In this document: positions 1-64,000 of the stretch, one piece after another
Layout: every line of letters starts with the position of its first letter
How positions within the stretch are numbered: the stretch's first letter is position 1
Assembly (NCBI GenBank): GCA_964016885.1
Contig: OZ024741.1
Location: 238,452,001-238,516,000 of the forward strand
Direction: 5' to 3'
DNA: 64,000 nt
Source of the DNA: Eledone cirrhosa
Taxonomy: Eukaryota
Position numbers and translations under genes: made by a program
Notes under the pieces: generated by a model
The model's input: the letters and a program-made list of their open reading frames with translations, nothing else
Told to the model about the DNA's origin: nothing
The model's database searches: none

Positions 1-354
1 CTTCATATAATCTTCAGATGCCAGATTATATGGGGCTAAATGTCCTTTTCTTCCATCTAGTATTGATACTAATGATATATGAACAAGAATTCCATATATT
101 ATACCCATATTTCTGAAGCCTTTTGCCCAATGTATGATAAATCATGTCATTTATTTCTTTCTTTCTCAAGATATAACGAACATATTTCCAAATATATATT
201 CTTCGATATTACTTTGAATTAATAAGTTGTGTGTGCTAATTAATGGAATTTCATTTTAAAACAGAAGTAATGTTCTAATTTTATTGAAGTATTTATGTTA
301 AAAATAAAATAATCTCCAAGCCAGGATAATTGCAGTTGTGTTAACTTGAGCTTA

Positions 355-443
355 CTATTTTTTATATATTGGTTCTAAATATGTATCTTGTTCATGTTCA
401 CCTTTTGGTGTTGGTGGGATATTTGGTGTGTAGTTACTGTATT
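355..443 (-). CDS. Pcdh: P1 terminal coding exon 3 (EYSNYTPNIPPTPKGEHEQDTYLEPIYKK*)
   Basis: ttttccag| acceptor, in frame with exon 2, ends TAG TAA; conserved in all six genes. Confidence 0.9.
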
Positions 444-559
444 CTGGAAAATAGATAAATACATTATAAATAGTATTAGAAGGGAAAGTTATCTTTATAT
501 GTATGGAAAAATATTCTTTTCTAAATGAAGCAACTATTATCATATTCATTTTTATGATA

Positions 560-808
560 ATAATGAAAATTATTGTGTACAGTTCTCAGGTGCACTACAA
601 CTAATCAAAGGTGCATGTATACTACATAGAATAATGTACAAATGCCAGGAAAGTGAATAGTGTTTGAGTCATGATACATACACATGCATGCATGTGTATG
701 GAGGTGGAATATCAGGTGTGGTGTTGGTGAATTTCAGGAAGCATGGGAGATTTGAATAATGCAGTGTCCCAACAGCTAACACCTGATACAGGTAATTTGT
801 TCTGTGCA
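560..808 (-). mobile_element. CR1-type LINE 3' fragment in P1 intron 2
   Basis: Matches the 3' end/UTR of the CR1 copies at 36800 and 62820; paralogous copies at 9441-9690 and 17550-17685. Confidence 0.8.
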
Positions 809-1027
809 TTATATATATATATATATGGGCATTTTGTTTCTTCTTTCAATTTTATATGACTTTTACCTGATTATATTAATAAACATCTTTTTAAATATTT
901 CATAAAATATTATATAAATATTGTATAAAATACATTAATTACTCTTATATTAGTTAAATATGGTTTAATGATATAATATGTTACAATTGTACCAGTGAAT
1001 TAATAAAAAATGAATATCCACTATTAC

Positions 1028-1175
1028 CTGATGTTTGATGTGTAATATCTCCTTCACTCAAACCCTGTTTATGTTCTCTTTGAGATGGTAATGTATCACT
1101 TAAGTTGTTTGATGTCACAATACTGCTGCTATCACCTTGCTCACAAGACCCATCTGAAATCTGCTTATTGTATAT
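1028..1175 (-). CDS. Pcdh: P1 cytoplasmic exon 2 (IYNKQISDGSCEQGDSSSIVTSNNLSDTLPSQREHKQGLSEGDITHQTS)
   Basis: 148 nt, cag| acceptor and G|GTAATA donor, phase 0 to 1, open frame, repeated behind all six genes. Confidence 0.9.
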
Positions 1176-1716
1176 CTGTTATGAAACAACAAAGATTTCA
1201 ATGCACATTTGAAAGATGAAAGTACATACTATAACTATATATTTTTACATCTTTGCAGAAAAATAATAATTCTTTTTACTGTATCAGAATGTTAAGGAGA
1301 ATTGAGCAAAGTATTTTTAATTTCAACTATCAGCTTTGAAAATAGTAAATATCATATGACTGGTGTTGTATACCTAATCAGAACATCTGTTATTGTTTTG
1401 AGAATCTCTGATATTTAATATATCAAATTGGTTTATGAGATATATAGATCTCTGAAATCAGGATATGAATATATTTGAAATAAATTTTACTGTTATTATA
1501 ATTTTTGTTATCAGAATTGTCAATATTTACTATAACAAATAGTTTCTTATATATAATTCCTTCTTAAAATCAGATATGAATACACTGAGAATAAATTTTA
1601 CTGTTATTATTCAAAGTCGTAGGAAAATATATGAAGAAAATTAAATATGATTGTATATAATTAAATGTAAATACATGAAAAATAATATTTAAGAGGTGGA
1701 TTTACTGCATAGTTAC

Positions 1717-4116
1717 CTGTGGAACAGGTGGAAGTCTTCTGGGTGTTGTTGAGAATTTCCATTCATTAGTTAACTGCTCCATCTCTGGATAATATGGACT
1801 TTTAGGGTTTATTGACTGAAGATTTCTAGCAAATATATCGTCTGCATTTCTGGTTATTGCAACAGGATTGTTAGTGTGATACAGTATTTGTCTCATCTCA
1901 GTCGGAGATAGGAATTTTGGATTATCTATTGTTGTAGGTGAGTTATTGGTGTGATTAATACATCTGAAAACACACAGTGTTATTGACACTACAATAGCCA
2001 CAGATATTATTACAGCTGCTGCTACAATGATAATTACCCAAGTCATATTGAGGTTGTTACCAGTCTGTAAGTGGACTGCAGTCAACATTGGAGATGTATC
2101 ATTACTAACAAACAGTATTAGTATGATAGCAGTTGTTGCTGATTGAACTGGAGTACCACCATCTTTCACTATAAACTGTAGGTCATATGTTCCTGCATCA
2201 TTTTGGTAAACTGTCCGAGAGAAAGATAAGACGCCAGTGTGGGAGTTGACTGTAAACAGGTTTTTATCATTAGATCTCAGTATTCCATATGTGAGGAAAG
2301 CATTGTTTCCAGTGTCTTTGTCAGAGGCTTTCAGAATTGTGATGTCTTTCTTACTGTGTGGATGGTAGTGGACATCTAGATTGTAAGGGTCATTAATAGG
2401 AAAGGTAAAATAGGGATCATTATCATTTTTATCTAGAATCTCAATAACAATATTGGCAGTGTTATTCAGAGAAGGTGTTCCATTATCTTTGACTAAAATC
2501 TGGAAGTTATAGATGTCTTTCACTTCCCGATCTATTGATTGTGATGTAGAAATAAATCCATTTTTTGTAAGTTGGAAAGGAATGTTATCATTGTTGTTAT
2601 CATTGATGATAGAATATGTAAGTTGACCTCCATCTCCAAGATCAGGGTCTGTAGCATTGATGAAGCCAATAGGGAAGTCAACTTTCTGGTTTTCATAGGT
2701 GAGGAATTGGAATGTATCTTTGGTAAAATGTGGCTGTACATCATTAACATCAGTTACTTTGACAGAGAATTGTTTCTTAGTCTTTAACTGAGGTGATCCC
2801 ATGTCATGACATACAATAGATACAACATAGTGATCTATAGTTTCTCTATCAAGAGGTTCTTTCACCAATATTTTATATTCTTTAGAACCCATGTTAGAAA
2901 GTTGAAACATTTTATGTTGAATATTACATTTAATTTGTCCATTAGGTCCACTATCAGTATCAATGACCATAACATAAGCTATAAAACTCCCAATTTTACT
3001 TGCTTCTGAAATAGCTGTAGAGGTTTCTGTTAAAGCAGACACAAAATCTATATTTATAGACGGAGCATTATTTTGATTGCTAATTACATTAATACTTAAC
3101 ATTGCCATAGAACTTAATGAAGGAATTCCACCATCTTTGGCTTCAATGTACAGTTGGTATTTACTTTCTTTATTTCGAAAGAAATCTGCATTGGTGAAAA
3201 TTTCTCCAGATTTGGAATTTAATTTGAAATGTCTTCTTGCATATTTATTTGTATTTCTATGTAAATAGTAGGTGATATTTCCATTTTGACCAGAATCTAA
3301 ATCTGTAGCTGATAAAACAAACACAGGAGAAGATATATGATGTGTATCACTAATGGTTATATTATATAGTTTTTTAGTAAATATAGGTCTGTTATCATTC
3401 ACATCAATAACAAATATTTCTATGTTTAGAAAACCTACTTTTTGTGGTGAACCTCCATCTTTAGCCACTAACTGTAACATATAAGTGTCTTTTAATTCCC
3501 TGTCTAACACTCCTTGTAGAGTAATTTTAAGTATATTCATTCCATCAGTTTCTTTAAATATGGACAGTGAGAATTTTTTACTTTTATCTTTTAGTGTATA
3601 TGTGATGTTAGAATTGGTAACACCATTGTCTTTATCAACAGCATTTGGTATTGATTTTGTCAATCCGTTTGCTTCAGTTTCATCAAACTCTATTTTTATT
3701 TGTTTTTGTGGAAACTCTGGCTGATGGTCATTAATATCTTCTATGAATATTTTAATCTTCAATATCTTCATAAATGTTTCTGATTTTCTTACTGCTACTT
3801 TAACAATTCTGGAACATTCCTTGTTATAAGTACACAGTGACTCAGCATCTAGTGTCTGTGTAGTGTATAGTTTTCCTGTGTTGGTGACATTGAATAAGTT
3901 AGAACCACTTGACACCGTCCTTTGTAGTTGTGTAAATGTAATGAGTGTGTGTTGTTGATGTGTAAGAGAGTGTGTTAAGTTAGAATCAACAGCAATGTCT
4001 CCTATATAGGTGTGAGGACTGTCTTCTTCATTGACATGATAAATAAGATCTAAGGACACAACAGAATATATTAATCCAAAGAGAATATAAATCGGTAGAG
4101 TGCTGATTATAACCAT
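1717..4116 (-). CDS. Pcdh: Protocadherin P1, large coding exon (signal peptide, EC1-EC6, TM, proximal tail)
   Basis: 804-aa ORF with DINDHQP, LDRE, DVNDNRP, ATDxDxG motifs, C-x5-C in EC1 and TM WVIIIVAAAVIISVAIVVSITLCVF. Phase-0 donor CAG|GTAACT after PPVPQ; acceptor ttttctag at 4215-4216 upstream of the ATG. Symbol is family-level only. Confidence 0.96.
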
Positions 4117-4136
4117 TGTTGTAATTCATTATTTAT

Positions 4137-4186
4137 CACCAGTAATGCACTGGCTAATTGCTGGCCTTGTGCCAATAGTAGAAACA
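4137..4186 (+). mobile_element. SINE 3'-tail insertion in the P1 5'UTR
   Basis: accagtaatgcactgg...ggccttgtgccaatagtagaaaca flanked by an attatttat duplication; absent from the P2 equivalent site. Confidence 0.75.
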
Positions 4187-4790
4187 ATTATTTATTGTTG
4201 TATAATCCATATATCTAGAAAAAATAAGGAAATACATTGATATATAGAAATGTTGTTGAGAAATACATATATTCTAAAAAACTAAACTAAACAATAATAT
4301 TTTAAATTTGGATTTAGTTATTAGAAAGATTGAACTTTGTTTTTACTGTTTAGCCAGGAAGTGAAAAGCCATGCTGCTGACACATTCAGGACCTCTATGA
4401 TTTGCAGGAGGGAAGCCAAAATTTATACTCATTTTGGTGACCTGGCTTGGATGCTTGCAATAGAGTTGACTAAATGCATTCAAAGAGCAGGCTCGTTGAG
4501 GGAATATTGGTGAAAGATTAACACAACTAACGAAATTGTCTACAGCTGTATTAAAAATCAGAACACAACTAAAGATTTCTATTAACAGTTGTATAAATGC
4601 ATTACAAATGCATAAATAACATTATAAATTTAAGAAAACTCGGGTATATATGTATAAATGCGTAAATAACATTATAGTTATAGTCTACAAACGTTGTTGA
4701 GTGATTTAGAATCTTTATAATGTTCTAAACAAACTTTAGAATATCCATACATAATTAAAAAGTTAAAACAACATAGATTGAACATCTCAC

Positions 4791-4880
4791 CTATTTTGAG
4801 AATATCTATCGATTTAACTGTCCCCCATTTCTAAACATACAAAATAAGTGGAAGTATATTTCTTTTTGGACGATATATTC
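4791..4880 (-). other. Candidate 90-nt non-coding 5'UTR exon of P1
   Basis: aatttttacag| acceptor and ATAG|GTGAGA donor; same length and splice sites in the diverged copy at 13428..13517. Confidence 0.45.
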
Positions 4881-4953
4881 CTGTAAAAATTATTCAGAAG
4901 TAACCACTAACTCTACAGAATTGCATTTTTGCAATGTACCATCTTGAGATAAT

Positions 4954-4969
4954 AGAGTTATCTGCCCCT
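4954..4969 (-). promoter_or_regulatory. Conserved upstream element AGGGGCAGATAACTCT (P1)
   Basis: Related motif upstream of all six genes in the same orientation. Confidence 0.5.
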
Positions 4970-6199
4970 CCCAATGTTAAATATTTGATACTACAATTTC
5001 TTTGTGGGTGGTCAATATATTGAGAAGCTTCTATGTAAGGTGGAATGACACATTTGTCCAATTCTGTATTCTATTGAAGTATTTTATTTATCTTCTAACT
5101 AATGCACCTCCACAATATGCTATCATTACATGAAATTACTAATTTTATAATAATATGGTGGGCACCGAAAAGTTTCAGGTGAGAATTAGCTTTGTAAAAC
5201 TCTATAGAAATAAATACTGATTTAAAATTATAAATTATCTAACCGATAAATATATATCTATGATCATGGCGCTAAGTTGTTGAATAGAGTTGATCAGCGT
5301 TGGTCATAAAAACATAAAACAGAGATAATCATGCCCAAATATGTGAAACATCAGTCTGTTCTGGTATAATGTTATATTATATATACATTATAATATCTCT
5401 TTGAGGAACAAAGTGAAATTCAGAACATGTTTCTTTTAGATTGTTATATAGTCTGACCTTTTCTGCTTGAACCCTTGTGTTCATAATGATAGTGGAGGAA
5501 AGTAAGTACTGGAAAATAGATTTCTTTATAATTTACAATTAATATCGAAACAGAGATTGAATGTAATATGTCTGTTAATTATTGTGGTTATTTTCTTTTA
5601 TACGTGCAGGTTTTTGTTATTTTTGAAGGCTAGGAGTGTTATTATTTCCAGAGAAACGTAATAATACTGTTCTTGCTTGATATTTATTTTTCTGATTGTT
5701 TGTATTGGATTGTTGATGAAACATATTCCCCATATGTTTCAGTGAACTTTTTAGTTTAAATGTTTCTGTATGTTGTGTTTTTTAATAACATTTGGTAACA
5801 TGAAGTGTATTATTTGTAACATGTATTGTTGTTTTAGTCATGTTTGTGAGAGATTGAATTCGTAGGTAGGGCTGACATAGTTCTTGATGGATGTTTATAA
5901 TTGATTGGAAACTGTGTGTTTATATAAATATAATCTTGACTGAATATTGGTCAGTTTTGTGTATATTGTGTATTTATTGATCATTACAATTTGGTTTTCA
6001 TGTTCACTATATCTTCCTAAGCTTACTGGAATTTCACAAATAGAAAATAAAAATTCTTAAGCTTTACAACATATAGTTTTGTGTTTACAAATCAAATTTG
6101 TCTAGGCCCAACTAAGTAGCAGTAATGCAACAGTACTAACTGATTATTTAATATCTCTTGTGATTCATAATTATTATAGAAAAGTGATCAATATATATA

Positions 6200-7345
6200 C
6201 TCTTCTTCTTTTTTGCTCTTGTTCAATGGAACTGGGGTCATTTTAGGTCAATGATCCCAAAAGTATCATTGTGCATAGAGCCGACCAGATCTACCAGTAC
6301 CCTCCACTTCTGGCAGTCCCATGCCAGCCTTTGTGCATCCTCCAAGTTGATGTTGAGCCACTGGAAATCTTACTTATTCACATCCCTCAATCTGGTGCGG
6401 GGCCTGCCATAGGGTCTCTTCCAGCCTGTAGTTGTTGAACATGAGTAAGGCTCTGGTAGGATGATCTGGTGGGAAGCATGGAGCATGTCCCAACCAGTGC
6501 ATGTGGTGCATGTTTATGAGGCGGAAGGTTGCAGGCTGATCTGTGTATGCAACTCTTTGTTGGAAATGCTGTCATACCATCTGTTGTTCTTGATAGTCCT
6601 CAAAGCCATCAATCCTCTTTGCCAGGGTTTTTGTGAAGGGCCATTCTTCTGCTTCATAGTGGAGAATGGATAGGACCTATGCATTGTAGATATAGCTTCA
6701 TCTTCCAGGAGATAGAGCAGTAGCACTAAAGGGGCTTCCATAGGGAGTGCATGACTCCAGCGGCCTAGCCACATCTGCTGTTGATCTTCATGGTCAGGTC
6801 TCCATTGATGGTGACTCTTGAGCCTAGGTAAATGAAGGAGCTGACAAACTACACAATATAAGGGTCAATATAAAGTGGCATTGGATCTGGGCCATTGCTG
6901 ACATGCATCAGCTTGTTCTTTTCCCAGCTCGCTTGATGGCCAAGCTCTGCTGATTCCTCCCGGCATAGGGTCATTGTGACTCTCAGCTGATCAATCATGA
7001 TGATGAATAGGGTGATGTCATCTGTGTACTCCAGGTTGGTAAGGTGATGGTTCCCAAAGGTAATGCCAGAAACTCATTCATGTTCATCAGGTAGTCAATG
7101 ACACATTTGAAGATGTCAGGGCAGCGCTGTCAGATCTCACTGTTGATGGGGAATCAGTCAGTCCTTTCTGTTCACCTGCATGCAGGTCTTGGCACAGTTA
7201 TAGATCCGTTAGAACAAGGTGGTGATCTTCGGAGACACATCAATGAGCAGAATTTTCCAGTGGTATGCATGGTTGATGAGGGCAGAGATCTCTGTGGAAC
7301 TCCCAAGATCTTTCAATAATGAGATGGAGAACAGGAATGTGGTCC
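6200..7345 (-). mobile_element. Degenerate RTE-like LINE fragment
   Basis: GC-richer block with decayed RT motifs (LEYTDDI, FIYLGS) and a gaagaagag tail; paralogous copy at 14895-15645. Confidence 0.7.
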
Positions 7346-8063
7346 ATAAAACGAGGGACAGAATTTAAACAAATGCCTTTCAAATGAAGATTTTTATTTA
7401 ACTCTATTTGAACATATAGAAACCTGAAGTTATTTATACTTCAGGGCAAAATGAAAGTGACTGAAACAATATCGTCATCATTTTATGTTCTCTTTTTCAT
7501 GATTACATGGTTATAAATATAAAATTATATTGAATTGAATTCTAAGCAAATGCAAATGAGTTTCATTTATATTATAAGAAGCAGAGTGAAGTTAATTGAT
7601 TCATAGAGTATTTAACAATATATATGCAGTGTAATATAATTATTCTGTATCTTGATATTCTCAATCATATACAAGCAGTCCTGATATCATCTATAATTAA
7701 GACACAATTTAAATGAAGAGAAATAATTATATATCTAATGTTCCCTGTTTAACCTGAGTAGTAGAAATATATTTAATATTATATATGAATTATAACAATG
7801 TATATGGAATTATGTTATTAAATACAATAGATTGACAGATCAGTATTTGCATAATGGTCACTGTTAAAAATATCTTTCTTCCCAAAGTAACTACACTACT
7901 ACAGTAGTAATTGCTCTTGTAAATGGCTACATTGCTCTCTGGCTATCTATTATAAAGTATTATCATGAAATACTGTTATATTTATAATCTATTTCTCATA
8001 TCTTCATGTGAAATATATATTCCCAGAGCATCTAATGTAAAATGTCAATATAAAGAGACTTAC

Positions 8064-8230
8064 CTATAATGTTTAATCCTTTGTTTGTGTCTCTTACAGA
8101 AGACATTTATTCTGACGTAGTGTTCCAGTGTAACTGCTGCTGTAGTAGTGTGACAATGGCAGTATCTTGATGATGTAGATTTGTGAGTCATAGTGGGAGC
8201 CAACTACACTTTGGATGATCTTATTTATCT
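8064..8230 (-). promoter_or_regulatory. Conserved module X1: putative promoter/non-coding first exon of P1
   Basis: GATAAATAA, TGACTCA (8184-8190), CAGCAGCAGTTACACTGGA, AG|GTAAGT donor; five copies in the window. Confidence 0.65.
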
Positions 8231-9033
8231 GTACATATTGTATTTATTAAATTTAATTTATTTTACCCAATGTTTCAAATATTAAATAATGAATTTTGCA
8301 ATAAATATTTCTGATTTATACTTAACTACATTAAAATATTTATAAGTGATATTCATTCCTTGTACACGGGATGTTTACAGCACACTAATGTGTACACAAA
8401 TTCACTGAGTGTTATATGTAAAACATTATTTTCTAACCTCAGTGATAATTTCATAAGACTTATTGCAGAGGATTAATCTATAAAATATTTACTAACGTTA
8501 TAAATTATATATATTTTTTTACAATATCTTCTGTTACTTTATTATTTTTTCATAATATAAATAATAATATGAAATATCAATGTGTATTTAAAATGTTAAT
8601 ATTATTATCATCACCATAGTAGAAATGGTAAGTAGTTGGAATAGTGTTCTTCATATAATCTTCGGATGGTAGATTATATGGGGCTAAATGTCCTTTTCTT
8701 CCCTCTAGTATTGATACTAATGATATATGAACAAGAATTCCATATTATACCCATATTTCTGAAGCGTTTTGCCCAATGTATGATAAAAATAAACCAATGA
8801 GGATATTTGGGAATTCTCTAAAATCATGTCATTTAATTCTTTCCTTCTCAAGATATAACAAACATATTTCCAAATACATATTCTTCAATATTACTTTGAA
8901 TTAATAGGTTGTTTACTAATTAATCTAATTTCATTTTAAAACAGAAGCAATGTTCTAATTTTATTGAAGTATTTATGTTAAAAATAAAATAATCTCCAAG
9001 CAGGATAATTGCAGTTGTGTTAACTTGAGCTTA

Positions 9034-9122
9034 CTATTTTTTATATATTGGTTCTAAATATGTATCTTGTTCATGTTCACCTTTTGGTGTTGGTGGGATA
9101 TTTGGTGTGTAGTTACTGTATT
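9034..9122 (-). CDS. Pcdh: P2 terminal coding exon 3
   Basis: 89 nt from acceptor to TAG, same peptide as P1 exon 3. Confidence 0.9.
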
Positions 9123-9243
9123 CTGGAAAATAGATAAATACATTATAAATAGTATTAGAAGGGAAAGTTATCTTTATATGTATGGAAAAATATTATTTTC
9201 TAAATGAAGCAACTATTATCATATTCATTCTTATGATAATAAT

Positions 9244-9427
9244 TGTTTCTACTTTAGGCACAAGGCCAGCAACTACCCAGTACATTACTGGTACTTTATT
9301 TTATCGACCCCGTAAGGATGAAAGGCAAAGTTAACCTCGGCGGGATTTGAACTCAGACTGTAAAGGGACGTAACTATGCTAGAAAGCATGGCGTCCAACC
9401 CTCTACCGATACTGCCAATTCACCGCC
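9244..9427 (-). mobile_element. Full-length tRNA-derived SINE in P2 intron 2
   Basis: A-box TGGCAGTATCGG, B-box GAGTTCAAATCC, 14-nt TSD cttatgataataat; empty site in P1 and P3. Confidence 0.9.
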
Positions 9428-9440
9428 CTTATGATAATAA

Positions 9441-9692
9441 TGAAAATTATTGTGTACAGTTCTCAGGTGCACTACAACTCATCAAAGGTGCATGTATAGT
9501 ACATAGAATAATGTACAAATGCCAGGAAAGTGAATAGTGTATGAGTCATGATACACACACATGCATGCATGTGTATAGAGGGGGAATATCAGTTGTGGTG
9601 TTGGTAAATTTCAGGAAGCATGGGAGTTTTGAAGGATGCAGTGTCCCGACAGCTAACATCTGATGCAGGTAATTTGTTCTGTGCTTCAGTAA
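9441..9692 (-). mobile_element. CR1-type LINE 3' fragment in P2 intron 2
   Basis: Paralogous to 560..808. Confidence 0.8.
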
Positions 9693-9888
9693 CTATGGGC
9701 ATTTTGTTTCTTCTTTCAATTTTACATGACTTTTACCTTGTTATATTAATAAACATCTTTTTAAATAGTTCCCACTAAATATTGTATAAAATACATTAAT
9801 TACTCTTATATTAGTTAAATATGGTTTAATGATATAATATGTTACAATTGTGCCAGTGAATTAATAAAAAATGAATATCCACTATTAC

Positions 9889-10036
9889 CTGATGTTTGAT
9901 GTGTAATATCTCCTTCACTCAAACCCCGTTTATGTTCTCTTTGAGATGGTAATGTATCACTTAAGTTGTTTGATGTCACAATACTGCTGCTATCACCTTG
10001 CTCACAAGACCCATCTGAAATCTGCATATTGTATAT
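9889..10036 (-). CDS. Pcdh: P2 cytoplasmic exon 2
   Basis: 148 nt, AG/GT boundaries, near-identical to 1028..1175. Confidence 0.9.
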
Positions 10037-10577
10037 CTGTTATGAAACAACAAAGATTTCAATGCACATTTGAAAGATGAAAGTACATACTATAACTATA
10101 TATTTTTACATCTTTGCAGAAAAATAATAATTCTTTTTACTGTATCAGAATGTTAAGGAGATTTAAGGAAAGTATTTTTAATTTCAACTATCAGCTTTGA
10201 AAATAGTAAATATCATATGACTGGTGTTGTATACCTAATCAGAACATCTGTTATTGTTTTGAGAATCTCTGATATTTAATATATCAAATTGGTTTATGAG
10301 ATATATAGATCTCTGAAATCAGGATATGAATATTTTTGAAATAAATTTTACTGTTATTATAATTTTTGTTATCAGAATTGTCAATATTTACTATAACAAA
10401 TAGTTTCTATTATATAATTCCTTCTTAAAATAAGATATGATTAAACTGAGAATAAATTTTACTGTTATTATTCAAAGTCGTAGGAAAATATATGAAGAAA
10501 ATTAAATATGATTGTATATAATTAAATGTAAATACATGAAAAATAATATTTAAGAGGTGGATTTACAGCATAGTTAC

Positions 10578-12977
10578 CTGTGGAACAGGTGGAAGTCTTC
10601 TGGGTGTTGTTGAGAATTTCCATTCATTAGTTAACTGCTCCATCTCTGGATAATATGGACTTTTAGGGTTTATTGACTGAAGATTTCTAGCAAATATATC
10701 ATCTGCATTTCTGGTTATTGCAACAGGATTGTTAGTGTGATACAGTATTTGTCTCATCTCAGTCGGAGATAGGAATTTTGGATTATCTATTGTTGTAGGT
10801 GAGTTATTGGTGTGATTAATACATCTGAAAACACACAGTGTTATTGACACTACAATAGCCACAGATATTATTACAGCTGCTGCTACAATGATAATTACCC
10901 AAGTCATATTGAGGTTGTTACCAGTCTGTAAGTGGACTGCAGTCAACATTGGAGATGTATCATTACTAACAAACAGTGTTAGTATGATAGAAGTTGTTAC
11001 TGATTGAACTGGTGTACCACCATCTTTCACTATAAACTGTAGGTCATATGTTCCTGCATCATTTTGGTAAACTGCCCGAGAGAAAGATAAGACACCAGTG
11101 TGGGAGTTGACTGTAAACAGGTTTTTATCATTAGATCTCAGTATTCCATATGTGAGGAAAGCATTGTTTCCAGTGTCTTTGTCAGAGGCTTTCAGAATGG
11201 TGATGTCTTTCTTACTGTGTGGATCATAGTGGACATCTAGATTGTAAGGGTCATTAATAGGAAAAGTAAAATAGGGGGCATTATCATTTTTATCTAGAAT
11301 CTCAATAACAATATTGGCAGTGTTATTCAGAGAAGGTGTTCCATTATCTTTGACTAAAATCTGGAAGTTATAGATGTCTTTCACTTCCCGATCTATTGAT
11401 TGTGATGTAGAAATAAATCCATATTTTGTAAGTTGGAAAGGAATGTTATCATTGTTGTTATCATTGATGATAGAATATGTAAGTTGACCCCCATCATCAA
11501 GATCAGGGTCTGTAGCATTGATGAAGCCAATAGGGAAGTCAACTTTCTGGTTTTCATAGGTGAGGAATTGGAATGTATCTTTGGTAAAATGTGGTTGTAC
11601 ATCATTGACATCAGTTACTTTGACAGAGAATTGTTTCTTAGTCTTTAACTGAGGTGATCCCATGTCATGACATACAATAGATACAACATAGTGATCTATA
11701 ATTTCCCTATCAAGAGGTTCTTTCACCAATATTTTATATTCTTTAGAACCCATGTTAGAAAGTTGAAATATTTTATGTTGAATATTACACTTAATTTGTC
11801 CATTAGGTCCACTATCAGTGTCAATGACCATAACATAAGCTATAAAACTTCCAAATTTACTTGCTTCTGAAATAGCTGTAGAAGTCTCTGTTAAAGGAGT
11901 TAAAAAATCTATATTTATAGTTGGAGCATTATTTTGAATGCTAACTACATTAATAATTAACACTGCTTTAGAACTTAATGAAGGAATTCCACCATCTCTA
12001 GCTTCAACATACAATTGGTATTTACTTTCTTTATTTCTAAAGAAATCTTCATTAGTGAAAATTTCTCCAGATTTGGAATTTAATTTGAAATATTTTCTGG
12101 CATACTTATTTGTATTTCTGTGTAAATAGTAGGTGATATTTCCATTTTGACCAGAATCTAAATCTGTAGCTGATAAAACAAACACAGGGGAAGATATATG
12201 ATGTGTATCACTGATAGTTGTATTATATATTTTTTCAGTTAATATTGGTCTGTTATCATTTACATCAATAACAGATATTTCTATGTTTAGAAAACCTACT
12301 TTTTGTGGTGAACCTCCATCTTTAGCCACTAACTGTAACATATAAGTGTCTTTTAATTCCCTGTCTAACACTCCTTGTAGAGTAATTTTAAGTATATTCA
12401 TTCCATCAGTTTCTTTAAATATGGTCAGTGAGAATTTCTTACTTTTATCATTAAGTTTATATGTGATGTTAGAATTGAGAACACCAATGTCTTTATCAAC
12501 AGCATTTGGTATTGTTTTAGTTGAACCTTTTCCATCTGTTTCATAAAATATTATTTCCAGTTGATTTTTTGGAAACTCTGGCTGATGGTCATTAATATCT
12601 TCTATGAATATTTTAATCTTCAATATCTTTATAGATGTTTCTGATATTCTCACTGCAACTTTAATAAATTTGGAACATCCTTTGTTATATGTACACAGAG
12701 ACTCAGCATCCAGTGTCTGTGTAGTGTATAGTTTTCCTGTGTTGGTGACATTGAATAAGTGAGAACCACTTGACACTGTCCTTTGTAGTTGTGTAAATGT
12801 AATGAGACTGTGTTGTTGATGTGTAAGGGAGTATGTTAAGTTGGAATCAACAGCAATGTCTCCTATATAGGTGTGAGGACTGTCTTCTTCATTGACATGA
12901 TAAATAAGATCTAAGGACACAACAGAATACATGAATCCGAAGAGAAGATAAATCGGTAGAGTGCTGATTATAACCAT
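10578..12977 (-). CDS. Pcdh: Protocadherin P2, large coding exon
   Basis: 804-aa ORF, 6 cadherin repeats plus TM; donor CAG|GTAACT; acceptor tttttctag at 13020-13021. Confidence 0.96.
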
Positions 12978-13427
12978 TGTTGTAATTCATTATTTATTGT
13001 ATTTCATAAACCAATATATCTAGAAAAAAATAATGAAACATGTTAACTTAATTATACAATAATATATACAAATTTTTCTGAGTCGAATATATAACATGTC
13101 ATATTTACAATACTATATATTGAATAATACTTTAAAACTGGATTTAGTTAATAAAAAGATTGAACTTCATTTTTGCTGTTTAGCTAGGAAGTGAAAGACT
13201 ATACCCATGACGCATACTGGGCCTCTGATTTGCAGGAAGGCATTCAAAAGTTATGCTCAGTTTCGTGACCTGATTTGAATGCTTGCAGGTTCGTTGAGTT
13301 AAACTTGGTGAAAAATTGACACAGCTAACCAAATAATCACAACTGTTTTAAACTCAGAATATAACTAAAGACTTAGCATCTTTTTTGAGTGATTTAGGAT
13401 CTTAAATGATTTTATTGAGCATCTCAC

Positions 13428-13517
13428 CTATTTTGAGTATATCTATCGACCTATGTGTCTCCCATTTCTAGATAAACATAATACTGACAAGTATATTTCC
13501 TGTGGGACGATATATTC
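13428..13517 (-). other. Candidate 90-nt non-coding 5'UTR exon of P2
   Basis: Same splice sites and length as 4791..4880. Confidence 0.45.
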
Positions 13518-13590
13518 CTGTAAAAATTATTCAGAAGTAACCACTAGCTCTACAGAATTGCATTTTTGCAATCTTCCATCTTGAGATAAT

Positions 13591-13606
13591 AGAGTTATCT
13601 GCCCCT
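13591..13606 (-). promoter_or_regulatory. Conserved upstream element AGGGGCAGATAACTCT (P2)
   Basis: Identical to the P1 copy. Confidence 0.5.
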
Positions 13607-14894
13607 CCCAATGTTAAATATTTGCTCCTACAATTTCTTTGTGAGTGGTACATATATAGAAAAGCTTCTATGTAAGATGGAAAAAGACATTTGATCTATT
13701 CTGTATTTTATTGTAGTATTTACTTTGGCTTCTAACTAATGTACCTCCACAATATGCTATCATTACGTGAAATCGTTAATTTTATAATAATATGGTGGGC
13801 ATCGAACATTTTCTGTTGAAAATTAGCATTGTAAAACTCTATAGAAATGAATTCTGATTTAAAATTATAAATTATATAATCAATAAATATATGTCTACGA
13901 TCATGATGCTAAGTTCTTGAGCAGAGCTGATCAGTGTTGGTTACCAAAAGATATAAAACAAAGATAATCATGCCCAAATATGTGAAACATTAGTCTGTTC
14001 AGGTAAAATGTTATATTATATACATTATAGTATCTCTTTGAGGAACAAAGTGAAATTCAGAACATGTTTCTTCTAGATTGTTATCTAGTTTGACCTTTTC
14101 TGCTTGAACCCTGTAATATTGTGTTCATAATGATAGTGGAGGAAAGTCAGTTACTGGAAAATAGATTTCTTTATAATTTACAATTGATATCGAAACAGAA
14201 ATTGAATGTAATATGTCTGTTAATTATTGTGGTTATTTTATTTTATATGTGCAGTTTTTGTTATTTTGTAATGGGTAGGAGTGTTACTATTTCTGGGTTA
14301 ACGTACTAATGTTGTTCTTGCTTGATATTTATTTTTCTGGTTGTTTGTATGTTTTAACATATAAACATGTGGTGTGTGTTTGTTGTATCGGATTGTTGAT
14401 GAAACATATTCCCCATATGTTTCTGTGAACCTTTTAGTTTAAATGTTTCTGTACGTTATGTTTTTTAATAACATTTGGTAATATGAAGTGTGTTATTTGT
14501 AACATTTATTGTTGTTTTAGTCATGTTTGTGAGAGATTGAGTTTTTAGGTAGGACTGACATAGTTCTTGATGGATGTTTATAATTGATTGGAAACTGTAT
14601 GTTTATTTAAATAAAATGTTGACTGAATATTGGTCAGTTTTGTGTATATTGTGTATTTAATGATCATTACAATTAGGTTTTCATGTTCACTATATCTACT
14701 TAAGCTTAGTGGAATTTCACAAATAGAAAAAGAAAAATTCTTAAGCTTTACAATATATAGTTTTGTGTTTACAAATCAAATTTTTCTGAGCCCAACTAAG
14801 TAGCAGTAATGCAACAGTACTAACTGATTATTTAATATCTCTTGTGATTCATAATTATTATAGAAAAGTGATCAATATATATATATATATATAC

Positions 14895-15645
14895 ACTCTT
14901 CTTTTTTGCTCTTGCTCAATGGAAGTGGGGTCATTTTGGGTCAATGATCCCAAAAGAATCATTGTGCATAGAGCCGACCAGATTTACCAGTGCCCTCCAC
15001 AGCTGTCGGTCCCATGCCAGCCCCTCTGCATCCTCCAATTCGATGTTGAGCTGCTGGAAATCTTACTCATTCACATCCCTCGATCTGGTGCAGGGCCTGC
15101 CATAGGGTCTCTTCCAGCCTGAAGTTATTGAACATGAGTAAGGCTCTGGTAGGATGATCTGGTGGGAAGCATGGGGCATGTCCGAACCAGTGCATGTGGT
15201 GGATGTTTAAGAGGTGGGACGTTGCAGGCTGTTCTGTGTATGGATGCAAGTCTTTGTTGGAAATGTTGTGGTACCATCTGTTGTTCTTGATAGTCCTCAA
15301 AACCATTAATCCTGATGCCAAGAATTTTGTGACGGGCCATGTTTCTGCTTCATAGTGGAGAATGGATAGGGCCTAGGCATTGTAGATAGACCTTCATCTG
15401 ACACATTTGAAGATATCAGGGCAGCGCTGTCAGATCCCACTGTTGATGGGGAATCAATCAGTACTTCCTGTTCACCTGCATGCAGCTCTTGGCACAGTTA
15501 TAGATCCGTTAGAACAAGGTGGTGATCTTCGGAGACACATCAATGAGCAGAATTATCCAGTGGTATGCATGGTTGATGAGGGCAGCGATCTCTGTGGAAC
15601 TTCCAAGATCTTTCAATAATGAGATGGAGAACAGAAATGTGGTCC
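14895..15645 (-). mobile_element. Degenerate RTE-like LINE fragment (duplicate of 6200-7345 with ~390-nt internal deletion)
   Basis: Alignable to 6200-7345; deletion junction ccttcatc|tgacacatttga; peptide HWFGHAPCFPPDHPTRALL. Confidence 0.7.
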
Positions 15646-16362
15646 ATAAAACGAGGGACAAAATTTAAATAAATGCCTTTCAAATGAAGATTTTTATTTA
15701 ACTCTATTTGAACATATAGAAACCTGAAGTTATTTATACTTCAGGGCAAAATGAAAGTGACTGAAACAATATCGTCATCATTTTATGTTCTCTTTTTCAT
15801 GATTACATGGTTATAAATATAAAATTATATTGAATTGAATTTTAAGCAAATGCAAATGAGTTTCATTTATATTATAAGAAGCAGAGTGAAGTTAATTGAT
15901 TCATAGAGTATTTAACAATATATATGCAGTGTAATATAATTATTCTGTATCTTGATATTCTCAATCATATACAAGCAGTCCTGATATCATCTATAATTAA
16001 GACACAATTTAAATGAAGAGAAATAATTATATTTCTAATGTTCCCTGTTTAACCTGAGTAGTAGAAATATATTTAATAGTATATATGAATTATAGCAATG
16101 TATATGAAATTATGTTATTAAATACAATAAATTGACAGATCAGTATTTGCATAATGGTCACTGTCAAAAATATTTTCTTCCCAAAGTAACTACACTACTA
16201 CAGTAGTAATTGCTCTTGTAAATGGCTACATCATTCTTTGGCTATGTATTATATAGTATTATCATGAAATACTGTTATATTTATAAACTATATCTCATAT
16301 CTTCATTTGAAATATATATTCCCAGAACATCTAATGTAAAATGGCAATATAAAGAGACTTAC

Positions 16363-16530
16363 CTATAATGTTTAATCCTTTGTTTGTGTCTCTTACAGAA
16401 GACATTTATTCTGACGTAGTGTTCCAGTGTAACTGCTGCTGTAGTAGTGTAACAATGGCAGTATCTTGATGATGTAGATTTGTGAGTCATAGTGGGAGCC
16501 AACTACACTTTGAATGATCTTATTTATCTG
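16363..16530 (-). promoter_or_regulatory. Conserved module X2: putative promoter/first exon of P2
   Basis: Same motifs; TGACTCA at 16483-16489; donor at 16362. Confidence 0.65.
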
Positions 16531-17345
16531 TACATATTTTATTTATTAAACTTAATTTATTTTACCCAAAGTTTAAAATATTAAATAATGAATTTTGCAA
16601 TAAATATTTCTGATTTATACTAAACTACATTAAAATATTTATAAGTAATATTCATGCCTTGTACACGGGATGTTTACAGCACACTAATGTGTACACAAAT
16701 TCACTGAGTGTTATATGTAAAACATTATTTTCTAACCTCAGTGATAATTTCATAAGACATATTGCAGAGGATTAATCTATAAAATATATACTTACGTTAT
16801 AAATTATATATATATTTTTTACAATATCTTCTATTATTTTATTATTTTTTCATAATATAAATAATAATATGAAATATCAATGTGTATTTAAAATATTAAG
16901 ATATTATTATTATTATCATTATCACCATAGTAGAAATGGTAAATTGTTGGAATAGTATTCTTCATATATCTTTTGATAGCCGATTATGGGGATAAATGCC
17001 CTTTTCTTCCATCTAGTACTGATACTAATGATATATGAACAAGAATTCCATATATTATACCCATATTTCTGAAGATTTTTGCCCAATGTATGATAAAAAT
17101 AAACCAATGAGGATATTTGGGAATACTCTAAAATCATGTCATTTAATTCTTTCTTTCTCAAGGTGTAACAAACATATTTCCAAATACATATTCTTCAATA
17201 TTACTTTGAATTAATAAGTTGTGTGTGCTAATTAATCTAATTTCATTTTAAAACAGAAGCAATGTTCTAATTTTATTGAAGTATTTATGTTAAAAATAAA
17301 ATAATCTCCAAGCAGGATAATTGCAGTTGTGTTAACTTGAGCTTA

Positions 17346-17434
17346 CTATTTTTTATATATTGGTTCTAAATATGTATCTTGTTCATGTTCACCTTTTGGT
17401 GTTGGTGGGATATTTGGTGTGTAGTTACTGTATT
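17346..17434 (-). CDS. Pcdh: P3 terminal coding exon 3
   Basis: 89 nt from acceptor to TAG. Confidence 0.9.
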
Positions 17435-17805
17435 CTGGAAAATAGATAAATACATTATAAATAGTATTAGAAGGGAAAGTTATCTTTATATGTATGGAAA
17501 ATATTCTTTTCTAAATGAAGCAACTATTATCATATTCATTTTTATGATAATAATGAAAATTATTGTGTACAGTGCTCAGGTGCACTACAACTCATCAAAG
17601 GTGCATGTATAGTACATAGAATAATGTACAAATGCCAGGAAAGTGAATAGTATATGAGTCATTATACACACACATGCATACATGTTCCCACTAAATATTT
17701 TATAAAATACATTAATTACTCTTATATTAGTTAAATATGGTTTAATGATATAAATATGTTACAATTGTGCCAGTGAATTAATAAAAAATGAATATCCACT
17801 ATTAC

Positions 17806-17953
17806 CTGATGTTTGATGTGTAATATCTCCTTCACTCAAACCCCGTTTATGTTCTCTTTGAGATGGTAATGTATCACTTAAGTTGTTTGATGTCACAATA
17901 CTGCTGCTATCACCTTGCTCACAAGACCCATCTGAAATCTGCTTAGTGTATAT
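17806..17953 (-). CDS. Pcdh: P3 cytoplasmic exon 2
   Basis: 148 nt, AG/GT boundaries, open frame. Confidence 0.9.
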
Positions 17954-18493
17954 CTGTTATGAAACAACAAAGATTTCAATGCACATTTGAAAGATGAAAG
18001 TACATACTATAACTATATATTTTTACATCTTTGCAGAAAAATAATAATTCTTTTTACTGTATCAGAATGTTAAGGAGATTTGAGCAAAGTATTTTTAATT
18101 TCAACTATCAGCTTTGAAAATAGTAAATATCATATGACTGGTGTTGTATACTTAATCAGAACATCTGTTATTGTTTTGAGAATCTTTGATATTTAATATA
18201 TCAAATTGGTTTATGAGATATATAGATCTCTGAAATCAGGATATGAATATATTTGAAATAAATTTTACTGTTATTATAATTTTTGTTATCAGAATTGTCA
18301 ATATTTATTATAACAAATAGTTTCTTATATATAATTCCTTCTTAAAATAAGATATGAATACACTGAGAATAAATTTTACTGTTATTATTCAAAGTCGTAG
18401 GAAAATATATGAAGAAAATTAAATATGATTGTATATAATTAAATGTAAATACATAAAAATAATATTTAAGAGGTGGATTTACTGCATAGTTAC

Positions 18494-20902
18494 CTGTGGA
18501 ACAGGTGGAAGTCTTCTGGGTGTTGTTGAGAATTTCCATTCATTAGTTAACTGTTCCATCTCTGGATAATATGGACTTTTAGGGTTTATTGACTGAAGAT
18601 TTCTAGCAAATATATCGTCTGCATTTCTGGTTATTGCAACAGGATTGTTAGTGTGATACAGTATTTGTCTCATCTCAGTCGGAGATAGGAATTTTGGATT
18701 ATCTATTGTTGTAGGTGAGTTATTGGTGTGATTAATACATCTGAAAACACACAGTGTTATTGACACTACAATAGCCACAGATATTATTACAGCTGCTGCT
18801 ACAATGATAATTACCCAAGTCATATTGAGGTTGTTACCAGTCTGTAAGTGGACTGCAGTCAACATTGGAGATGTATCATTACTAACAAACAGTGTTAGTA
18901 TGATAGCAGTTGTGACTGATTGAACTGGAGTACCACCATCTTTCACTATAAACTGTAGGTCATATGTTCCTGCATCATTTTGGTAAACTGTCCGAGACAA
19001 AGATAAGACACCAGTATGGGAGTTGACTGTAAACAAGTTTTTATCATTAGATCTCAGTATTCCATATGTGAGGAAAGCATTGTTTCCAGTGTCTTTGTCA
19101 GAGGCTTTCAGAATTGTGATGTCTTTCTTACTGTGTGGATCATAGTGTACATCTAGATTGTAAGGGTCATTAATAGGAAAGGTTAAATAGGGAGCATTAT
19201 CATTTTTATCTAGAATCTCAATAACAATATTGGCAGTGTTATTCAGAGAAGGTGTTCCATTATCTTTGACTAAAATCTGGAATTTATAGATGTCTTTCAC
19301 TTCCCGATCTATTGATTGTGATGTAGAAATAAATCCATATTTTGTAAGTTGGAAAGGAATGTTATCATTGTTGTTATCATTGATGATAGAATATGTAAGT
19401 TGACCCCCATCTTCAAGATCAGGGTCTGTAGCATTGATGAAGCCAATAGGGAAGTCAACTTTCTGGTTTTCATAGGTGAGGAATTGGAATGTATCTTTGG
19501 TAAAATGTGGCGGTACATCATTGACATCAGTTACTTTGACAGAGAATTGTTTCTTAGTCTTTAACTGAGGTGATCCCATGTCATGACATACAATAGATAC
19601 AACATAGTGATCTATAGTTTCTCTATCAAGAGGTTCTTTCACCAATATTTTATATTCTTTAGAACCCATATTAGAAAGTTGAAACATTTTATGTTGAATA
19701 TTACATTTAATTTGTCCATTGGGACCACTATCTGTGTCAAAAACCATAACATAAGCTATAAAACTCCCAATTTTACTTGCTTCTGAAATAGCTGTAGAGG
19801 TTTCAGTTAAAGGAGATAAAAAATCTATATTTATAGTTGGGGCATTATTTTGAGTGCTAATTACATTAATGATTAACATTGTTGTAGAACTTAATGAAGG
19901 AATTCCACCATCCCTGGCTTCAATGTACAGTTGATATTTACTTTCTTTATTTCTAAAGAAATCTTCATTGGTAAAAATTTCTCCAGTTTTATGAATTAAC
20001 TTGAAATGTCTTTTAGCATATTCATTTGTATTTCTGTGTAAATAGTAAGTAATATTTCCATTTTGACCAGAATCTAAATCTGTAGCTGATAAAACAAACA
20101 CAGGAGAAGATATATGATGTGTATCACTGATAGTTGTATTATATGATTTTTTAGTAAATATAGGTCTGTTATCATTTACATCAATAACAAATATTTCTAT
20201 GTTTAGAAAACCTACTTTTTGTGGTGAACCTCCATCTTTAGCCACTAACTGTAACATATAAGTGTCTTTTAATTCCCTGTCTAACACTCCTTGTAGAGTA
20301 ATTTTAAGTATATTCATTCCATCAGTTTCTTTAAATATGGATAGTGAGAATTTTTTACTTTTATCTTTTAGTGTATATGTGATGTTAGAATTGATAACAC
20401 CAATGTCTTTATCAACAGCATTTGGTATTGATTTTGTAGAGCCTTTAGCTTCAGTTTCATAAAATTCTATTTTTATTTGTTTTTTTGGAAACTCTGGCTG
20501 ATGGTCATTAATATCTTCTATGAATATTTTAATCTTCAATATCTTTATAAATGTTTCTGATATTCTCACTGCTACTTTAACCATTCTGGAACATTCCTTT
20601 TTATATGTACACAGAGACTCAGCATCCAGTGCCTCTGTAGTGTATAGTTTTCCTGTGTTAGTGACATTGAATAAGTGAGAACCACTTGACACTGTCCTTT
20701 GTAGTTGTGTAAATGTAATGAGAGTGTGTTGTTGATGTGTAAGAGAGTGTGTTAAGTTAGAATCAACAGCAATGTCTCCTATATAGGTGTGAGGACTGTC
20801 TTCTTCATTGACATTGTATGTAATGTTTTTAGATACAACAGAATACATCAGTCCACAGAGAAGGTGAAACAGGAGGGTGTTGATCATAATCATTGTTATC
20901 AT
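18494..20902 (-). CDS. Pcdh: Protocadherin P3, large coding exon
   Basis: 807-aa ORF, 6 cadherin repeats plus TM; donor CAG|GTAACT; acceptor ttcttttattcttcag near 20935. Confidence 0.96.
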
Positions 20903-21109
20903 TCATTATTATTCACGAGTATATATCTTGAAAGCTGAAGAATAAAAGAAAGGAAGTTTATTTAACTATACATTCACATATTATGTGAAATCCATACAAA
21001 TTTACTATGTGAAATTCATATTTTTAACAAGATCAAGAACATATAATCTTTGGAACTAGTAAAATATATCCTATTGTATATCATGTAGAGGTTTAAAAAC
21101 TTCTGAATG

Positions 21110-23030
21110 ATGAAATAATGGAAGGAATTAGTAAACCAAGTCATACAGAATGGGGTCGTTCCGAAGGACTGGCACAGCAGCATCATCATTAACTGCTACA
21201 AGGGTAAAGGAGATGCCCTAGATAGGGGAAACTATGGAGGCATTAAATTAATTGACCAGGTCATGAAGGTCACAGAAAAAGTAATAGCGCAACTAATCAG
21301 AGAGCGAATTGATCTAGATGAAATGCAGTTCGGGTTTGTGTCAGGTAAAAGTACAACAGACGCTCTTTTCATTGTACGACAACTACAGGAGAAGTACCTA
21401 GCTAAAAGTAAACCCTTATACTTAGCTTTTGTTGACTTGGAGAAAGCCTTTGACAGAGTACCCCACTCGATTATCTGGTGGGCCCTTAGAAAACTAGGTG
21501 TTGATGAATGGCTTGTGAGAGATATACAAGCCATGTATAAAGAAACAGTCAGCAAGGTTAGAATTAACAACGAATATAGTGAAAAATTGGTGTTCATCAG
21601 GGCACCGTCCTAAGCCCCCTACTATTTTTTATTGCCCGTCATGCTATAACAGAGAAGTTCAAGACCGGCTGCCTATGGGAACTTCTATACGCAGATGATC
21701 TAACGCTCATAGCTGAATCAATGGCTGAACTAGAGAAGAAATTCCAAACATGGAAGCATAGCCTAGAATCAAAAGGCCTTAAAATTAACCTGTCTAAGAC
21801 TAAAGTTCTAGCTTGTAGGAAGGAAAATAGGGCACTGGTCCCATCTGGGAAATGGCCATGCTCAGTGTGTAGGAAAGGAGTAGGCAGAAACTCCATTTTA
21901 TGTCCCAAATGCAAAGTATGGGTGCATAAAAGATGTAGTGGGATCACAGGTAAGCTAACTAAGAATATAGATTTTATATGTGGCCGGTGCTCTGGTGCAA
22001 TAAGTAGCAGCAAGTGCCCACAGAATACTAGCTCATTCCATTGCACAGATGGTTCTATAGAAATAGTGGACACCTTCCGTTACCTGAGTGACAAAATCAG
22101 CAGTGGTGGAGGGTGCTCTGAAAGTACAGTAGCTAGAGTCAGAACGGGATGGAAAAAGTTCAGAGAGCTTATACCACTATTGGCCGCTAAAGGGTTCTCT
22201 CTAAAAATGAAAGGCAGGCTGTATGATGCCTGCATATGAACAGCAATGTTACATGGCAGTGAGACATGGGCATTGTGCGCAGAGGATATATGCAGACTGC
22301 AGAGGAATGAAGCTTGCATGCTCCGTTGGATGTATAATAGTAATATACGTGAATGGCAAAGCATAAATGAACTAAGGGAGAAATTAGGAATAAGAGGAAT
22401 CAGATGTTGTTTACTCGAGAGAAGACTACGTTGGTATGGTCACGTGATGTGCATAAAAGACGACAGCTGTATAAAAAAGTGCAGGGTGATAAAAATAGAC
22501 GGTAGCCATGGAGTAGGCAGACCCAGAAAAACCTGGGACGACTTGATAAATTCCGACCTCACACACTTACACCTCTCCAAGACAATGTCACTGGAGCGAG
22601 ATCTTTGGCGCTACACAGTAATACAGAAGACCCGCCTTGCCTAAGTACAAAGCGAAACCTACAGTCAGTAGGCACCTCTAACAAAAATACACCCCGTCCC
22701 ACTACCCCCACCCCATCCACACCACCCCTTTCGATGAAAAGTTATGTTGGTACCACAACATCCAGTCCGAAATAAATGAGGTCGTGTAGATGTCACGAAA
22801 AAAAAAACACACAGTCCACGCTGTAATGTGGCTGTGTAGGTAACACGGTAAAAACCTCCCAGTCCACACTGTAAACGCGGTTGGTGTTAGGAAGGGCATC
22901 CAGCCGTAGAAAAGCCGCCAGACAGTCCTATGCGAGCAGGACAACCAATCTTGCCTCAAGTGGGAAAACTCCCGTCCAAACCCATGCAAGCGTGGAAGAT
23001 GGACGTTAAACGACGATGATGATGATGATG
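21110..23030 (+). mobile_element. 5'-truncated RTE-clade LINE (RT with Cys-rich PHD-like insert), frameshifted
   Basis: QFGFVSGKSTTDA, FVDLEKAFDRVPH, LLYADDL, WPCSVCRKGVGRNSILCPKCKVWVHKRC, RRLRWYGHV, GRPRKTW; (GAT)n tail. Confidence 0.92.
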
Positions 23031-23491
23031 TAGGAATTTGTTTAATGGAAAAGTAGTTAAGGTTGGTTCAGCAGGAACTGCATCAGATAATTAGTGAAAT
23101 ATTTAAAAAGCCACTGTAGATAGGCTTGAAGTCATCTATATTAAAGATTTGCTATCAAAATTACAAGAAAATTGAATCAATTGGATATATAAACTTTTTA
23201 TAGTTTATATTATTGTAGAAATTGATTGAAGCACAGTTTCTCAATAAAGAAGTGAAACTGTACTATTTTTGAAACACTGCCATTATTTCTAATTTTTATT
23301 CTTAACCCAATATGGAGAATTTGATATTTCTTTAATCATGTTGTCATTGGTTCAATAATGTTAGATGTTTAATCAGTAAATATTTTGTGCCTAAATAGAT
23401 TTCCAACAAAAGAGTCACTCTCTCTCTGATAAATGTAATAACTAATCCTCTTAACATTATACCTGTTGTCTTTAAAATATAAATTATAAAT

Positions 23492-24680
23492 GATAAGGCT
23501 TTTAATTCTGTGCCACACAAAAGACTTATGGCAAAACTCTCTGCAATGGGTGTGAGGGATGATCTTTTCGACTGGTTGAAATCCTTCATTCTCAGCCAAA
23601 AAGAAGTAGTCACGGTTCTAGGACAGCATTCTTCATCATATGAGATGTCATCTGGTGTACCACAGGGATCTGTTCTTGGTCCCCTTTTGTTTGTGGCATA
23701 TATTAATGACATAGATGCCAACTTACAGAATCCCATGGTACTGAAATATGCAGATGACATCAAGCTGTACCTTGAAATCAAAAGGACTGATCTTGAAATC
23801 TACAACTCTTTCCTACAATCAGACCTGGACACAATGCAGCAATGGATCACAGACTGGCAACTGAAGCTGGCTGTGGACAAGTGTACCACCATGCATTTTG
23901 GGAGGAAAAATCCAGCGTCCACATACTCCCTCCACAACACTGATATCAAGAAGTCCTCTTGTGAACGTGACCTGGGCATTACTGTCAGCAGTGATTTGCG
24001 TTGGACAAAGCATGTCTCTAAGATTGTCAAGAAGGCTGAGGGTGTCTTGGCATCACTCAGCAAGACCTTTGTTAGCCACTCTCCAGCCATCTATTTAAAA
24101 CTGTATACAGCTATGGTACGACCACACTTGGAATTCGCATCATCAGTCTGGAACCCCTATCTTGCTCAGAACATTGACCTCCTGGAAACTGTCCAGAGAC
24201 GTGCAACCAAGCGCATACCCTCCATCAGACACCTACCATACTCTGAACGCCTTGCTTCCCTGGGCATGGATTCATTGAAGCTCCGACGTCTGACAATGGA
24301 CTTGGTAAATACCCACAAAGTTATTAACCATCTTGCCAATTGCAACCCTGAGCACCTTTTTGATCTCCATGTGTCTAACACACGTGGACATGCCTACAAA
24401 ATCAGAAAACAGCACAGCTCCCATGACTTTCGTAAACATTTTTTCATGCTCAGAGTTGCTGAAGCATGGAACAAACTGCCTATGTCAGTTGTTAGCTGCC
24501 GAGACACTGCATCCTTTAAGACACTCATGCTTCCCGAAATACGCCAAAACTACACCTGATGTACCCCTTCCATACACATGCACACGTGTGTATCATGACT
24601 CATGCACTGTTCATTTTCCTGATGTTTGTACATTACCCTATGTACTATACATACACTTTTTGATTATTATTATTATTATT
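23492..24680 (+). mobile_element. 5'-truncated CR1-clade LINE with uninterrupted 349-aa RT ORF
   Basis: KAFNSVPH, SGVPQGSVLGPLLF, KYADDIK, RDLG, VRPHLEFA, WNKLP; (TTA)n tail. Confidence 0.93.
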
Positions 24681-24985
24681 TAGGAAAGATGAAATGATGT
24701 TTTTTTTTTCATTCTTCTGTTTCAGTCCTTGAACTGTTGCCATACATGACTATTGCCTTCAAATAATTTTAGTTGATTATATTGATCCCAAACCTCTTTT
24801 TAGTGCTTATTTTATCGATATTAGAAGGAGCAAATTTTGAAGTTAAATGGATGCACATTGTCAAGAGGTAAACTTTTCAAATCGCACAAACATACCTACA
24901 CCCTAACCCAACCAATATATCAGTTATCTTATATTGAATAATTTGTATAATTCTGGGTTAAATCAAAACAAACTAGATTAACATT

Positions 24986-25505
24986 CATCATCATCATTAT
25001 TGTTTAACGTCTATCTTGCACACTAGCATGGGTTGGACGGTTTTGTCCCACTCCAGGCAAGATTGTTCAGGAGACAATATCTTGCTCATACAGAACTGTC
25101 TCTGGCAGGTTTTCTACGGCTGGATGCCCTCCCTAACACCAACCACATTTACAGTGTGGACTGGGAGCCTTTTTACCATGTCTCTTACATGACCACTTTA
25201 CAGTGTGGACTGGGTGCTTTTTGTTGTGTCACCTACACGACCACTTTACAGTGGATGGAAATGGGAGGATGGAGTAGGGTGTGTGGGGTGGGGTGTATAT
25301 TGGGTTAAGAGGTACCTACTGACTGTAGGTTTAAATTTGTATGCAAAGAAAGGCGGGTCTTCTGTATAACTGCATGGTGCCAAAGATCTCGATCCAGTGA
25401 CATTGTGTTAGAGAGGTGTAAGTGAGCAAGGTCAGTTTTTATCACCTCATCCTAGGTTTTTCTTGGTCTACCCACTCCGTAGCTTCCATCAATTTTGATG
25501 GCTTA
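24986..25505 (-). mobile_element. RTE LINE 3' fragment (same family as 21110-23030, opposite orientation)
   Basis: Reverse complement of the 22490-23030 3' end including the (GAT)n tail. Confidence 0.85.
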
Positions 25506-25990
25506 CATTAAAATATACAAAATTAACTCTTCACTCTAATTTTAGATTAATAGTTTAAATGTATAATTTACAATTTATTAAATTGTTCATATTACAGAAA
25601 TAATAACAAGCATCTATAAATTATTACTTGTTTTGACCATATCTTATCGACTTAGCTATCCAACTATTCAAAAGAAAAGATTAATAAATGCATTTATATT
25701 TCCTATCAGGTAATAAACAATTAATCACTTGGTTCAAATCTTTTATTTTTTCTGGCAGCTATGTAATCTAGATATTGGATTCCTATCATTATGGTGAAAT
25801 TGATCTTGCACTTTTAGAGTTCAGTCTCATTAAGAAAGTTTTCATTATTGCCAAATCCTTTTGACAACAAAAATAGGAGCAATTTTACTCTCTTCCTCTC
25901 TAAACTTATCTGATTTCTACAGATACACAGTGAAAACCAGTGATACAGATTCTAACTAAACACTACCACATTATATCTTTCAACTAATTT

Positions 25991-26062
25991 CTGTAACTAC
26001 ATATAATAAACAGCTAACTACATATAATAAACAGCTGTAACTACATATAATAAACAGCTGTA
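25991..26062. repeat. ~22-nt tandem repeat x3 (ctgtaactacatataataaacag)
   Basis: Directly visible. Confidence 0.85.
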
Positions 26063-26247
26063 ATTCTTCTTTAAATTTAAAATCCTAACAACAGTTGCAC
26101 TGACAAGATCACACAAATCTAAACGCATATGTAAACCTACTAAATAGAATGTGTAGAAAATAGGCTAATCATGTTATTACTTGTTTTTCAAATTTGCTTT
26201 CCAAATTTCTCAGAGGAAACAAATCTTAAAACATTAGAAATGTTATT

Positions 26248-26263
26248 AGAGTTGTCCCCCCTT
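26248..26263 (-). promoter_or_regulatory. Conserved upstream element AAGGGGGGACAACTCT (P3)
   Basis: Motif match; separated from the ATG by LINE insertions. Confidence 0.4.
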
Positions 26264-26309
26264 TTGAGTCTTTTTATATATATATATGTACACACACACA
26301 CACATACAT

Positions 26310-26920
26310 ACATGGTGGCTGCCAACTCGTTTTCGAGTACGTCCACTACTTTATATCCATGTAGGAGAACCCCTACCGATACGCTGAACGAGTGTGACTT
26401 TTTAGTCCAGCCAGCGACTTGAAAACTCTGGTACAAACACTACACTTGTGACAATTATTGACACATAGTGCTGGGCCCATGGTACCATGTGACGACAAGT
26501 GCAGAGAGATCTCCAGATATAAAGCAATGCCTGTGCCGTGAAGCTTTTATAGTGAGCAAAGGCACTGCACAAAGCCAGTCCCACTCTCTTAACCAAGATG
26601 ATATTTACCAAAAAGAAGAACAAGTCAACATCATTGGATACCATCAGGGTTGCAGGTGTTATATCAGAGTTTTCCTTCTCCTAGAATTCTGCCTTGACAA
26701 AGGCTAAGGGGTCATCTCTCCCTGTGATTTTGGATGGCCATTGACTCTTAAGAGCTCCTTTGCCCTTTGACAGGTCTTGTTTTTAGTCCTGCAGGATGTC
26801 CAAAGTCACCCTCCTCACCAAGAAACCTTGGTGGGGTTGCCAGTTTAGTCGCCAACGACCCGACCATGAGACAGGTTGTACTGGGATACATGTTACCAGT
26901 AGCACCAACTGGTGACCTGA
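26310..26920. mobile_element. Unclassified retroelement-like relic
   Basis: GC-richer block bounded by (CATA)n/(CA)n microsatellites; no clear protein motif. Confidence 0.35.
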
Positions 26921-26936
26921 CATACATACATACATA

Positions 26937-27260
26937 CAGTGGAACCTCGGTTCAACAACTTCATTCGTTTCTGAATGTCGTTCATCATCCGAAATGTTCA
27001 TAGACCAAAACTGTTATTCCCATACGAAATGTTGAGGGAGAAATACGGAGTGAGAGACTGTGTATGAAAGACAGATAGATATCACCATAGTAACTAACTA
27101 CACAGCAAGTGACGCTTTTCCACCGATACTCCAAGCTTATTGGCAACCATTGTTGCTGGCTTGCATGTTTGCTACTCCAAACACCCTTTGTGAACAGAGA
27201 CCTTTTATGTTCAGAAAAATTGTTTGTAAAGAGAGGCGTTTGTGAACTGAGGTTCCACTG
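26937..27260. mobile_element. Tc1/pogo-type MITE
   Basis: TIRs CAGTGGAACCTCGGTTCA / TGAACTGAGGTTCCACTG; TA on the left flank. Confidence 0.8.
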
Positions 27261-27265
27261 TGTGC

Positions 27266-27302
<37 letters not shown>

Positions 27303-28818
27303 GGTCGTCTGCTCCATACAAAGCTTGACTACTTCTTGCACTTTATGTCTGTTCCTTCCAGGCATGAGATATCAAAGCCTGTGAAAGACCCATCCACAAA
27401 TAATAAAATGATTTCTCATTTCGTTTTTGTTTCCACTTTGGGTTTGCTTATTGTGTGTGTTCAGATATCGCTTCAATGCACCACCTGATTTTCAAATTTA
27501 CTGACAAACATGGCACTAGAACAAAGTTTGAATAGTCAACTTGGACTGTACCATCATGTACTCATTAGTGTGACTTCATGCCAACATTCAAAAGGCACAT
27601 CTTAGAGCACACAGGGCATTTAAAAACCAATGCCTATATTATGTTATCAATAATGGAGAGGGTTCACTGTAAGACGGCAAAACCAATTTTGTAGTTGATT
27701 GAAATAGTTGAATTTGCTTTCTAATTAATGCAACTTATATAATTATCAGAAATTGTTTGTTATGTAAAGATATTAGCTGCAATTGATCGATGTTCTGTTG
27801 AGACAAGATACCTATCTAGGAGGTTTAGTATTCTAAATAAGAAGTTATTTAGTGTAGAAGTGGTTCTTTAGTCCTTCCACTTGGAGCACCCACTCTAGTG
27901 CCAGTGGCACAGTAAGATTCATCTAGTTCATTAAGTAAGACATACACAACAAAGTTGATCAGTTTTCTCTGCTAGTGTGAGCCAGGTAATTTGGACTGTG
28001 ACAAGATTTGTTATATGTGTGCCAGCCTAATGTAAAATGACAAGGATAGAGGTTATTTACAATTTAATTCTTATTCTGGTTTGAAATGGTAAATACACCT
28101 ATGAATTGTTTAATTCCACAATAAATAGGTATATTACAATAAAATTGTTGTTGTTTATTAGATCTCACTATGTTTGGTTAAAAGGACAGCCGTAATTAAA
28201 CATATTGCATGATTAACAGCCAAAATATACCAAATTTCTGTGTTTTGATATTATCTCTGAAGTAGAAAATGGAATTCAGAGTGTTTTGCAGTATTTTTGT
28301 ATAGTCTGTGGCAGTAATATGAAGTGTGTGTTATTGTCATATTTCTATTTTGTTTTCTAGTTTTGAGATCGTTTTCTAGAGAGATTGAGTTCCTAGACAG
28401 AATTTACATAGACACTAAGAGATGTTAATAATTGCTGAAAAACTATGTAGTTTTGTGTGTGTTTAGGGGAGCGTCGTCACACGGTAAATTTACAGAAAAA
28501 CACCACTGTGCATGAGTGTTCGTCAAACTGATGTTGAAAGATAGCTAAACATGCATATATATATTGTACATGCTAAATCTCCCATTTTACTTTCTGATAG
28601 ATTTGGAGGTTAGATTCCTTGAAAACACATTAAAAACCTTAGGAAAAATTCCCATCAACGAAACCTCCAAGAGTGCAAAACTCTGAGCCCCTTCCTTCCC
28701 CCTCTTCTGTCTTCTAAAAAAAGGCATTTTCAATTGATTTAGAGGTCAGAAAACTCATGAAAAAAAGAAAGGAACAAATTCTTACATTAGGGATGAAGGG
28801 TCTTTTTGCAGTAAATTT

Positions 28819-28847
28819 ACCACACACACACACATATATATATATAT

Positions 28848-28890
<43 letters not shown>

Positions 28891-28908
28891 CACACACACA
28901 CACACACA
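28819..28908. repeat. Compound (CA)n/(TA)n microsatellite
   Basis: Directly visible. Confidence 0.95.
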
Positions 28909-29231
28909 GAATGTTAGTCAATTGTGTGTTTTATGTTGCATTTAGTCATGATTGCAACTTTTTTTGTTTTTCTAATGTTTTCTCAATATGTTAGCTGGGA
29001 ACATATAATTAAGAACACTGAGGTGATGAGACATTAAGAGATTTAGCTTGGTGGAATTCACACAAATATGTAAAATAAAGTTAAGATAGTTTACAGTATT
29101 TAGCTTTTTTGTTGTCAGATCCAACTTTTCCAGGTTTAATAAAGTAGCAGTAATAAAATAGTAATAATATATGATTAAGGCTCTTTTTCAAATCACAGAT
29201 CTTGTATAAAAATTATATATATGCAAACATA

Positions 29232-30727
29232 TCTATCTATACATATATATAAAACTGAAATTGTCTGTGTGTGTGTGTGTGTGTCCCCTAATTTTTGCAA
29301 AGTCTATACAAATCCACATTTCTACTCCGATTGACTTCAAATTTGCATTTATATATTCCTTGCAGTCTAAAGATATTAACTACAGCTTTTATTTTTCAAT
29401 TTTCTGTTGTTAAAGAGGTGTTAGACGCCGGTTAGCGATATTTCTCTCTTTATTTGTCTGTCTTTTTAGATAGATACATAGCTATAACGTCGCTCCCTTA
29501 TAATATCTGTCTGTATGTCTGGCTGTCTGCATTACAACATTATGAAAACATTGTTCTCATTGCTGACGTATTATCTTTGCTATTTTCCATTCATTGCCAG
29601 GGAACGTCTTCACGAACCAAAGTATCGTCCTCCTGTTTTCCTTCGGTTGCAACGTTTTTCGAAATATTTACTTCTGCGTTCACAGATTGATTTTTTTTAG
29701 TTTCAGAAGATCCCGTTAAGGGTGAAAGCAGCGATTCTTTACTTAAACTTTAATCTGTTATTTTAATATATATATATATATATATACATATATATAATTA
29801 TATATTCGTGTACAGATATTTTTGCATATACAAAAACAAAATTTAAACAAACATATTTATTTCGTGAAAGCACAGACGGCTTATTGTCATTGTTACTGCC
29901 AATATGCCACCCAAAAAGTCTCACTACTTTTGGCACAAGGCCAGCAATTACATAGTCAACGGTTCAGAAATCACATGCATCACTGATGAGTTTACTCCTT
30001 ACTCCACCAGTTAGTCTTAGTGTACTTCGTCCTGCTTTTAGGTCATGCCTCGAAGGAAGAGATACTCCATTGGCCAAAATACTGCGAAAGCGGCAAGAAA
30101 AGGAACAAGGCGGGCAAACGAATCGTCAGTGGAATCTGCTATTCGACGGTTGCAAAATGCTGAACATACTGCCACCAGAAGAGCACTTGAAACAGACAAC
30201 CAACGAATCATTCGCTGAACCGTGTCAGCTTTGCAATGTCTATCAACAAATCCCAGGGTCAGATCCTAGCTATTGCTGGTCTTCTTTTGGAAGAGTCATG
30301 TTTTTCACACAGGCAACTATACGTTGGCTGCTCAAGAGTGGGAAGCAAGGCAAATCTATTTGCATATGCCCGACACAGAAGAACAAGGAACATTGTGTAC
30401 AAGGAGGTGCTACAATCATTGTTTAGGTAGACGAGGCAGAATATATACACGATATACATGATTGGCTGAAGAAGGACGAGACTGTGTTAGTAGTACGACC
30501 AATGGCTGCTATCACACCAACAGCAGCAAAAACAACAACAAAAAAGAGAGGGAACGCAAATACATGCTTTTGAAAAATCTTAATGGAAAATTATTTGCCT
30601 AAGCACAAAATATAGACACCATCCCCAGGCCGAGGTATTCCGTACTTCTCTGTACTGTTTCAGAAAGGAGGGATAACCATGCCAATCTATGTTTAGAAGC
30701 CCGAGCAATGCCGGGCCATTCTGCTAG
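29232..30727 (+). mobile_element. Non-autonomous Helitron with PIF1-helicase C-terminal remnant
   Basis: A|TC 5' end; GCCCG-n8-CGGGC hairpin (30699-30716) then CTAG|T 3' end; ORF 30236-30430 MSINKSQGQ...CFSHRQLYVGCSRV matches the Helitron helicase motif. Confidence 0.88.
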
Positions 30728-31574
30728 TATATAATAAAATTAAGAACATAATGATATCAAATTTGCTTCTATTAATTAATAAAATTAAATAAATTAGATA
30801 TTAGAAAATTCTTGCTTTCTTCCTTTTCATTTTTCTAAAGTTTATGTAGCAAATTATGTTGAAGTTAGTTGATTTACAAGATATTTTACTGTGATATGTA
30901 GCATATATTAACACTATATTTACAGTGACATTCATCTTTATATGTGTGTATGTGTGTGTCATTTTCTATTGATTCATATAAATTTATTAAACATATGACG
31001 GTTTCTTTAGACTACAAGAAATAACTAAATGCAAATAATATTTGTAACTTAAAACATGAATGTCTTTCTTTATTCTATTAGTGAAATAAATTGCAATAAA
31101 GAACCAAACCAAAGAGAAACTTAATGCTAAATGAAATTATATTATTATAATATCTTGAAATTATGGATTTTATGTACTAACAGTCCTTAGATGGTTTTAT
31201 ATTTATTTCTGTAACTAATACACTATTTAATTGGAGAAATATATTATTCAAATATTCCCATTTTAAACTGACTTATAAAATAATATGTGAAATATATCAA
31301 TATATATGAAAGTATATAATGAAATAAAATCAATTGACAAAATCAGTATTTGAATAATGGTTGCAGTTAAATATATTTTCCTTCTCAAATTAACTATACT
31401 ACTGTAGTAGAAATTGCTCTTAGTAATGGCTACATCATTCTCTGGCACTCTATTTTATAATCTGTTTATATCATCATGAAATACACATTTATTTATTATC
31501 TATTTTTCATATCTCCCTGAGAAATATATATAACCAAAATATTTAATGTAAAATTGCAATGTAAAGAGACTTAC

Positions 31575-31741
31575 CTTCATTGTTTAATCCTTTGTTTGTG
31601 TCTCTTACAGAAGACATTTATTCTGACGTAGTGTTCCAGTGTAACTGCTGCTGTAGTAGTGTGACAATGGCAGTATCTTGATGATGTAGATTTGTGAGTC
31701 ATAGTGGGAGCCAACTACACACTGGGGGATTTTATTTATTT
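31575..31741 (-). promoter_or_regulatory. Conserved module X3: putative promoter/first exon of P3
   Basis: Near-identical to X1 despite diverged flanks; TGACTCA at 31695-31701; box reads AATAAATAA in this copy. Confidence 0.65.
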
Positions 31742-31971
31742 GTGCATATTGTATTTATCAAAATGAAGGAAATTTGCAATGGCTATTTCTGATCTATATT
31801 AAACTATATATAAGTAACTTCTTGTACAAAGATGCTTCCAGCACAGTAGTGTATGTACAGGCACATATGCACAGAGTATTGCAGTATGCAAAATATTAAT
31901 TTCTAGCCTCAGCAGCAATTTTATAAGACATATTGCAGAGGACTAGACTATGATCAAAATAAAACAATAAT

Positions 31972-32077
31972 TGTTTCTACTTTAGGCACAAGGCCAGCAA
32001 TTACCCAGTGCATTACTGGTACTTTATTTTATCGACCCCGTAAGGATGAAAGGCAAAGTCAACCTCGGCGGGATTTG
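31972..32077 (-). mobile_element. 5'-truncated SINE (same family as 9244)
   Basis: Sequence match; TSD aaataaaacaataat. Confidence 0.85.
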
Positions 32078-32502
32078 AAATAAAACAATAATGATGTTTG
32101 TGAATATTCTAAATTCTAATTATTTCATTTGTTTACTTTGAAGGTACAGATTTAATGAAAATATTTTCAAATACATATTTTTCAATATATAAATTTGGAT
32201 TAATAAGTTGTTAGATGTTATTTTCAATTTGCTGATTAATTATATTTTATTTAAAACAGAATCAATGTTCTAATTCTATTACATTATAGATGTTAAAACT
32301 GTAGGGTGGAAATGGACATTAAACAGTGATTATGATATATATCATCATCATTATTTAACATCTATTTTCCATGTTAGCAAGTGTTAGACGGGTTTCCCCA
32401 TTTGAGGCAAGTCAGGTCAGGTAACTGTCTTGCTCATAGAGACCAGTAAAATAATTATAATCTCGAACACAAATGATAGTAGTTGTTTTAACATTGTGCC
32501 TA

Positions 32503-32591
32503 TTATTTTTTATATATTGGTTCTAGATAGGTATCTTGTTCATGTTCACCTTTTGGTGTGGGTGGTATATTTGGTGTGTAGTTACTGTATT
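32503..32591 (-). CDS. Pcdh: P4 terminal coding exon 3
   Basis: 89 nt from acceptor to TAA; peptide conserved with synonymous changes. Confidence 0.9.
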
Positions 32592-32872
32592 CTGGAAAAT
32601 AGAGAAACATTATGAATAATATTTAAAAAGTATAGATTTTTAATATATTATACTTATAAAACAATATTTCTTTCTCATTTAAATGAACATTATTGTATTT
32701 TTTTAAATTTCAATTTTATGTAACGTTTAACTGCTTATAATAAAACATACATTTAGACACTTTATTTTATTTAACCCTTATTTTACTATAAAAAGATTCA
32801 ATGTTAAAACCACTGGTATCAGTGTGTTAATAAGAAATTAATTGGCACTATTGTTAACATTTAGTAAATTAC

Positions 32873-33017
32873 CTGATGTCTGGTGTGTAATATCTCCTTC
32901 ACTCCAACCACGTTTATGTTCTCTTTGAGATGGTAATGTATCATTGAGATTGTTTGATGTCACAATACTGTTGCTGTCACCTTGCTCGCAAGGCTCACCT
33001 GACTGCTTATCATATAT
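32873..33017 (-). CDS. Pcdh: P4 cytoplasmic exon 2 (IYDKQSGEPCEQGDSNSIVTSNNLNDTLPSQREHKRGWSEGDITHQTS)
   Basis: 145 nt (frame-preserving 3-nt indel versus P1), AG/GT boundaries, flanking introns diverged. Confidence 0.9.
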
Positions 33018-33169
33018 CTGTTATTGAATTAACAACATTTTAGATACACATTTGAAAAGTTTGATAAAACATTATATAATAAGAAATTAGAACAGATCTA
33101 TCCACACACGCACAACTAAATGACTATTTCATTTTCTGATAAGTAATTATTGAATTTAAGTTGTTGACA

Positions 33170-33490
33170 AGGAGCTCATATCTATATTCTACACTTAAAC
33201 TCCTGTCCAAACACAATACTCTATAGCATAACTCATCTCTTTGCTCTACACTTTAACTCATCTCCATGTTCATCTAGAGTAATATCTATGCTTTATAGTT
33301 CAATTTATCTCCATACTCTATACTACAATTCATTTTCATACTCTAAACTTCAACTTAACTCTATACTTAATAAATCAACTCCTTTCCATACTTTGTGCTT
33401 CAACTCAACTCTATGCTCCATAGTTCAACTTGTATTCAAACTTATAGTTCAGCTTATCATAATACACTATGAATCATCTCATCTCTTTTT
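33170..33490. repeat. Degenerate ~25-nt minisatellite (AACTCATCTCTATACTCTA-like) in P4 intron 1
   Basis: Recurrent aactca/ctctat units; related shorter array at 41525-41660 in P5 intron 1. Confidence 0.55.
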
Positions 33491-34040
33491 GTCCTTACTG
33501 ATGTGTTGATCAAATACTTTTGAATCAACTCACATTAATGATGTTGCATTGCTTTGATATGCCATAAGATGTTATGCTGAAGTAAATTTACAAAGTGTTT
33601 AGAATTAGTTCCAATGCTTTTGTGCTATTTACAGTGTTGGTTTGACATAATCAACTACACCTAATTCATTGATATCAATTAGCTCCAGATCAACCTCAAA
33701 TAAGAAGAACAATGATAAAAGATATTTGAAGCATGACCATCATGTCTTTTTATAATTACTTTAACCTTATTAATTTTTCCTTCTATAAAGATAGTACATA
33801 AACATTATCTGAGCTGATAAAGTTATTAAGTAGAGCTGAAAGAAATGTCTATTCAACATTCATATGTAAATGTCTGATGTATGGCAATTCATTGATTGAA
33901 TGCTTAAAATAGAATATGAATATATTTAAAATAAATTTTGCTGTTATTCAATTACATGAAAATTACATGAAAAGATTTGTATAATTAAATGTAAAAACAG
34001 TTAAAATAATATTTCAGAGATGGATTTACTGCATAAGTAC

Positions 34041-36440
34041 CTGTGGAACTGGTGGTAATCTTCTGGGTGTTGTTGAGAATTTCCAGTCATTGGTTAACTG
34101 TTCCATCTCTGGATAATATGGACTTTTAGGGTTTATTGACTGAAGATTTCTAGTAAATATATCGTCTGCATTTCTAGTTATTGCAACAGGATTGTTGGTG
34201 TGATACAGTATTTGTCTCATCTCAGTCGGAGATAGGAATTTTGGATTATCTATTGTTGTAGGTGAGTTATTGGTGTGATTAATACATCTGAAAACACACA
34301 GTGTTATTGACACTACAATAGCCACAGATATTATTACAGCTGCTGCTACAATGATAATTACCCAAGTCATATTGAGGTTGTTACCAGACTGTAAGTGGAC
34401 TGCAGTTAACATGGGAGATGTATCATTACTAACAAACAATGTTAGTATGATAGCAGTTGTTGCTGACTGAACTGGTGTACCACCATCTTTCACTATAAAC
34501 TGTAGGTCATATGTTCCTGCATCATTTTGGTAAACTGCCCGAGAGAAAGATAAGACACCAGTATGGGAGTTGACTGTAAACAGGTTTTTATCATTAGATC
34601 TCAGTATTCCATATGTGAGGAAAGCATTGTTTCCAGTGTCTTTGTCAGAGGCTTTCAGAATTGTGATGTCTTTCTTACTGTGTGGATCATAGTGGACATC
34701 TAGATTGTAAGGGTCATTAATAGGAAAGGTTAAATAGGGAGCATTATCATTTTTATCTAGAATCTCAATAACAATATTGGCAGTGTTATTCAGAGAAGGT
34801 GTTCCATTATCTTTGACTAAAACCTGGAATTTATAGATGTCTTTTACTTCCCGATCTATTGATTGTGATGTAGAAATAAATCCATATTTTGTAAGTTGGA
34901 AAGGAATGTTATCATTGTTGTTATCATTGATGATAGAATATGTAAGTTGACCTCCATCTTCAAGATCAGGGTCTGTAGCATTGATGAAGCCAATAGGGAA
35001 GTCAACTTTCTGGTTTTCATAGGTGAGGAATTGGAATGTATCTTTGGTAAAATGTGGCTGTACATCATTGACATCAGTTACTTTGACAGAGAATTGTTTC
35101 TTAGTCTTTAACTGAGGTGATCCCATGTCATGACATACAATAGATACAACATAGTGGTCTATAATTTCTCTATCAAGAGGTTCTTTCACCAATATTTTAT
35201 ATTCTTTAGAATCCATATTAGAAAGTTGAAACATTTTATGTTGAATATTACATTTAATTTGTCCATTAGGTCCACTATCTGTGTCAATAACCATAACATA
35301 AGCTATAAAACTCCCAATTTTACTTGCTTCTGAAATAGTAGTAGAAGTCTCTGTTAAAGGAGATACAAAATCAATATTTATAGATGGAGCATTATTTTGA
35401 TTGTTAATTACATTAACTGTTAACATTGTTTTGGATCTTAATGAAGGAATTCCACCATCTCTGGCTTCTATATATAATTGGTATTTACTTTCTTTATTTC
35501 GAAAGAAATCTTCATTGGTGAAAATTTCTCCAGTTTTATGAATTAACTTGAAATGTCTTCTTGCATATTCATTTGTATTTCTGTGTAAATAGTAAGTAAT
35601 ATTTCCATTTTGACCAGAATCTTTGTCTGTAGCTGATAATACAAATACAGGAGAAGATCTATGATGTCTATCATTGATTGTGACATTGTATAATTTCTTT
35701 GCAAATATTGGTGGGTTATCATTGACATCTATAACAGATATCTCTATTCTTAGAATACCTTCTTTTGGTGGTGAACCTCCATCTTTTGCCACCAACTGTA
35801 ACATATAAGTGTGTTTTTCTTCTCGGTCTAACATCCTTTCTAGAGTGATTTTAAGTATATTTATTCCATCAAATCCTTTAAATATGAAAAGTGAGAATTT
35901 CTTACTTTTATCATTGAGTTTATATGTGATGTTAGAATTGAGAACACCAATGTCTTTATCAACAGCATTTGGTATTGTTTTAGTTGAGCCTTTTCCATCT
36001 GTTTCATAAAATATTATTTCCAGTTGATTTTTTGGAAATTCTGGCTGGTGGTCATTAATATCTTCTATGAATATTTTAATCTTCAATATCTTCAGAAATG
36101 TTTCTGATTTCCTCACTGCTACTTTAACAATTCTGGAACATTCTTTGTTAGATGTACACAAAGACTCAGCATCCAGTGTCTGTGTAGTGTATAGTTTTCC
36201 TGTGTTGGTGACATTGAATAAGTGAGAACCACTTGACACTGTCCTTTGTAGTTGTGTAAATGTAATGAGAGTGTGTTGTTGATGTGTAAGAGAGTGTGTT
36301 AAGTTAGAATCAACAGCAATGTCCCCTATATAGGTGTGAGGACTGTCTTCTTCATTGACATGATATGTAATGTCTATAGACACAACAGAATACATCAGTC
36401 CACAGAGAAGTGAAAACTGTAAGGTGTTGATTATAATCAT
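34041..36440 (-). CDS. Pcdh: Protocadherin P4, large coding exon
   Basis: 804-aa ORF, 6 cadherin repeats plus TM; donor CAG|GTACTT; acceptor ttttctttttcag at 36479-36480. Confidence 0.96.
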
Positions 36441-36745
36441 TGTTGCAATTCATTATTATGATTCATAAATCAATATATCTGAAAAAGAAAATTGTGCATG
36501 CTGATCTAATCATACAATGATATAAACAATTGCTTATATTCTTTAAAACTAGGCAAATAAACATTTTAGAAAACCGTCATAGAAAAAAAAAGCTACATAG
36601 AAAGAACGTCTTAAATTTCGAGAATACCCATTTCAAACAAACATAATATTTACAATATATTATGCAATATATTGTTGCAAAACAATTCAGAATAACCACT
36701 ATTTCCACAGGATTGGATTTTGCAATCTTTCTAAACTATCAGAAC

Positions 36746-36761
36746 AAAGTTATCTCCCCCT
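36746..36761 (-). promoter_or_regulatory. Conserved upstream element AGGGGGAGATAACTTT (P4)
   Basis: Motif match within a block alignable to 4860-4970. Confidence 0.5.
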
Positions 36762-36796
36762 GCCTATTTTCTAATAACATCATTTAATTTCTTTTC

Positions 36797-37832
36797 ATGC
36801 TCAGGTGCACTACAACTCATCAAAGGTGCATGCATAGTACATAGAATAATGTACAAATGTCAGGAAAGTGAATAGTGTATGAGTTATGATATACATGTGT
36901 GCATGTCTATGGAGGGGGAATATTAGGTGTAGTGTTGGCGAATCTCAGGAAGCCTGGAGGTTTTAAAGGATGCAGTGTCTCAACAGCTAACAACTGATGC
37001 AGGTAGTTTGTTCCATGCTTCAGCAACTCTGAGCGTGAAAAAATATTTCCGAAAGTCATGGGAGCTGTGCTGTTTTCTGACTTTGTTGGCATGCCCACGT
37101 GTGTTAGAACATGGAAATCAAAAAGGTACTCAGGGTTGTTGTTGGCAAGATGGTTAATAATTTTGTGGGTGTTTACCAAGTCAGTTGCCAGACGTCGGAG
37201 CTTCAATGTATCCATGCCCAGGGAAGTAAGGCGTTCAGAATATGTTAGATGCTTGATGGAGGGTATTTGCTTGGTTGCACATCTCTGAACAGTTTCTAGG
37301 CCATCAATGTTCTGAGCAAGATAGGAGTTCCAGACTGGAGATGCAAATTCTAAGTGTGGCCACACCATAGCTATATACAGATTTAAATAGATAGCTGGAG
37401 AGTGGCTGACAAAGGTCTTGCTGAATGATGCTAAGGCACCCTCTGCCTTCTTGACAATTTTAAAAGTGTGCTTCGTCCAATGCAAATCGCTGCTGACAGT
37501 AATGCCCAGGTCACATTCACAAGAAAACTTCTTGATATTAGTGTTGTGGAGGGAGTATGTGGATGCTGGGTTTTTACTCCCAAAATGCATGGTGGTACAC
37601 TTGTCCACAGCTAGCTTGAGTTGCCAGTCCATTGTTGCACTGTGTCCAGGTCAGATTGCAGGCAAGATCTATAGTGTTCAGGATCTGTCCTTTTTATCTT
37701 AAGGTACAGCTTGATGTCATCTGCATATTTCAGGACTGTGGCATTCTTTAAGTTGGCATCTATATCATTAATATATGCAACAAACAAAAGGGAGCCAAGA
37801 ACAGATCCCTGTGGCACACCAGATGACATCTT
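36797..37832 (-). mobile_element. 5'-truncated CR1-clade LINE upstream of P4
   Basis: ORFs 37611-37829 (SGVPQGSVLG, KYADDIK) and 36907-37632; frameshifted. Confidence 0.92.
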
Positions 37833-39316
37833 ATACTCACTACAATACGATTTTGAAGTACACAGTGTTCCACTATTATCTAGTTTGGTCTTTTGTGCTT
37901 GAAAACTGTATTATAGTGTTCACTATCAGTTACTGTAAAAGAGTTTTTTTTCTTAGTGTCATCTACATCTGATAGCTAAGCACTGATCTTGAATGTGATA
38001 TGGCTATTAATTATTGCGGTTATTTTGATGTATTCTGTATTATTTTATGATGGGTAGGAGTGTTACTGTTTTAGGAAAAAACATACTAATATTGTTCTTG
38101 CTTGATGTTTAATTATTTTTATGTATGTTTGTATGTTTGAAGATATAAACATGCATGTGTATGTGTTGTAATGGACTATTGATGAAACATAATCCCCCAT
38201 ATGTTAATGTGATCTTTTTAGTTTTAATGTTTCTGTATGTTTTGTTTTTTAATAACATTTGGTAATATAAAATGTGTTATTTGTTTAAGTCTAGAGGACG
38301 ATAAATAAAGTTCCTAGCCAGAACTGACAGAATACTTGATGCTATTTGTGATTGATTGAAAACTAATGTGCATTTATTTAAATATAATTTCAGCTGAATA
38401 AAGGTTGTGTGTGTATATCATGTACTTAATGATCATCACAATTTATTTTTTAATGTTTGTATATCTACAAATATCAAAAATACAGTCAAGATGATTTACA
38501 CTGTATAAATTTGATTTACAAATCAAATGTGTACCAGTTCAATTAAGTAGTAGTAATGAAATAGTACTAATCAATGAGGAAATATTTATGGGGATTCATA
38601 TATATGTTAGTATACATAAACCTCGTTACTTCATAAAAAGGGCAACAACATGATATCAAATGTCTTTCAAATAAAAGTTTTCATTTAACTCTTATTGAAA
38701 ATATAGAAACTTTAATTTGCTTGTATTAGTGAGTAAAACGAAAGTAACTAACATATAATATTCATCATCATCATCATTTAACGCCCATTTTTTCTGAATT
38801 ATATTTATGAGAAGTAGAGCAAAGTTATTTGATTCACAGAGTAGTTAACAATATATTTGCAGTGAAATATACTAGTTCATTACTGTATATTTTGATATTA
38901 GGAATCATTTACAAGCAGTCCTTATGTCCTCTTTAATTAATACATGATTCAACTGGAGAGAAATAATATTAATAATATTCTGTTTAAACAGACTTAGAGA
39001 AATATTATATTAAATAATAATATATATATAAGTTATAGCAATATATATGAAATTATATAATTAAATACAATAAATTGACAGATCTCTATTTGTGTAATGG
39101 TTGCTGTTAAATATATCTTTCTTCACAAATGTTACTATGGTAGTAGTAATTTTTCCTAGTAATGGCTACATCATTCTATGACTCTCTCCATTTTCTAGTC
39201 TACAGATGTGCATTATTATAAAATGCACGATTGTACATTATCTATTTCTTATAAATGAATATGAAATATATATTGCCAATATATTTAATATAACATGGTA
39301 ATGTAAAGAGACTTAC

Positions 39317-39484
39317 CTACATTGTTTAATCCTTTGTTTGTGTCTCTTACAGAAGACATTTATTCTGACATAGTGTTCCAGTGTAACTGCTGCTGTTGTA
39401 GTGTGACAATGCCAGTTTCATGATGGTATAAATTTGTGAGTCATAGTAGGAGCCAACTACACTACAGAAGATTTTTATTTATCT
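39317..39484 (-). promoter_or_regulatory. Conserved module X4: putative promoter/first exon of P4
   Basis: TGACTCA at 39437-39443; donor AG|GTAAGT. Confidence 0.65.
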
Positions 39485-40255
39485 GGGCATATTGAATTTC
39501 TTTAAATATATTTTATTCGATGAATAAACTATTTAATAATGAAATTTACATAAGTATTTTTGATGTATATTAAACTACATTATAAGATATATAAGTAATA
39601 ATTACCTTTTGTACATGGATATGTACAGCACACTAACATATGTGCACACGCACATGTACATATTCATGAATTGAATTCTGCAGTATGTAAAACATTAACT
39701 TCTAACCTTCTTGGCGATTTCATAAGATATATTGTAGAAGGATTAAACCACAAAATATTTATTTAGGTTAAATATTTTATAGATTTTCTGCAATTTTTTC
39801 TGTTATTTTAAAAATAATTTTAATAATAATTTATATTGTAATAATTGAAATGATTAAGTATTTCAGAATATTAAAGATGGTAGCATAAATTGTAGCTTGT
39901 TGGAATAATTTTATTCTAGAAGTGTTGTTTCTCTAATCTTCAGACTGCTGATTATATGATGCTAAAAGTCCTTGTTCCACTATTGACACCAGTAATATAC
40001 ACATAAGAATTGAAATTACTATATCATTTTCCTTGTACATTTTGGCCGAGTGTATGATCAATATAAACCAACAATGACATTTGAGAATATTTTGAATTTA
40101 AATTATTTAATTAATAGAGATTTAATGAAAACATTTGCTAATAGATATTTCTCAGTGTATGAGTTTGGATTAATTATTTGCCAATTATTCTTATTTTATT
40201 TAAACACAGAAGCAACATCCTGGGAAAGGAATTGTAGTTGTTAACATTGTGTTTA

Positions 40256-40344
40256 CTATTTTTTATATATTGGTTCTAGATATGTATCTTGTTCATGTTC
40301 ACCTTTTGGTGTTGGTGGGATATTTGGTGTATAGTTACTGTATT
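40256..40344 (-). CDS. Pcdh: P5 terminal coding exon 3
   Basis: 89 nt from acceptor to TAG. Confidence 0.9.
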
Positions 40345-41182
40345 CTGGAAAATAGAAAAACATTATGAATAGTATTTAAAACATATAGATTTCTTAATGT
40401 ATTATGTTATGAAAAGAAAAGAAAAACTTTTTTCTAAATTAATACTACATTTTTGTATTATATATATATACATTTTTAAAATTCAGTTTTATGTAACTTT
40501 TAAATTTTTAAAGAATTTATCATCATTACTATTTAACGACTATTTTTCATGCTTGCCTGGGTGAGGCAGGTTGTTATGTTTTGAGTCTAGACTAGGCAGA
40601 TGACCATGTCTTGTCCATATATTCCATTTTAGGCTTGGCTTCTTCAGGAGGATACCCTTCCTCATACCAACCACCTCACAGTGTGTTCCGGGAACATTGT
40701 TTGGTGACTTGGGAGAGGAAGCATCAAGTCAATTAGCTTGGAGAGAATGAGTAGTCCCTGTCAGTAGATTGGAAGGTGTGTCTGGCTTTCCATGCTGGCA
40801 TGTATTGAGCAAGGAATTGAATCAAGTATATGGGTAGGAATAAAGGGGGGGGGCACACATCTTTCTTTCATGCTGACATGGGTTATTTAGGTAAATAAAT
40901 TGGGGAGAGGTTGGATGGGAAGGGGAGCACAATATGGGTGGGGTAGGAACACTTCTTTTTCTTTCTGTACTTTTTTTATCCAGCTGTCATTTTCCATATG
41001 CATCAGATGTCCAAACTATTGTAGTCGTCTCTCTTGTATATTGCATCTAATCCATTTTATCTTTCCTCTGATTATTTTATATGACACATTTATATTACAA
41101 TAAGAAAGGTTAATGTTATAAATATGATAGAATCGTATGAGTGTGCTTATAAGAAATTAATATTCACTGTTTAGTAAATTAC

Positions 41183-41327
41183 CTGATGTCTGTTGTGTAA
41201 TATCTCCTTCACTCCATCCACGTTTATGTTCTCTCTGAGATGGTAATGTATCACTGAGGTTATTTGATGTCACAGTACTACCATCTTGAATTTGCTCACA
41301 AGGCCCATCTAATTGCTTATTATAGAT
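41183..41327 (-). CDS. Pcdh: P5 cytoplasmic exon 2 (IYNKQLDGPCEQIQDGSTVTSNNLSDTLPSQREHKRGWSEGDITQQTS)
   Basis: 145 nt, AG/GT boundaries, lies within ORF 41157..41345. Confidence 0.9.
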
Positions 41328-43094
41328 CTGTAATTCAAATAACAAAACTTTAGATACATATTTGAGAGTTTACAATACATATAAGGATTTTGTTAGAAAA
41401 CCAGACAAATTTGTAATTTGAGTAAATCAATTATACATTCAAATATATAAATATATGTGTGTGTGTGTCTGTCTGTCTACTATATTTTCTGATATATAAT
41501 TATCAAATACAAGTTAATGACAGGGACCTCATCTCTTTACTCTATTCTTCATTTCCATAGTCTATACAAATCATCTCAATACTCTGCAACTAGTCTCTAT
41601 GCTCTATAATCCAACTCATCTCTATACCCCACTTTACTCTATATTTCAGCTAATCTCTATATGTCTTTGTAGATGTGTTGCCGAAACACTTTTCAGTTAA
41701 CATGTATTTATGATGTTGCATTTCTTGGATATGAGATAATAATATGCATTGAGGTAAATTTGAAAAGTACACAGAGTTAGTCTTAGAATTATTGTGCTAT
41801 TTGAATCCTTGGTTAAACTTGAGCAAATACACTTAATTTGTTGTTGTTTTTTAGCCCCAGGTCAACTTCAAATGAGCTGACCAATAATGGACATTCCAAA
41901 TATAGCCATCATATCTTTTACATTATCCAATTTGCCCTTCTATAAAATAATGTATAAAAATTATCTGAATCTGGTAAAATTATTGTATATAATAAAATCT
42001 ACAATTAGGTTTGTTTGAAAGAAACGTTTCTCCAATGATATGTAAATGTGAAAACAAAGTGTTTATCTGAGAAATAACTACTAGAAAGTATTGCAACTGG
42101 AGAATTAAAATGGAACATTACAAGTGAGTATAAAATAAATAGAGGTCTTGAGAAAATATTGATACTAGAATAAAACGGAAATACCCCCACAGAAATCTGA
42201 AGATGAAAATAATTGTTTCCAAAGGAAACTGGATAAAATATTCAGTAGAGACGCCTAACCAATAAACCCAATCTGTGCATTGTATTCATGTTACATTGTA
42301 TCTATGTTGCATACAAAGATAAATATAAACATTCAGTTATTAATATGAGCTTCCAACATTTGAGTAACCTTGAAAACCTGTGGATTTAAATGAAATGGTA
42401 ACTTTGAAATAAATTCCAAATGTCCAAACTAGCCAGATGTAGTTTTAATGTTATCCACACAATATTGACTTATTTCTTCACAGCATATATTACATGTTTA
42501 TATCAGAGTGCCTTGATTTGAGATGGTGTTTTGAAATTAAAACAATTACTGTATAGAGTCATTTTAGCCATATAATACCACACAATATCTGTAAATTCCA
42601 GTGGATATATATAACCTTATTTCCTAGTTTCAAAATTTTCATCACAGGAAATAATTATATATATATAAAAAAATAGTGTTAACAGTTTTTGTGTGCCTTT
42701 AGTTAAAATGATACTTCAGTGCAGAAATTGCTCATGATCTATTTTGATAATTCAACTACTAGGTGACCAGTAGTTACAAAGAGATATATCATGAAATTCT
42801 AGGCAAACCTTATGATATTTACTTTAGTATGGATGTCATTGAACCTTTGAGGTAACAACAATCTTTCAAAACATTGCGTTTAAAAATGCTGAAATATTTG
42901 TCGCTGGTTCTGTACATCACACCGGAAAACCTGTTTTCATAAACATTGTTTCCCAAGATCCGAACACATTGAAAATAAATTTTACTTTCATTATTGAATC
43001 ATATCATAATAATATAATAATAAATGATAATGATATAATTAAATGCAAAAACAATACAAATATTACAAGAGAGATGAACATATTATATAGGTAC

Positions 43095-45503
43095 TTGTGG
43101 AACTGGTGGAAGTCTTCTGGGTGTTGTTGAGAATTTCCATTCATTAGTTAACTGCTCCATCTCTGGATAATAAGGACTTTTAGGGTTTATTGACTGAAGA
43201 TTTCTAGCAAATATATCGTCTGCATTTCTGGTTATTGCAACAGGATTGTTGGTGTGATACAGTATTTGTCTCATCTCAGTCGGAGATAGGAATTTTGGAT
43301 TATCTGTTGTTGTAGGTGAGTTATTGGTGTGATTAATACATCTGAAAACACACAGTGTTATTGACACTACAATAGCCACAGATATTATTACAGCTGCTGC
43401 TACAATGATAATTACCCAAGTCATATTGAGGTTGTTACCAGTCTGTAAGTGGACTGCAGTCAACATTGGAGATGTATCATTACTAACAAACAGTGTTAGT
43501 ATGATAGCAGTTGTTACTGATTGAACTGGAGTACCACCATCTTTCACTATAAACTGTAGGTCATATGTTCCTGCATCATTTTGGTAAACTGTCCGAGAGA
43601 AAGATAAGACACCAGTATGGGAGTTGACTGTAAACAGGTTTTTATCATTAGATCTCAGTATTCCATATGTGAGGAAAGCATTGTTTCCAGTGTCTTTGTC
43701 AGAAGCTTTCAGAATTGTGATGTCTTTCTTACTGTGTGGATCATAGTGGACATCTAGATTGTAAGGGTCATTAATAGGAAAGGTAAAATAGGGATCATTA
43801 TCATTTTTATCTAGAATCTCAATAACAATATTGGCAGTGTTATTCAGAGAAGGTGTTCCATTATCTTTGACTAAAACCTGGAAGTTATAGATGTCTTTTA
43901 CTTCCCGATCTATTGATTGTGATGTAGAAATAAATCCATTTTTTGTAAGTTGGAAAGGAATGTTATGATTGTTGTTATCATTGATGATAGAATATGTAAG
44001 TTGACCTCCATCTTCAAGATCAGGGTCTGTAGCATTGATGAAGCCAATAGGGAAGTCAACTTTCTGGTTTTCATAGGTGAGGAATTGGAATGTATCTTTG
44101 GTAAAATGTGGCTGTACATCATTAACATCAGTTACTTTCACTGAGAATTGTTTCTTAGTCTTTAATGGAGGTGATCCCATGTCATGACATACAATAGATA
44201 CAACATAGTGATCTATAGTTTCTCTATCAAGAGGTTCTTTCACCAATATTTTATATTCTTTAGAACCCATATTAGAAAGTTGAAACATTTTATGTTGAAT
44301 ATTACATTTAATTTGTCCATTGGGACCACTATCTGTGTCAAATACCATAACATAAGCTATAAAACTTCCAATTTTACTTGCTTCTGAAATAGCTGTAGAG
44401 GTTTCTGTTAAAGGAGACACAAAATCAATATTTATATTTGGAATATTATTTTGATTGTTAATTACATTAACAGTTAACATTGTTTTGGACCTTAATGAAG
44501 GATTTCCACCATCTCTGGCTTCAATATATAATTGGTATTTACTTTCTCTATTTCTAAAGAAGTTATCATTGATGAAAATTTCTCCAGTTTGGGAATTTAA
44601 GTTGAAATGTCTTCTTGCATATTCATTTGTATTTCTATGTAAATAGTAGGTGATATTTCCATTTTGACCAGAATCTAAATCTGTAGCTGATAAAACAAAC
44701 ACAGGAGAAGATATGTGATGTGTATCACTGATAGTGATATTGTATCTTTTTTGGGTAAAAGCAGGTCTGTTATCATTGACATCAGTAACAGATATTTTTA
44801 TGCTTAGAATTCCCTCTTTTGGGGGGGAACCTCCATCTTTAGCAATCAATTGTAACATGTAGGTGTCTTTTAATTCTCTGTCTAATTTTTCTTCAAGCAT
44901 TATTTCTAGTACATTTATTCCCTCAGATTCTTTAAATATGGACAGTAAGAATTTTTTACCTTTATCTTTCAGTTTATATGTGATGTTAGAATTGAGAACA
45001 CCAATGTCTTTATCAACAGCATTTGGTATTGATTTTGTTGATCCTTTAGCTTCTGTTTCACCAAATTCTATTTTAGTTAGATCTTCAAAAAATTCTGGTG
45101 AATGGTCATTGATGTCTTTAATAAATATTTTTACCTTCAATATTTTTATAAATGTTTCTTCTTTCCTCACTGCTACTTTAACCATTCTGGAACATTCTTT
45201 GTTATATGTACACAGTGTTTCAGCATCCAGTGTCTGTGTAGTGTATAGCTTTCCTGTGTTGGTGACATTGAATAAGTGAGAACCACTAGACACTGTCCTT
45301 TGTAGTTGTGTAAATGTAATGAGAGTGTGTTGTTGATGTGTAAGAGAGTGTGTTAAGTTAGAATCAACAGCAATGTTTCCTATATATGTGTGAGGACTGT
45401 CTTCTTCATTGACATGGTAAGTGATGTCTATAGTCACAACAGAATATATCAGTCCATAGAGAAGGTAAAACTGTAAGATGTTGATTATAATCATTGTCAC
45501 CAT
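43095..45503 (-). CDS. Pcdh: Protocadherin P5, large coding exon
   Basis: 806-aa ORF, 6 cadherin repeats plus TM; donor CAA|GTACCT; acceptor tttcgttttag at 45533-45534. Confidence 0.96.
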
Positions 45504-45854
45504 TCATTATTATAATTCATAAATCTGTACATCTAAAACGAAATATAAAAATATTAGTTTAATCATGTACTTATATTATAGTTGCAAAATGTATATAAGA
45601 ATTTTAAATGTTGTTATATCTGTTTGGAAAATATTTGAAATTTGTAGAACAGTAGGTTAATTTGTTAATGTGAAACAAAAGCTGAATCAATATAAGTAAT
45701 GACTGAATGGATTTTATCAATGATATCTTTGCCTCGTATGTATATGTTACACTACCATATTGCCCATTCATATCACACAAAATCGATAAAACTATGTCGC
45801 CACTAGCTCTAATTGGATTTTAAAATTAAAATATATATATATATGTAAAAGGTA

Positions 45855-46015
45855 AACAGAAATAACAACACAATCGGTACAGTATATGGAAGGGATATAT
45901 TAGGTTAACGCTTGATATAGCAGGAAGAGGGTCTTAATGTTTCGGACGCTAATCCTTCATCAGAAGAAAGTATGAGAAATAAGACAGATTGAGGGGACGG
46001 CTGGGTTGGAATTGG

Positions 46016-46020
<5 letters not shown>
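45855..46020. mobile_element. Probable Penelope-like element remnant
   Basis: gtttcggacgctaatccttcatcag resembles PLE terminal repeats; flanked by (TA)n. Confidence 0.35.
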
Positions 46021-46058
<38 letters not shown>

Positions 46059-46349
46059 CAGACAGATAGATATCTTTATTATAAACTTATAATCATCATT
46101 TCATCATCATCTTCATTTAACGTCCATCTTCCACGCTAGCATTGGTTAATTTTAGATATTTGTAAAACATGCATAGTATGAAGGAGAGTAAATTACTGCT
46201 GCATTTAACAGTACTTTAGACTGTCAACATAGAGAAAACGTTGTAAAGGTAGACACATGATTGTCACATAAGACAATCTGAATAGAGAAGGGACTGCCTT
46301 TGCAACTAGATTATAGATAGTTAACTAAAAAGGAATTGTGTCTGTGAAG

Positions 46350-46532
46350 TTTTGGGGTTAGAAATGACTAGAGATCTGAACCAATCTGGATGCGATTAAG
46401 GAAAATCTCCAGAGGCTCATCTTGCAGGATGCAGAGGGCCTGGCACAGGACCACAAGTGATAGAGAGCACTGGTGGACCTGGTCAGCTCTATGCATGATG
46501 ACACTTCTGTGACCACTGAGCAAGAGCAATAG
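46350..46532 (+). mobile_element. RTE-like LINE 3' tail (family of 6200-7345)
   Basis: ctggtggacctggtcagctctatgca...gagcaagagcaa matches the reverse complement of 6210-6350. Confidence 0.65.
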
Positions 46533-47282
46533 ATATATATGATATCATTTTTTAGGAACAAAGTGTTGGGGTATAGGGTCCAGCAGAAGTGTTATAGCAT
46601 CGAACAAAATACATTGAATGATTTAGTTTGGGTTGTGTGTTTGAGTTAAAATTCTACCAATATGAGTTTGCCTTTTATGTTCAGTAAAGTAAAATAGTAG
46701 TCAACTAGTGAAGTTGATATAATCAACTGTTTGCTATCTTATTTTGCCGTTGTAAAAAATCATTGTTTTATTATTTTTCTTTTGATTAACCTATTTTACC
46801 AATGGAAATTGCTGAAGCTTCAATTTCCAATACAGTTATAAAAAAAAAAAAAAATTCCAATCATTGCTTCTATTTTACATGCAAGTGAGATTGATCTTCC
46901 TAGAATTTAAAAAAAATCATTTTTATTGGTATAATAATGTTACATATTTTATATATTCCATTTATATAGTCACTCAGTTTGCTGAATGTAATGGCAAAAT
47001 ATCTTTTAAAATACATATACTGTTTTTAATATGGTAATTACATGTTAAATAGCTTAAATGAGATGGTTGTTGTTGCAATACTGACCACTATTGGAGTTGA
47101 AACCAAGTTAATTAGTGAACATTTTATATCCAACTTCTATGGATACTGGAACTTTAGGGGCAATGTAGAAACATATATCTATATTCAAGTAGAGCTGATC
47201 ACAGCTCTTCAACCAAAATAACAATACATTACTTTAGTGATATGACACTGCTTCTCATTATATAGACAAGTTCTAATTTCAT

Positions 47283-47297
47283 AGAGTTATCCCCCTT
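47283..47297 (-). promoter_or_regulatory. Conserved upstream element AAGGGGGATAACTCT (P5)
   Basis: Motif match; weak flank homology (tatgtaagg, taactaa-gcac) to the P1 block. Confidence 0.45.
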
Positions 47298-47807
47298 TTC
47301 AATCTATATTTCCTTGTAAAATTTGAAGTTGATCCATATATGTAAGGCGATTGAAGAAATATTTCATTCACTTGAAATATTTCAGTTGCCTTATAACTAA
47401 AGCACATTATCAAATATTTGTCTTCTAAAATGTATTTCTTCATTTCGTGATGAAATAGGGACCTTGTCAGATTTATCTGTTAACTGCTACTGAAATTATT
47501 TGTTTAGAATAAGAAATTATTTATTCAGTTCAATAAAATGAGATAAATATATTAAAAAAATTATATGCTTGTAATATTTAGATTATTTTAGTTATTGTTG
47601 TGAATGCTTGATCATCAATTCTAAAACATACGTATCGCACAGACATAGTTGATGGTTTGTTCTGTTTAGCCATTAGGGGGAAAATGAAAAGAAATTTATA
47701 ATTCACACTTATGCAAGTTTAGCTGGCCCCCTAAAAAATTGCATCTCATAGGAGGTTGCTCAGGTGTTCTAATGATAGTCATCAATCCTATCATGAGAAA
47801 CACATGA

Positions 47808-47905
47808 ATGAAGCGCCTTATTCAAGAACACAATGCATCACTTGGCTTGAGAATCAAACCTATGACGTTATGATTGTGAGACCAGCACCCTAACCACTAG
47901 GCCAC
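47808..47905 (-). mobile_element. tRNA-derived SINE 5' part (second family)
   Basis: Reverse strand reads GTGGCCTAGTGGTTAGGGTGCTGG...GGTTTGATTCTC...TTGTGTTCTTGAATAAGGCGCTT. Confidence 0.7.
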
Positions 47906-49408
47906 AGAGTACATTGAAAAATCATGTCATTCTTTTTTACTAGAGAAAGGGGTTGTGCCCATGGCTATTACTGGCTATATGTATTTTATGTTTGTTTGTA
48001 ACATATGGAGAAGGGGAGAGGTAATAACTGTTTCTACTTTAGGCACAAGGTAATAACATTACGAAAAGAGTGTTGTGGTGTAGTTCTTGTAGGTAATTTC
48101 TTATTTTTTTAATGCTTTGTCTTAGATCTTTAAAGATGTAGTAGCAAGAATTTTGGCATTTGGAGTGGATAGTAGTCTCAAAATATGGACTGTAATTTTG
48201 TAAGAGATTTTGGTAGATGCTGTAATTGTTTGAAACCCAATGTATTGGTTTATTTCTTGTTTCTGGTATGTTGTGTTCATGAGTATTTCTAGTGTAATTA
48301 ATTATCTATGTATTTTGGTGACAAACATTATATTAAAAATTTAAATTATATTTTGTGAAATTAAATATTAAATTACTTTTGAAGTTATACATCTTACATA
48401 AAATATACCAATGATTTTTAAAAAGGAATGATAAGATGAGGATAATGATTGTCTTTTACAATTTGTTGTTCTTATCTAAATGATATGAGGAGATAATGAA
48501 ACCTTAATCTCCTTATATTACAGAGAAAAATAAAGTGATGGAAAATGTCACGAAAGAAATGTCAAAAATACAATATTTTCATATTTCTAAAAGTGTAATC
48601 TTTAGATTACACTTCTGTTAAAATTCATATTTTTAATAGGGTAACATCTTGAAAAATCTAAATATTTATGTAGGTAGTTGGTTCATTGAGCATTTTAAGA
48701 ATATATTTTTACTTCTGATTTTAAATTTCCCAAAGTGTACAAAATATTTATTAGCCAAGAAAAAATAATGATAGCGAATAGAAACTGGAAGTTAGTATTA
48801 AAAAAAACTATATTTAGTAATCAAAATCATTGACTCTATTGAATGAAAATATAGTTATTATACATGTATGTATAATATTATTAATACAATATACATCGTT
48901 AAATTAAGATGTATTTTCTCATAAAATTTTACATTATTTTAAAAGAACAAAAATATTGTAAATCAATATGTGATGTAATAAATATTGTAAAATATTGGTT
49001 ATAGATAGAAATTAATTCAAGAACTTAATTTCTACAATTGGTAATTATTATTTTAGTATCAATAAAGACATATTTATTAATAACGAATTAAACTGCTTAA
49101 ACTTCATAATACCAACAGTAAATTGAAAATGAGATATTTGTCATATGTTGAAAATATACTATTCAAATAATTTTAGTTGACAGATCAAAAATTTTGTTTA
49201 ATGGTAATTGTCAAAGATATCTTTGTTCTAGAAGTGACTATACTATTTTAGTAGCTAATCTTGATAATGGAGGAATGGATGTTTCTCCATTTTCTCATTA
49301 ATATGTATTCCTCTTGCAGATGTAGACAGTTTTATCTGTTATCCAATTCACCTACCTCAATATATTATCTAAATAATTAATGTAAAATTGCAGTGTAAAA
49401 AGACTTAC

Positions 49409-49576
49409 CTATTTTGTTTACTCCTTTGTTCTTGCCTCTTATAGAAGGCATTCATCATGGCGGAGTGATCCAGTGTAACTGCTGCTGTAGTAGTGCCACA
49501 ATAGCAGTATCTTAATGGTATAGATTTATGAGTCATGGAGAGATGATAGTTTCATTTTAAAGAATTTTATTTATCG
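49409..49576 (-). promoter_or_regulatory. Conserved module X5 (most divergent): putative promoter/first exon of P5
   Basis: Many substitutions, but TGACTCA (49529-49535), CAGCAGCAGTTACACTGGA, donor and spacing are retained. Confidence 0.6.
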
Positions 49577-50213
49577 ATATATATTGTATAGACCACATTA
49601 AAATTACTTTTCACTGTGACTGAAGTTTATATAATGAGTATTTCATTTTGATCTATAGAAAAACATAGTTTATATCCAATTATGTTCCCTAAAGATGAAT
49701 GAGTATGTGCTCATATGTGTGTGCTCATATATATATATATATATATATATATTCATGCACATACAAACACTCATGTTTTAATTTCTATACTTAACAGCTA
49801 CCTCACAATAATTCTTACATTAAATGTTGAACCACAAAGTGATTACTCCTTTAAAGTAATGTAAAATTGTAGAATTTCCTTTAATCATATTAATATAATT
49901 TTATTATCTATTTATAATTTTAAAGTAAGTGTAAAATAACCACTAATATTTTACTATTTAAAAACTAGTAGACATTGATAGTAAATAGTGATCTTTCACC
50001 CAAGATCAATAAAATAATATTGGTGTGAATCTAAACACATATACACACACCCATTATATGCTCTTAAGTATTGTCACATTTGTGAATATTTATGATTTCA
50101 ATTATTTTTGTTTTTATCTTAAACATAGTTTCCATGTAAATAATTGTAGTTATTTAATATATATATATACTAGAAAAGGGAAGTAAGGTTCTATAGAAAA
50201 CAGTGGATATAGG

Positions 50214-50950
<737 letters not shown>

Positions 50951-51336
50951 GCTATATTATTTGATGAATGTCACCCCACTGTTGATCAATATGCGCATAT
51001 GTTTTATGTGTCTCTTGGGTTGAAAAGGAGGTCAAGTATGTTATAAATAGTTGCTCCGAAGAATCCAAACCTCGGTTTGGAGGAAACAATTGTAAGCAAA
51101 TAAATGACTTAAACTGAACTTTGATTACTGTAATCTCTATAATCTCTATATATATTTATATATATATATTATTAATTAGTTGATTTTATTGTGAATGTTT
51201 GATAGCAAATGATATCTATTTTAATACTATAATCAGTAATTTTCTAATTATATTGAAATGGAATGATGATGTTAAATATCAATGTAAATTAAGATTTTGT
51301 ATCGTAAAAATTGGAATTTTGTTAATTTTCAGTTTA

Positions 51337-51425
51337 CTATTTCTTATATATTGGTTCTAGATATGTATCTTGTTCATGTTCCCCTTTTGGTGTTGGTGGT
51401 ATATTTGGTGTGTAGTTACTGTATT
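51337..51425 (-). CDS. Pcdh: P6 terminal coding exon 3
   Basis: 89 nt from acceptor to TAG, same peptide. Confidence 0.9.
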
Positions 51426-52592
51426 CTGGAAAAGAGAAATGTATTTTAAATAGAGTTTTGAAAGATATTGTATTTCACTCCATATCTATGAAAACACAAA
51501 ACAGTCTAGTTAATTAATCATTTATTCATATCAAATAACTATCTACTTCAACATTATTTAACATTTAATAATTTACTCTCAATTCTTTACACTATGAAAC
51601 ATCGTGGTTTAAATGTTTCTGTTTGTGTGCAAAGAGCTGGTCACTTTCATCCAACACAGATAGAATTATCTAGACATTTGAGCACAAGTGATTCAGAAAG
51701 CTGGTATGCAGCTTCTCCTCTGTGCACTAACAGTTTTGACAGGCAGCAAATCATCAAATAAGCTGGCAGGTAAGAATCACTCTTTGCTACCATTAAAAAC
51801 TGAAGCTTCATCTGGTACAGTCATATATCTCACCATAACTCCCTGCCCAAAATTACTCACCAGAGCATTGTGAAAAGAGGTAAAAAAAGAGGCAAACAAA
51901 ATAAAATCCTGGTCCAACAACAACAAAGACTGGACAAGTATTAACACTGCAGGGATCAGCTGTGATTGCTAAAAGCCAGAACAGGGATGCCACATTCTCC
52001 AGCGGCAACCTGGTGCAGTCAGCAACTAATCCAGGTTCTTCTGCACTTTGGGTTGAGGAGGGTAAATTCCCCAAATATTGGTTGCTCTCCGACAGGTTTG
52101 CAGTCGAGCCCATAGTAATGGAGACTTCTGGTGTCCTTGCCCTAGGGCCACCTCCCTGCACACCACCATCGACACAGAGTTGGCTGCTCGCAGGTGAGAG
52201 CCCCACAAGCTGGAATAGCTCTTCCAACATATCTCTCTCACCATCCTCCAGGGAAATGTCTTCTCTATTTTGTCTGCTGGGGCTGCAGGCTGGCCAGCGC
52301 ATGGGCCCCATTTGCTCATAATAGTGAGAGATGGGGAGAGACAGTGGCAGTGGGAGTTTGGTTCCTTTGTGTTCGGACCTGGTGTATATGTATATGTTTC
52401 ACAGACTAGAGTGGCACTCTAATGAATGGCTTTGGCAGTTATCGGAAGATGACAGTAATGATGAACTGTTTAAAAATCATTATGAATTGCATTGATATTA
52501 CATTAATAAGTTTTAATCTTATATGAGACAACTGTGCTAGTGCTCTTTATAAAAAATTAAAATCCTAACATTCCTGATATTTGACAAATTAC

Positions 52593-52749
52593 CTGATATA
52601 ACTGATGTCTGCTGTGTAATATCTCCTTCACTCCATCCCCGTTTATGATCTCTTTGAGATGGTAAGGTATCACTTAGGTTGTTCGATGCTACAATACTGC
52701 TGTTGTCACCTTGTTCACAAGAGCCATCTGAAATCTGCTTATTATAGAT
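52593..52749 (-). CDS. Pcdh: P6 cytoplasmic exon 2 (IYNKQISDGSCEQGDNSSIVASNNLSDTLPSQRDHKRGWSEGDITQQTSVIS)
   Basis: 157 nt (9-nt in-frame extension), tttag| acceptor, G|GTAATT donor. Confidence 0.88.
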
Positions 52750-52910
52750 CTAAAAGAAATAACAAAGGGTTATATGCACAATTGATATGTATAAATATAT
52801 GATTTTGAATTATTAATTTTATGCATTATATCAGAAAACCAGCCTGAATTATGCTATATAGAGATATCAATAGATATAATTATGCAAATATCGTATTTGA
52901 TATTATTTTT

Positions 52911-53092
52911 GGCGGATTGGCAGTATCGGTAGAAGGTCAGACACCATGCTTTGCAGCATAGTTATGGCCCTTTATGGTCTGAATTCAAATCTTGCCGAGG
53001 TTAACTTTGCCTCTCATCCTTACGGGGTCAATAAAATAAAGTACCAGTAATGCACTGGGGTAATTGCTGGCCTTGTGCCCAAAATAGAAACA
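52911..53092 (+). mobile_element. Full-length tRNA-derived SINE in P6 intron 1
   Basis: Same family as 9244; A/B boxes; TSD attatttt. Confidence 0.88.
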
Positions 53093-53304
53093 ATTATTTT
53101 AGATTTGAGCTGGTTAAATAGGGACATTGAATAAAGATGGGTAGGACAACTGTGGGATTATATCATTTCTGAAAATAATTTAAATAATAAAATGTAGTGC
53201 CTCAAAAATGATTAAAAAACACAAGTGATTCTTGTTGTTTAGCCCTGAGTAAACATTCACTGAGCAGGTCTATGATTCAGTTGTGACCTTCCCATCTTTA
53301 TATA

Positions 53305-53881
53305 ATAATGAAATTATTGTGTACAGTGCTCAGGTGCACTACAACTCATCAAAGGTGCATGTATAGTACATAGAATAATGTACAAATGTCAGGAAAATAA
53401 ACAGTGTATGAGTCATGATATAATAACAATAACAATAATGAAATATTGTGCACAGTGCCCAGGTGCACCACAACCCATCAAAAAAGTGCATGTACAGTAC
53501 ATAGGGCAATGCACAAACATCAGTAAAATGAACAGTGCACGAGTCATGATACACACATGTGTGCATGTGTATGGAAAAGGCACATCAGGTGTAGTTTTGG
53601 CGTATTTCGGGAAGCATGAGTGTCTTAAAGGATGCAGTGTCTCGGCAGCTAACAATTGACGCAGGCAGTTTGTTCCATGCCTCAGCAACTCTGAGCGTGA
53701 AAAAATGTCTGCGAAAGTCATGGGAGCTGTGCTGTTTTCTTATCTTGTAGGCATGTCCACGTGTGTTAGACACATGGAGATCAAAGAGGCGCTCAGGGTT
53801 GCAGTTGGCGAGATGGTTAAAAACTTTGTGGGTATTCAGGTTGAAGTTGGCGAGATGGTTAAAAACTTTGTGGGTATTCAA
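53305..53881 (-). mobile_element. Two stacked CR1 3' ends in P6 intron 1
   Basis: ORF 53585-53881 (HAYKIRKQHSSHDFRRHFFTLRVAEAWNKLP) with an internal duplication; two successive 3'UTR tails. Confidence 0.88.
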
Positions 53882-54418
53882 TAAGGATGTCTAGGATTAC
53901 ATTATCCAATGTGTTTTTTCCTTACTTAAGATAGTTGGTTGTGATTTGAGACTAAGTTGGCTGTTAGTTCTAGCAGGTTAAACAATCCTATAGAGGTTCT
54001 CACATTGGCTCAAGTAGTAATTTGCTGAAAATTCATAAAATTGACTTGGACATTGATTATTAGAATTATTTCTATTCAAAATTCAAATTTTCGATTGTGC
54101 ATACAAACTGCTTTCAACACCTCAAATTTGACTGTAATTTACTCTGAAAGTTAAGATTTTTTTTCAAAGACTTTGACGTGTGGCTGTCCACAGAATTTTC
54201 AAATTCATTCTTTTTTTCTTTTCTCACTCTAAGCAGGGCAATAAATTGTAGTGAATAGAAAGCAAGAATCTGGAAGAGAATTCCATAGGCAAGATATTTT
54301 TAGATTATAAGATACTGTTTAAAAGAAATAGAATAAAATCACAATGAAAAACTAATAGGGAGAAATATTCATAATGTTTAAATATTCATTGACAGGCAAA
54401 CAATTTTGTTAACTGTAC

Positions 54419-56818
54419 CTGTGGAACCGGTGGCAGTCTTCTGGGTGTTGTTGAGAATTTCCATTCATTGGTTAACTGTTCCATCTCTGGATAATATGGA
54501 CTTTTAGGGTTTATTGACTGAAGATTTCTAGCAAATATATCGTCTGCATTTCTGGTTATTGCAACAGGATTGTTGGTGTGATACAGTATTTGTCTCATCT
54601 CAGTCGGAGATAGGAATTTTGGATTATCTATTGTTGTAGGTGAGTTATTGGTGTGATTAATACATCTGAAAATACACAGTGTTATTGACACTACAATAGC
54701 CACAGATATTATTACAGCTGCTGCTACAATGATAATTACCCAAGTCATACTGAGGTTGTTACCAGTCTGTAAGTGGACAGCATTCAACATTGGAGATGTA
54801 TCATTACTAACAAACAGTGTTAGTATGATAGCAGTTGTTACTGATTGAACTGGAGTACCACCATCTTTCACTATAAACTGTAGGTCATATGTTCCTGCAT
54901 CATGTTGGTAAACTGTCCGAGAGAAAGATAAAACCCCAGTGTGGGAGTTGACTGTAAACAGGTTTTTATCATTAGATCTCAGTATTCCATATGTGAGGAA
55001 AGCATTGTTTCCAGTGTCTTTGTCAGAGGCTTTCAGAATTGTGATGTCTTTCTTACTGTGTGGATCATAGTGGACATCTAGATTGTAAGGGTTATTAATA
55101 GGAAAGGTAAAATAGGGAGCATTATCATTTTTATCTAGAATCTCAATAACAATATTGGCAGTGTTATTCAGAGAAGGTGTTCCATTATCTTTGACTAAAA
55201 CCTGGAAGTTATAGATGTCTTTCACTTCCCGATCTATTGATTGTGATGTAGAAATAAATCCATATTTTGTAAGTTGGAAAGGAATGTTATCATTGTTGTT
55301 ATCATTGATGATAGAATATGTAAGTTGACCTCCATCTTCAAGATCAGGGTCTGTAGCATTGATGAAGCCAATAGGGAAGTCAACTTTCTGGTTTTCATAG
55401 GTGAGGAATTGGAATGTATCTTTGGTAAAATGTGGTTGTACATCATTGACATCAGTTACTTTGACAGAGAATTGTTTCTTAGTCTTTAACTGAGGTGATC
55501 CCATGTCATGACATACAATAGATACGACATAGTGGTCTATAATTTCTCTATCAAGAGGTTCTTTCACCAATATTTTATATTCCTTGGAACCCATATTAGA
55601 AAGTTGAAACATTTTATGGTGAATATTACATTTAATTTGTCCATTGGGTCCACTATCTGTGTCAATGACCATAAAATAAGCTATAAAACTTCCAATTTTA
55701 CTTGCTTCTGAAATAGCTGTAGAGGTCTCTGTTAAAGGTGACACAAAATCTATATTTATAGTAGGGGCATTATTTTGATTGTTTATTACATTAATAATTA
55801 ACATTGCCATAGAGCTTAATGGGGGTTTTCCACCATCCCTAGCTTCTAAATATAATTGGTATTTACTTTCTTTATTTCTGAAAAAGTTATTTTTAATTAA
55901 AATTTCTCTAGTTTTGGGATTTAGTTTGAAATGTCTTCTAGCATATTCTTTTGTATTTCTATGTAAATAATAAGTAATATTTCCATTTTGACCAGAATCT
56001 TTGTCTGTAGCTGATACAACAAACACAGGAGAAGATATCTGATGTGTATCACTAATGGTTATATTGTATGTTTGTTGAGAAAACATTGGTTGATTATCAT
56101 TGACATCTATAACAGATATTTCTATGTTTAGAATTCCTTGTTTTGATGGTGAACCTCCATCTTTAGCCACCAACTGTAACATATAAGTGTCTTGTAATTC
56201 TCTGTCTAACATTCCCCCTAAGGTTATTTTAAGTAGATTCCTTCCATCAAATCCTTTAAATATTGATAGTGAGAATTTCTTACTTTTATCTTTGAGTTTA
56301 TATGTGATGTTAGAATTGAGAACACCAATGTCTTTATCAACAGCATTTGGTATTGATCTTGTTGATCCTTTAGCTTCTGTTTCACCAAATTCTATTTTAG
56401 TTTGATCTTCAAGAAAATCTGGGGAATGGTCATTGATGTCTTCTATAACTATTTTTAACTTCAATATTTTTATAAATGTTTCTTCTTTCCTCACTGCTAC
56501 TTTAACAATTCTGGAACATTCCTTGTTATATGTACACAGAGACTCAGCATCCAGTGTCTGTGTAGTGTATAGTTTTCCTGTGTTGGTGACATTGAATAAG
56601 TGAGAACCACTTGACACTGTCCTTTGTAGTTGTGTAAATGTAATGAGAGTGTGTTGTTGATGTGTAAGAGAGTGTGTTAAGTTAGAATCAACAGTAATGT
56701 CTCCTATATAGGTGTGAGGACTGTCTTCTTCATTGACATGGTAAGTAATGTCTATGGACACAACAGAATACATCAGTCCACAGAGAAGGTAAAACTTTAG
56801 GCTATTGTTGTCGTTCAT
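54419..56818 (-). CDS. Pcdh: Protocadherin P6, large coding exon
   Basis: 810-aa ORF, 6 cadherin repeats plus TM; donor CAG|GTACAG; acceptor ttttctttctttctag at 56854-56855. Confidence 0.96.
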
Positions 56819-57244
56819 CTTTGTAATTCTTCATTATTCATGGATTCCTCCGTCTAGAAAGAAAGAAAATGCTGGAGTTAATCATCAATCATATATTAAG
56901 ATTTCAATAATGAGAAATGTATGTTACTTGACATATGACACCTATTATATAGTTGTTATTGTATGAAGACTTTGTGATATTGTAAATTATTAGATTTCGT
57001 AAACCAAAAATTGAACCTAATCCAAAAGAAGTTGATGCAATAGAAAATCATTAGAAGAGGTATTTTATCAAATGGAAAACTGAATTGGAAAGGGCTTTCA
57101 TATCTAATAGTCCCAAAGAAGTTGATATATTAGATTGGCAGTAGAAATGAAAAGAGATAGGAGAGGGTATTCTATCAATAAAGAAACTGGAATGGGATGA
57201 AGTTAGTTCAAGTCCAATATCAGTAAAGAGTCACTTCAAGTCAA

Positions 57245-58920
57245 GTATCAATAAGAATACAACCTTCCCTGATGTGGATGCCAACAGTGAGCTGGATTTG
57301 GTTCTGATGACACTGAAGCTTAAGCTGAAAAGGATCCATAAAAAAGGAGCCACATATATTAATTTTGTTGTAAACTAACTCAAAGATAATAACTCCAGTA
57401 ATGTTTGAGGTGAACATATATGTGATGTTTGCAGTCCTCAATCTTCTAGTAGAATATATAAATTTCTTGACCAACAATATCAAGGTAGCACTTCATGAAA
57501 CTGCATTGGAAGTGCTTGAGGGAAGAAGGAAAAAGAAACTATGGGTCACTGATAACATCTTGGTCACTTTTGATTTAAGATGGGACCAGAGGAAGACCAA
57601 GTGAATATGTCTGGAGGCTGTGAAAAGGAATATCAAGGAGAAGCCAAAGATAAGTGAATAACAGACCAGTCAGAAAATATCAAAAGTTGGATAAAAATAG
57701 GGTAACAGCAAGGTTGTTTTTGAAACCCTCAAAATCTAATGAAAACAAAGTAACACATTCTTACTGCCATTAGAACAAAGTAAATCTACTCCTAACCAAG
57801 GATATAGCCATCAAAATATGGTCTCAGATATGATACCAATATTCTGGATAATTCCACCAACAAGAATAGGGAACTTCTATGTAATTCAGTTTTCCAGGAG
57901 AAAGTATAATTAGTTACTTTCCATACAGACCTGAGGGGAAGGCAATAGAAATTCTTACGGAACAGGCAGGATTCAGGCCTAAATATAGTACAGATATTTA
58001 ACATCCTGCTGCTAACCAAGAAACATCAACAGCACCAATCTATCATAACTTCATCGACTTCAAGACAACCTTTGACCACCTTTGGCACAAGGGTTTGTGG
58101 CAGATATTGAAGAATTACAACTTCAAAAGCAACATGATCTAAGTATTCCAAGCACTGTATATAAACTCAAACAATGTGGCTCTCCTGAACAACATCAAAG
58201 AATTCTTCAGGACAACAAGGACGTACCTTTCGCCTGTACTTTTCAAAATCTTTCTGGAGAACATCATGCAAGAGACACTATAAGACTTCAACATATCTGT
58301 TTCTATTAGAGGATGGCCCATTTTTATCCTGCTCTTTGTTGCTGATATTGACCCATTTGGAAGCAGTGAAGCAGAACTCCAAGAGTTCACCACTAGACTG
58401 GAAAAAATGTCAGGAGCATATGAAATGGAGATCAGCTCAGAACAAAGGAAAACTTGAAGAAGTAGACAAAGAAGATAATGACAATACTTGGTGTGAGTGT
58501 TGAACTCTTGCAGCTGATATGGAATGAAAAATCCAGGTATTCAAGCAAAGGTGCTACAGATGGCTGCTATGCATTCCATACACATAACACTGAACAAACA
58601 AGACAACAAATATGCTGGCAGAGAGGAACCATTTCCTTTGTTTTGAGCTGATCTCCTTGTGATTGTGAAAAGAAGGAATATTCCCTGGTTCAGTAAGGTA
58701 TCCCACCATGACTCCCTCTCTAAAACCATCCTTCAGGGCTCAGTTGAGGAGAAGTGAAGAAGAGGAAGGCAAAGAAAATCCTGGTCCAACATCATCAAGG
58801 CCTGGACAGGTCACAACATTATGACCTAGCTACACATGACAGAATAGAAACCTGTAAAAATGTCTAGAGTGGCACCCAAATGACTGGTTGCTCCTGTTGC
58901 AGGAACCTGATGACGATGAA
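57245..58920 (+). mobile_element. Highly degenerate RTE-like LINE
   Basis: Remnants EQAGFRP, NFIDFKTTFDHLWH, RGRQRKSW; tgatgacgatga tail. Confidence 0.75.
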
Positions 58921-59160
58921 TTGTAATCAGAGAGTAGGACTATACCCTTCTCACACATCGAAATTGCTCCAACATAATCTTTCAATAGAGAATTAGAAAA
59001 GTATTTCAAGTGATATAATTGATTATGTGTTTTTGTCCATCAGAATGAAATTATACACAGCCTGTTTCTTTAACACTTTGGTTACACATTTCATGTTCAC
59101 TTGTAACCATTTATTGGTCTTCTAAGGAGCCACTCAATTTGTTGAATGTAGTATTTTACT

Positions 59161-59172
59161 ATCTCTCTCCCT

Positions 59173-59243
<71 letters not shown>
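59161..59243. repeat. (AT)n(AG)n microsatellite
   Basis: Directly visible. Confidence 0.95.
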
Positions 59244-59244
59244 G

Positions 59245-59853
59245 GATCAGATGGTGTTTACTTGAGAGAAGATTACGTTGGTATGGTCACGTGATGCTCA
59301 TGAAAGATGACAGCTGTATAAAAAAGTGCAGGTTGATCAAAATTGATGGAAGTTACGGAGTAGGTGGACCCAGAAAAACCTGGGACGACATGATAAATTC
59401 CGACCTTGCACATTTACACCTCTAATGGCACAATGACACTGGATTGAGATCTTTGGTGCCACGCAGTAATACCGAAGACCCGCCTTCCCTATGTGCAAAG
59501 TTTACCTACAGTCAGTAGGCCCCTCCAAACCAAGCATACACCCCAACCCACTATCCCTACTCCATCCTTCCACTCCCGCCAACACCACCCTTTCTCTATA
59601 AAATTATGTTGGTACCACAACATCCAGTCCAAACTAATGAGATCGTGTAGGTGTCACGACAAAAAAAAACACACAGTCCACGCAGTAATGTGGTTGGTGT
59701 TAGGAAGGGCATCCAGCCATAGAAAACCTGTCAGATAGTCCTATATGAGTGAGACACAGTCACCCGACCAATCTTGCCTCAAGTGGGACAACCCCCGTCT
59801 AACCCATGCTAGCGTGGAAGATAGACGTTAAACAATGATGATGATGATGATGA
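59245..59853 (+). mobile_element. RTE LINE 3' fragment (family of 21110-23030)
   Basis: Matches 22398-23030 (RRLRWYGHV through the (GAT)n tail). Confidence 0.88.
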
Positions 59854-59859
59854 AAAATA

Positions 59860-61110
59860 TGAGGTTTGTCCCCAAAGTAAGTGCACTAATGTTTTATTTA
59901 AATGCATATTAGACACACAAGAATTTAGAAGTTATCTCATTCAAAATGTGACCCTTTCGATGTCACACAGGTGTTCCAACTTATTTTTCCATTGATTGTA
60001 GCAATACTGGAAGTCATGTGTTTTACAGTGTCCTTAGCTCATTGGTTACAATTTTTGTATGTTTTCCACAGTCCCAAAATGTTGACCTTTCAAATTCGAT
60101 TCAACTTAGGGAAGAGGTAGATATCAAACAGAGCTTGATCTGGAAGGTAGGGAGGATGTGGGAGAGTGGAAATAATTTGGTTTTCTTGCCAGATATTTGT
60201 CCTTTTGGCTTACAGGCCTTGTTTGCGAAGTTATTCCAATACATCTTAATAGAAGGTGCAATTAACTGTCTGCTTGGAAGAAATAATTCTCTGTGGACAA
60301 TACCATGGCAGTCGAAAAAAAATGATCATAATCGTTTTCACCCTGGATCGGCTCTTGTGTACTTTCTTCAGACAAGGAGAATTTTCTGTGTGTTAGTTCT
60401 CACTTTGCGGATTTGCTCTGCATCGTACTCCAATACCCATGATTCATATCCTGTTATTACTTTATACAAGAAATTTGGTTCAGTTTCGAGTCTTTCTAAC
60501 AATCTTGGCAAATTTTGCCACCAGTTCAATTTTTCTCTACAGACAAGTATTTGGGCATTAGCTTTGCACAAATTATTCACATGTGCAAATGGTCAGTTAA
60601 AATTCAATGAAATGCATATTTTTTCCAGCCTGATTCTATTGCAATCATCCTACCACTTAATTGGTGAACTTTTGCCATGACCACTTGCAGCTTTAACACA
60701 TTTTCTTCATTTGTTGACAAGATTGGTCTCCGTAAACGAGGTTCGTATTCAACATTTTTTTGGCTCTGTTTAAAAGCTTTGTGCCTCTTAAAAATCTTAC
60801 TTCTCAATAGAATGGCATCTGCATAAGTTTGTGTTAAAGAATTAAATGTTTCTGTTGCAGATTTGCTGAGATTGACTCAAAATTTGATCACATACTATTC
60901 TTCGATATTTTCCTTCATCACAACATAACAATTATAAACACGTCTGTACACAAACAGCAATAGCTCACGACTGACTTAATCGATTATGTTGAAACAACTA
61001 TGTACACGTAGTCAAAGTCATATCCAACATGTCTATATACATAAACGAGGTGCTGAGTTATCATGTTGTACATAGGAAAATCAATACCTTTACTTTTGGG
61101 ACAAAACTCG
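59860..61110 (-). mobile_element. Degenerate mariner-family DNA transposon
   Basis: Imperfect TIRs TGAGGTTTGTCCCCAAAGTAA / TTACTTTTGGGACAAAACTCG; transposase remnant FLYKVITGYESWVLEYD (ITGDESW motif). Confidence 0.82.
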
Positions 61111-61398
61111 TGTGCCTATCTTTAAATAATTAATGAAAAAAAACTTTCTTAATTAGTTTTGAAAACATAACTTATTTAATCCGAAGTGAACACTGATGGA
61201 ACAAAACCTATTGTCGAAATCATTCGTACCATGATCATCCTGACTTTTTCACGTGGGACAATGCACCTATTATAACATCATGAATCTGTACTTATTTTTC
61301 TTAAGAAGAGCGTGCTCTGAGATACATTTAACTGCTATTTATAGATTGTCGAACGACTAGATACATGAACAGCAGGCAAAGATTACGCAGGGTAATAC

Positions 61399-61413
61399 AG
61401 AGTTGTCTCCCTT
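61399..61413 (-). promoter_or_regulatory. Conserved upstream element AAGGGAGACAACTCT (P6)
   Basis: Motif match; gtgggcac follows at ~61549 as it does in P1 (~5158). Confidence 0.45.
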
Positions 61414-61784
61414 GCATTCATTGCATATGTCAATACATTATTGCATTGTTTATGTGAGTAATATCAATGCAAACTTTATAGAAAATATTGAACTATCCCT
61501 TCACTAATACACTATATTATAACTGTCTTCTAAGTATATAATGAAATTGTGGGCACTGGGGCGTTTATGATGAGCTTTATCAGTTAACTTGGGCAAATGT
61601 CCACAATTTTGGTGGAAAGGAAAATTATCAAAACCTCAGTTGCTGACTCAATGAGATATCGGTAGGTTGAAAAGGCAAGTCAAACAGCAGCCTATTTTGG
61701 TTCAGAATGATACATATTCTCTTTAATGAAAATATGTCTGAGATTGACCTCCCATGGGTACAAGCTGAAGCATATAGACAATAT

Positions 61785-62070
61785 GCCCCCACACCCTCCC
61801 ACTGCAAAGTGGTCGTGGAGGTGCCATGGCAAAAAAGCTCCCAGCCCACACTGTAAAGTGGACATGTAGGCGCCACAGAAAAAAGCACCCAGCACTCACT
61901 GTAAATCAGGTTGGTGTTAGGAAGGGCATCCAGCTGTAGAAATCAAGCCAGAATCAGTTCCAGTATGAGCAAGGCATGGTCAGCCGACCGGACACTGCCT
62001 ACAACAGGACAACCTGTCTAACCCATGCTAGCGTGGAAGAACGGACGTAAAACGATGATGATGATGATGA
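61785..62070 (+). mobile_element. RTE-family 3'UTR fragment
   Basis: ggttggtgttaggaagggcatccagc...aacccatgctagcgtggaa...(GAT)n. Confidence 0.8.
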
Positions 62071-62819
62071 AACATGCTTATTAAACAGTCCTCATTACTT
62101 TTGCTTGGAGAGGCATATTGCAGGAATAAGAGCATGTCCTCTGTATAATATTATCAAGTTGCTTTTAATTGAATATTAAAGTAATTTAGTGTGCCTGAGT
62201 CCTTCTCCTTTTTATTCACTAGAGATAATAACCAAGAATAAACCTTGTACCCAATGTAGCTGTTGCCTTTCAGATTATATTGGAGTTTGTATGTATATTT
62301 TGTTCGTAACATATGTGAGGAATAGTCTTTATTGTTAGTTTGTAGTTTAATGGAGGAAACAGTAATGGCCCAGGAGAAAGGGGCAAAGTTTATGGTATAT
62401 GTAAATAATTGTCTGAAAAAATAATGTTTAATTCCTTATTTTCTGCATTCTTGTGGTGGATTTAATCTCCTGTGCAGTTTGGTTTTAATGTTTACTATGT
62501 GGAAATTAATATGTGATTTGTAACATTGTGATAGGGGCAACGTCTTACTTTCATAACTTGCTGGAATTTGTATGAGTTAGAGAAATGTAATGGTTTTAGA
62601 GTTTTAGTTACGTGCTTCACATTCCTCTGTGTTGGGTCACACCTGGGAAAAGTGTCTTCTATTAGAGCTTTATATTGTCTAATTGTGTGTGAATGGAAAT
62701 TGGAAGGCAGAAACTGTATGGAAGCCCATCAATATATGTATGTTCAGGAATCCAAGAAAACTGCTAAAACACTAATTTTACAGGCATTTACTTATAAAGA
62801 TACATTTGAGATTCATTCA

Positions 62820-63185
62820 GATACCCTGAGTACCTTTTTGATTTCCATGTGTCTAACACACGTAGGCATGCCCACAAAGTCAGAAAACAGCACAGCTCCC
62901 ATGACTTTCGGAAACATTTTTTCACGCTCAGAGTTGCTGTAGCATGGAACAAACTACCTGCATCAGTTATTAGCTGTCGAGACACTGCATCCTTTAAAAC
63001 TTCCATGCTTCCTGCGATTCGCCAACACTACACTTAATATTCCCCATCCATACAGACGCACACATGTATATCATGACTCATACACTAGTCACTTCCCTGA
63101 CATTTGTATATTATTCTATGTATTATACATGCACCTTTGACGAGTTGTAGTCACCTGAGCACTGTACACAATAATTTCATTATTA
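62820..63185 (+). mobile_element. CR1 3' fragment
   Basis: ORF 62849-63037 (RKQHSSHDFRKHFFTLRVAVAWNKLP) plus 3'UTR. Confidence 0.88.
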
Positions 63186-63522
63186 TATATATATATTTGG
63201 TATGAATTGAAGTTGTAGCTGCAATATAGCAGGTACTAATTGAATTGTTTGAGGCAATCACAAAGCACCCAATGGAGTGAGAAGTTAATACATTATCATC
63301 TAGAGTAAATACAAAAGTCAATAAAATGTGACACAAGAAAAACGACCGAAGGCAGTGGCCATACTTATTTGAGATTCATTCTTTCTATTCATTTATTTCA
63401 AATAGGAATTTCTCATAGCGTCAACTAATTCATAAGTTGAATAAATAAATACCTTGATTAGATGTATTCAAATACATCTTGGCTAGTATGTGTCTCATTA
63501 ACATGTATATGTGTTAAATATA

Positions 63523-63562
<40 letters not shown>

Positions 63563-64000
63563 CATGCGTGGTATATATGTACACTCACTTATATACAAAA
63601 TTAGCTTACAGTCTACTGTATTTCAAAATATCTAGTGCTTACAGAAAAAACTTCATATTCCCCAATTGCAATATAAAATAAATAAATAGAAATGTGGTGT
63701 TTTATCTGTCAAACATACTCTATTCTTAACTTTGCTTCATAATTATGAAATAATTATTTATTAAGATTATTCTTTTACTTGCAATAAAATAATAAAGAGA
63801 GAAGAAAAATAATGAACATCTATTGAAAATGTGTTTTCACTGAATTGACAGTTGGAAGATCAAGGAATTGAAATCAGGTTGTAATAAGGACAAATGCTTA
63901 ATATGTTTAATTTTATATTATAGCACATAGATTTATTCAGACAGTATGTTTTAGAAGGGTATTTTAGCAATATATTTTTAGTGATATATTTGTTATATTT

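What the first reader, a model, noticed from the sequence alone, without database searches (positions are those of the whole stretch)
8058..49576. Rigidly spaced repeated promoter/leader-exon module between every pair of protocadherin genes
Seen: five copies (8064-8230, 16363-16530, 31575-31741, 39317-39484, 49409-49576) of a ~165-nt non-coding block on the gene strand: (G/A)ATAAATAA, ~31-32 nt, TGACTCA, ~40 nt, CAGCAGCAGTTACACTGGA, then AG|GTAAGTCT. The TGACTCA-to-donor offset is exactly 120 nt in all five, although X5 has many substitutions and the flanks of X3-X5 have drifted. It has a consensus donor but no conserved acceptor, while each large coding exon has a polypyrimidine/AG acceptor 30-100 nt upstream of its ATG that needs a partner. 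Established: TGACTCA is the AP-1 (Fos/Jun bZIP) site, and vertebrate clustered Pcdhs use one promoter per isoform with a shared conserved element. Inference: this is a per-gene promoter plus first exon, 3-11 kb from its coding exon and only ~0.8 kb (1.8 kb for P6) behind the previous gene's stop. It is a candidate independently evolved system of near-equivalent competing promoters, possibly activity-regulated.
Basis: partly seen in the sequence, partly recalled or inferred. Interest (0 to 1): 0.85.

Follow-up and report, generated by a model that had tools for sequence, protein, structure and literature searches.

The report
Octopus protocadherins share conserved leader exon
Each nerve-cell adhesion (protocadherin) gene in this octopus-type gene array carries its own copy of a short, unusually well-kept non-coding exon that is spliced onto the protein-coding part and likely marks where the gene is switched on, which gives a first handle on how these animals may control their many protocadherin genes.

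Summary
Observation confirmed. The five blocks lie one per gene in an octopod protocadherin (Pcdh) sub-array of complete, duplicated genes.

A contig from one related, probably RNA, run joins block X4 to the next coding exon at exactly the predicted junction, 39317>36478. The block is not a dispersed repeat: 43 of 43 genome-wide matches of its 20-mer core lie in Pcdh sub-arrays.

Homologous blocks precede genes of four sub-arrays; most pairs of these share only 56-62% protein identity. They stay alignable while their flanks do not. TGACTCA is kept in sub-arrays A and D, replaced by TGACGTG in C and absent in B. It is a variable module, not the universal core.

Not shown: the start site, AP-1 binding, activity regulation, or competing or stochastic promoter choice. 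No CTCF/CSE-like motif was seen. One promoter per gene follows simply from whole-gene duplication.

The scan reported a similar cassette before, in sub-array D (e1-9564061). New here are the splice junction, the homology across sub-arrays and the motif swap.

The parts
8064..8230 (-). Leader block X1 (likely core promoter plus non-coding first exon of gene P1); TGACTCA 8184-8190, core 8124-8143, donor after 8064
16363..16530 (-). Leader block X2 (gene P2); TGACTCA 16483-16489
31575..31741 (-). Leader block X3 (gene P3; 10.6 kb first intron holding reverse-transcriptase fragments); TGACTCA 31695-31701
39317..39484 (-). Leader block X4 (gene P4); TGACTCA 39437-39443; its donor is joined to 36478 in a contig of run X1
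49409..49576 (-). Leader block X5 (gene P5), of the second sub-lineage of the array; TGACTCA 49529-49535
355..4214 (-). P1 coding exons: large exon 4214-1717 (ATG 4116), 1175-1028, 443-355; 878 aa
9034..13019 (-). P2 coding exons: 13019-10578 (ATG 12977), 10036-9889, 9122-9034; 878 aa
17346..20934 (-). P3 coding exons: 20934-18494 (ATG 20902), 17953-17806, 17434-17346; 881 aa
32503..36478 (-). P4 coding exons: 36478-34041 (ATG 36440), 33017-32873, 32591-32503; 877 aa; six contigs of run X7 leave the genome at the 34041 donor
40256..45532 (-). P5 coding exons: 45532-43095 (ATG 45503), 41327-41183, 40344-40256; 880 aa
51337..56853 (-). P6 coding exons: 56853-54419 (ATG 56818), 52749-52593, 51425-51337; 881 aa; its leader block lies just beyond the window (donor at G000:C2:238516643)

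Best explanation
The block is a conserved non-coding exon, one per protocadherin gene, that is spliced onto the gene's large coding exon and is likely the gene's first exon, with its core promoter at the 5' end. Each gene of the array is a complete duplicate (leader exon, large exon, two small coding exons), so the leader was copied with every gene. It descends from one ancestral leader that predates the split of sub-arrays A-D. Purifying selection likely keeps an inner set of boxes: CCATCAA, TTGTCACAC, CAGCAGCAGTTACAC and CAA(A/T)GGAT, at 75-80 nt core-to-donor spacing in most copies. These would act as downstream promoter elements or 5'UTR/splicing elements. The 5' box is a sub-array-specific module: TGACTCA in A and D, TGACGTG in C, none in B. 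It would give each sub-array a shared input, probably from bZIP factors, so that genes within a sub-array have near-equal promoters while sub-arrays differ. Shown: one block per gene, genome confinement, one splice junction, deep conservation, motif swap. Inferred: first-exon status, start site, factor binding, function of the boxes.
For: Junction: a contig of run X1 (organism A, RNA by guess, depth 10.9) joins 36480 to 39320 with one letter between; with the shared AG this equals 39317>36478 with one substitution. One-to-one pairing: every one of 18 intact A, 17 B and 3 intermediate genes has a block upstream; in C and D only the last gene at the edge of the fetched stretch lacks one. Confinement: 43 of 43 and 26 of 26 exact core matches in 3.0 Gb are in Pcdh sub-arrays on the gene strand, controls 0. 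Constraint: A-C, A-D and C-D block alignment scores are 53, 41 and 57 against 16-17 for reversed controls, while four flanking segments score at control level; protein identity is 0.56-0.62 and four-fold-site identity 0.55-0.65. In A the block (mean 0.89) follows the history of its flanks (0.65 and 0.72; rho 0.71 and 0.77, Mantel p 0.001) but not the homogenised EC5-TM region (rho 0.07), which points to slow descent rather than conversion. TGACTCA occurs in three well-supported clades of the protein tree, and C's TGACGTG sits in the same 17-nt register to the CCATCAA box. An AG stands just before the block in only 9 of 19 A copies, without a pyrimidine tract (my count). AATAAA follows the upstream gene's stop in 5 of 5 gaps.
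Against: The junction rests on one contig in 1 of 4 runs, from a related organism, in a run only guessed to be RNA; the joint table was cut. No start site was mapped. B-C and B-D block scores are low (28, 25 against 17-18) and E is at control level. In C and D the block and 380 nt upstream are flat at 0.93-0.98 and do not track their flanks, which fits gene conversion, so homogeneity inside those arrays is no proof of selection. Four-fold sites are a poor neutral yardstick here (A-B 0.82 with unalignable flanks). 11 of 17 single or array-end Pcdh genes showed no block within 10-40 kb upstream. Motif names (AP-1, CRE/ATF, forkhead) are recalled, and short motifs in AT-rich DNA are chance-prone. 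AATAAA is common in such DNA.
Confidence: 0.72

Rival explanations
1. The block is an ordinary 5'UTR exon carried along by whole-gene duplication and kept similar mainly by gene conversion and generic first-exon constraints, with no Pcdh-specific regulatory code in its boxes.
For: Coleoid Pcdh arrays arise by full gene duplication and are homogenised by conversion (PMC9068888, passages). C and D cassettes are flat at 0.93-0.98. The TGACTCA box is lost in B and in several single genes.
Against: Similarity persists between sub-arrays whose flanks are unalignable. In A the block tracks its flanks and not the converted region. C differs from D by three adjacent changes that turn TGACTCA into another TGAC-containing motif.
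Confidence: 0.15
2. The blocks are equivalent promoters that compete, for example for a shared enhancer, so that each neuron picks a few Pcdh genes at random, with AP-1 linking the choice to activity.
For: In C and D promoter cassettes are near-identical (0.93-0.98) while EC2-3 diverge (0.84-0.85). TGACTCA is in 19 of 19 A blocks, 9 of 9 fetched D blocks and 41 D places genome-wide.
Against: No CGCT box or CTCF-like core in 0 of 73 blocks scanned, and CpG is depleted (o/e 0.04-0.23). No shared constant exons. Published single-cell data describe ubiquitous and cell-type-enriched Pcdhs, and the passages read report no stochastic choice (10.1101/2022.01.24.477459; PMC9795677). No enhancer, expression or binding data here.
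Confidence: 0.08
3. The block is an internal exon reached by read-through from the previous gene's 3' end or from an unseen upstream exon, not a transcription start.
For: It lies only about 0.8 kb behind the previous stop. Read-through transcripts fusing octopus Pcdh genes are mentioned in 10.1101/2022.01.24.477459 (passage). No start site was mapped.
Against: No conserved acceptor before the block. Blocks also precede single genes 2-12 kb upstream of their coding exon. No other per-gene conserved non-coding segment with a donor was seen in the window's self-comparison.
Confidence: 0.05

Closest known systems
Coleoid cephalopod protocadherin sub-arrays (PMC9068888; PMC6339937; PMC9795677; passages read)
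   Same: Head-to-tail, multi-exon, fully duplicated Pcdh genes in tight sub-arrays on one chromosome, homogenised by conversion. Best protein hits are Octopus vulgaris (84%) and Argonauta hians (79%) protocadherins.
   Different: The passages read describe no leader exon, promoter or conserved non-coding element. The per-gene leader, its conservation across sub-arrays and its motif swap were not found in my searches.
Vertebrate clustered Pcdh promoters with the conserved sequence element (CSE/CTCF site) (PMC7811963, passages)
   Same: One promoter per isoform with a short conserved element at near-fixed distance; similar promoters in front of diverse ectodomains.
   Different: The vertebrate CSE has a CGCT box, binds CTCF, lies upstream of the large coding first exon, and variable exons splice to shared constant exons. 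Here the element is a separate spliced non-coding exon, has no CGCT/CTCF-like motif, is CpG-poor, and each gene has its own last exons.
Chelicerate short Dscam clusters (known here only from one passage of PMC6339937)
   Same: An invertebrate tandem array of recognition molecules said to be expressed by alternative promoter choice.
   Different: Different protein family. Promoter choice is not shown for the octopod array. I did not compare sequences.

Membership tests
Octopod clustered protocadherin sub-array | Cadherin-repeat proteins with Cadherin_2 N-terminus, closest to octopod Pcdhs | tested here: met
   Pfam PF00028 and PF08266 on P1 and P6; best hits Octopus and Argonauta Pcdhs
Octopod clustered protocadherin sub-array | Complete multi-exon genes head-to-tail, no shared constant exons | tested here: met
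   6 of 6 window genes have their own exons 3 and 4 giving 877-881 aa proteins whose ends match P0001 and P0003
Non-coding first exon with core promoter | Donor spliced to the coding exon's acceptor | tested here: met
   One contig in 1 of 4 runs, 39317>36478; only X4-P4 was laid
Non-coding first exon with core promoter | Not protein-coding | tested here: met
   Variable columns 14/16/16 by codon position, stops in 9 of 19 copies, in-frame stops before the main ATG
Non-coding first exon with core promoter | Transcription starts in or at the block | not testable with these tools
   Only assembled contigs were available; they cannot show a start
Vertebrate-type CSE/CTCF promoter-choice system | CGCT box or CTCF site at each promoter | tested here: not met
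   0 of 73 blocks (300 nt before the donor, gene strand, simple patterns)
Vertebrate-type CSE/CTCF promoter-choice system | Variable first exons spliced to shared constant exons | tested here: not met
   Each gene has its own last exons
Vertebrate-type CSE/CTCF promoter-choice system | Stochastic, monoallelic choice through a shared enhancer | not testable with these tools
   No single-cell or chromatin data
AP-1 response element | TGA(C/G)TCA consensus (recalled) | tested here: met
   A 19 of 19, D 9 of 9; B 0 of 19, C 0 of 20, E 0 of 7
AP-1 response element | Bound by Fos/Jun and needed for induction | not testable with these tools
   Needs binding and reporter assays
Dispersed repeat or transposon | Copies outside Pcdh loci, on both strands | tested here: not met
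   43 of 43 and 26 of 26 matches in Pcdh arrays, gene strand; 40 scored BLAST hits all at C2 238.1-240.2 Mb
Structured non-coding RNA | Conserved secondary structure or Rfam match | tested here: not met
   0 consensus pairs in 12 blocks; no Rfam match on X4

The most novel reading that the evidence does not exclude
Octopods built their own protocadherin control code. An ancestral leader/promoter cassette is copied to more than a hundred genes and made near-identical within each sub-array. It is tuned between sub-arrays by swapping one bZIP-type box (TGACTCA, TGACGTG or none) and by multiplying an inner 16-21 nt core. Equal promoters within a sub-array would then allow random, CTCF-independent choice of recognition proteins, gated by different signals per sub-array.
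Probability: 0.2. Interest if true: 0.82.

Novelty: new variant of a known kind. Interest (0 to 1): 0.55.

Why it matters
How coleoid neurons choose among 150-290 protocadherin genes is open. The passages read cover gene numbers, arrays and cell-type expression, not cis-regulation. This gives a defined 130-170 nt element per gene with separable boxes and natural variants, which makes the question testable by reporters, ATAC, CAGE and editing. The leader also gives sub-array-specific 5' primers for long-read and single-cell work. If the boxes only serve basal transcription or splicing, it is a modest annotation gain.

Tried and rejected
Upstream ORF: an ATG at tATGACTCA opens 42 codons in X1, X2 and X5. 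Substitutions fall evenly on codon positions (14/16/16), 9 of 19 A copies have stops, and in-frame stops precede the main ATG, so a coding role is rejected.

RNA structure: no consensus pairs. The four weak Rfam hits lie at 39599-39676, outside the block and below gathering scores.

Start site from contig depth: the bin holding X4 is covered in 4 of 4 runs (12.4, 6.0, 87.8, 91.9), the next bin upstream is low (1.8, 0, 3.7, 8.0) and 39888-40108 is 0. These are contigs from related organisms and no DNA run was laid, so this is not used as evidence.

Shared constant exons, suggested by the donor at PQ|GT ending each large exon: rejected, since each gene has its own exons 3 and 4.

Forkhead-like RYAAAYA about 30-60 nt before the first box: 19 of 19 A copies and, by my reading, 6 of 16 lineages against 10% background. 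It was chosen after the fact and is only a lead. TGACTCAC also fits a recalled initiator pattern, but C keeps TGAC and not TCAC.

Metagenome scan for the core: 0 matches. A pattern linking TGACTCA to TTGTCACAC with a 28-48 gap missed sub-array A (gap 27) and gave 41 D matches among 75, with control 45. One search used only 8 of 17 units because my exon patterns failed on 9; it was redone without those exons. The 2015 octopus genome paper was not held.
Full report
Setting. The window holds six minus-strand ORFs of 806-814 codons with cadherin repeats and a Cadherin_2 N-terminus (P1 and P6 scanned). The best relatives are Octopus vulgaris (84%) and Argonauta hians (79%) protocadherins, so the source is inferred to be an octopod. 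The window lies at G000:C2:238452001-238516000, inside a field of Pcdh genes. I call the window's sub-array A (238.38-238.59 Mb) and the others B (238.03-238.30), C (239.95-240.23), D (239.27-239.67) and E (252.4-252.5).

Observation. The five blocks are as described. The TGACTCA-to-donor offset is 120 in 5 of 5 window copies and 18 of 19 A copies. The ATAAATAA gap is 30-31 nt and that word is in 14 of 19 A copies. Each large ORF ends at a donor (PQ|GT) and each gene has two further small coding exons. Joined, they give 877-881 aa proteins in 6 of 6 genes, and their ends match Octopus and Argonauta proteins. The genes are therefore complete duplicates, as PMC9068888 states for coleoids (passages). 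The block lies 761-815 nt (1760 for P6) behind the previous stop.

Splicing. Contigs of four runs were laid on 33700-40300 at 80% likeness. In run X1 (organism A, RNA by guess) one contig joins 36480 to 39320 with one letter between. Six contigs of run X7 leave the genome at 34041, the donor of the large exon, with letters resembling exon 3. Contigs cannot show a start site.

Confinement. All 40 scored BLAST hits of X1 (54 candidates) lie on C2 at 238.1-240.2 Mb on the gene strand. The exact 20-mer core matched 43 times in 3.0 Gb, all in A (17) and C (26), control 0. A 17-mer matched 26 times, all in A and B, control 0. It is not a dispersed repeat.

Distribution. In 656 kb of fetched sequence a profile found 61 blocks: 19 A, 19 B, 20 C and 3 between A and B. 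60 of 61 had GT at the automatically placed donor; the other has GTAAGT 4 nt further on. A further 200 kb gave 9 clear D blocks and 7 weak E hits for 11 E ORFs, with 0 in the reversed control. Pairing is one block per gene; the two cases with two blocks between intact ORFs flank broken genes. Of 17 single or array-end genes checked over 10-40 kb upstream, 5 had a clear block, 1 a weak one and 11 none. Two further blocks had no long Pcdh ORF in the 20-26 kb fetched downstream.

Constraint. Between sub-arrays the last 135 nt before the donor still align: scores A-B 49, A-C 53, A-D 41 and C-D 57, against 16-17 reversed. Two upstream and two intronic segments are at control level. B-C and B-D are weak (28, 25) and E is at control level. 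Protein identity is 0.75 for A-B and 0.56-0.62 for the other A-D pairs; four-fold identity for those is 0.55-0.65, with saturation near 0.34. In A (18 of 19 units) block identity is 0.89 against 0.65 upstream and 0.72 in the intron. It co-varies with both (rho 0.71, 0.77; Mantel p 0.001) but not with the flat EC5-TM region (0.98; rho 0.07). That fits slow vertical descent under selection. In C (19 units) and D (8 of 9) the block and its upstream 380 nt are flat (0.93-0.98) and do not track anything, which fits conversion. Both forces seem to act, differently by sub-array.

Anatomy. The shared order is: first box, CCATCAA, TTGTCACAC, CAGCAGCAGTTACAC(TGGA), CAA(A/T)GGAT, donor. The core starts 75-80 nt before the donor in most A, B and C copies. 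The first box is TGACTCA in A (19 of 19), D (9 of 9 fetched; 41 places), one A/B intermediate and one single gene next to C. These fall in three strongly supported clades of a 24-protein tree (17 array representatives and 7 singles), so TGACTCA is likely ancestral. C has TGACGTG in 19 of 20 blocks, in the same 17-nt register. B lacks the box (0 of 19) and instead carries 2-4 copies of the core. One single block has about eight tandem copies of a 21-nt unit holding the core. The names AP-1 for TGACTCA and CRE/ATF-like for TGACGTG are recalled, not tested.

Mechanism. Shown: a per-gene, Pcdh-confined, constrained non-coding exon that is spliced to the coding exon. Inferred: it is the first exon with its promoter, because no acceptor is conserved before it (AG in 9 of 19 A copies, no pyrimidine tract, my count) and it carries promoter-type motifs at its 5' end. 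Inferred further: the inner boxes serve initiation, splicing or 5'UTR function for all arrays, and the first box gives a sub-array-specific input. A coding role and a structured RNA were rejected.

Comparison. The vertebrate system uses a CTCF-bound CSE with a CGCT box, shared enhancers, methylation and shared constant exons (PMC7811963, passages). Here 0 of 73 blocks have CGCT or a CTCF-like core, CpG is depleted, and there are no shared exons. It is not a member of that system. Whether it works like it is open. Near-identical cassettes in front of divergent EC2-3 in C and D are compatible with it, but single-cell papers describe ubiquitous and cell-type-enriched Pcdhs (10.1101/2022.01.24.477459, passages; PMC9795677, passages).

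Novelty. Seven literature searches (listings only, beyond the five papers read in passages) showed no description of this leader. The 2015 octopus genome paper was not held, no supplements were read, and public gene models may already include this exon as 5'UTR. My data agree for D and differ for A.

Verdict: a real feature and a new variant of a known kind, interest 0.55. The competing-promoter reading stays a testable hypothesis.

Noticed in passing
window 21119-22239 (+), 23483-24559 (+), 36907-37650 (-): Broken reverse-transcriptase (RVT_1) fragments in the first introns of P3 and P4; one is next to a PHD-like finger. They explain much of P3's 10.6 kb first intron.
   Followed up: partly
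window, six large exons: EC5-to-transmembrane DNA is 0.98 identical in all four sub-arrays tested while EC2-3 is 0.78-0.85: regional homogenisation, already noted by earlier findings of the scan.
   Followed up: partly
G000:C2:238020266-238020589 (L110): A leader block with about eight tandem copies of a 21-nt unit containing the core; no long Pcdh ORF in the 20 kb fetched downstream.
   Followed up: partly
G000:C2:238986141-238986236 (L092): A strong leader block with donor but no long Pcdh ORF in the 26 kb fetched downstream.
   Followed up: partly
G000:C2:239928100-239928320 (L099): A leader with TGACTCA in which a long CA repeat has opened between two boxes.
   Followed up: no
G000:C2:238445217-238447639; 238582711-238583829; near 238155051: Broken Pcdh copies within sub-arrays A and B; two still have a leader block, and the one at A's far end showed none in 40 kb upstream.
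   Followed up: partly
G000:C2:238425186-238460260: Five consecutive leader blocks 99-100% identical over 221 nt at about 8.8 kb spacing: a very recent tandem expansion.
   Followed up: no
sub-array E, G000:C2:252.40-252.50 Mb (L081-L090): Likely leader exons here are filled with long CAG/CAA/AAC repeats ending in GCAGTTACA, then a conserved donor.
   Followed up: partly
last 6 nt before the donor in B, D, E and some A blocks: An ATG just before the donor (ACAATGNNN|GT); it cannot extend the main frame because in-frame stops precede the main ATG. Possible short upstream ORFs.
   Followed up: partly
window 59952-60680 (+): A 242-codon open frame with no Pfam match, overlapping or next to a repeat found several times in the window.
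   Followed up: no

Follow-up and report, generated by a model that had tools for sequence, protein, structure and literature searches.

We analysed a window of 64,000 nt from Eledone cirrhosa (GCA_964016885.1, contig OZ024741.1, positions 238,452,001-238,516,000), and all comparisons of neighbouring genes were made within it. Its minus strand carries six complete protocadherin genes in tandem, here referred to as P1 to P6, with ORFs of 806-814 codons. Each encodes a signal peptide, six cadherin repeats (EC1-EC6, Pfam cadherin repeats) and one transmembrane (TM) helix, with the ectodomain in a single large exon, as is typical of protocadherins, and the closest solved structures are the protocadherins 6VG1 and 6VG4. 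The large coding exons, which extend from the signal peptide through EC1-EC6 and the TM helix to the start of the tail, are located at 1717-4125 in P1 (a few codons before the ATG included), 10578-12986 in P2, 18494-20902 in P3, 34041-36449 in P4, 43095-45503 in P5 and 54419-56830 in P6. They were delimited by ORF and donor site, in P2 also by Pfam and a structural model, and are 91-95% identical to each other. Following the codon numbering of the six-gene alignment (EC1 26-136, EC2 137-246, EC3 247-355, EC4 356-463), the P2 domains lie at 12914-12582 (EC1), 12581-12252 (EC2), 12251-11925 (EC3) and 11924-11601 (EC4). Strand positions were taken from a single-chain AlphaFold model (pLDDT 74.8, pTM 0.48), which was used for this alone.

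Two coding exons with GT-AG borders were identified downstream of the large exon in each of the six genes, at 1175-1028 and 443-355 in P1 (355-1175 overall), 10036-9889 and 9122-9034 in P2 (9034-10036), 17953-17806 and 17434-17346 in P3 (17346-17953), 33017-32873 and 32591-32503 in P4 (32503-33017), 41327-41183 and 40344-40256 in P5 (40256-41327), and 52749-52593 and 51425-51337 in P6 (51337-52749), all on the minus strand. Their translations match the tails of octopus proteins, that of P1 matching the octopus proteins P0004 and P0007. The genes are thus same-strand duplicates of a full gene, and the arrangement of the vertebrate loci, at which variable exons are joined to shared constant exons, was not found in P1-P6. 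With a separate pair of downstream coding exons in every gene, diversity among P1-P6 arises without alternative splicing of coding exons, in agreement with an earlier note on this sequence. A database search with EC1-3 returned proteins of O. vulgaris as the best (79-80%), with O. vulgaris, Argonauta and O. bimaculoides among the top matches. The nearest relatives of P1-P6 are therefore cephalopod protocadherins, as expected of a coleoid sub-array; such sub-arrays are described, in the available parts of Albertin et al. 2022 (PMC9068888) and Styfhals et al. 2019 (PMC6339937), as full-gene duplicates that are arrayed in tandem in one orientation, have several exons and lack shared constant exons, an architecture which P1-P6 share.

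Within EC2 of P2, two adjoining tracts point to different neighbours. The tract at 12427-12575 (A strand, AB loop, and B and C strands; codons 139-188) is identical to P4 35890-36038 at 147 of 149 positions, exactly the two mismatches in about 149 nt that had been claimed. These fall at 12453 and 12525, where the P2 states are both silent and present in no other copy, and the ends of the tract are set by mismatches at 12426 and 12576. The adjacent tract at 12275-12424 (DE loop to G strand, codons 189-239), which had been described as matching P1 and P3, is identical to P1 3414-3563 and P3 20191-20340 across 150 nt, the identity between P1 and P3 extending to 164 nt. Thus, P2 differs from P4 at 3/150 nt over codons 139-188 and then at 24/147 over codons 189-237, against 25/150 and then 1/147 in the comparison with P1. 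At the 128 sites that discriminate P1 from P4, P2 shows 23 successive P4 states followed by 24 successive P1 states (run test, p = 3.4e-10, and 2e-8 when corrected over 60 triplets). Ten nucleotides are exclusive to P2 and P4, with identical codon choices, and one of them is silent. P2 resembles P1 in its flanks and on either side of the tract, which favours P2 as the acceptor; a donor outside the window is possible.

Recombination was examined with GENECONV-like and PHI-like tests, which were our own scripts and are distinct from the published programs. Permutation of codon blocks in the PHI-type test gave p = 5e-5 for EC2, 5e-5 for EC3, 0.006 for EC1 and 0.13 for EC4-tail, the part where overall incompatibility was highest (0.59). 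The GENECONV-like test over EC1-3 found 7 of the 15 pairs significant after correction, two of which (P2/P6 and P4/P6) lie in a low-variation part of EC1. None of the 105 topologies was accepted by the AU test in all 7 segments; both EC2 halves tolerate one of them (p = 0.069), so that branch lengths, and not topology alone, carry the case in EC2. Of 900 single-tree simulations with clustered rates, 300 for each of 3 rate settings, none attained the run length, the local compatibility or the incompatibility seen in the data. When only silent columns were retained, the PHI-type test gave p = 0.013 for EC1-3, 0.059 for EC2-3 and 0.21 for EC2 alone, a modest support for the mosaic. The statement of the earlier note that no single tree fits these exons was thus upheld, recombination tests of the kind that it asked for gave significant results for EC2 and EC3, and the short-tract exchange between paralogues that it proposed is seen as bounded tracts of near-identity which conflict with the ancestry of their flanks.

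Further exact matches were detected on the minus strand between other members of the array. In EC3, P1 3247-3336 (codons 265-294) matches P5 44625-44714 over 90 nt, and P3 19974-20012 matches P4 35521-35559 over 39 nt, the latter encoding FKLIHKTGEI and not significant alone after correction. P5 45035-45078, in the A strand and AB loop of EC2, matches P6 56359-56402 over 44 nt. In EC4, thus beyond EC2-EC3, P3 19567-19741 matches P5 44168-44342 over 175 nt, with a borderline corrected p of 0.052.

The short protein motifs that had been listed as discordantly shared were compared with 37 units from four other octopods, the longer motifs as cores of 8-10 residues. All those tested are present in the named carriers, while the evidence that they provide is unequal and several are old shared variants. 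PKNQLEIIFY (5 exclusive nucleotides) and FKLIHKTGEI (4 exclusive nucleotides) are each absent from the 37 units and are good evidence. On the other hand, GGSPPKEGIL has no exclusively shared nucleotide and 4 differences between its carriers, and occurs exactly in 7/37 units, and VRKSETF has no exclusively shared nucleotide and 2 differences between carriers. KGFDG, VRKEETF and SSMAML occur exactly in 9/37, 5/37 and 3/37 units, respectively, and the motifs common to P5 and P6 and to P1 and P2 are consistent with the whole-exon tree. The list is a mixture of recent tracts and old shared states.

Over the latter half of EC2, each of P4, P5 and P6 resembles a protein from a species of Octopus (0.83-0.86) more than any of its neighbours (0.75-0.81); in EC1, the nearest relative of a window gene always lies inside the window. 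Judged from these sequence comparisons, the patches represent old variation that predates the split from Octopus and reappears in different combinations among other octopods. A mosaic signal was also detected at the protein level in O. vulgaris (p = 2e-4, 6 units), O. bimaculoides (p = 4e-4, 8 units) and O. sinensis (p = 0.016, 8 units), and marginally in Argonauta (p = 0.049-0.059, 15 units). Two duplicate O. bimaculoides units were excluded from the cross-species mosaic, subfamily coupling and motif comparisons.

Silent divergence is unevenly distributed along the large exon, with a mean dS of 0.21 in EC1, 0.30 in EC2, 0.39 in EC3, 0.20 in EC4, 0.025 in EC5 and 0.078 in EC6. The EC5 value holds over all 15 pairs while the introns of P6 align to none of the others; near-zero silent divergence beside unalignable introns indicates repeated homogenisation. 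Homogenisation is nearly complete in EC5-EC6, the TM helix and the tail, even where the introns of the genes compared do not align, and EC1 is a mosaic too. The exchange is therefore not focused on EC2-EC3, as had been assumed, and involves the whole exon; single tracts are still visible in EC2-EC3 because these domains are the least homogenised. Nor did EC2 tracts act simply as a source of diversity, since the longest of them makes P1, P2 and P3 identical and so erases it. GC3 is 0.29-0.30 in the homogenised part and 0.16-0.19 in EC2-EC4. The dN/dS ratio is below 1 in every domain (0.25 in EC1, 0.37 in EC2, 0.26 in EC3 and 0.11 in EC4).

The introns of P1-P3 are mostly 96-99% alike, and those of P4 and P5 are about 70-75% alike where alignable. 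Divergence among P1-P3 is about 1-3% from EC5 through the introns, compared with 5-14% in most upstream windows, and the near-identity also reaches beyond the last exon, with different 5′ ends. P3 has a signal peptide like those of P4 and P5, with introns and later exons like those of P1 and P2, and is likely a recombinant gene. The near-identity of P1-P3 and the P4/P5-like signal peptide of P3 indicate that long events occurred too.

Public runs were searched for the P2 junction, 5 of the 23 listed being covered; X5 and the other runs with a small share yielded nothing decisive. In the runs X1-X3, which come from one sample, a 73-nt contig (12408-12480) links P4-type and P1/P3-type sites and retains the P2-private state at 12453, its sole difference from the window being at 12425. 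Its short side comprises 19 letters, below the 31 required for bridging, so the support is partial. The T189 codon of P2 in the window was not seen in X1-X3. A 212-nt contig from X3 keeps the P2-private EC1 sites 12634, 12657, 12665 and 12679 and differs at 10 positions in 12545-12569, 7 of which match P1; X2 carries the same variant patch. This contig is unphased, and the variant may be a P2 allele, or come from a sister population or another paralogue; it hints at fast turnover of the patch. No contig covering 12536-12584 was found in X1-X4 at 97% likeness, and only the variant one at 88%, with a filter that drops records, so that this does not amount to absence of the P4-type patch.

Could the P2 mosaic then be a chimera of assembly or consensus? 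The copies are similar enough for it, and the T189 codon missing from the runs would fit. However, a chimera would copy its donor exactly, whereas the tract departs from P4 at two positions, with states seen in no other copy; the junction recurs in contigs of the public sample, and a similar signal is present in independent assemblies of three Octopus species. We regard such an artefact, which the earlier note had itself named as a possible refutation, as very improbable. The silent changes accumulated inside the tract indicate a germline age, and no sign of somatic shuffling was seen. Even less probable are parallel changes at hypervariable sites along a single tree. Most shared states of the P2/P4 tract change amino acids, and some short motifs are spelled with different codons in their carriers, as this would predict; against it stand the ten exclusive nucleotides with the same codon choices and the simulations with clustered rate variation, in which runs did not exceed 19, against the 23 observed, and no excess of local compatibility appeared. 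Parallel change is rejected for the long tracts and is possible for motifs under about 20 nt. Repeated unequal crossing-over alone, with breakpoints inside the exon, would account for the near-identity of P1-P3 from EC5 to beyond the last exon, for their different 5′ ends and for the signal peptide of P3. It is nevertheless improbable as the whole explanation, because the two-sided tracts of 40-175 nt, including those of the non-adjacent pairs P2/P4, P1/P5 and P3/P5, would need two close crossovers each.

We then considered the recognition surface. In EC2-EC3, 28/63 residues are variable in interface motifs and 60/156 elsewhere (p = 0.45, with vertebrate-defined motifs mapped coarsely from a figure legend). 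Neither variation nor exchange was found to concentrate on this surface, the exchange being exon-wide, and with dN/dS of 0.37 and 0.26 in EC2 and EC3 the proposal that EC2-EC3 variation forms specificity modules did not gain support. The contact face of vertebrate EC2 has two halves, of which the AB loop with the B strand falls in the P2/P4 tract and the DE loop with the E strand in the P1/P2/P3 tract. In P2, EC2 thus newly pairs an AB hairpin of P4 type with a DE hairpin of P1/P3 type, and no EC3 patch matched to the P2/P4 patch of EC2 was found.

Covariation was analysed in 241 EC1-4 units (235 and the 6 window genes, after removal of 2 vertebrate proteins and of units not spanning EC1-4), 109 of which were counted as cephalopod by similarity only. 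The six top-ranked pairs are all among positions 110, 124, 387 and 417 (z 16-21), and the pair 124/417 ranks first among the 729 EC1xEC4 pairs. Its charges (K-E or E-K) are +/- in 133 units and -/+ in 99, with no like-charged unit and 9 of other kinds, while 110/387 alternate between K-hydrophobic and acid-basic. On trees built without the coupled columns, changes at 417 coincide with changes at 124 in 11/11 and 10/10 cases, against a null mean of 0.17-0.19 and a maximum of 0.83 (400 pairs); the swap comprises only 4 independent pairs on supported branches (sign test, p = 0.125). Charge classes partly follow taxon, and both are present in every named species of the set. The codons of 124 and 417 are 879 bases apart, far above the tract length, and lie on the F/G strands of EC1 and the B/E strands of EC4, which adjoin motifs of the vertebrate dimer contact in the available text of PMC5115871. 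In P2 the four coupled sites are K124 (12618-12620) and K110 (12660-12662) in EC1 (12618-12662, minus strand), covarying family-wide with E417 (11739-11741) and M387 (11829-11831) in EC4 (11739-11831, minus strand).

K110, K124, M387 and E417 are common to all six genes, so any discrimination among P1-P6 would have to arise elsewhere, mainly in EC2-EC3. This bears on the premise that EC2/EC3 carry much of the specificity in vertebrates, which stands with the addition that, in the available text of PMC5106212, specificity is also encoded in EC1:EC4. EC2:EC3 coupling is weak, the best well-populated pair being 199/329, with 17/33 changes concurrent and 84 opposite versus 25 like charges. The pair 193/247, the strongest long-range coupling among 43 subfamily units (z 6.4) and a hint of a shifted, EC2-centred register, was rejected, since it drops to z 1.5 in the 241 and lies within about one tract length, which points to linkage; lysine 341, common to P2, P4 and P5, was not supported as a partner of 142. 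The EC3-EC4 linker is xNNAP-like and without the DxNDN calcium motif in the 12 commonest forms among the 241 units, and EC3 lacks DRE in the P1-P6 subfamily. The canonical calcium motifs of every vertebrate EC junction are thus not present at EC3-EC4, and the geometry there may differ from that of vertebrates. From the family-wide EC1/EC4 charge swap, the proteins probably form a vertebrate-type antiparallel EC1-EC4 dimer, in which case the EC2-EC3 swaps could matter. The open-access literature yielded no study of binding or structure for cephalopod protocadherins.

Given conversion between real copies, two readings of its consequence were weighed. In the first, EC2-EC3 conversion is favoured for creating homophilic identities, and recombinants spread by positive selection. 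The new combination in the EC2 face of P2, the old variants in other combinations in other octopods and the public-sample contig, which joins P2-private EC1 sites to a different A-strand patch of EC2, speak for it, as do vertebrate experiments in which swaps of few interface residues swap binding preference (as given in the available part of PMC5106212). On the other hand, the interface is not enriched and dN/dS remains at 0.26-0.37, the longest EC2 tract homogenises, the P2/P4 patch of EC2 has no partner in EC3, and the variant contig is short and may belong to another paralogue or a sister population. We consider this reading rather unlikely, and give about equal weight to its opposite, a neutral mosaic in which conversion occurs everywhere and is rarer where the copies have already diverged, EC2-EC3 are relaxed and the proteins are not isoform-specific. 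That silent divergence likewise peaks in EC2-EC3, that non-interface strands vary too and that the four strongly coupled EC1/EC4 sites are the same in all six genes agree with neutrality. Less easily accommodated are the EC2 variants that predate the Octopus split and persist beside homogenised EC1 and EC4-EC6 in several species, and the vertebrate clusters with proven specificity, which show the same domain pattern in the available parts of PMC4978886 and PMC1852091.

In the explanation that we prefer, P1-P6 are mosaics probably made by germline conversion between neighbours, with a nearly uniform part from EC5 to the tail and a reassortment of old variants in EC1-EC3, where specificity is likely to be set. 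Patches of 40-175 bases would be copied between neighbouring genes by germline gene conversion, a mechanism that we hold to be very probable because P2 runs from P1-type to P4-type and back to P1-type in about 200 bases, which one crossover cannot produce. The part of P1-P3 from EC5 to the end of the introns was probably brought to near-identity by longer events, whether unequal crossover or long conversion. Selection would purge most EC2-EC3 conversions, acting against recombinants that cross-react or fail to bind, so that diversity stays and the survivors are a patchwork; we lean towards such preservation of EC2-EC3 differences, with less assurance than for the mechanism itself. A swap like that of P2 would plausibly yield a new binding identity as a by-product and not through a targeted system, and it is doubtful that new specificities are the favoured outcome.

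Regional gene conversion in vertebrate clustered protocadherins was reportedly described by Noonan et al. 2004. In the available parts of the fugu (PMC1852091) and Xenopus/mouse (PMC4978886) papers, conversion is regional and leaves EC1-EC3 or EC2-EC3 little or not converted. P1-P6 resemble these clusters in that dS is lowest in EC5-EC6 and highest in EC2-EC3 and the 3′ part of the large exon is homogenised; they differ in that EC2 itself is cut by 150-nt tracts, in the independent expansion without shared constant exons, and in the GC3 of the homogenised part, near 0.3 here and above 0.5 in fugu. For cephalopods, gene conversion has been proposed as a homogenising force, inferred only from species-specific clades in what is available of PMC9068888 and PMC6339937, to which the tracts, the domain profile and the sub-domain mosaics are added here. 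Protocadherin-cluster conversion as such is thus already known from these four sources, being established in vertebrates and proposed for cephalopods.

The vertebrate clustered and delta protocadherins form antiparallel EC1-EC4 homodimers, for which covarying charge-swapped EC1/EC4 positions are reported in connection with subfamily specificity (PMC5106212, PMC5001838 and PMC5115871, in their available parts). P1-P6 share the six-EC layout and the charge-swapped covarying sites on EC1 F/G and EC4 B/E; the EC3-EC4 linker without DxNDN and the EC3 without DRE set them apart. Our literature search covered open-access text, and neither conversion tracts inside EC2 nor the cephalopod EC1/EC4 charge swap was found there; such tracts may already be on record in supplements or in subscription papers (e.g. 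Wang and Ragsdale 2017). In the peptide-binding exons of the MHC, old variant patches are recombined by short conversion, largely between alleles, and balancing selection is demonstrated. The recombination of patches in a recognition domain is alike in P1-P6, where it takes place between paralogues and selection is inferred at most.

Conversion here cuts within EC2, a domain that the vertebrate papers, in their available parts, call largely spared. P2 compared with P1, P3 and P4 supplies natural half-domain chimeras, and two reciprocal charge pairs are available from the family alignment, which makes an identity code testable with few constructs. A bolder possibility, which we put forward tentatively, is a germline shuffler of the recognition code, in which old EC2/EC3 half-faces would be recombined among full-gene duplicates so fast that the neuronal identity codes would differ between individuals, together with an EC1/EC4 charge lock of two states (K-E versus E-K), by which the cephalopod family would fall into mutually non-binding classes. 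If true, conversion would here not only erase specificity but also create it, an independent route to protocadherin diversity.

The repeat unit shared by P1-P3, of the six tandem protocadherin genes P1-P6, reaches the left edge of the window (1-695, compared with 8649-9243 and 16960-17685), and because it does so more copies are possible past this edge. A non-coding block, 70-96% alike between copies, lies about 0.5-2 kb 3′ of each stop codon (7690-8481, 15990-16780, 31208-31951, 38930-39748 and 49177-49645), and it could be either a 3′ UTR or a promoter cassette of the next gene. At the other end of the genes, most copies carry a pyrimidine run with a terminal AG about 30-50 nt 5′ of the start codon (about 13020 in P2), which suggests a non-coding exon upstream. 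The leader of P1, 5′ of its start codon, holds additional sequence. Between the genes, broken reverse-transcriptase-like reading frames, presumably of the LINE type, were seen at 21119-22239, 23483-24559 and 36907-37650, the first two of which break up the upstream region of P3. In public databases, three octopus protein models from O. sinensis and O. bimaculoides (P0121, P0126 and P0130; 4355-5758 aa), with several EC1-4 units each, appear to be several neighbouring protocadherin genes fused into one model.

In the subfamily of the window genes, the EC3-EC4 linker (about 11920-11945 in P2, minus strand, with equivalents in the other copies) lacks DxNDN and EC3 lacks DRE, and the xNNAP-like linker is family-wide. 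The predicted model could be fitted to crystal structures of EC3-6 at 6-8 Å and to those of EC1-4 at about 50 Å, and because of the latter fit the EC1-4 inter-domain angles of the model are unreliable or bent.

Codon 119 of P2 (window position 12634; codons follow the six-gene alignment) encodes serine in P2 only, with phenylalanine in at least 189 of the 241 EC1-4 units aligned; its covariation partner in EC4 is position 419 (z 10.7). A public sample (X3 record 23 and X2 record 14, from two sequencing runs) showed a differing EC2 A-strand patch at 12545-12569, adjoining the private EC1 sites of P2. This variant, which resembles P1 and one O. sinensis unit, is possibly a patch polymorphism.

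Across the same 241-unit alignment, the charges at EC1 124 and 110 and at EC4 417 and 387 are swapped reciprocally, family-wide (in P2, 12618-12662 and 11739-11831, respectively, minus strand). No like-charged 124/417 pair was found among the 241 units, and both charge classes were present in every named species of the set. The EC1/EC4 charge swap likely defines two classes that would not cross-bind.
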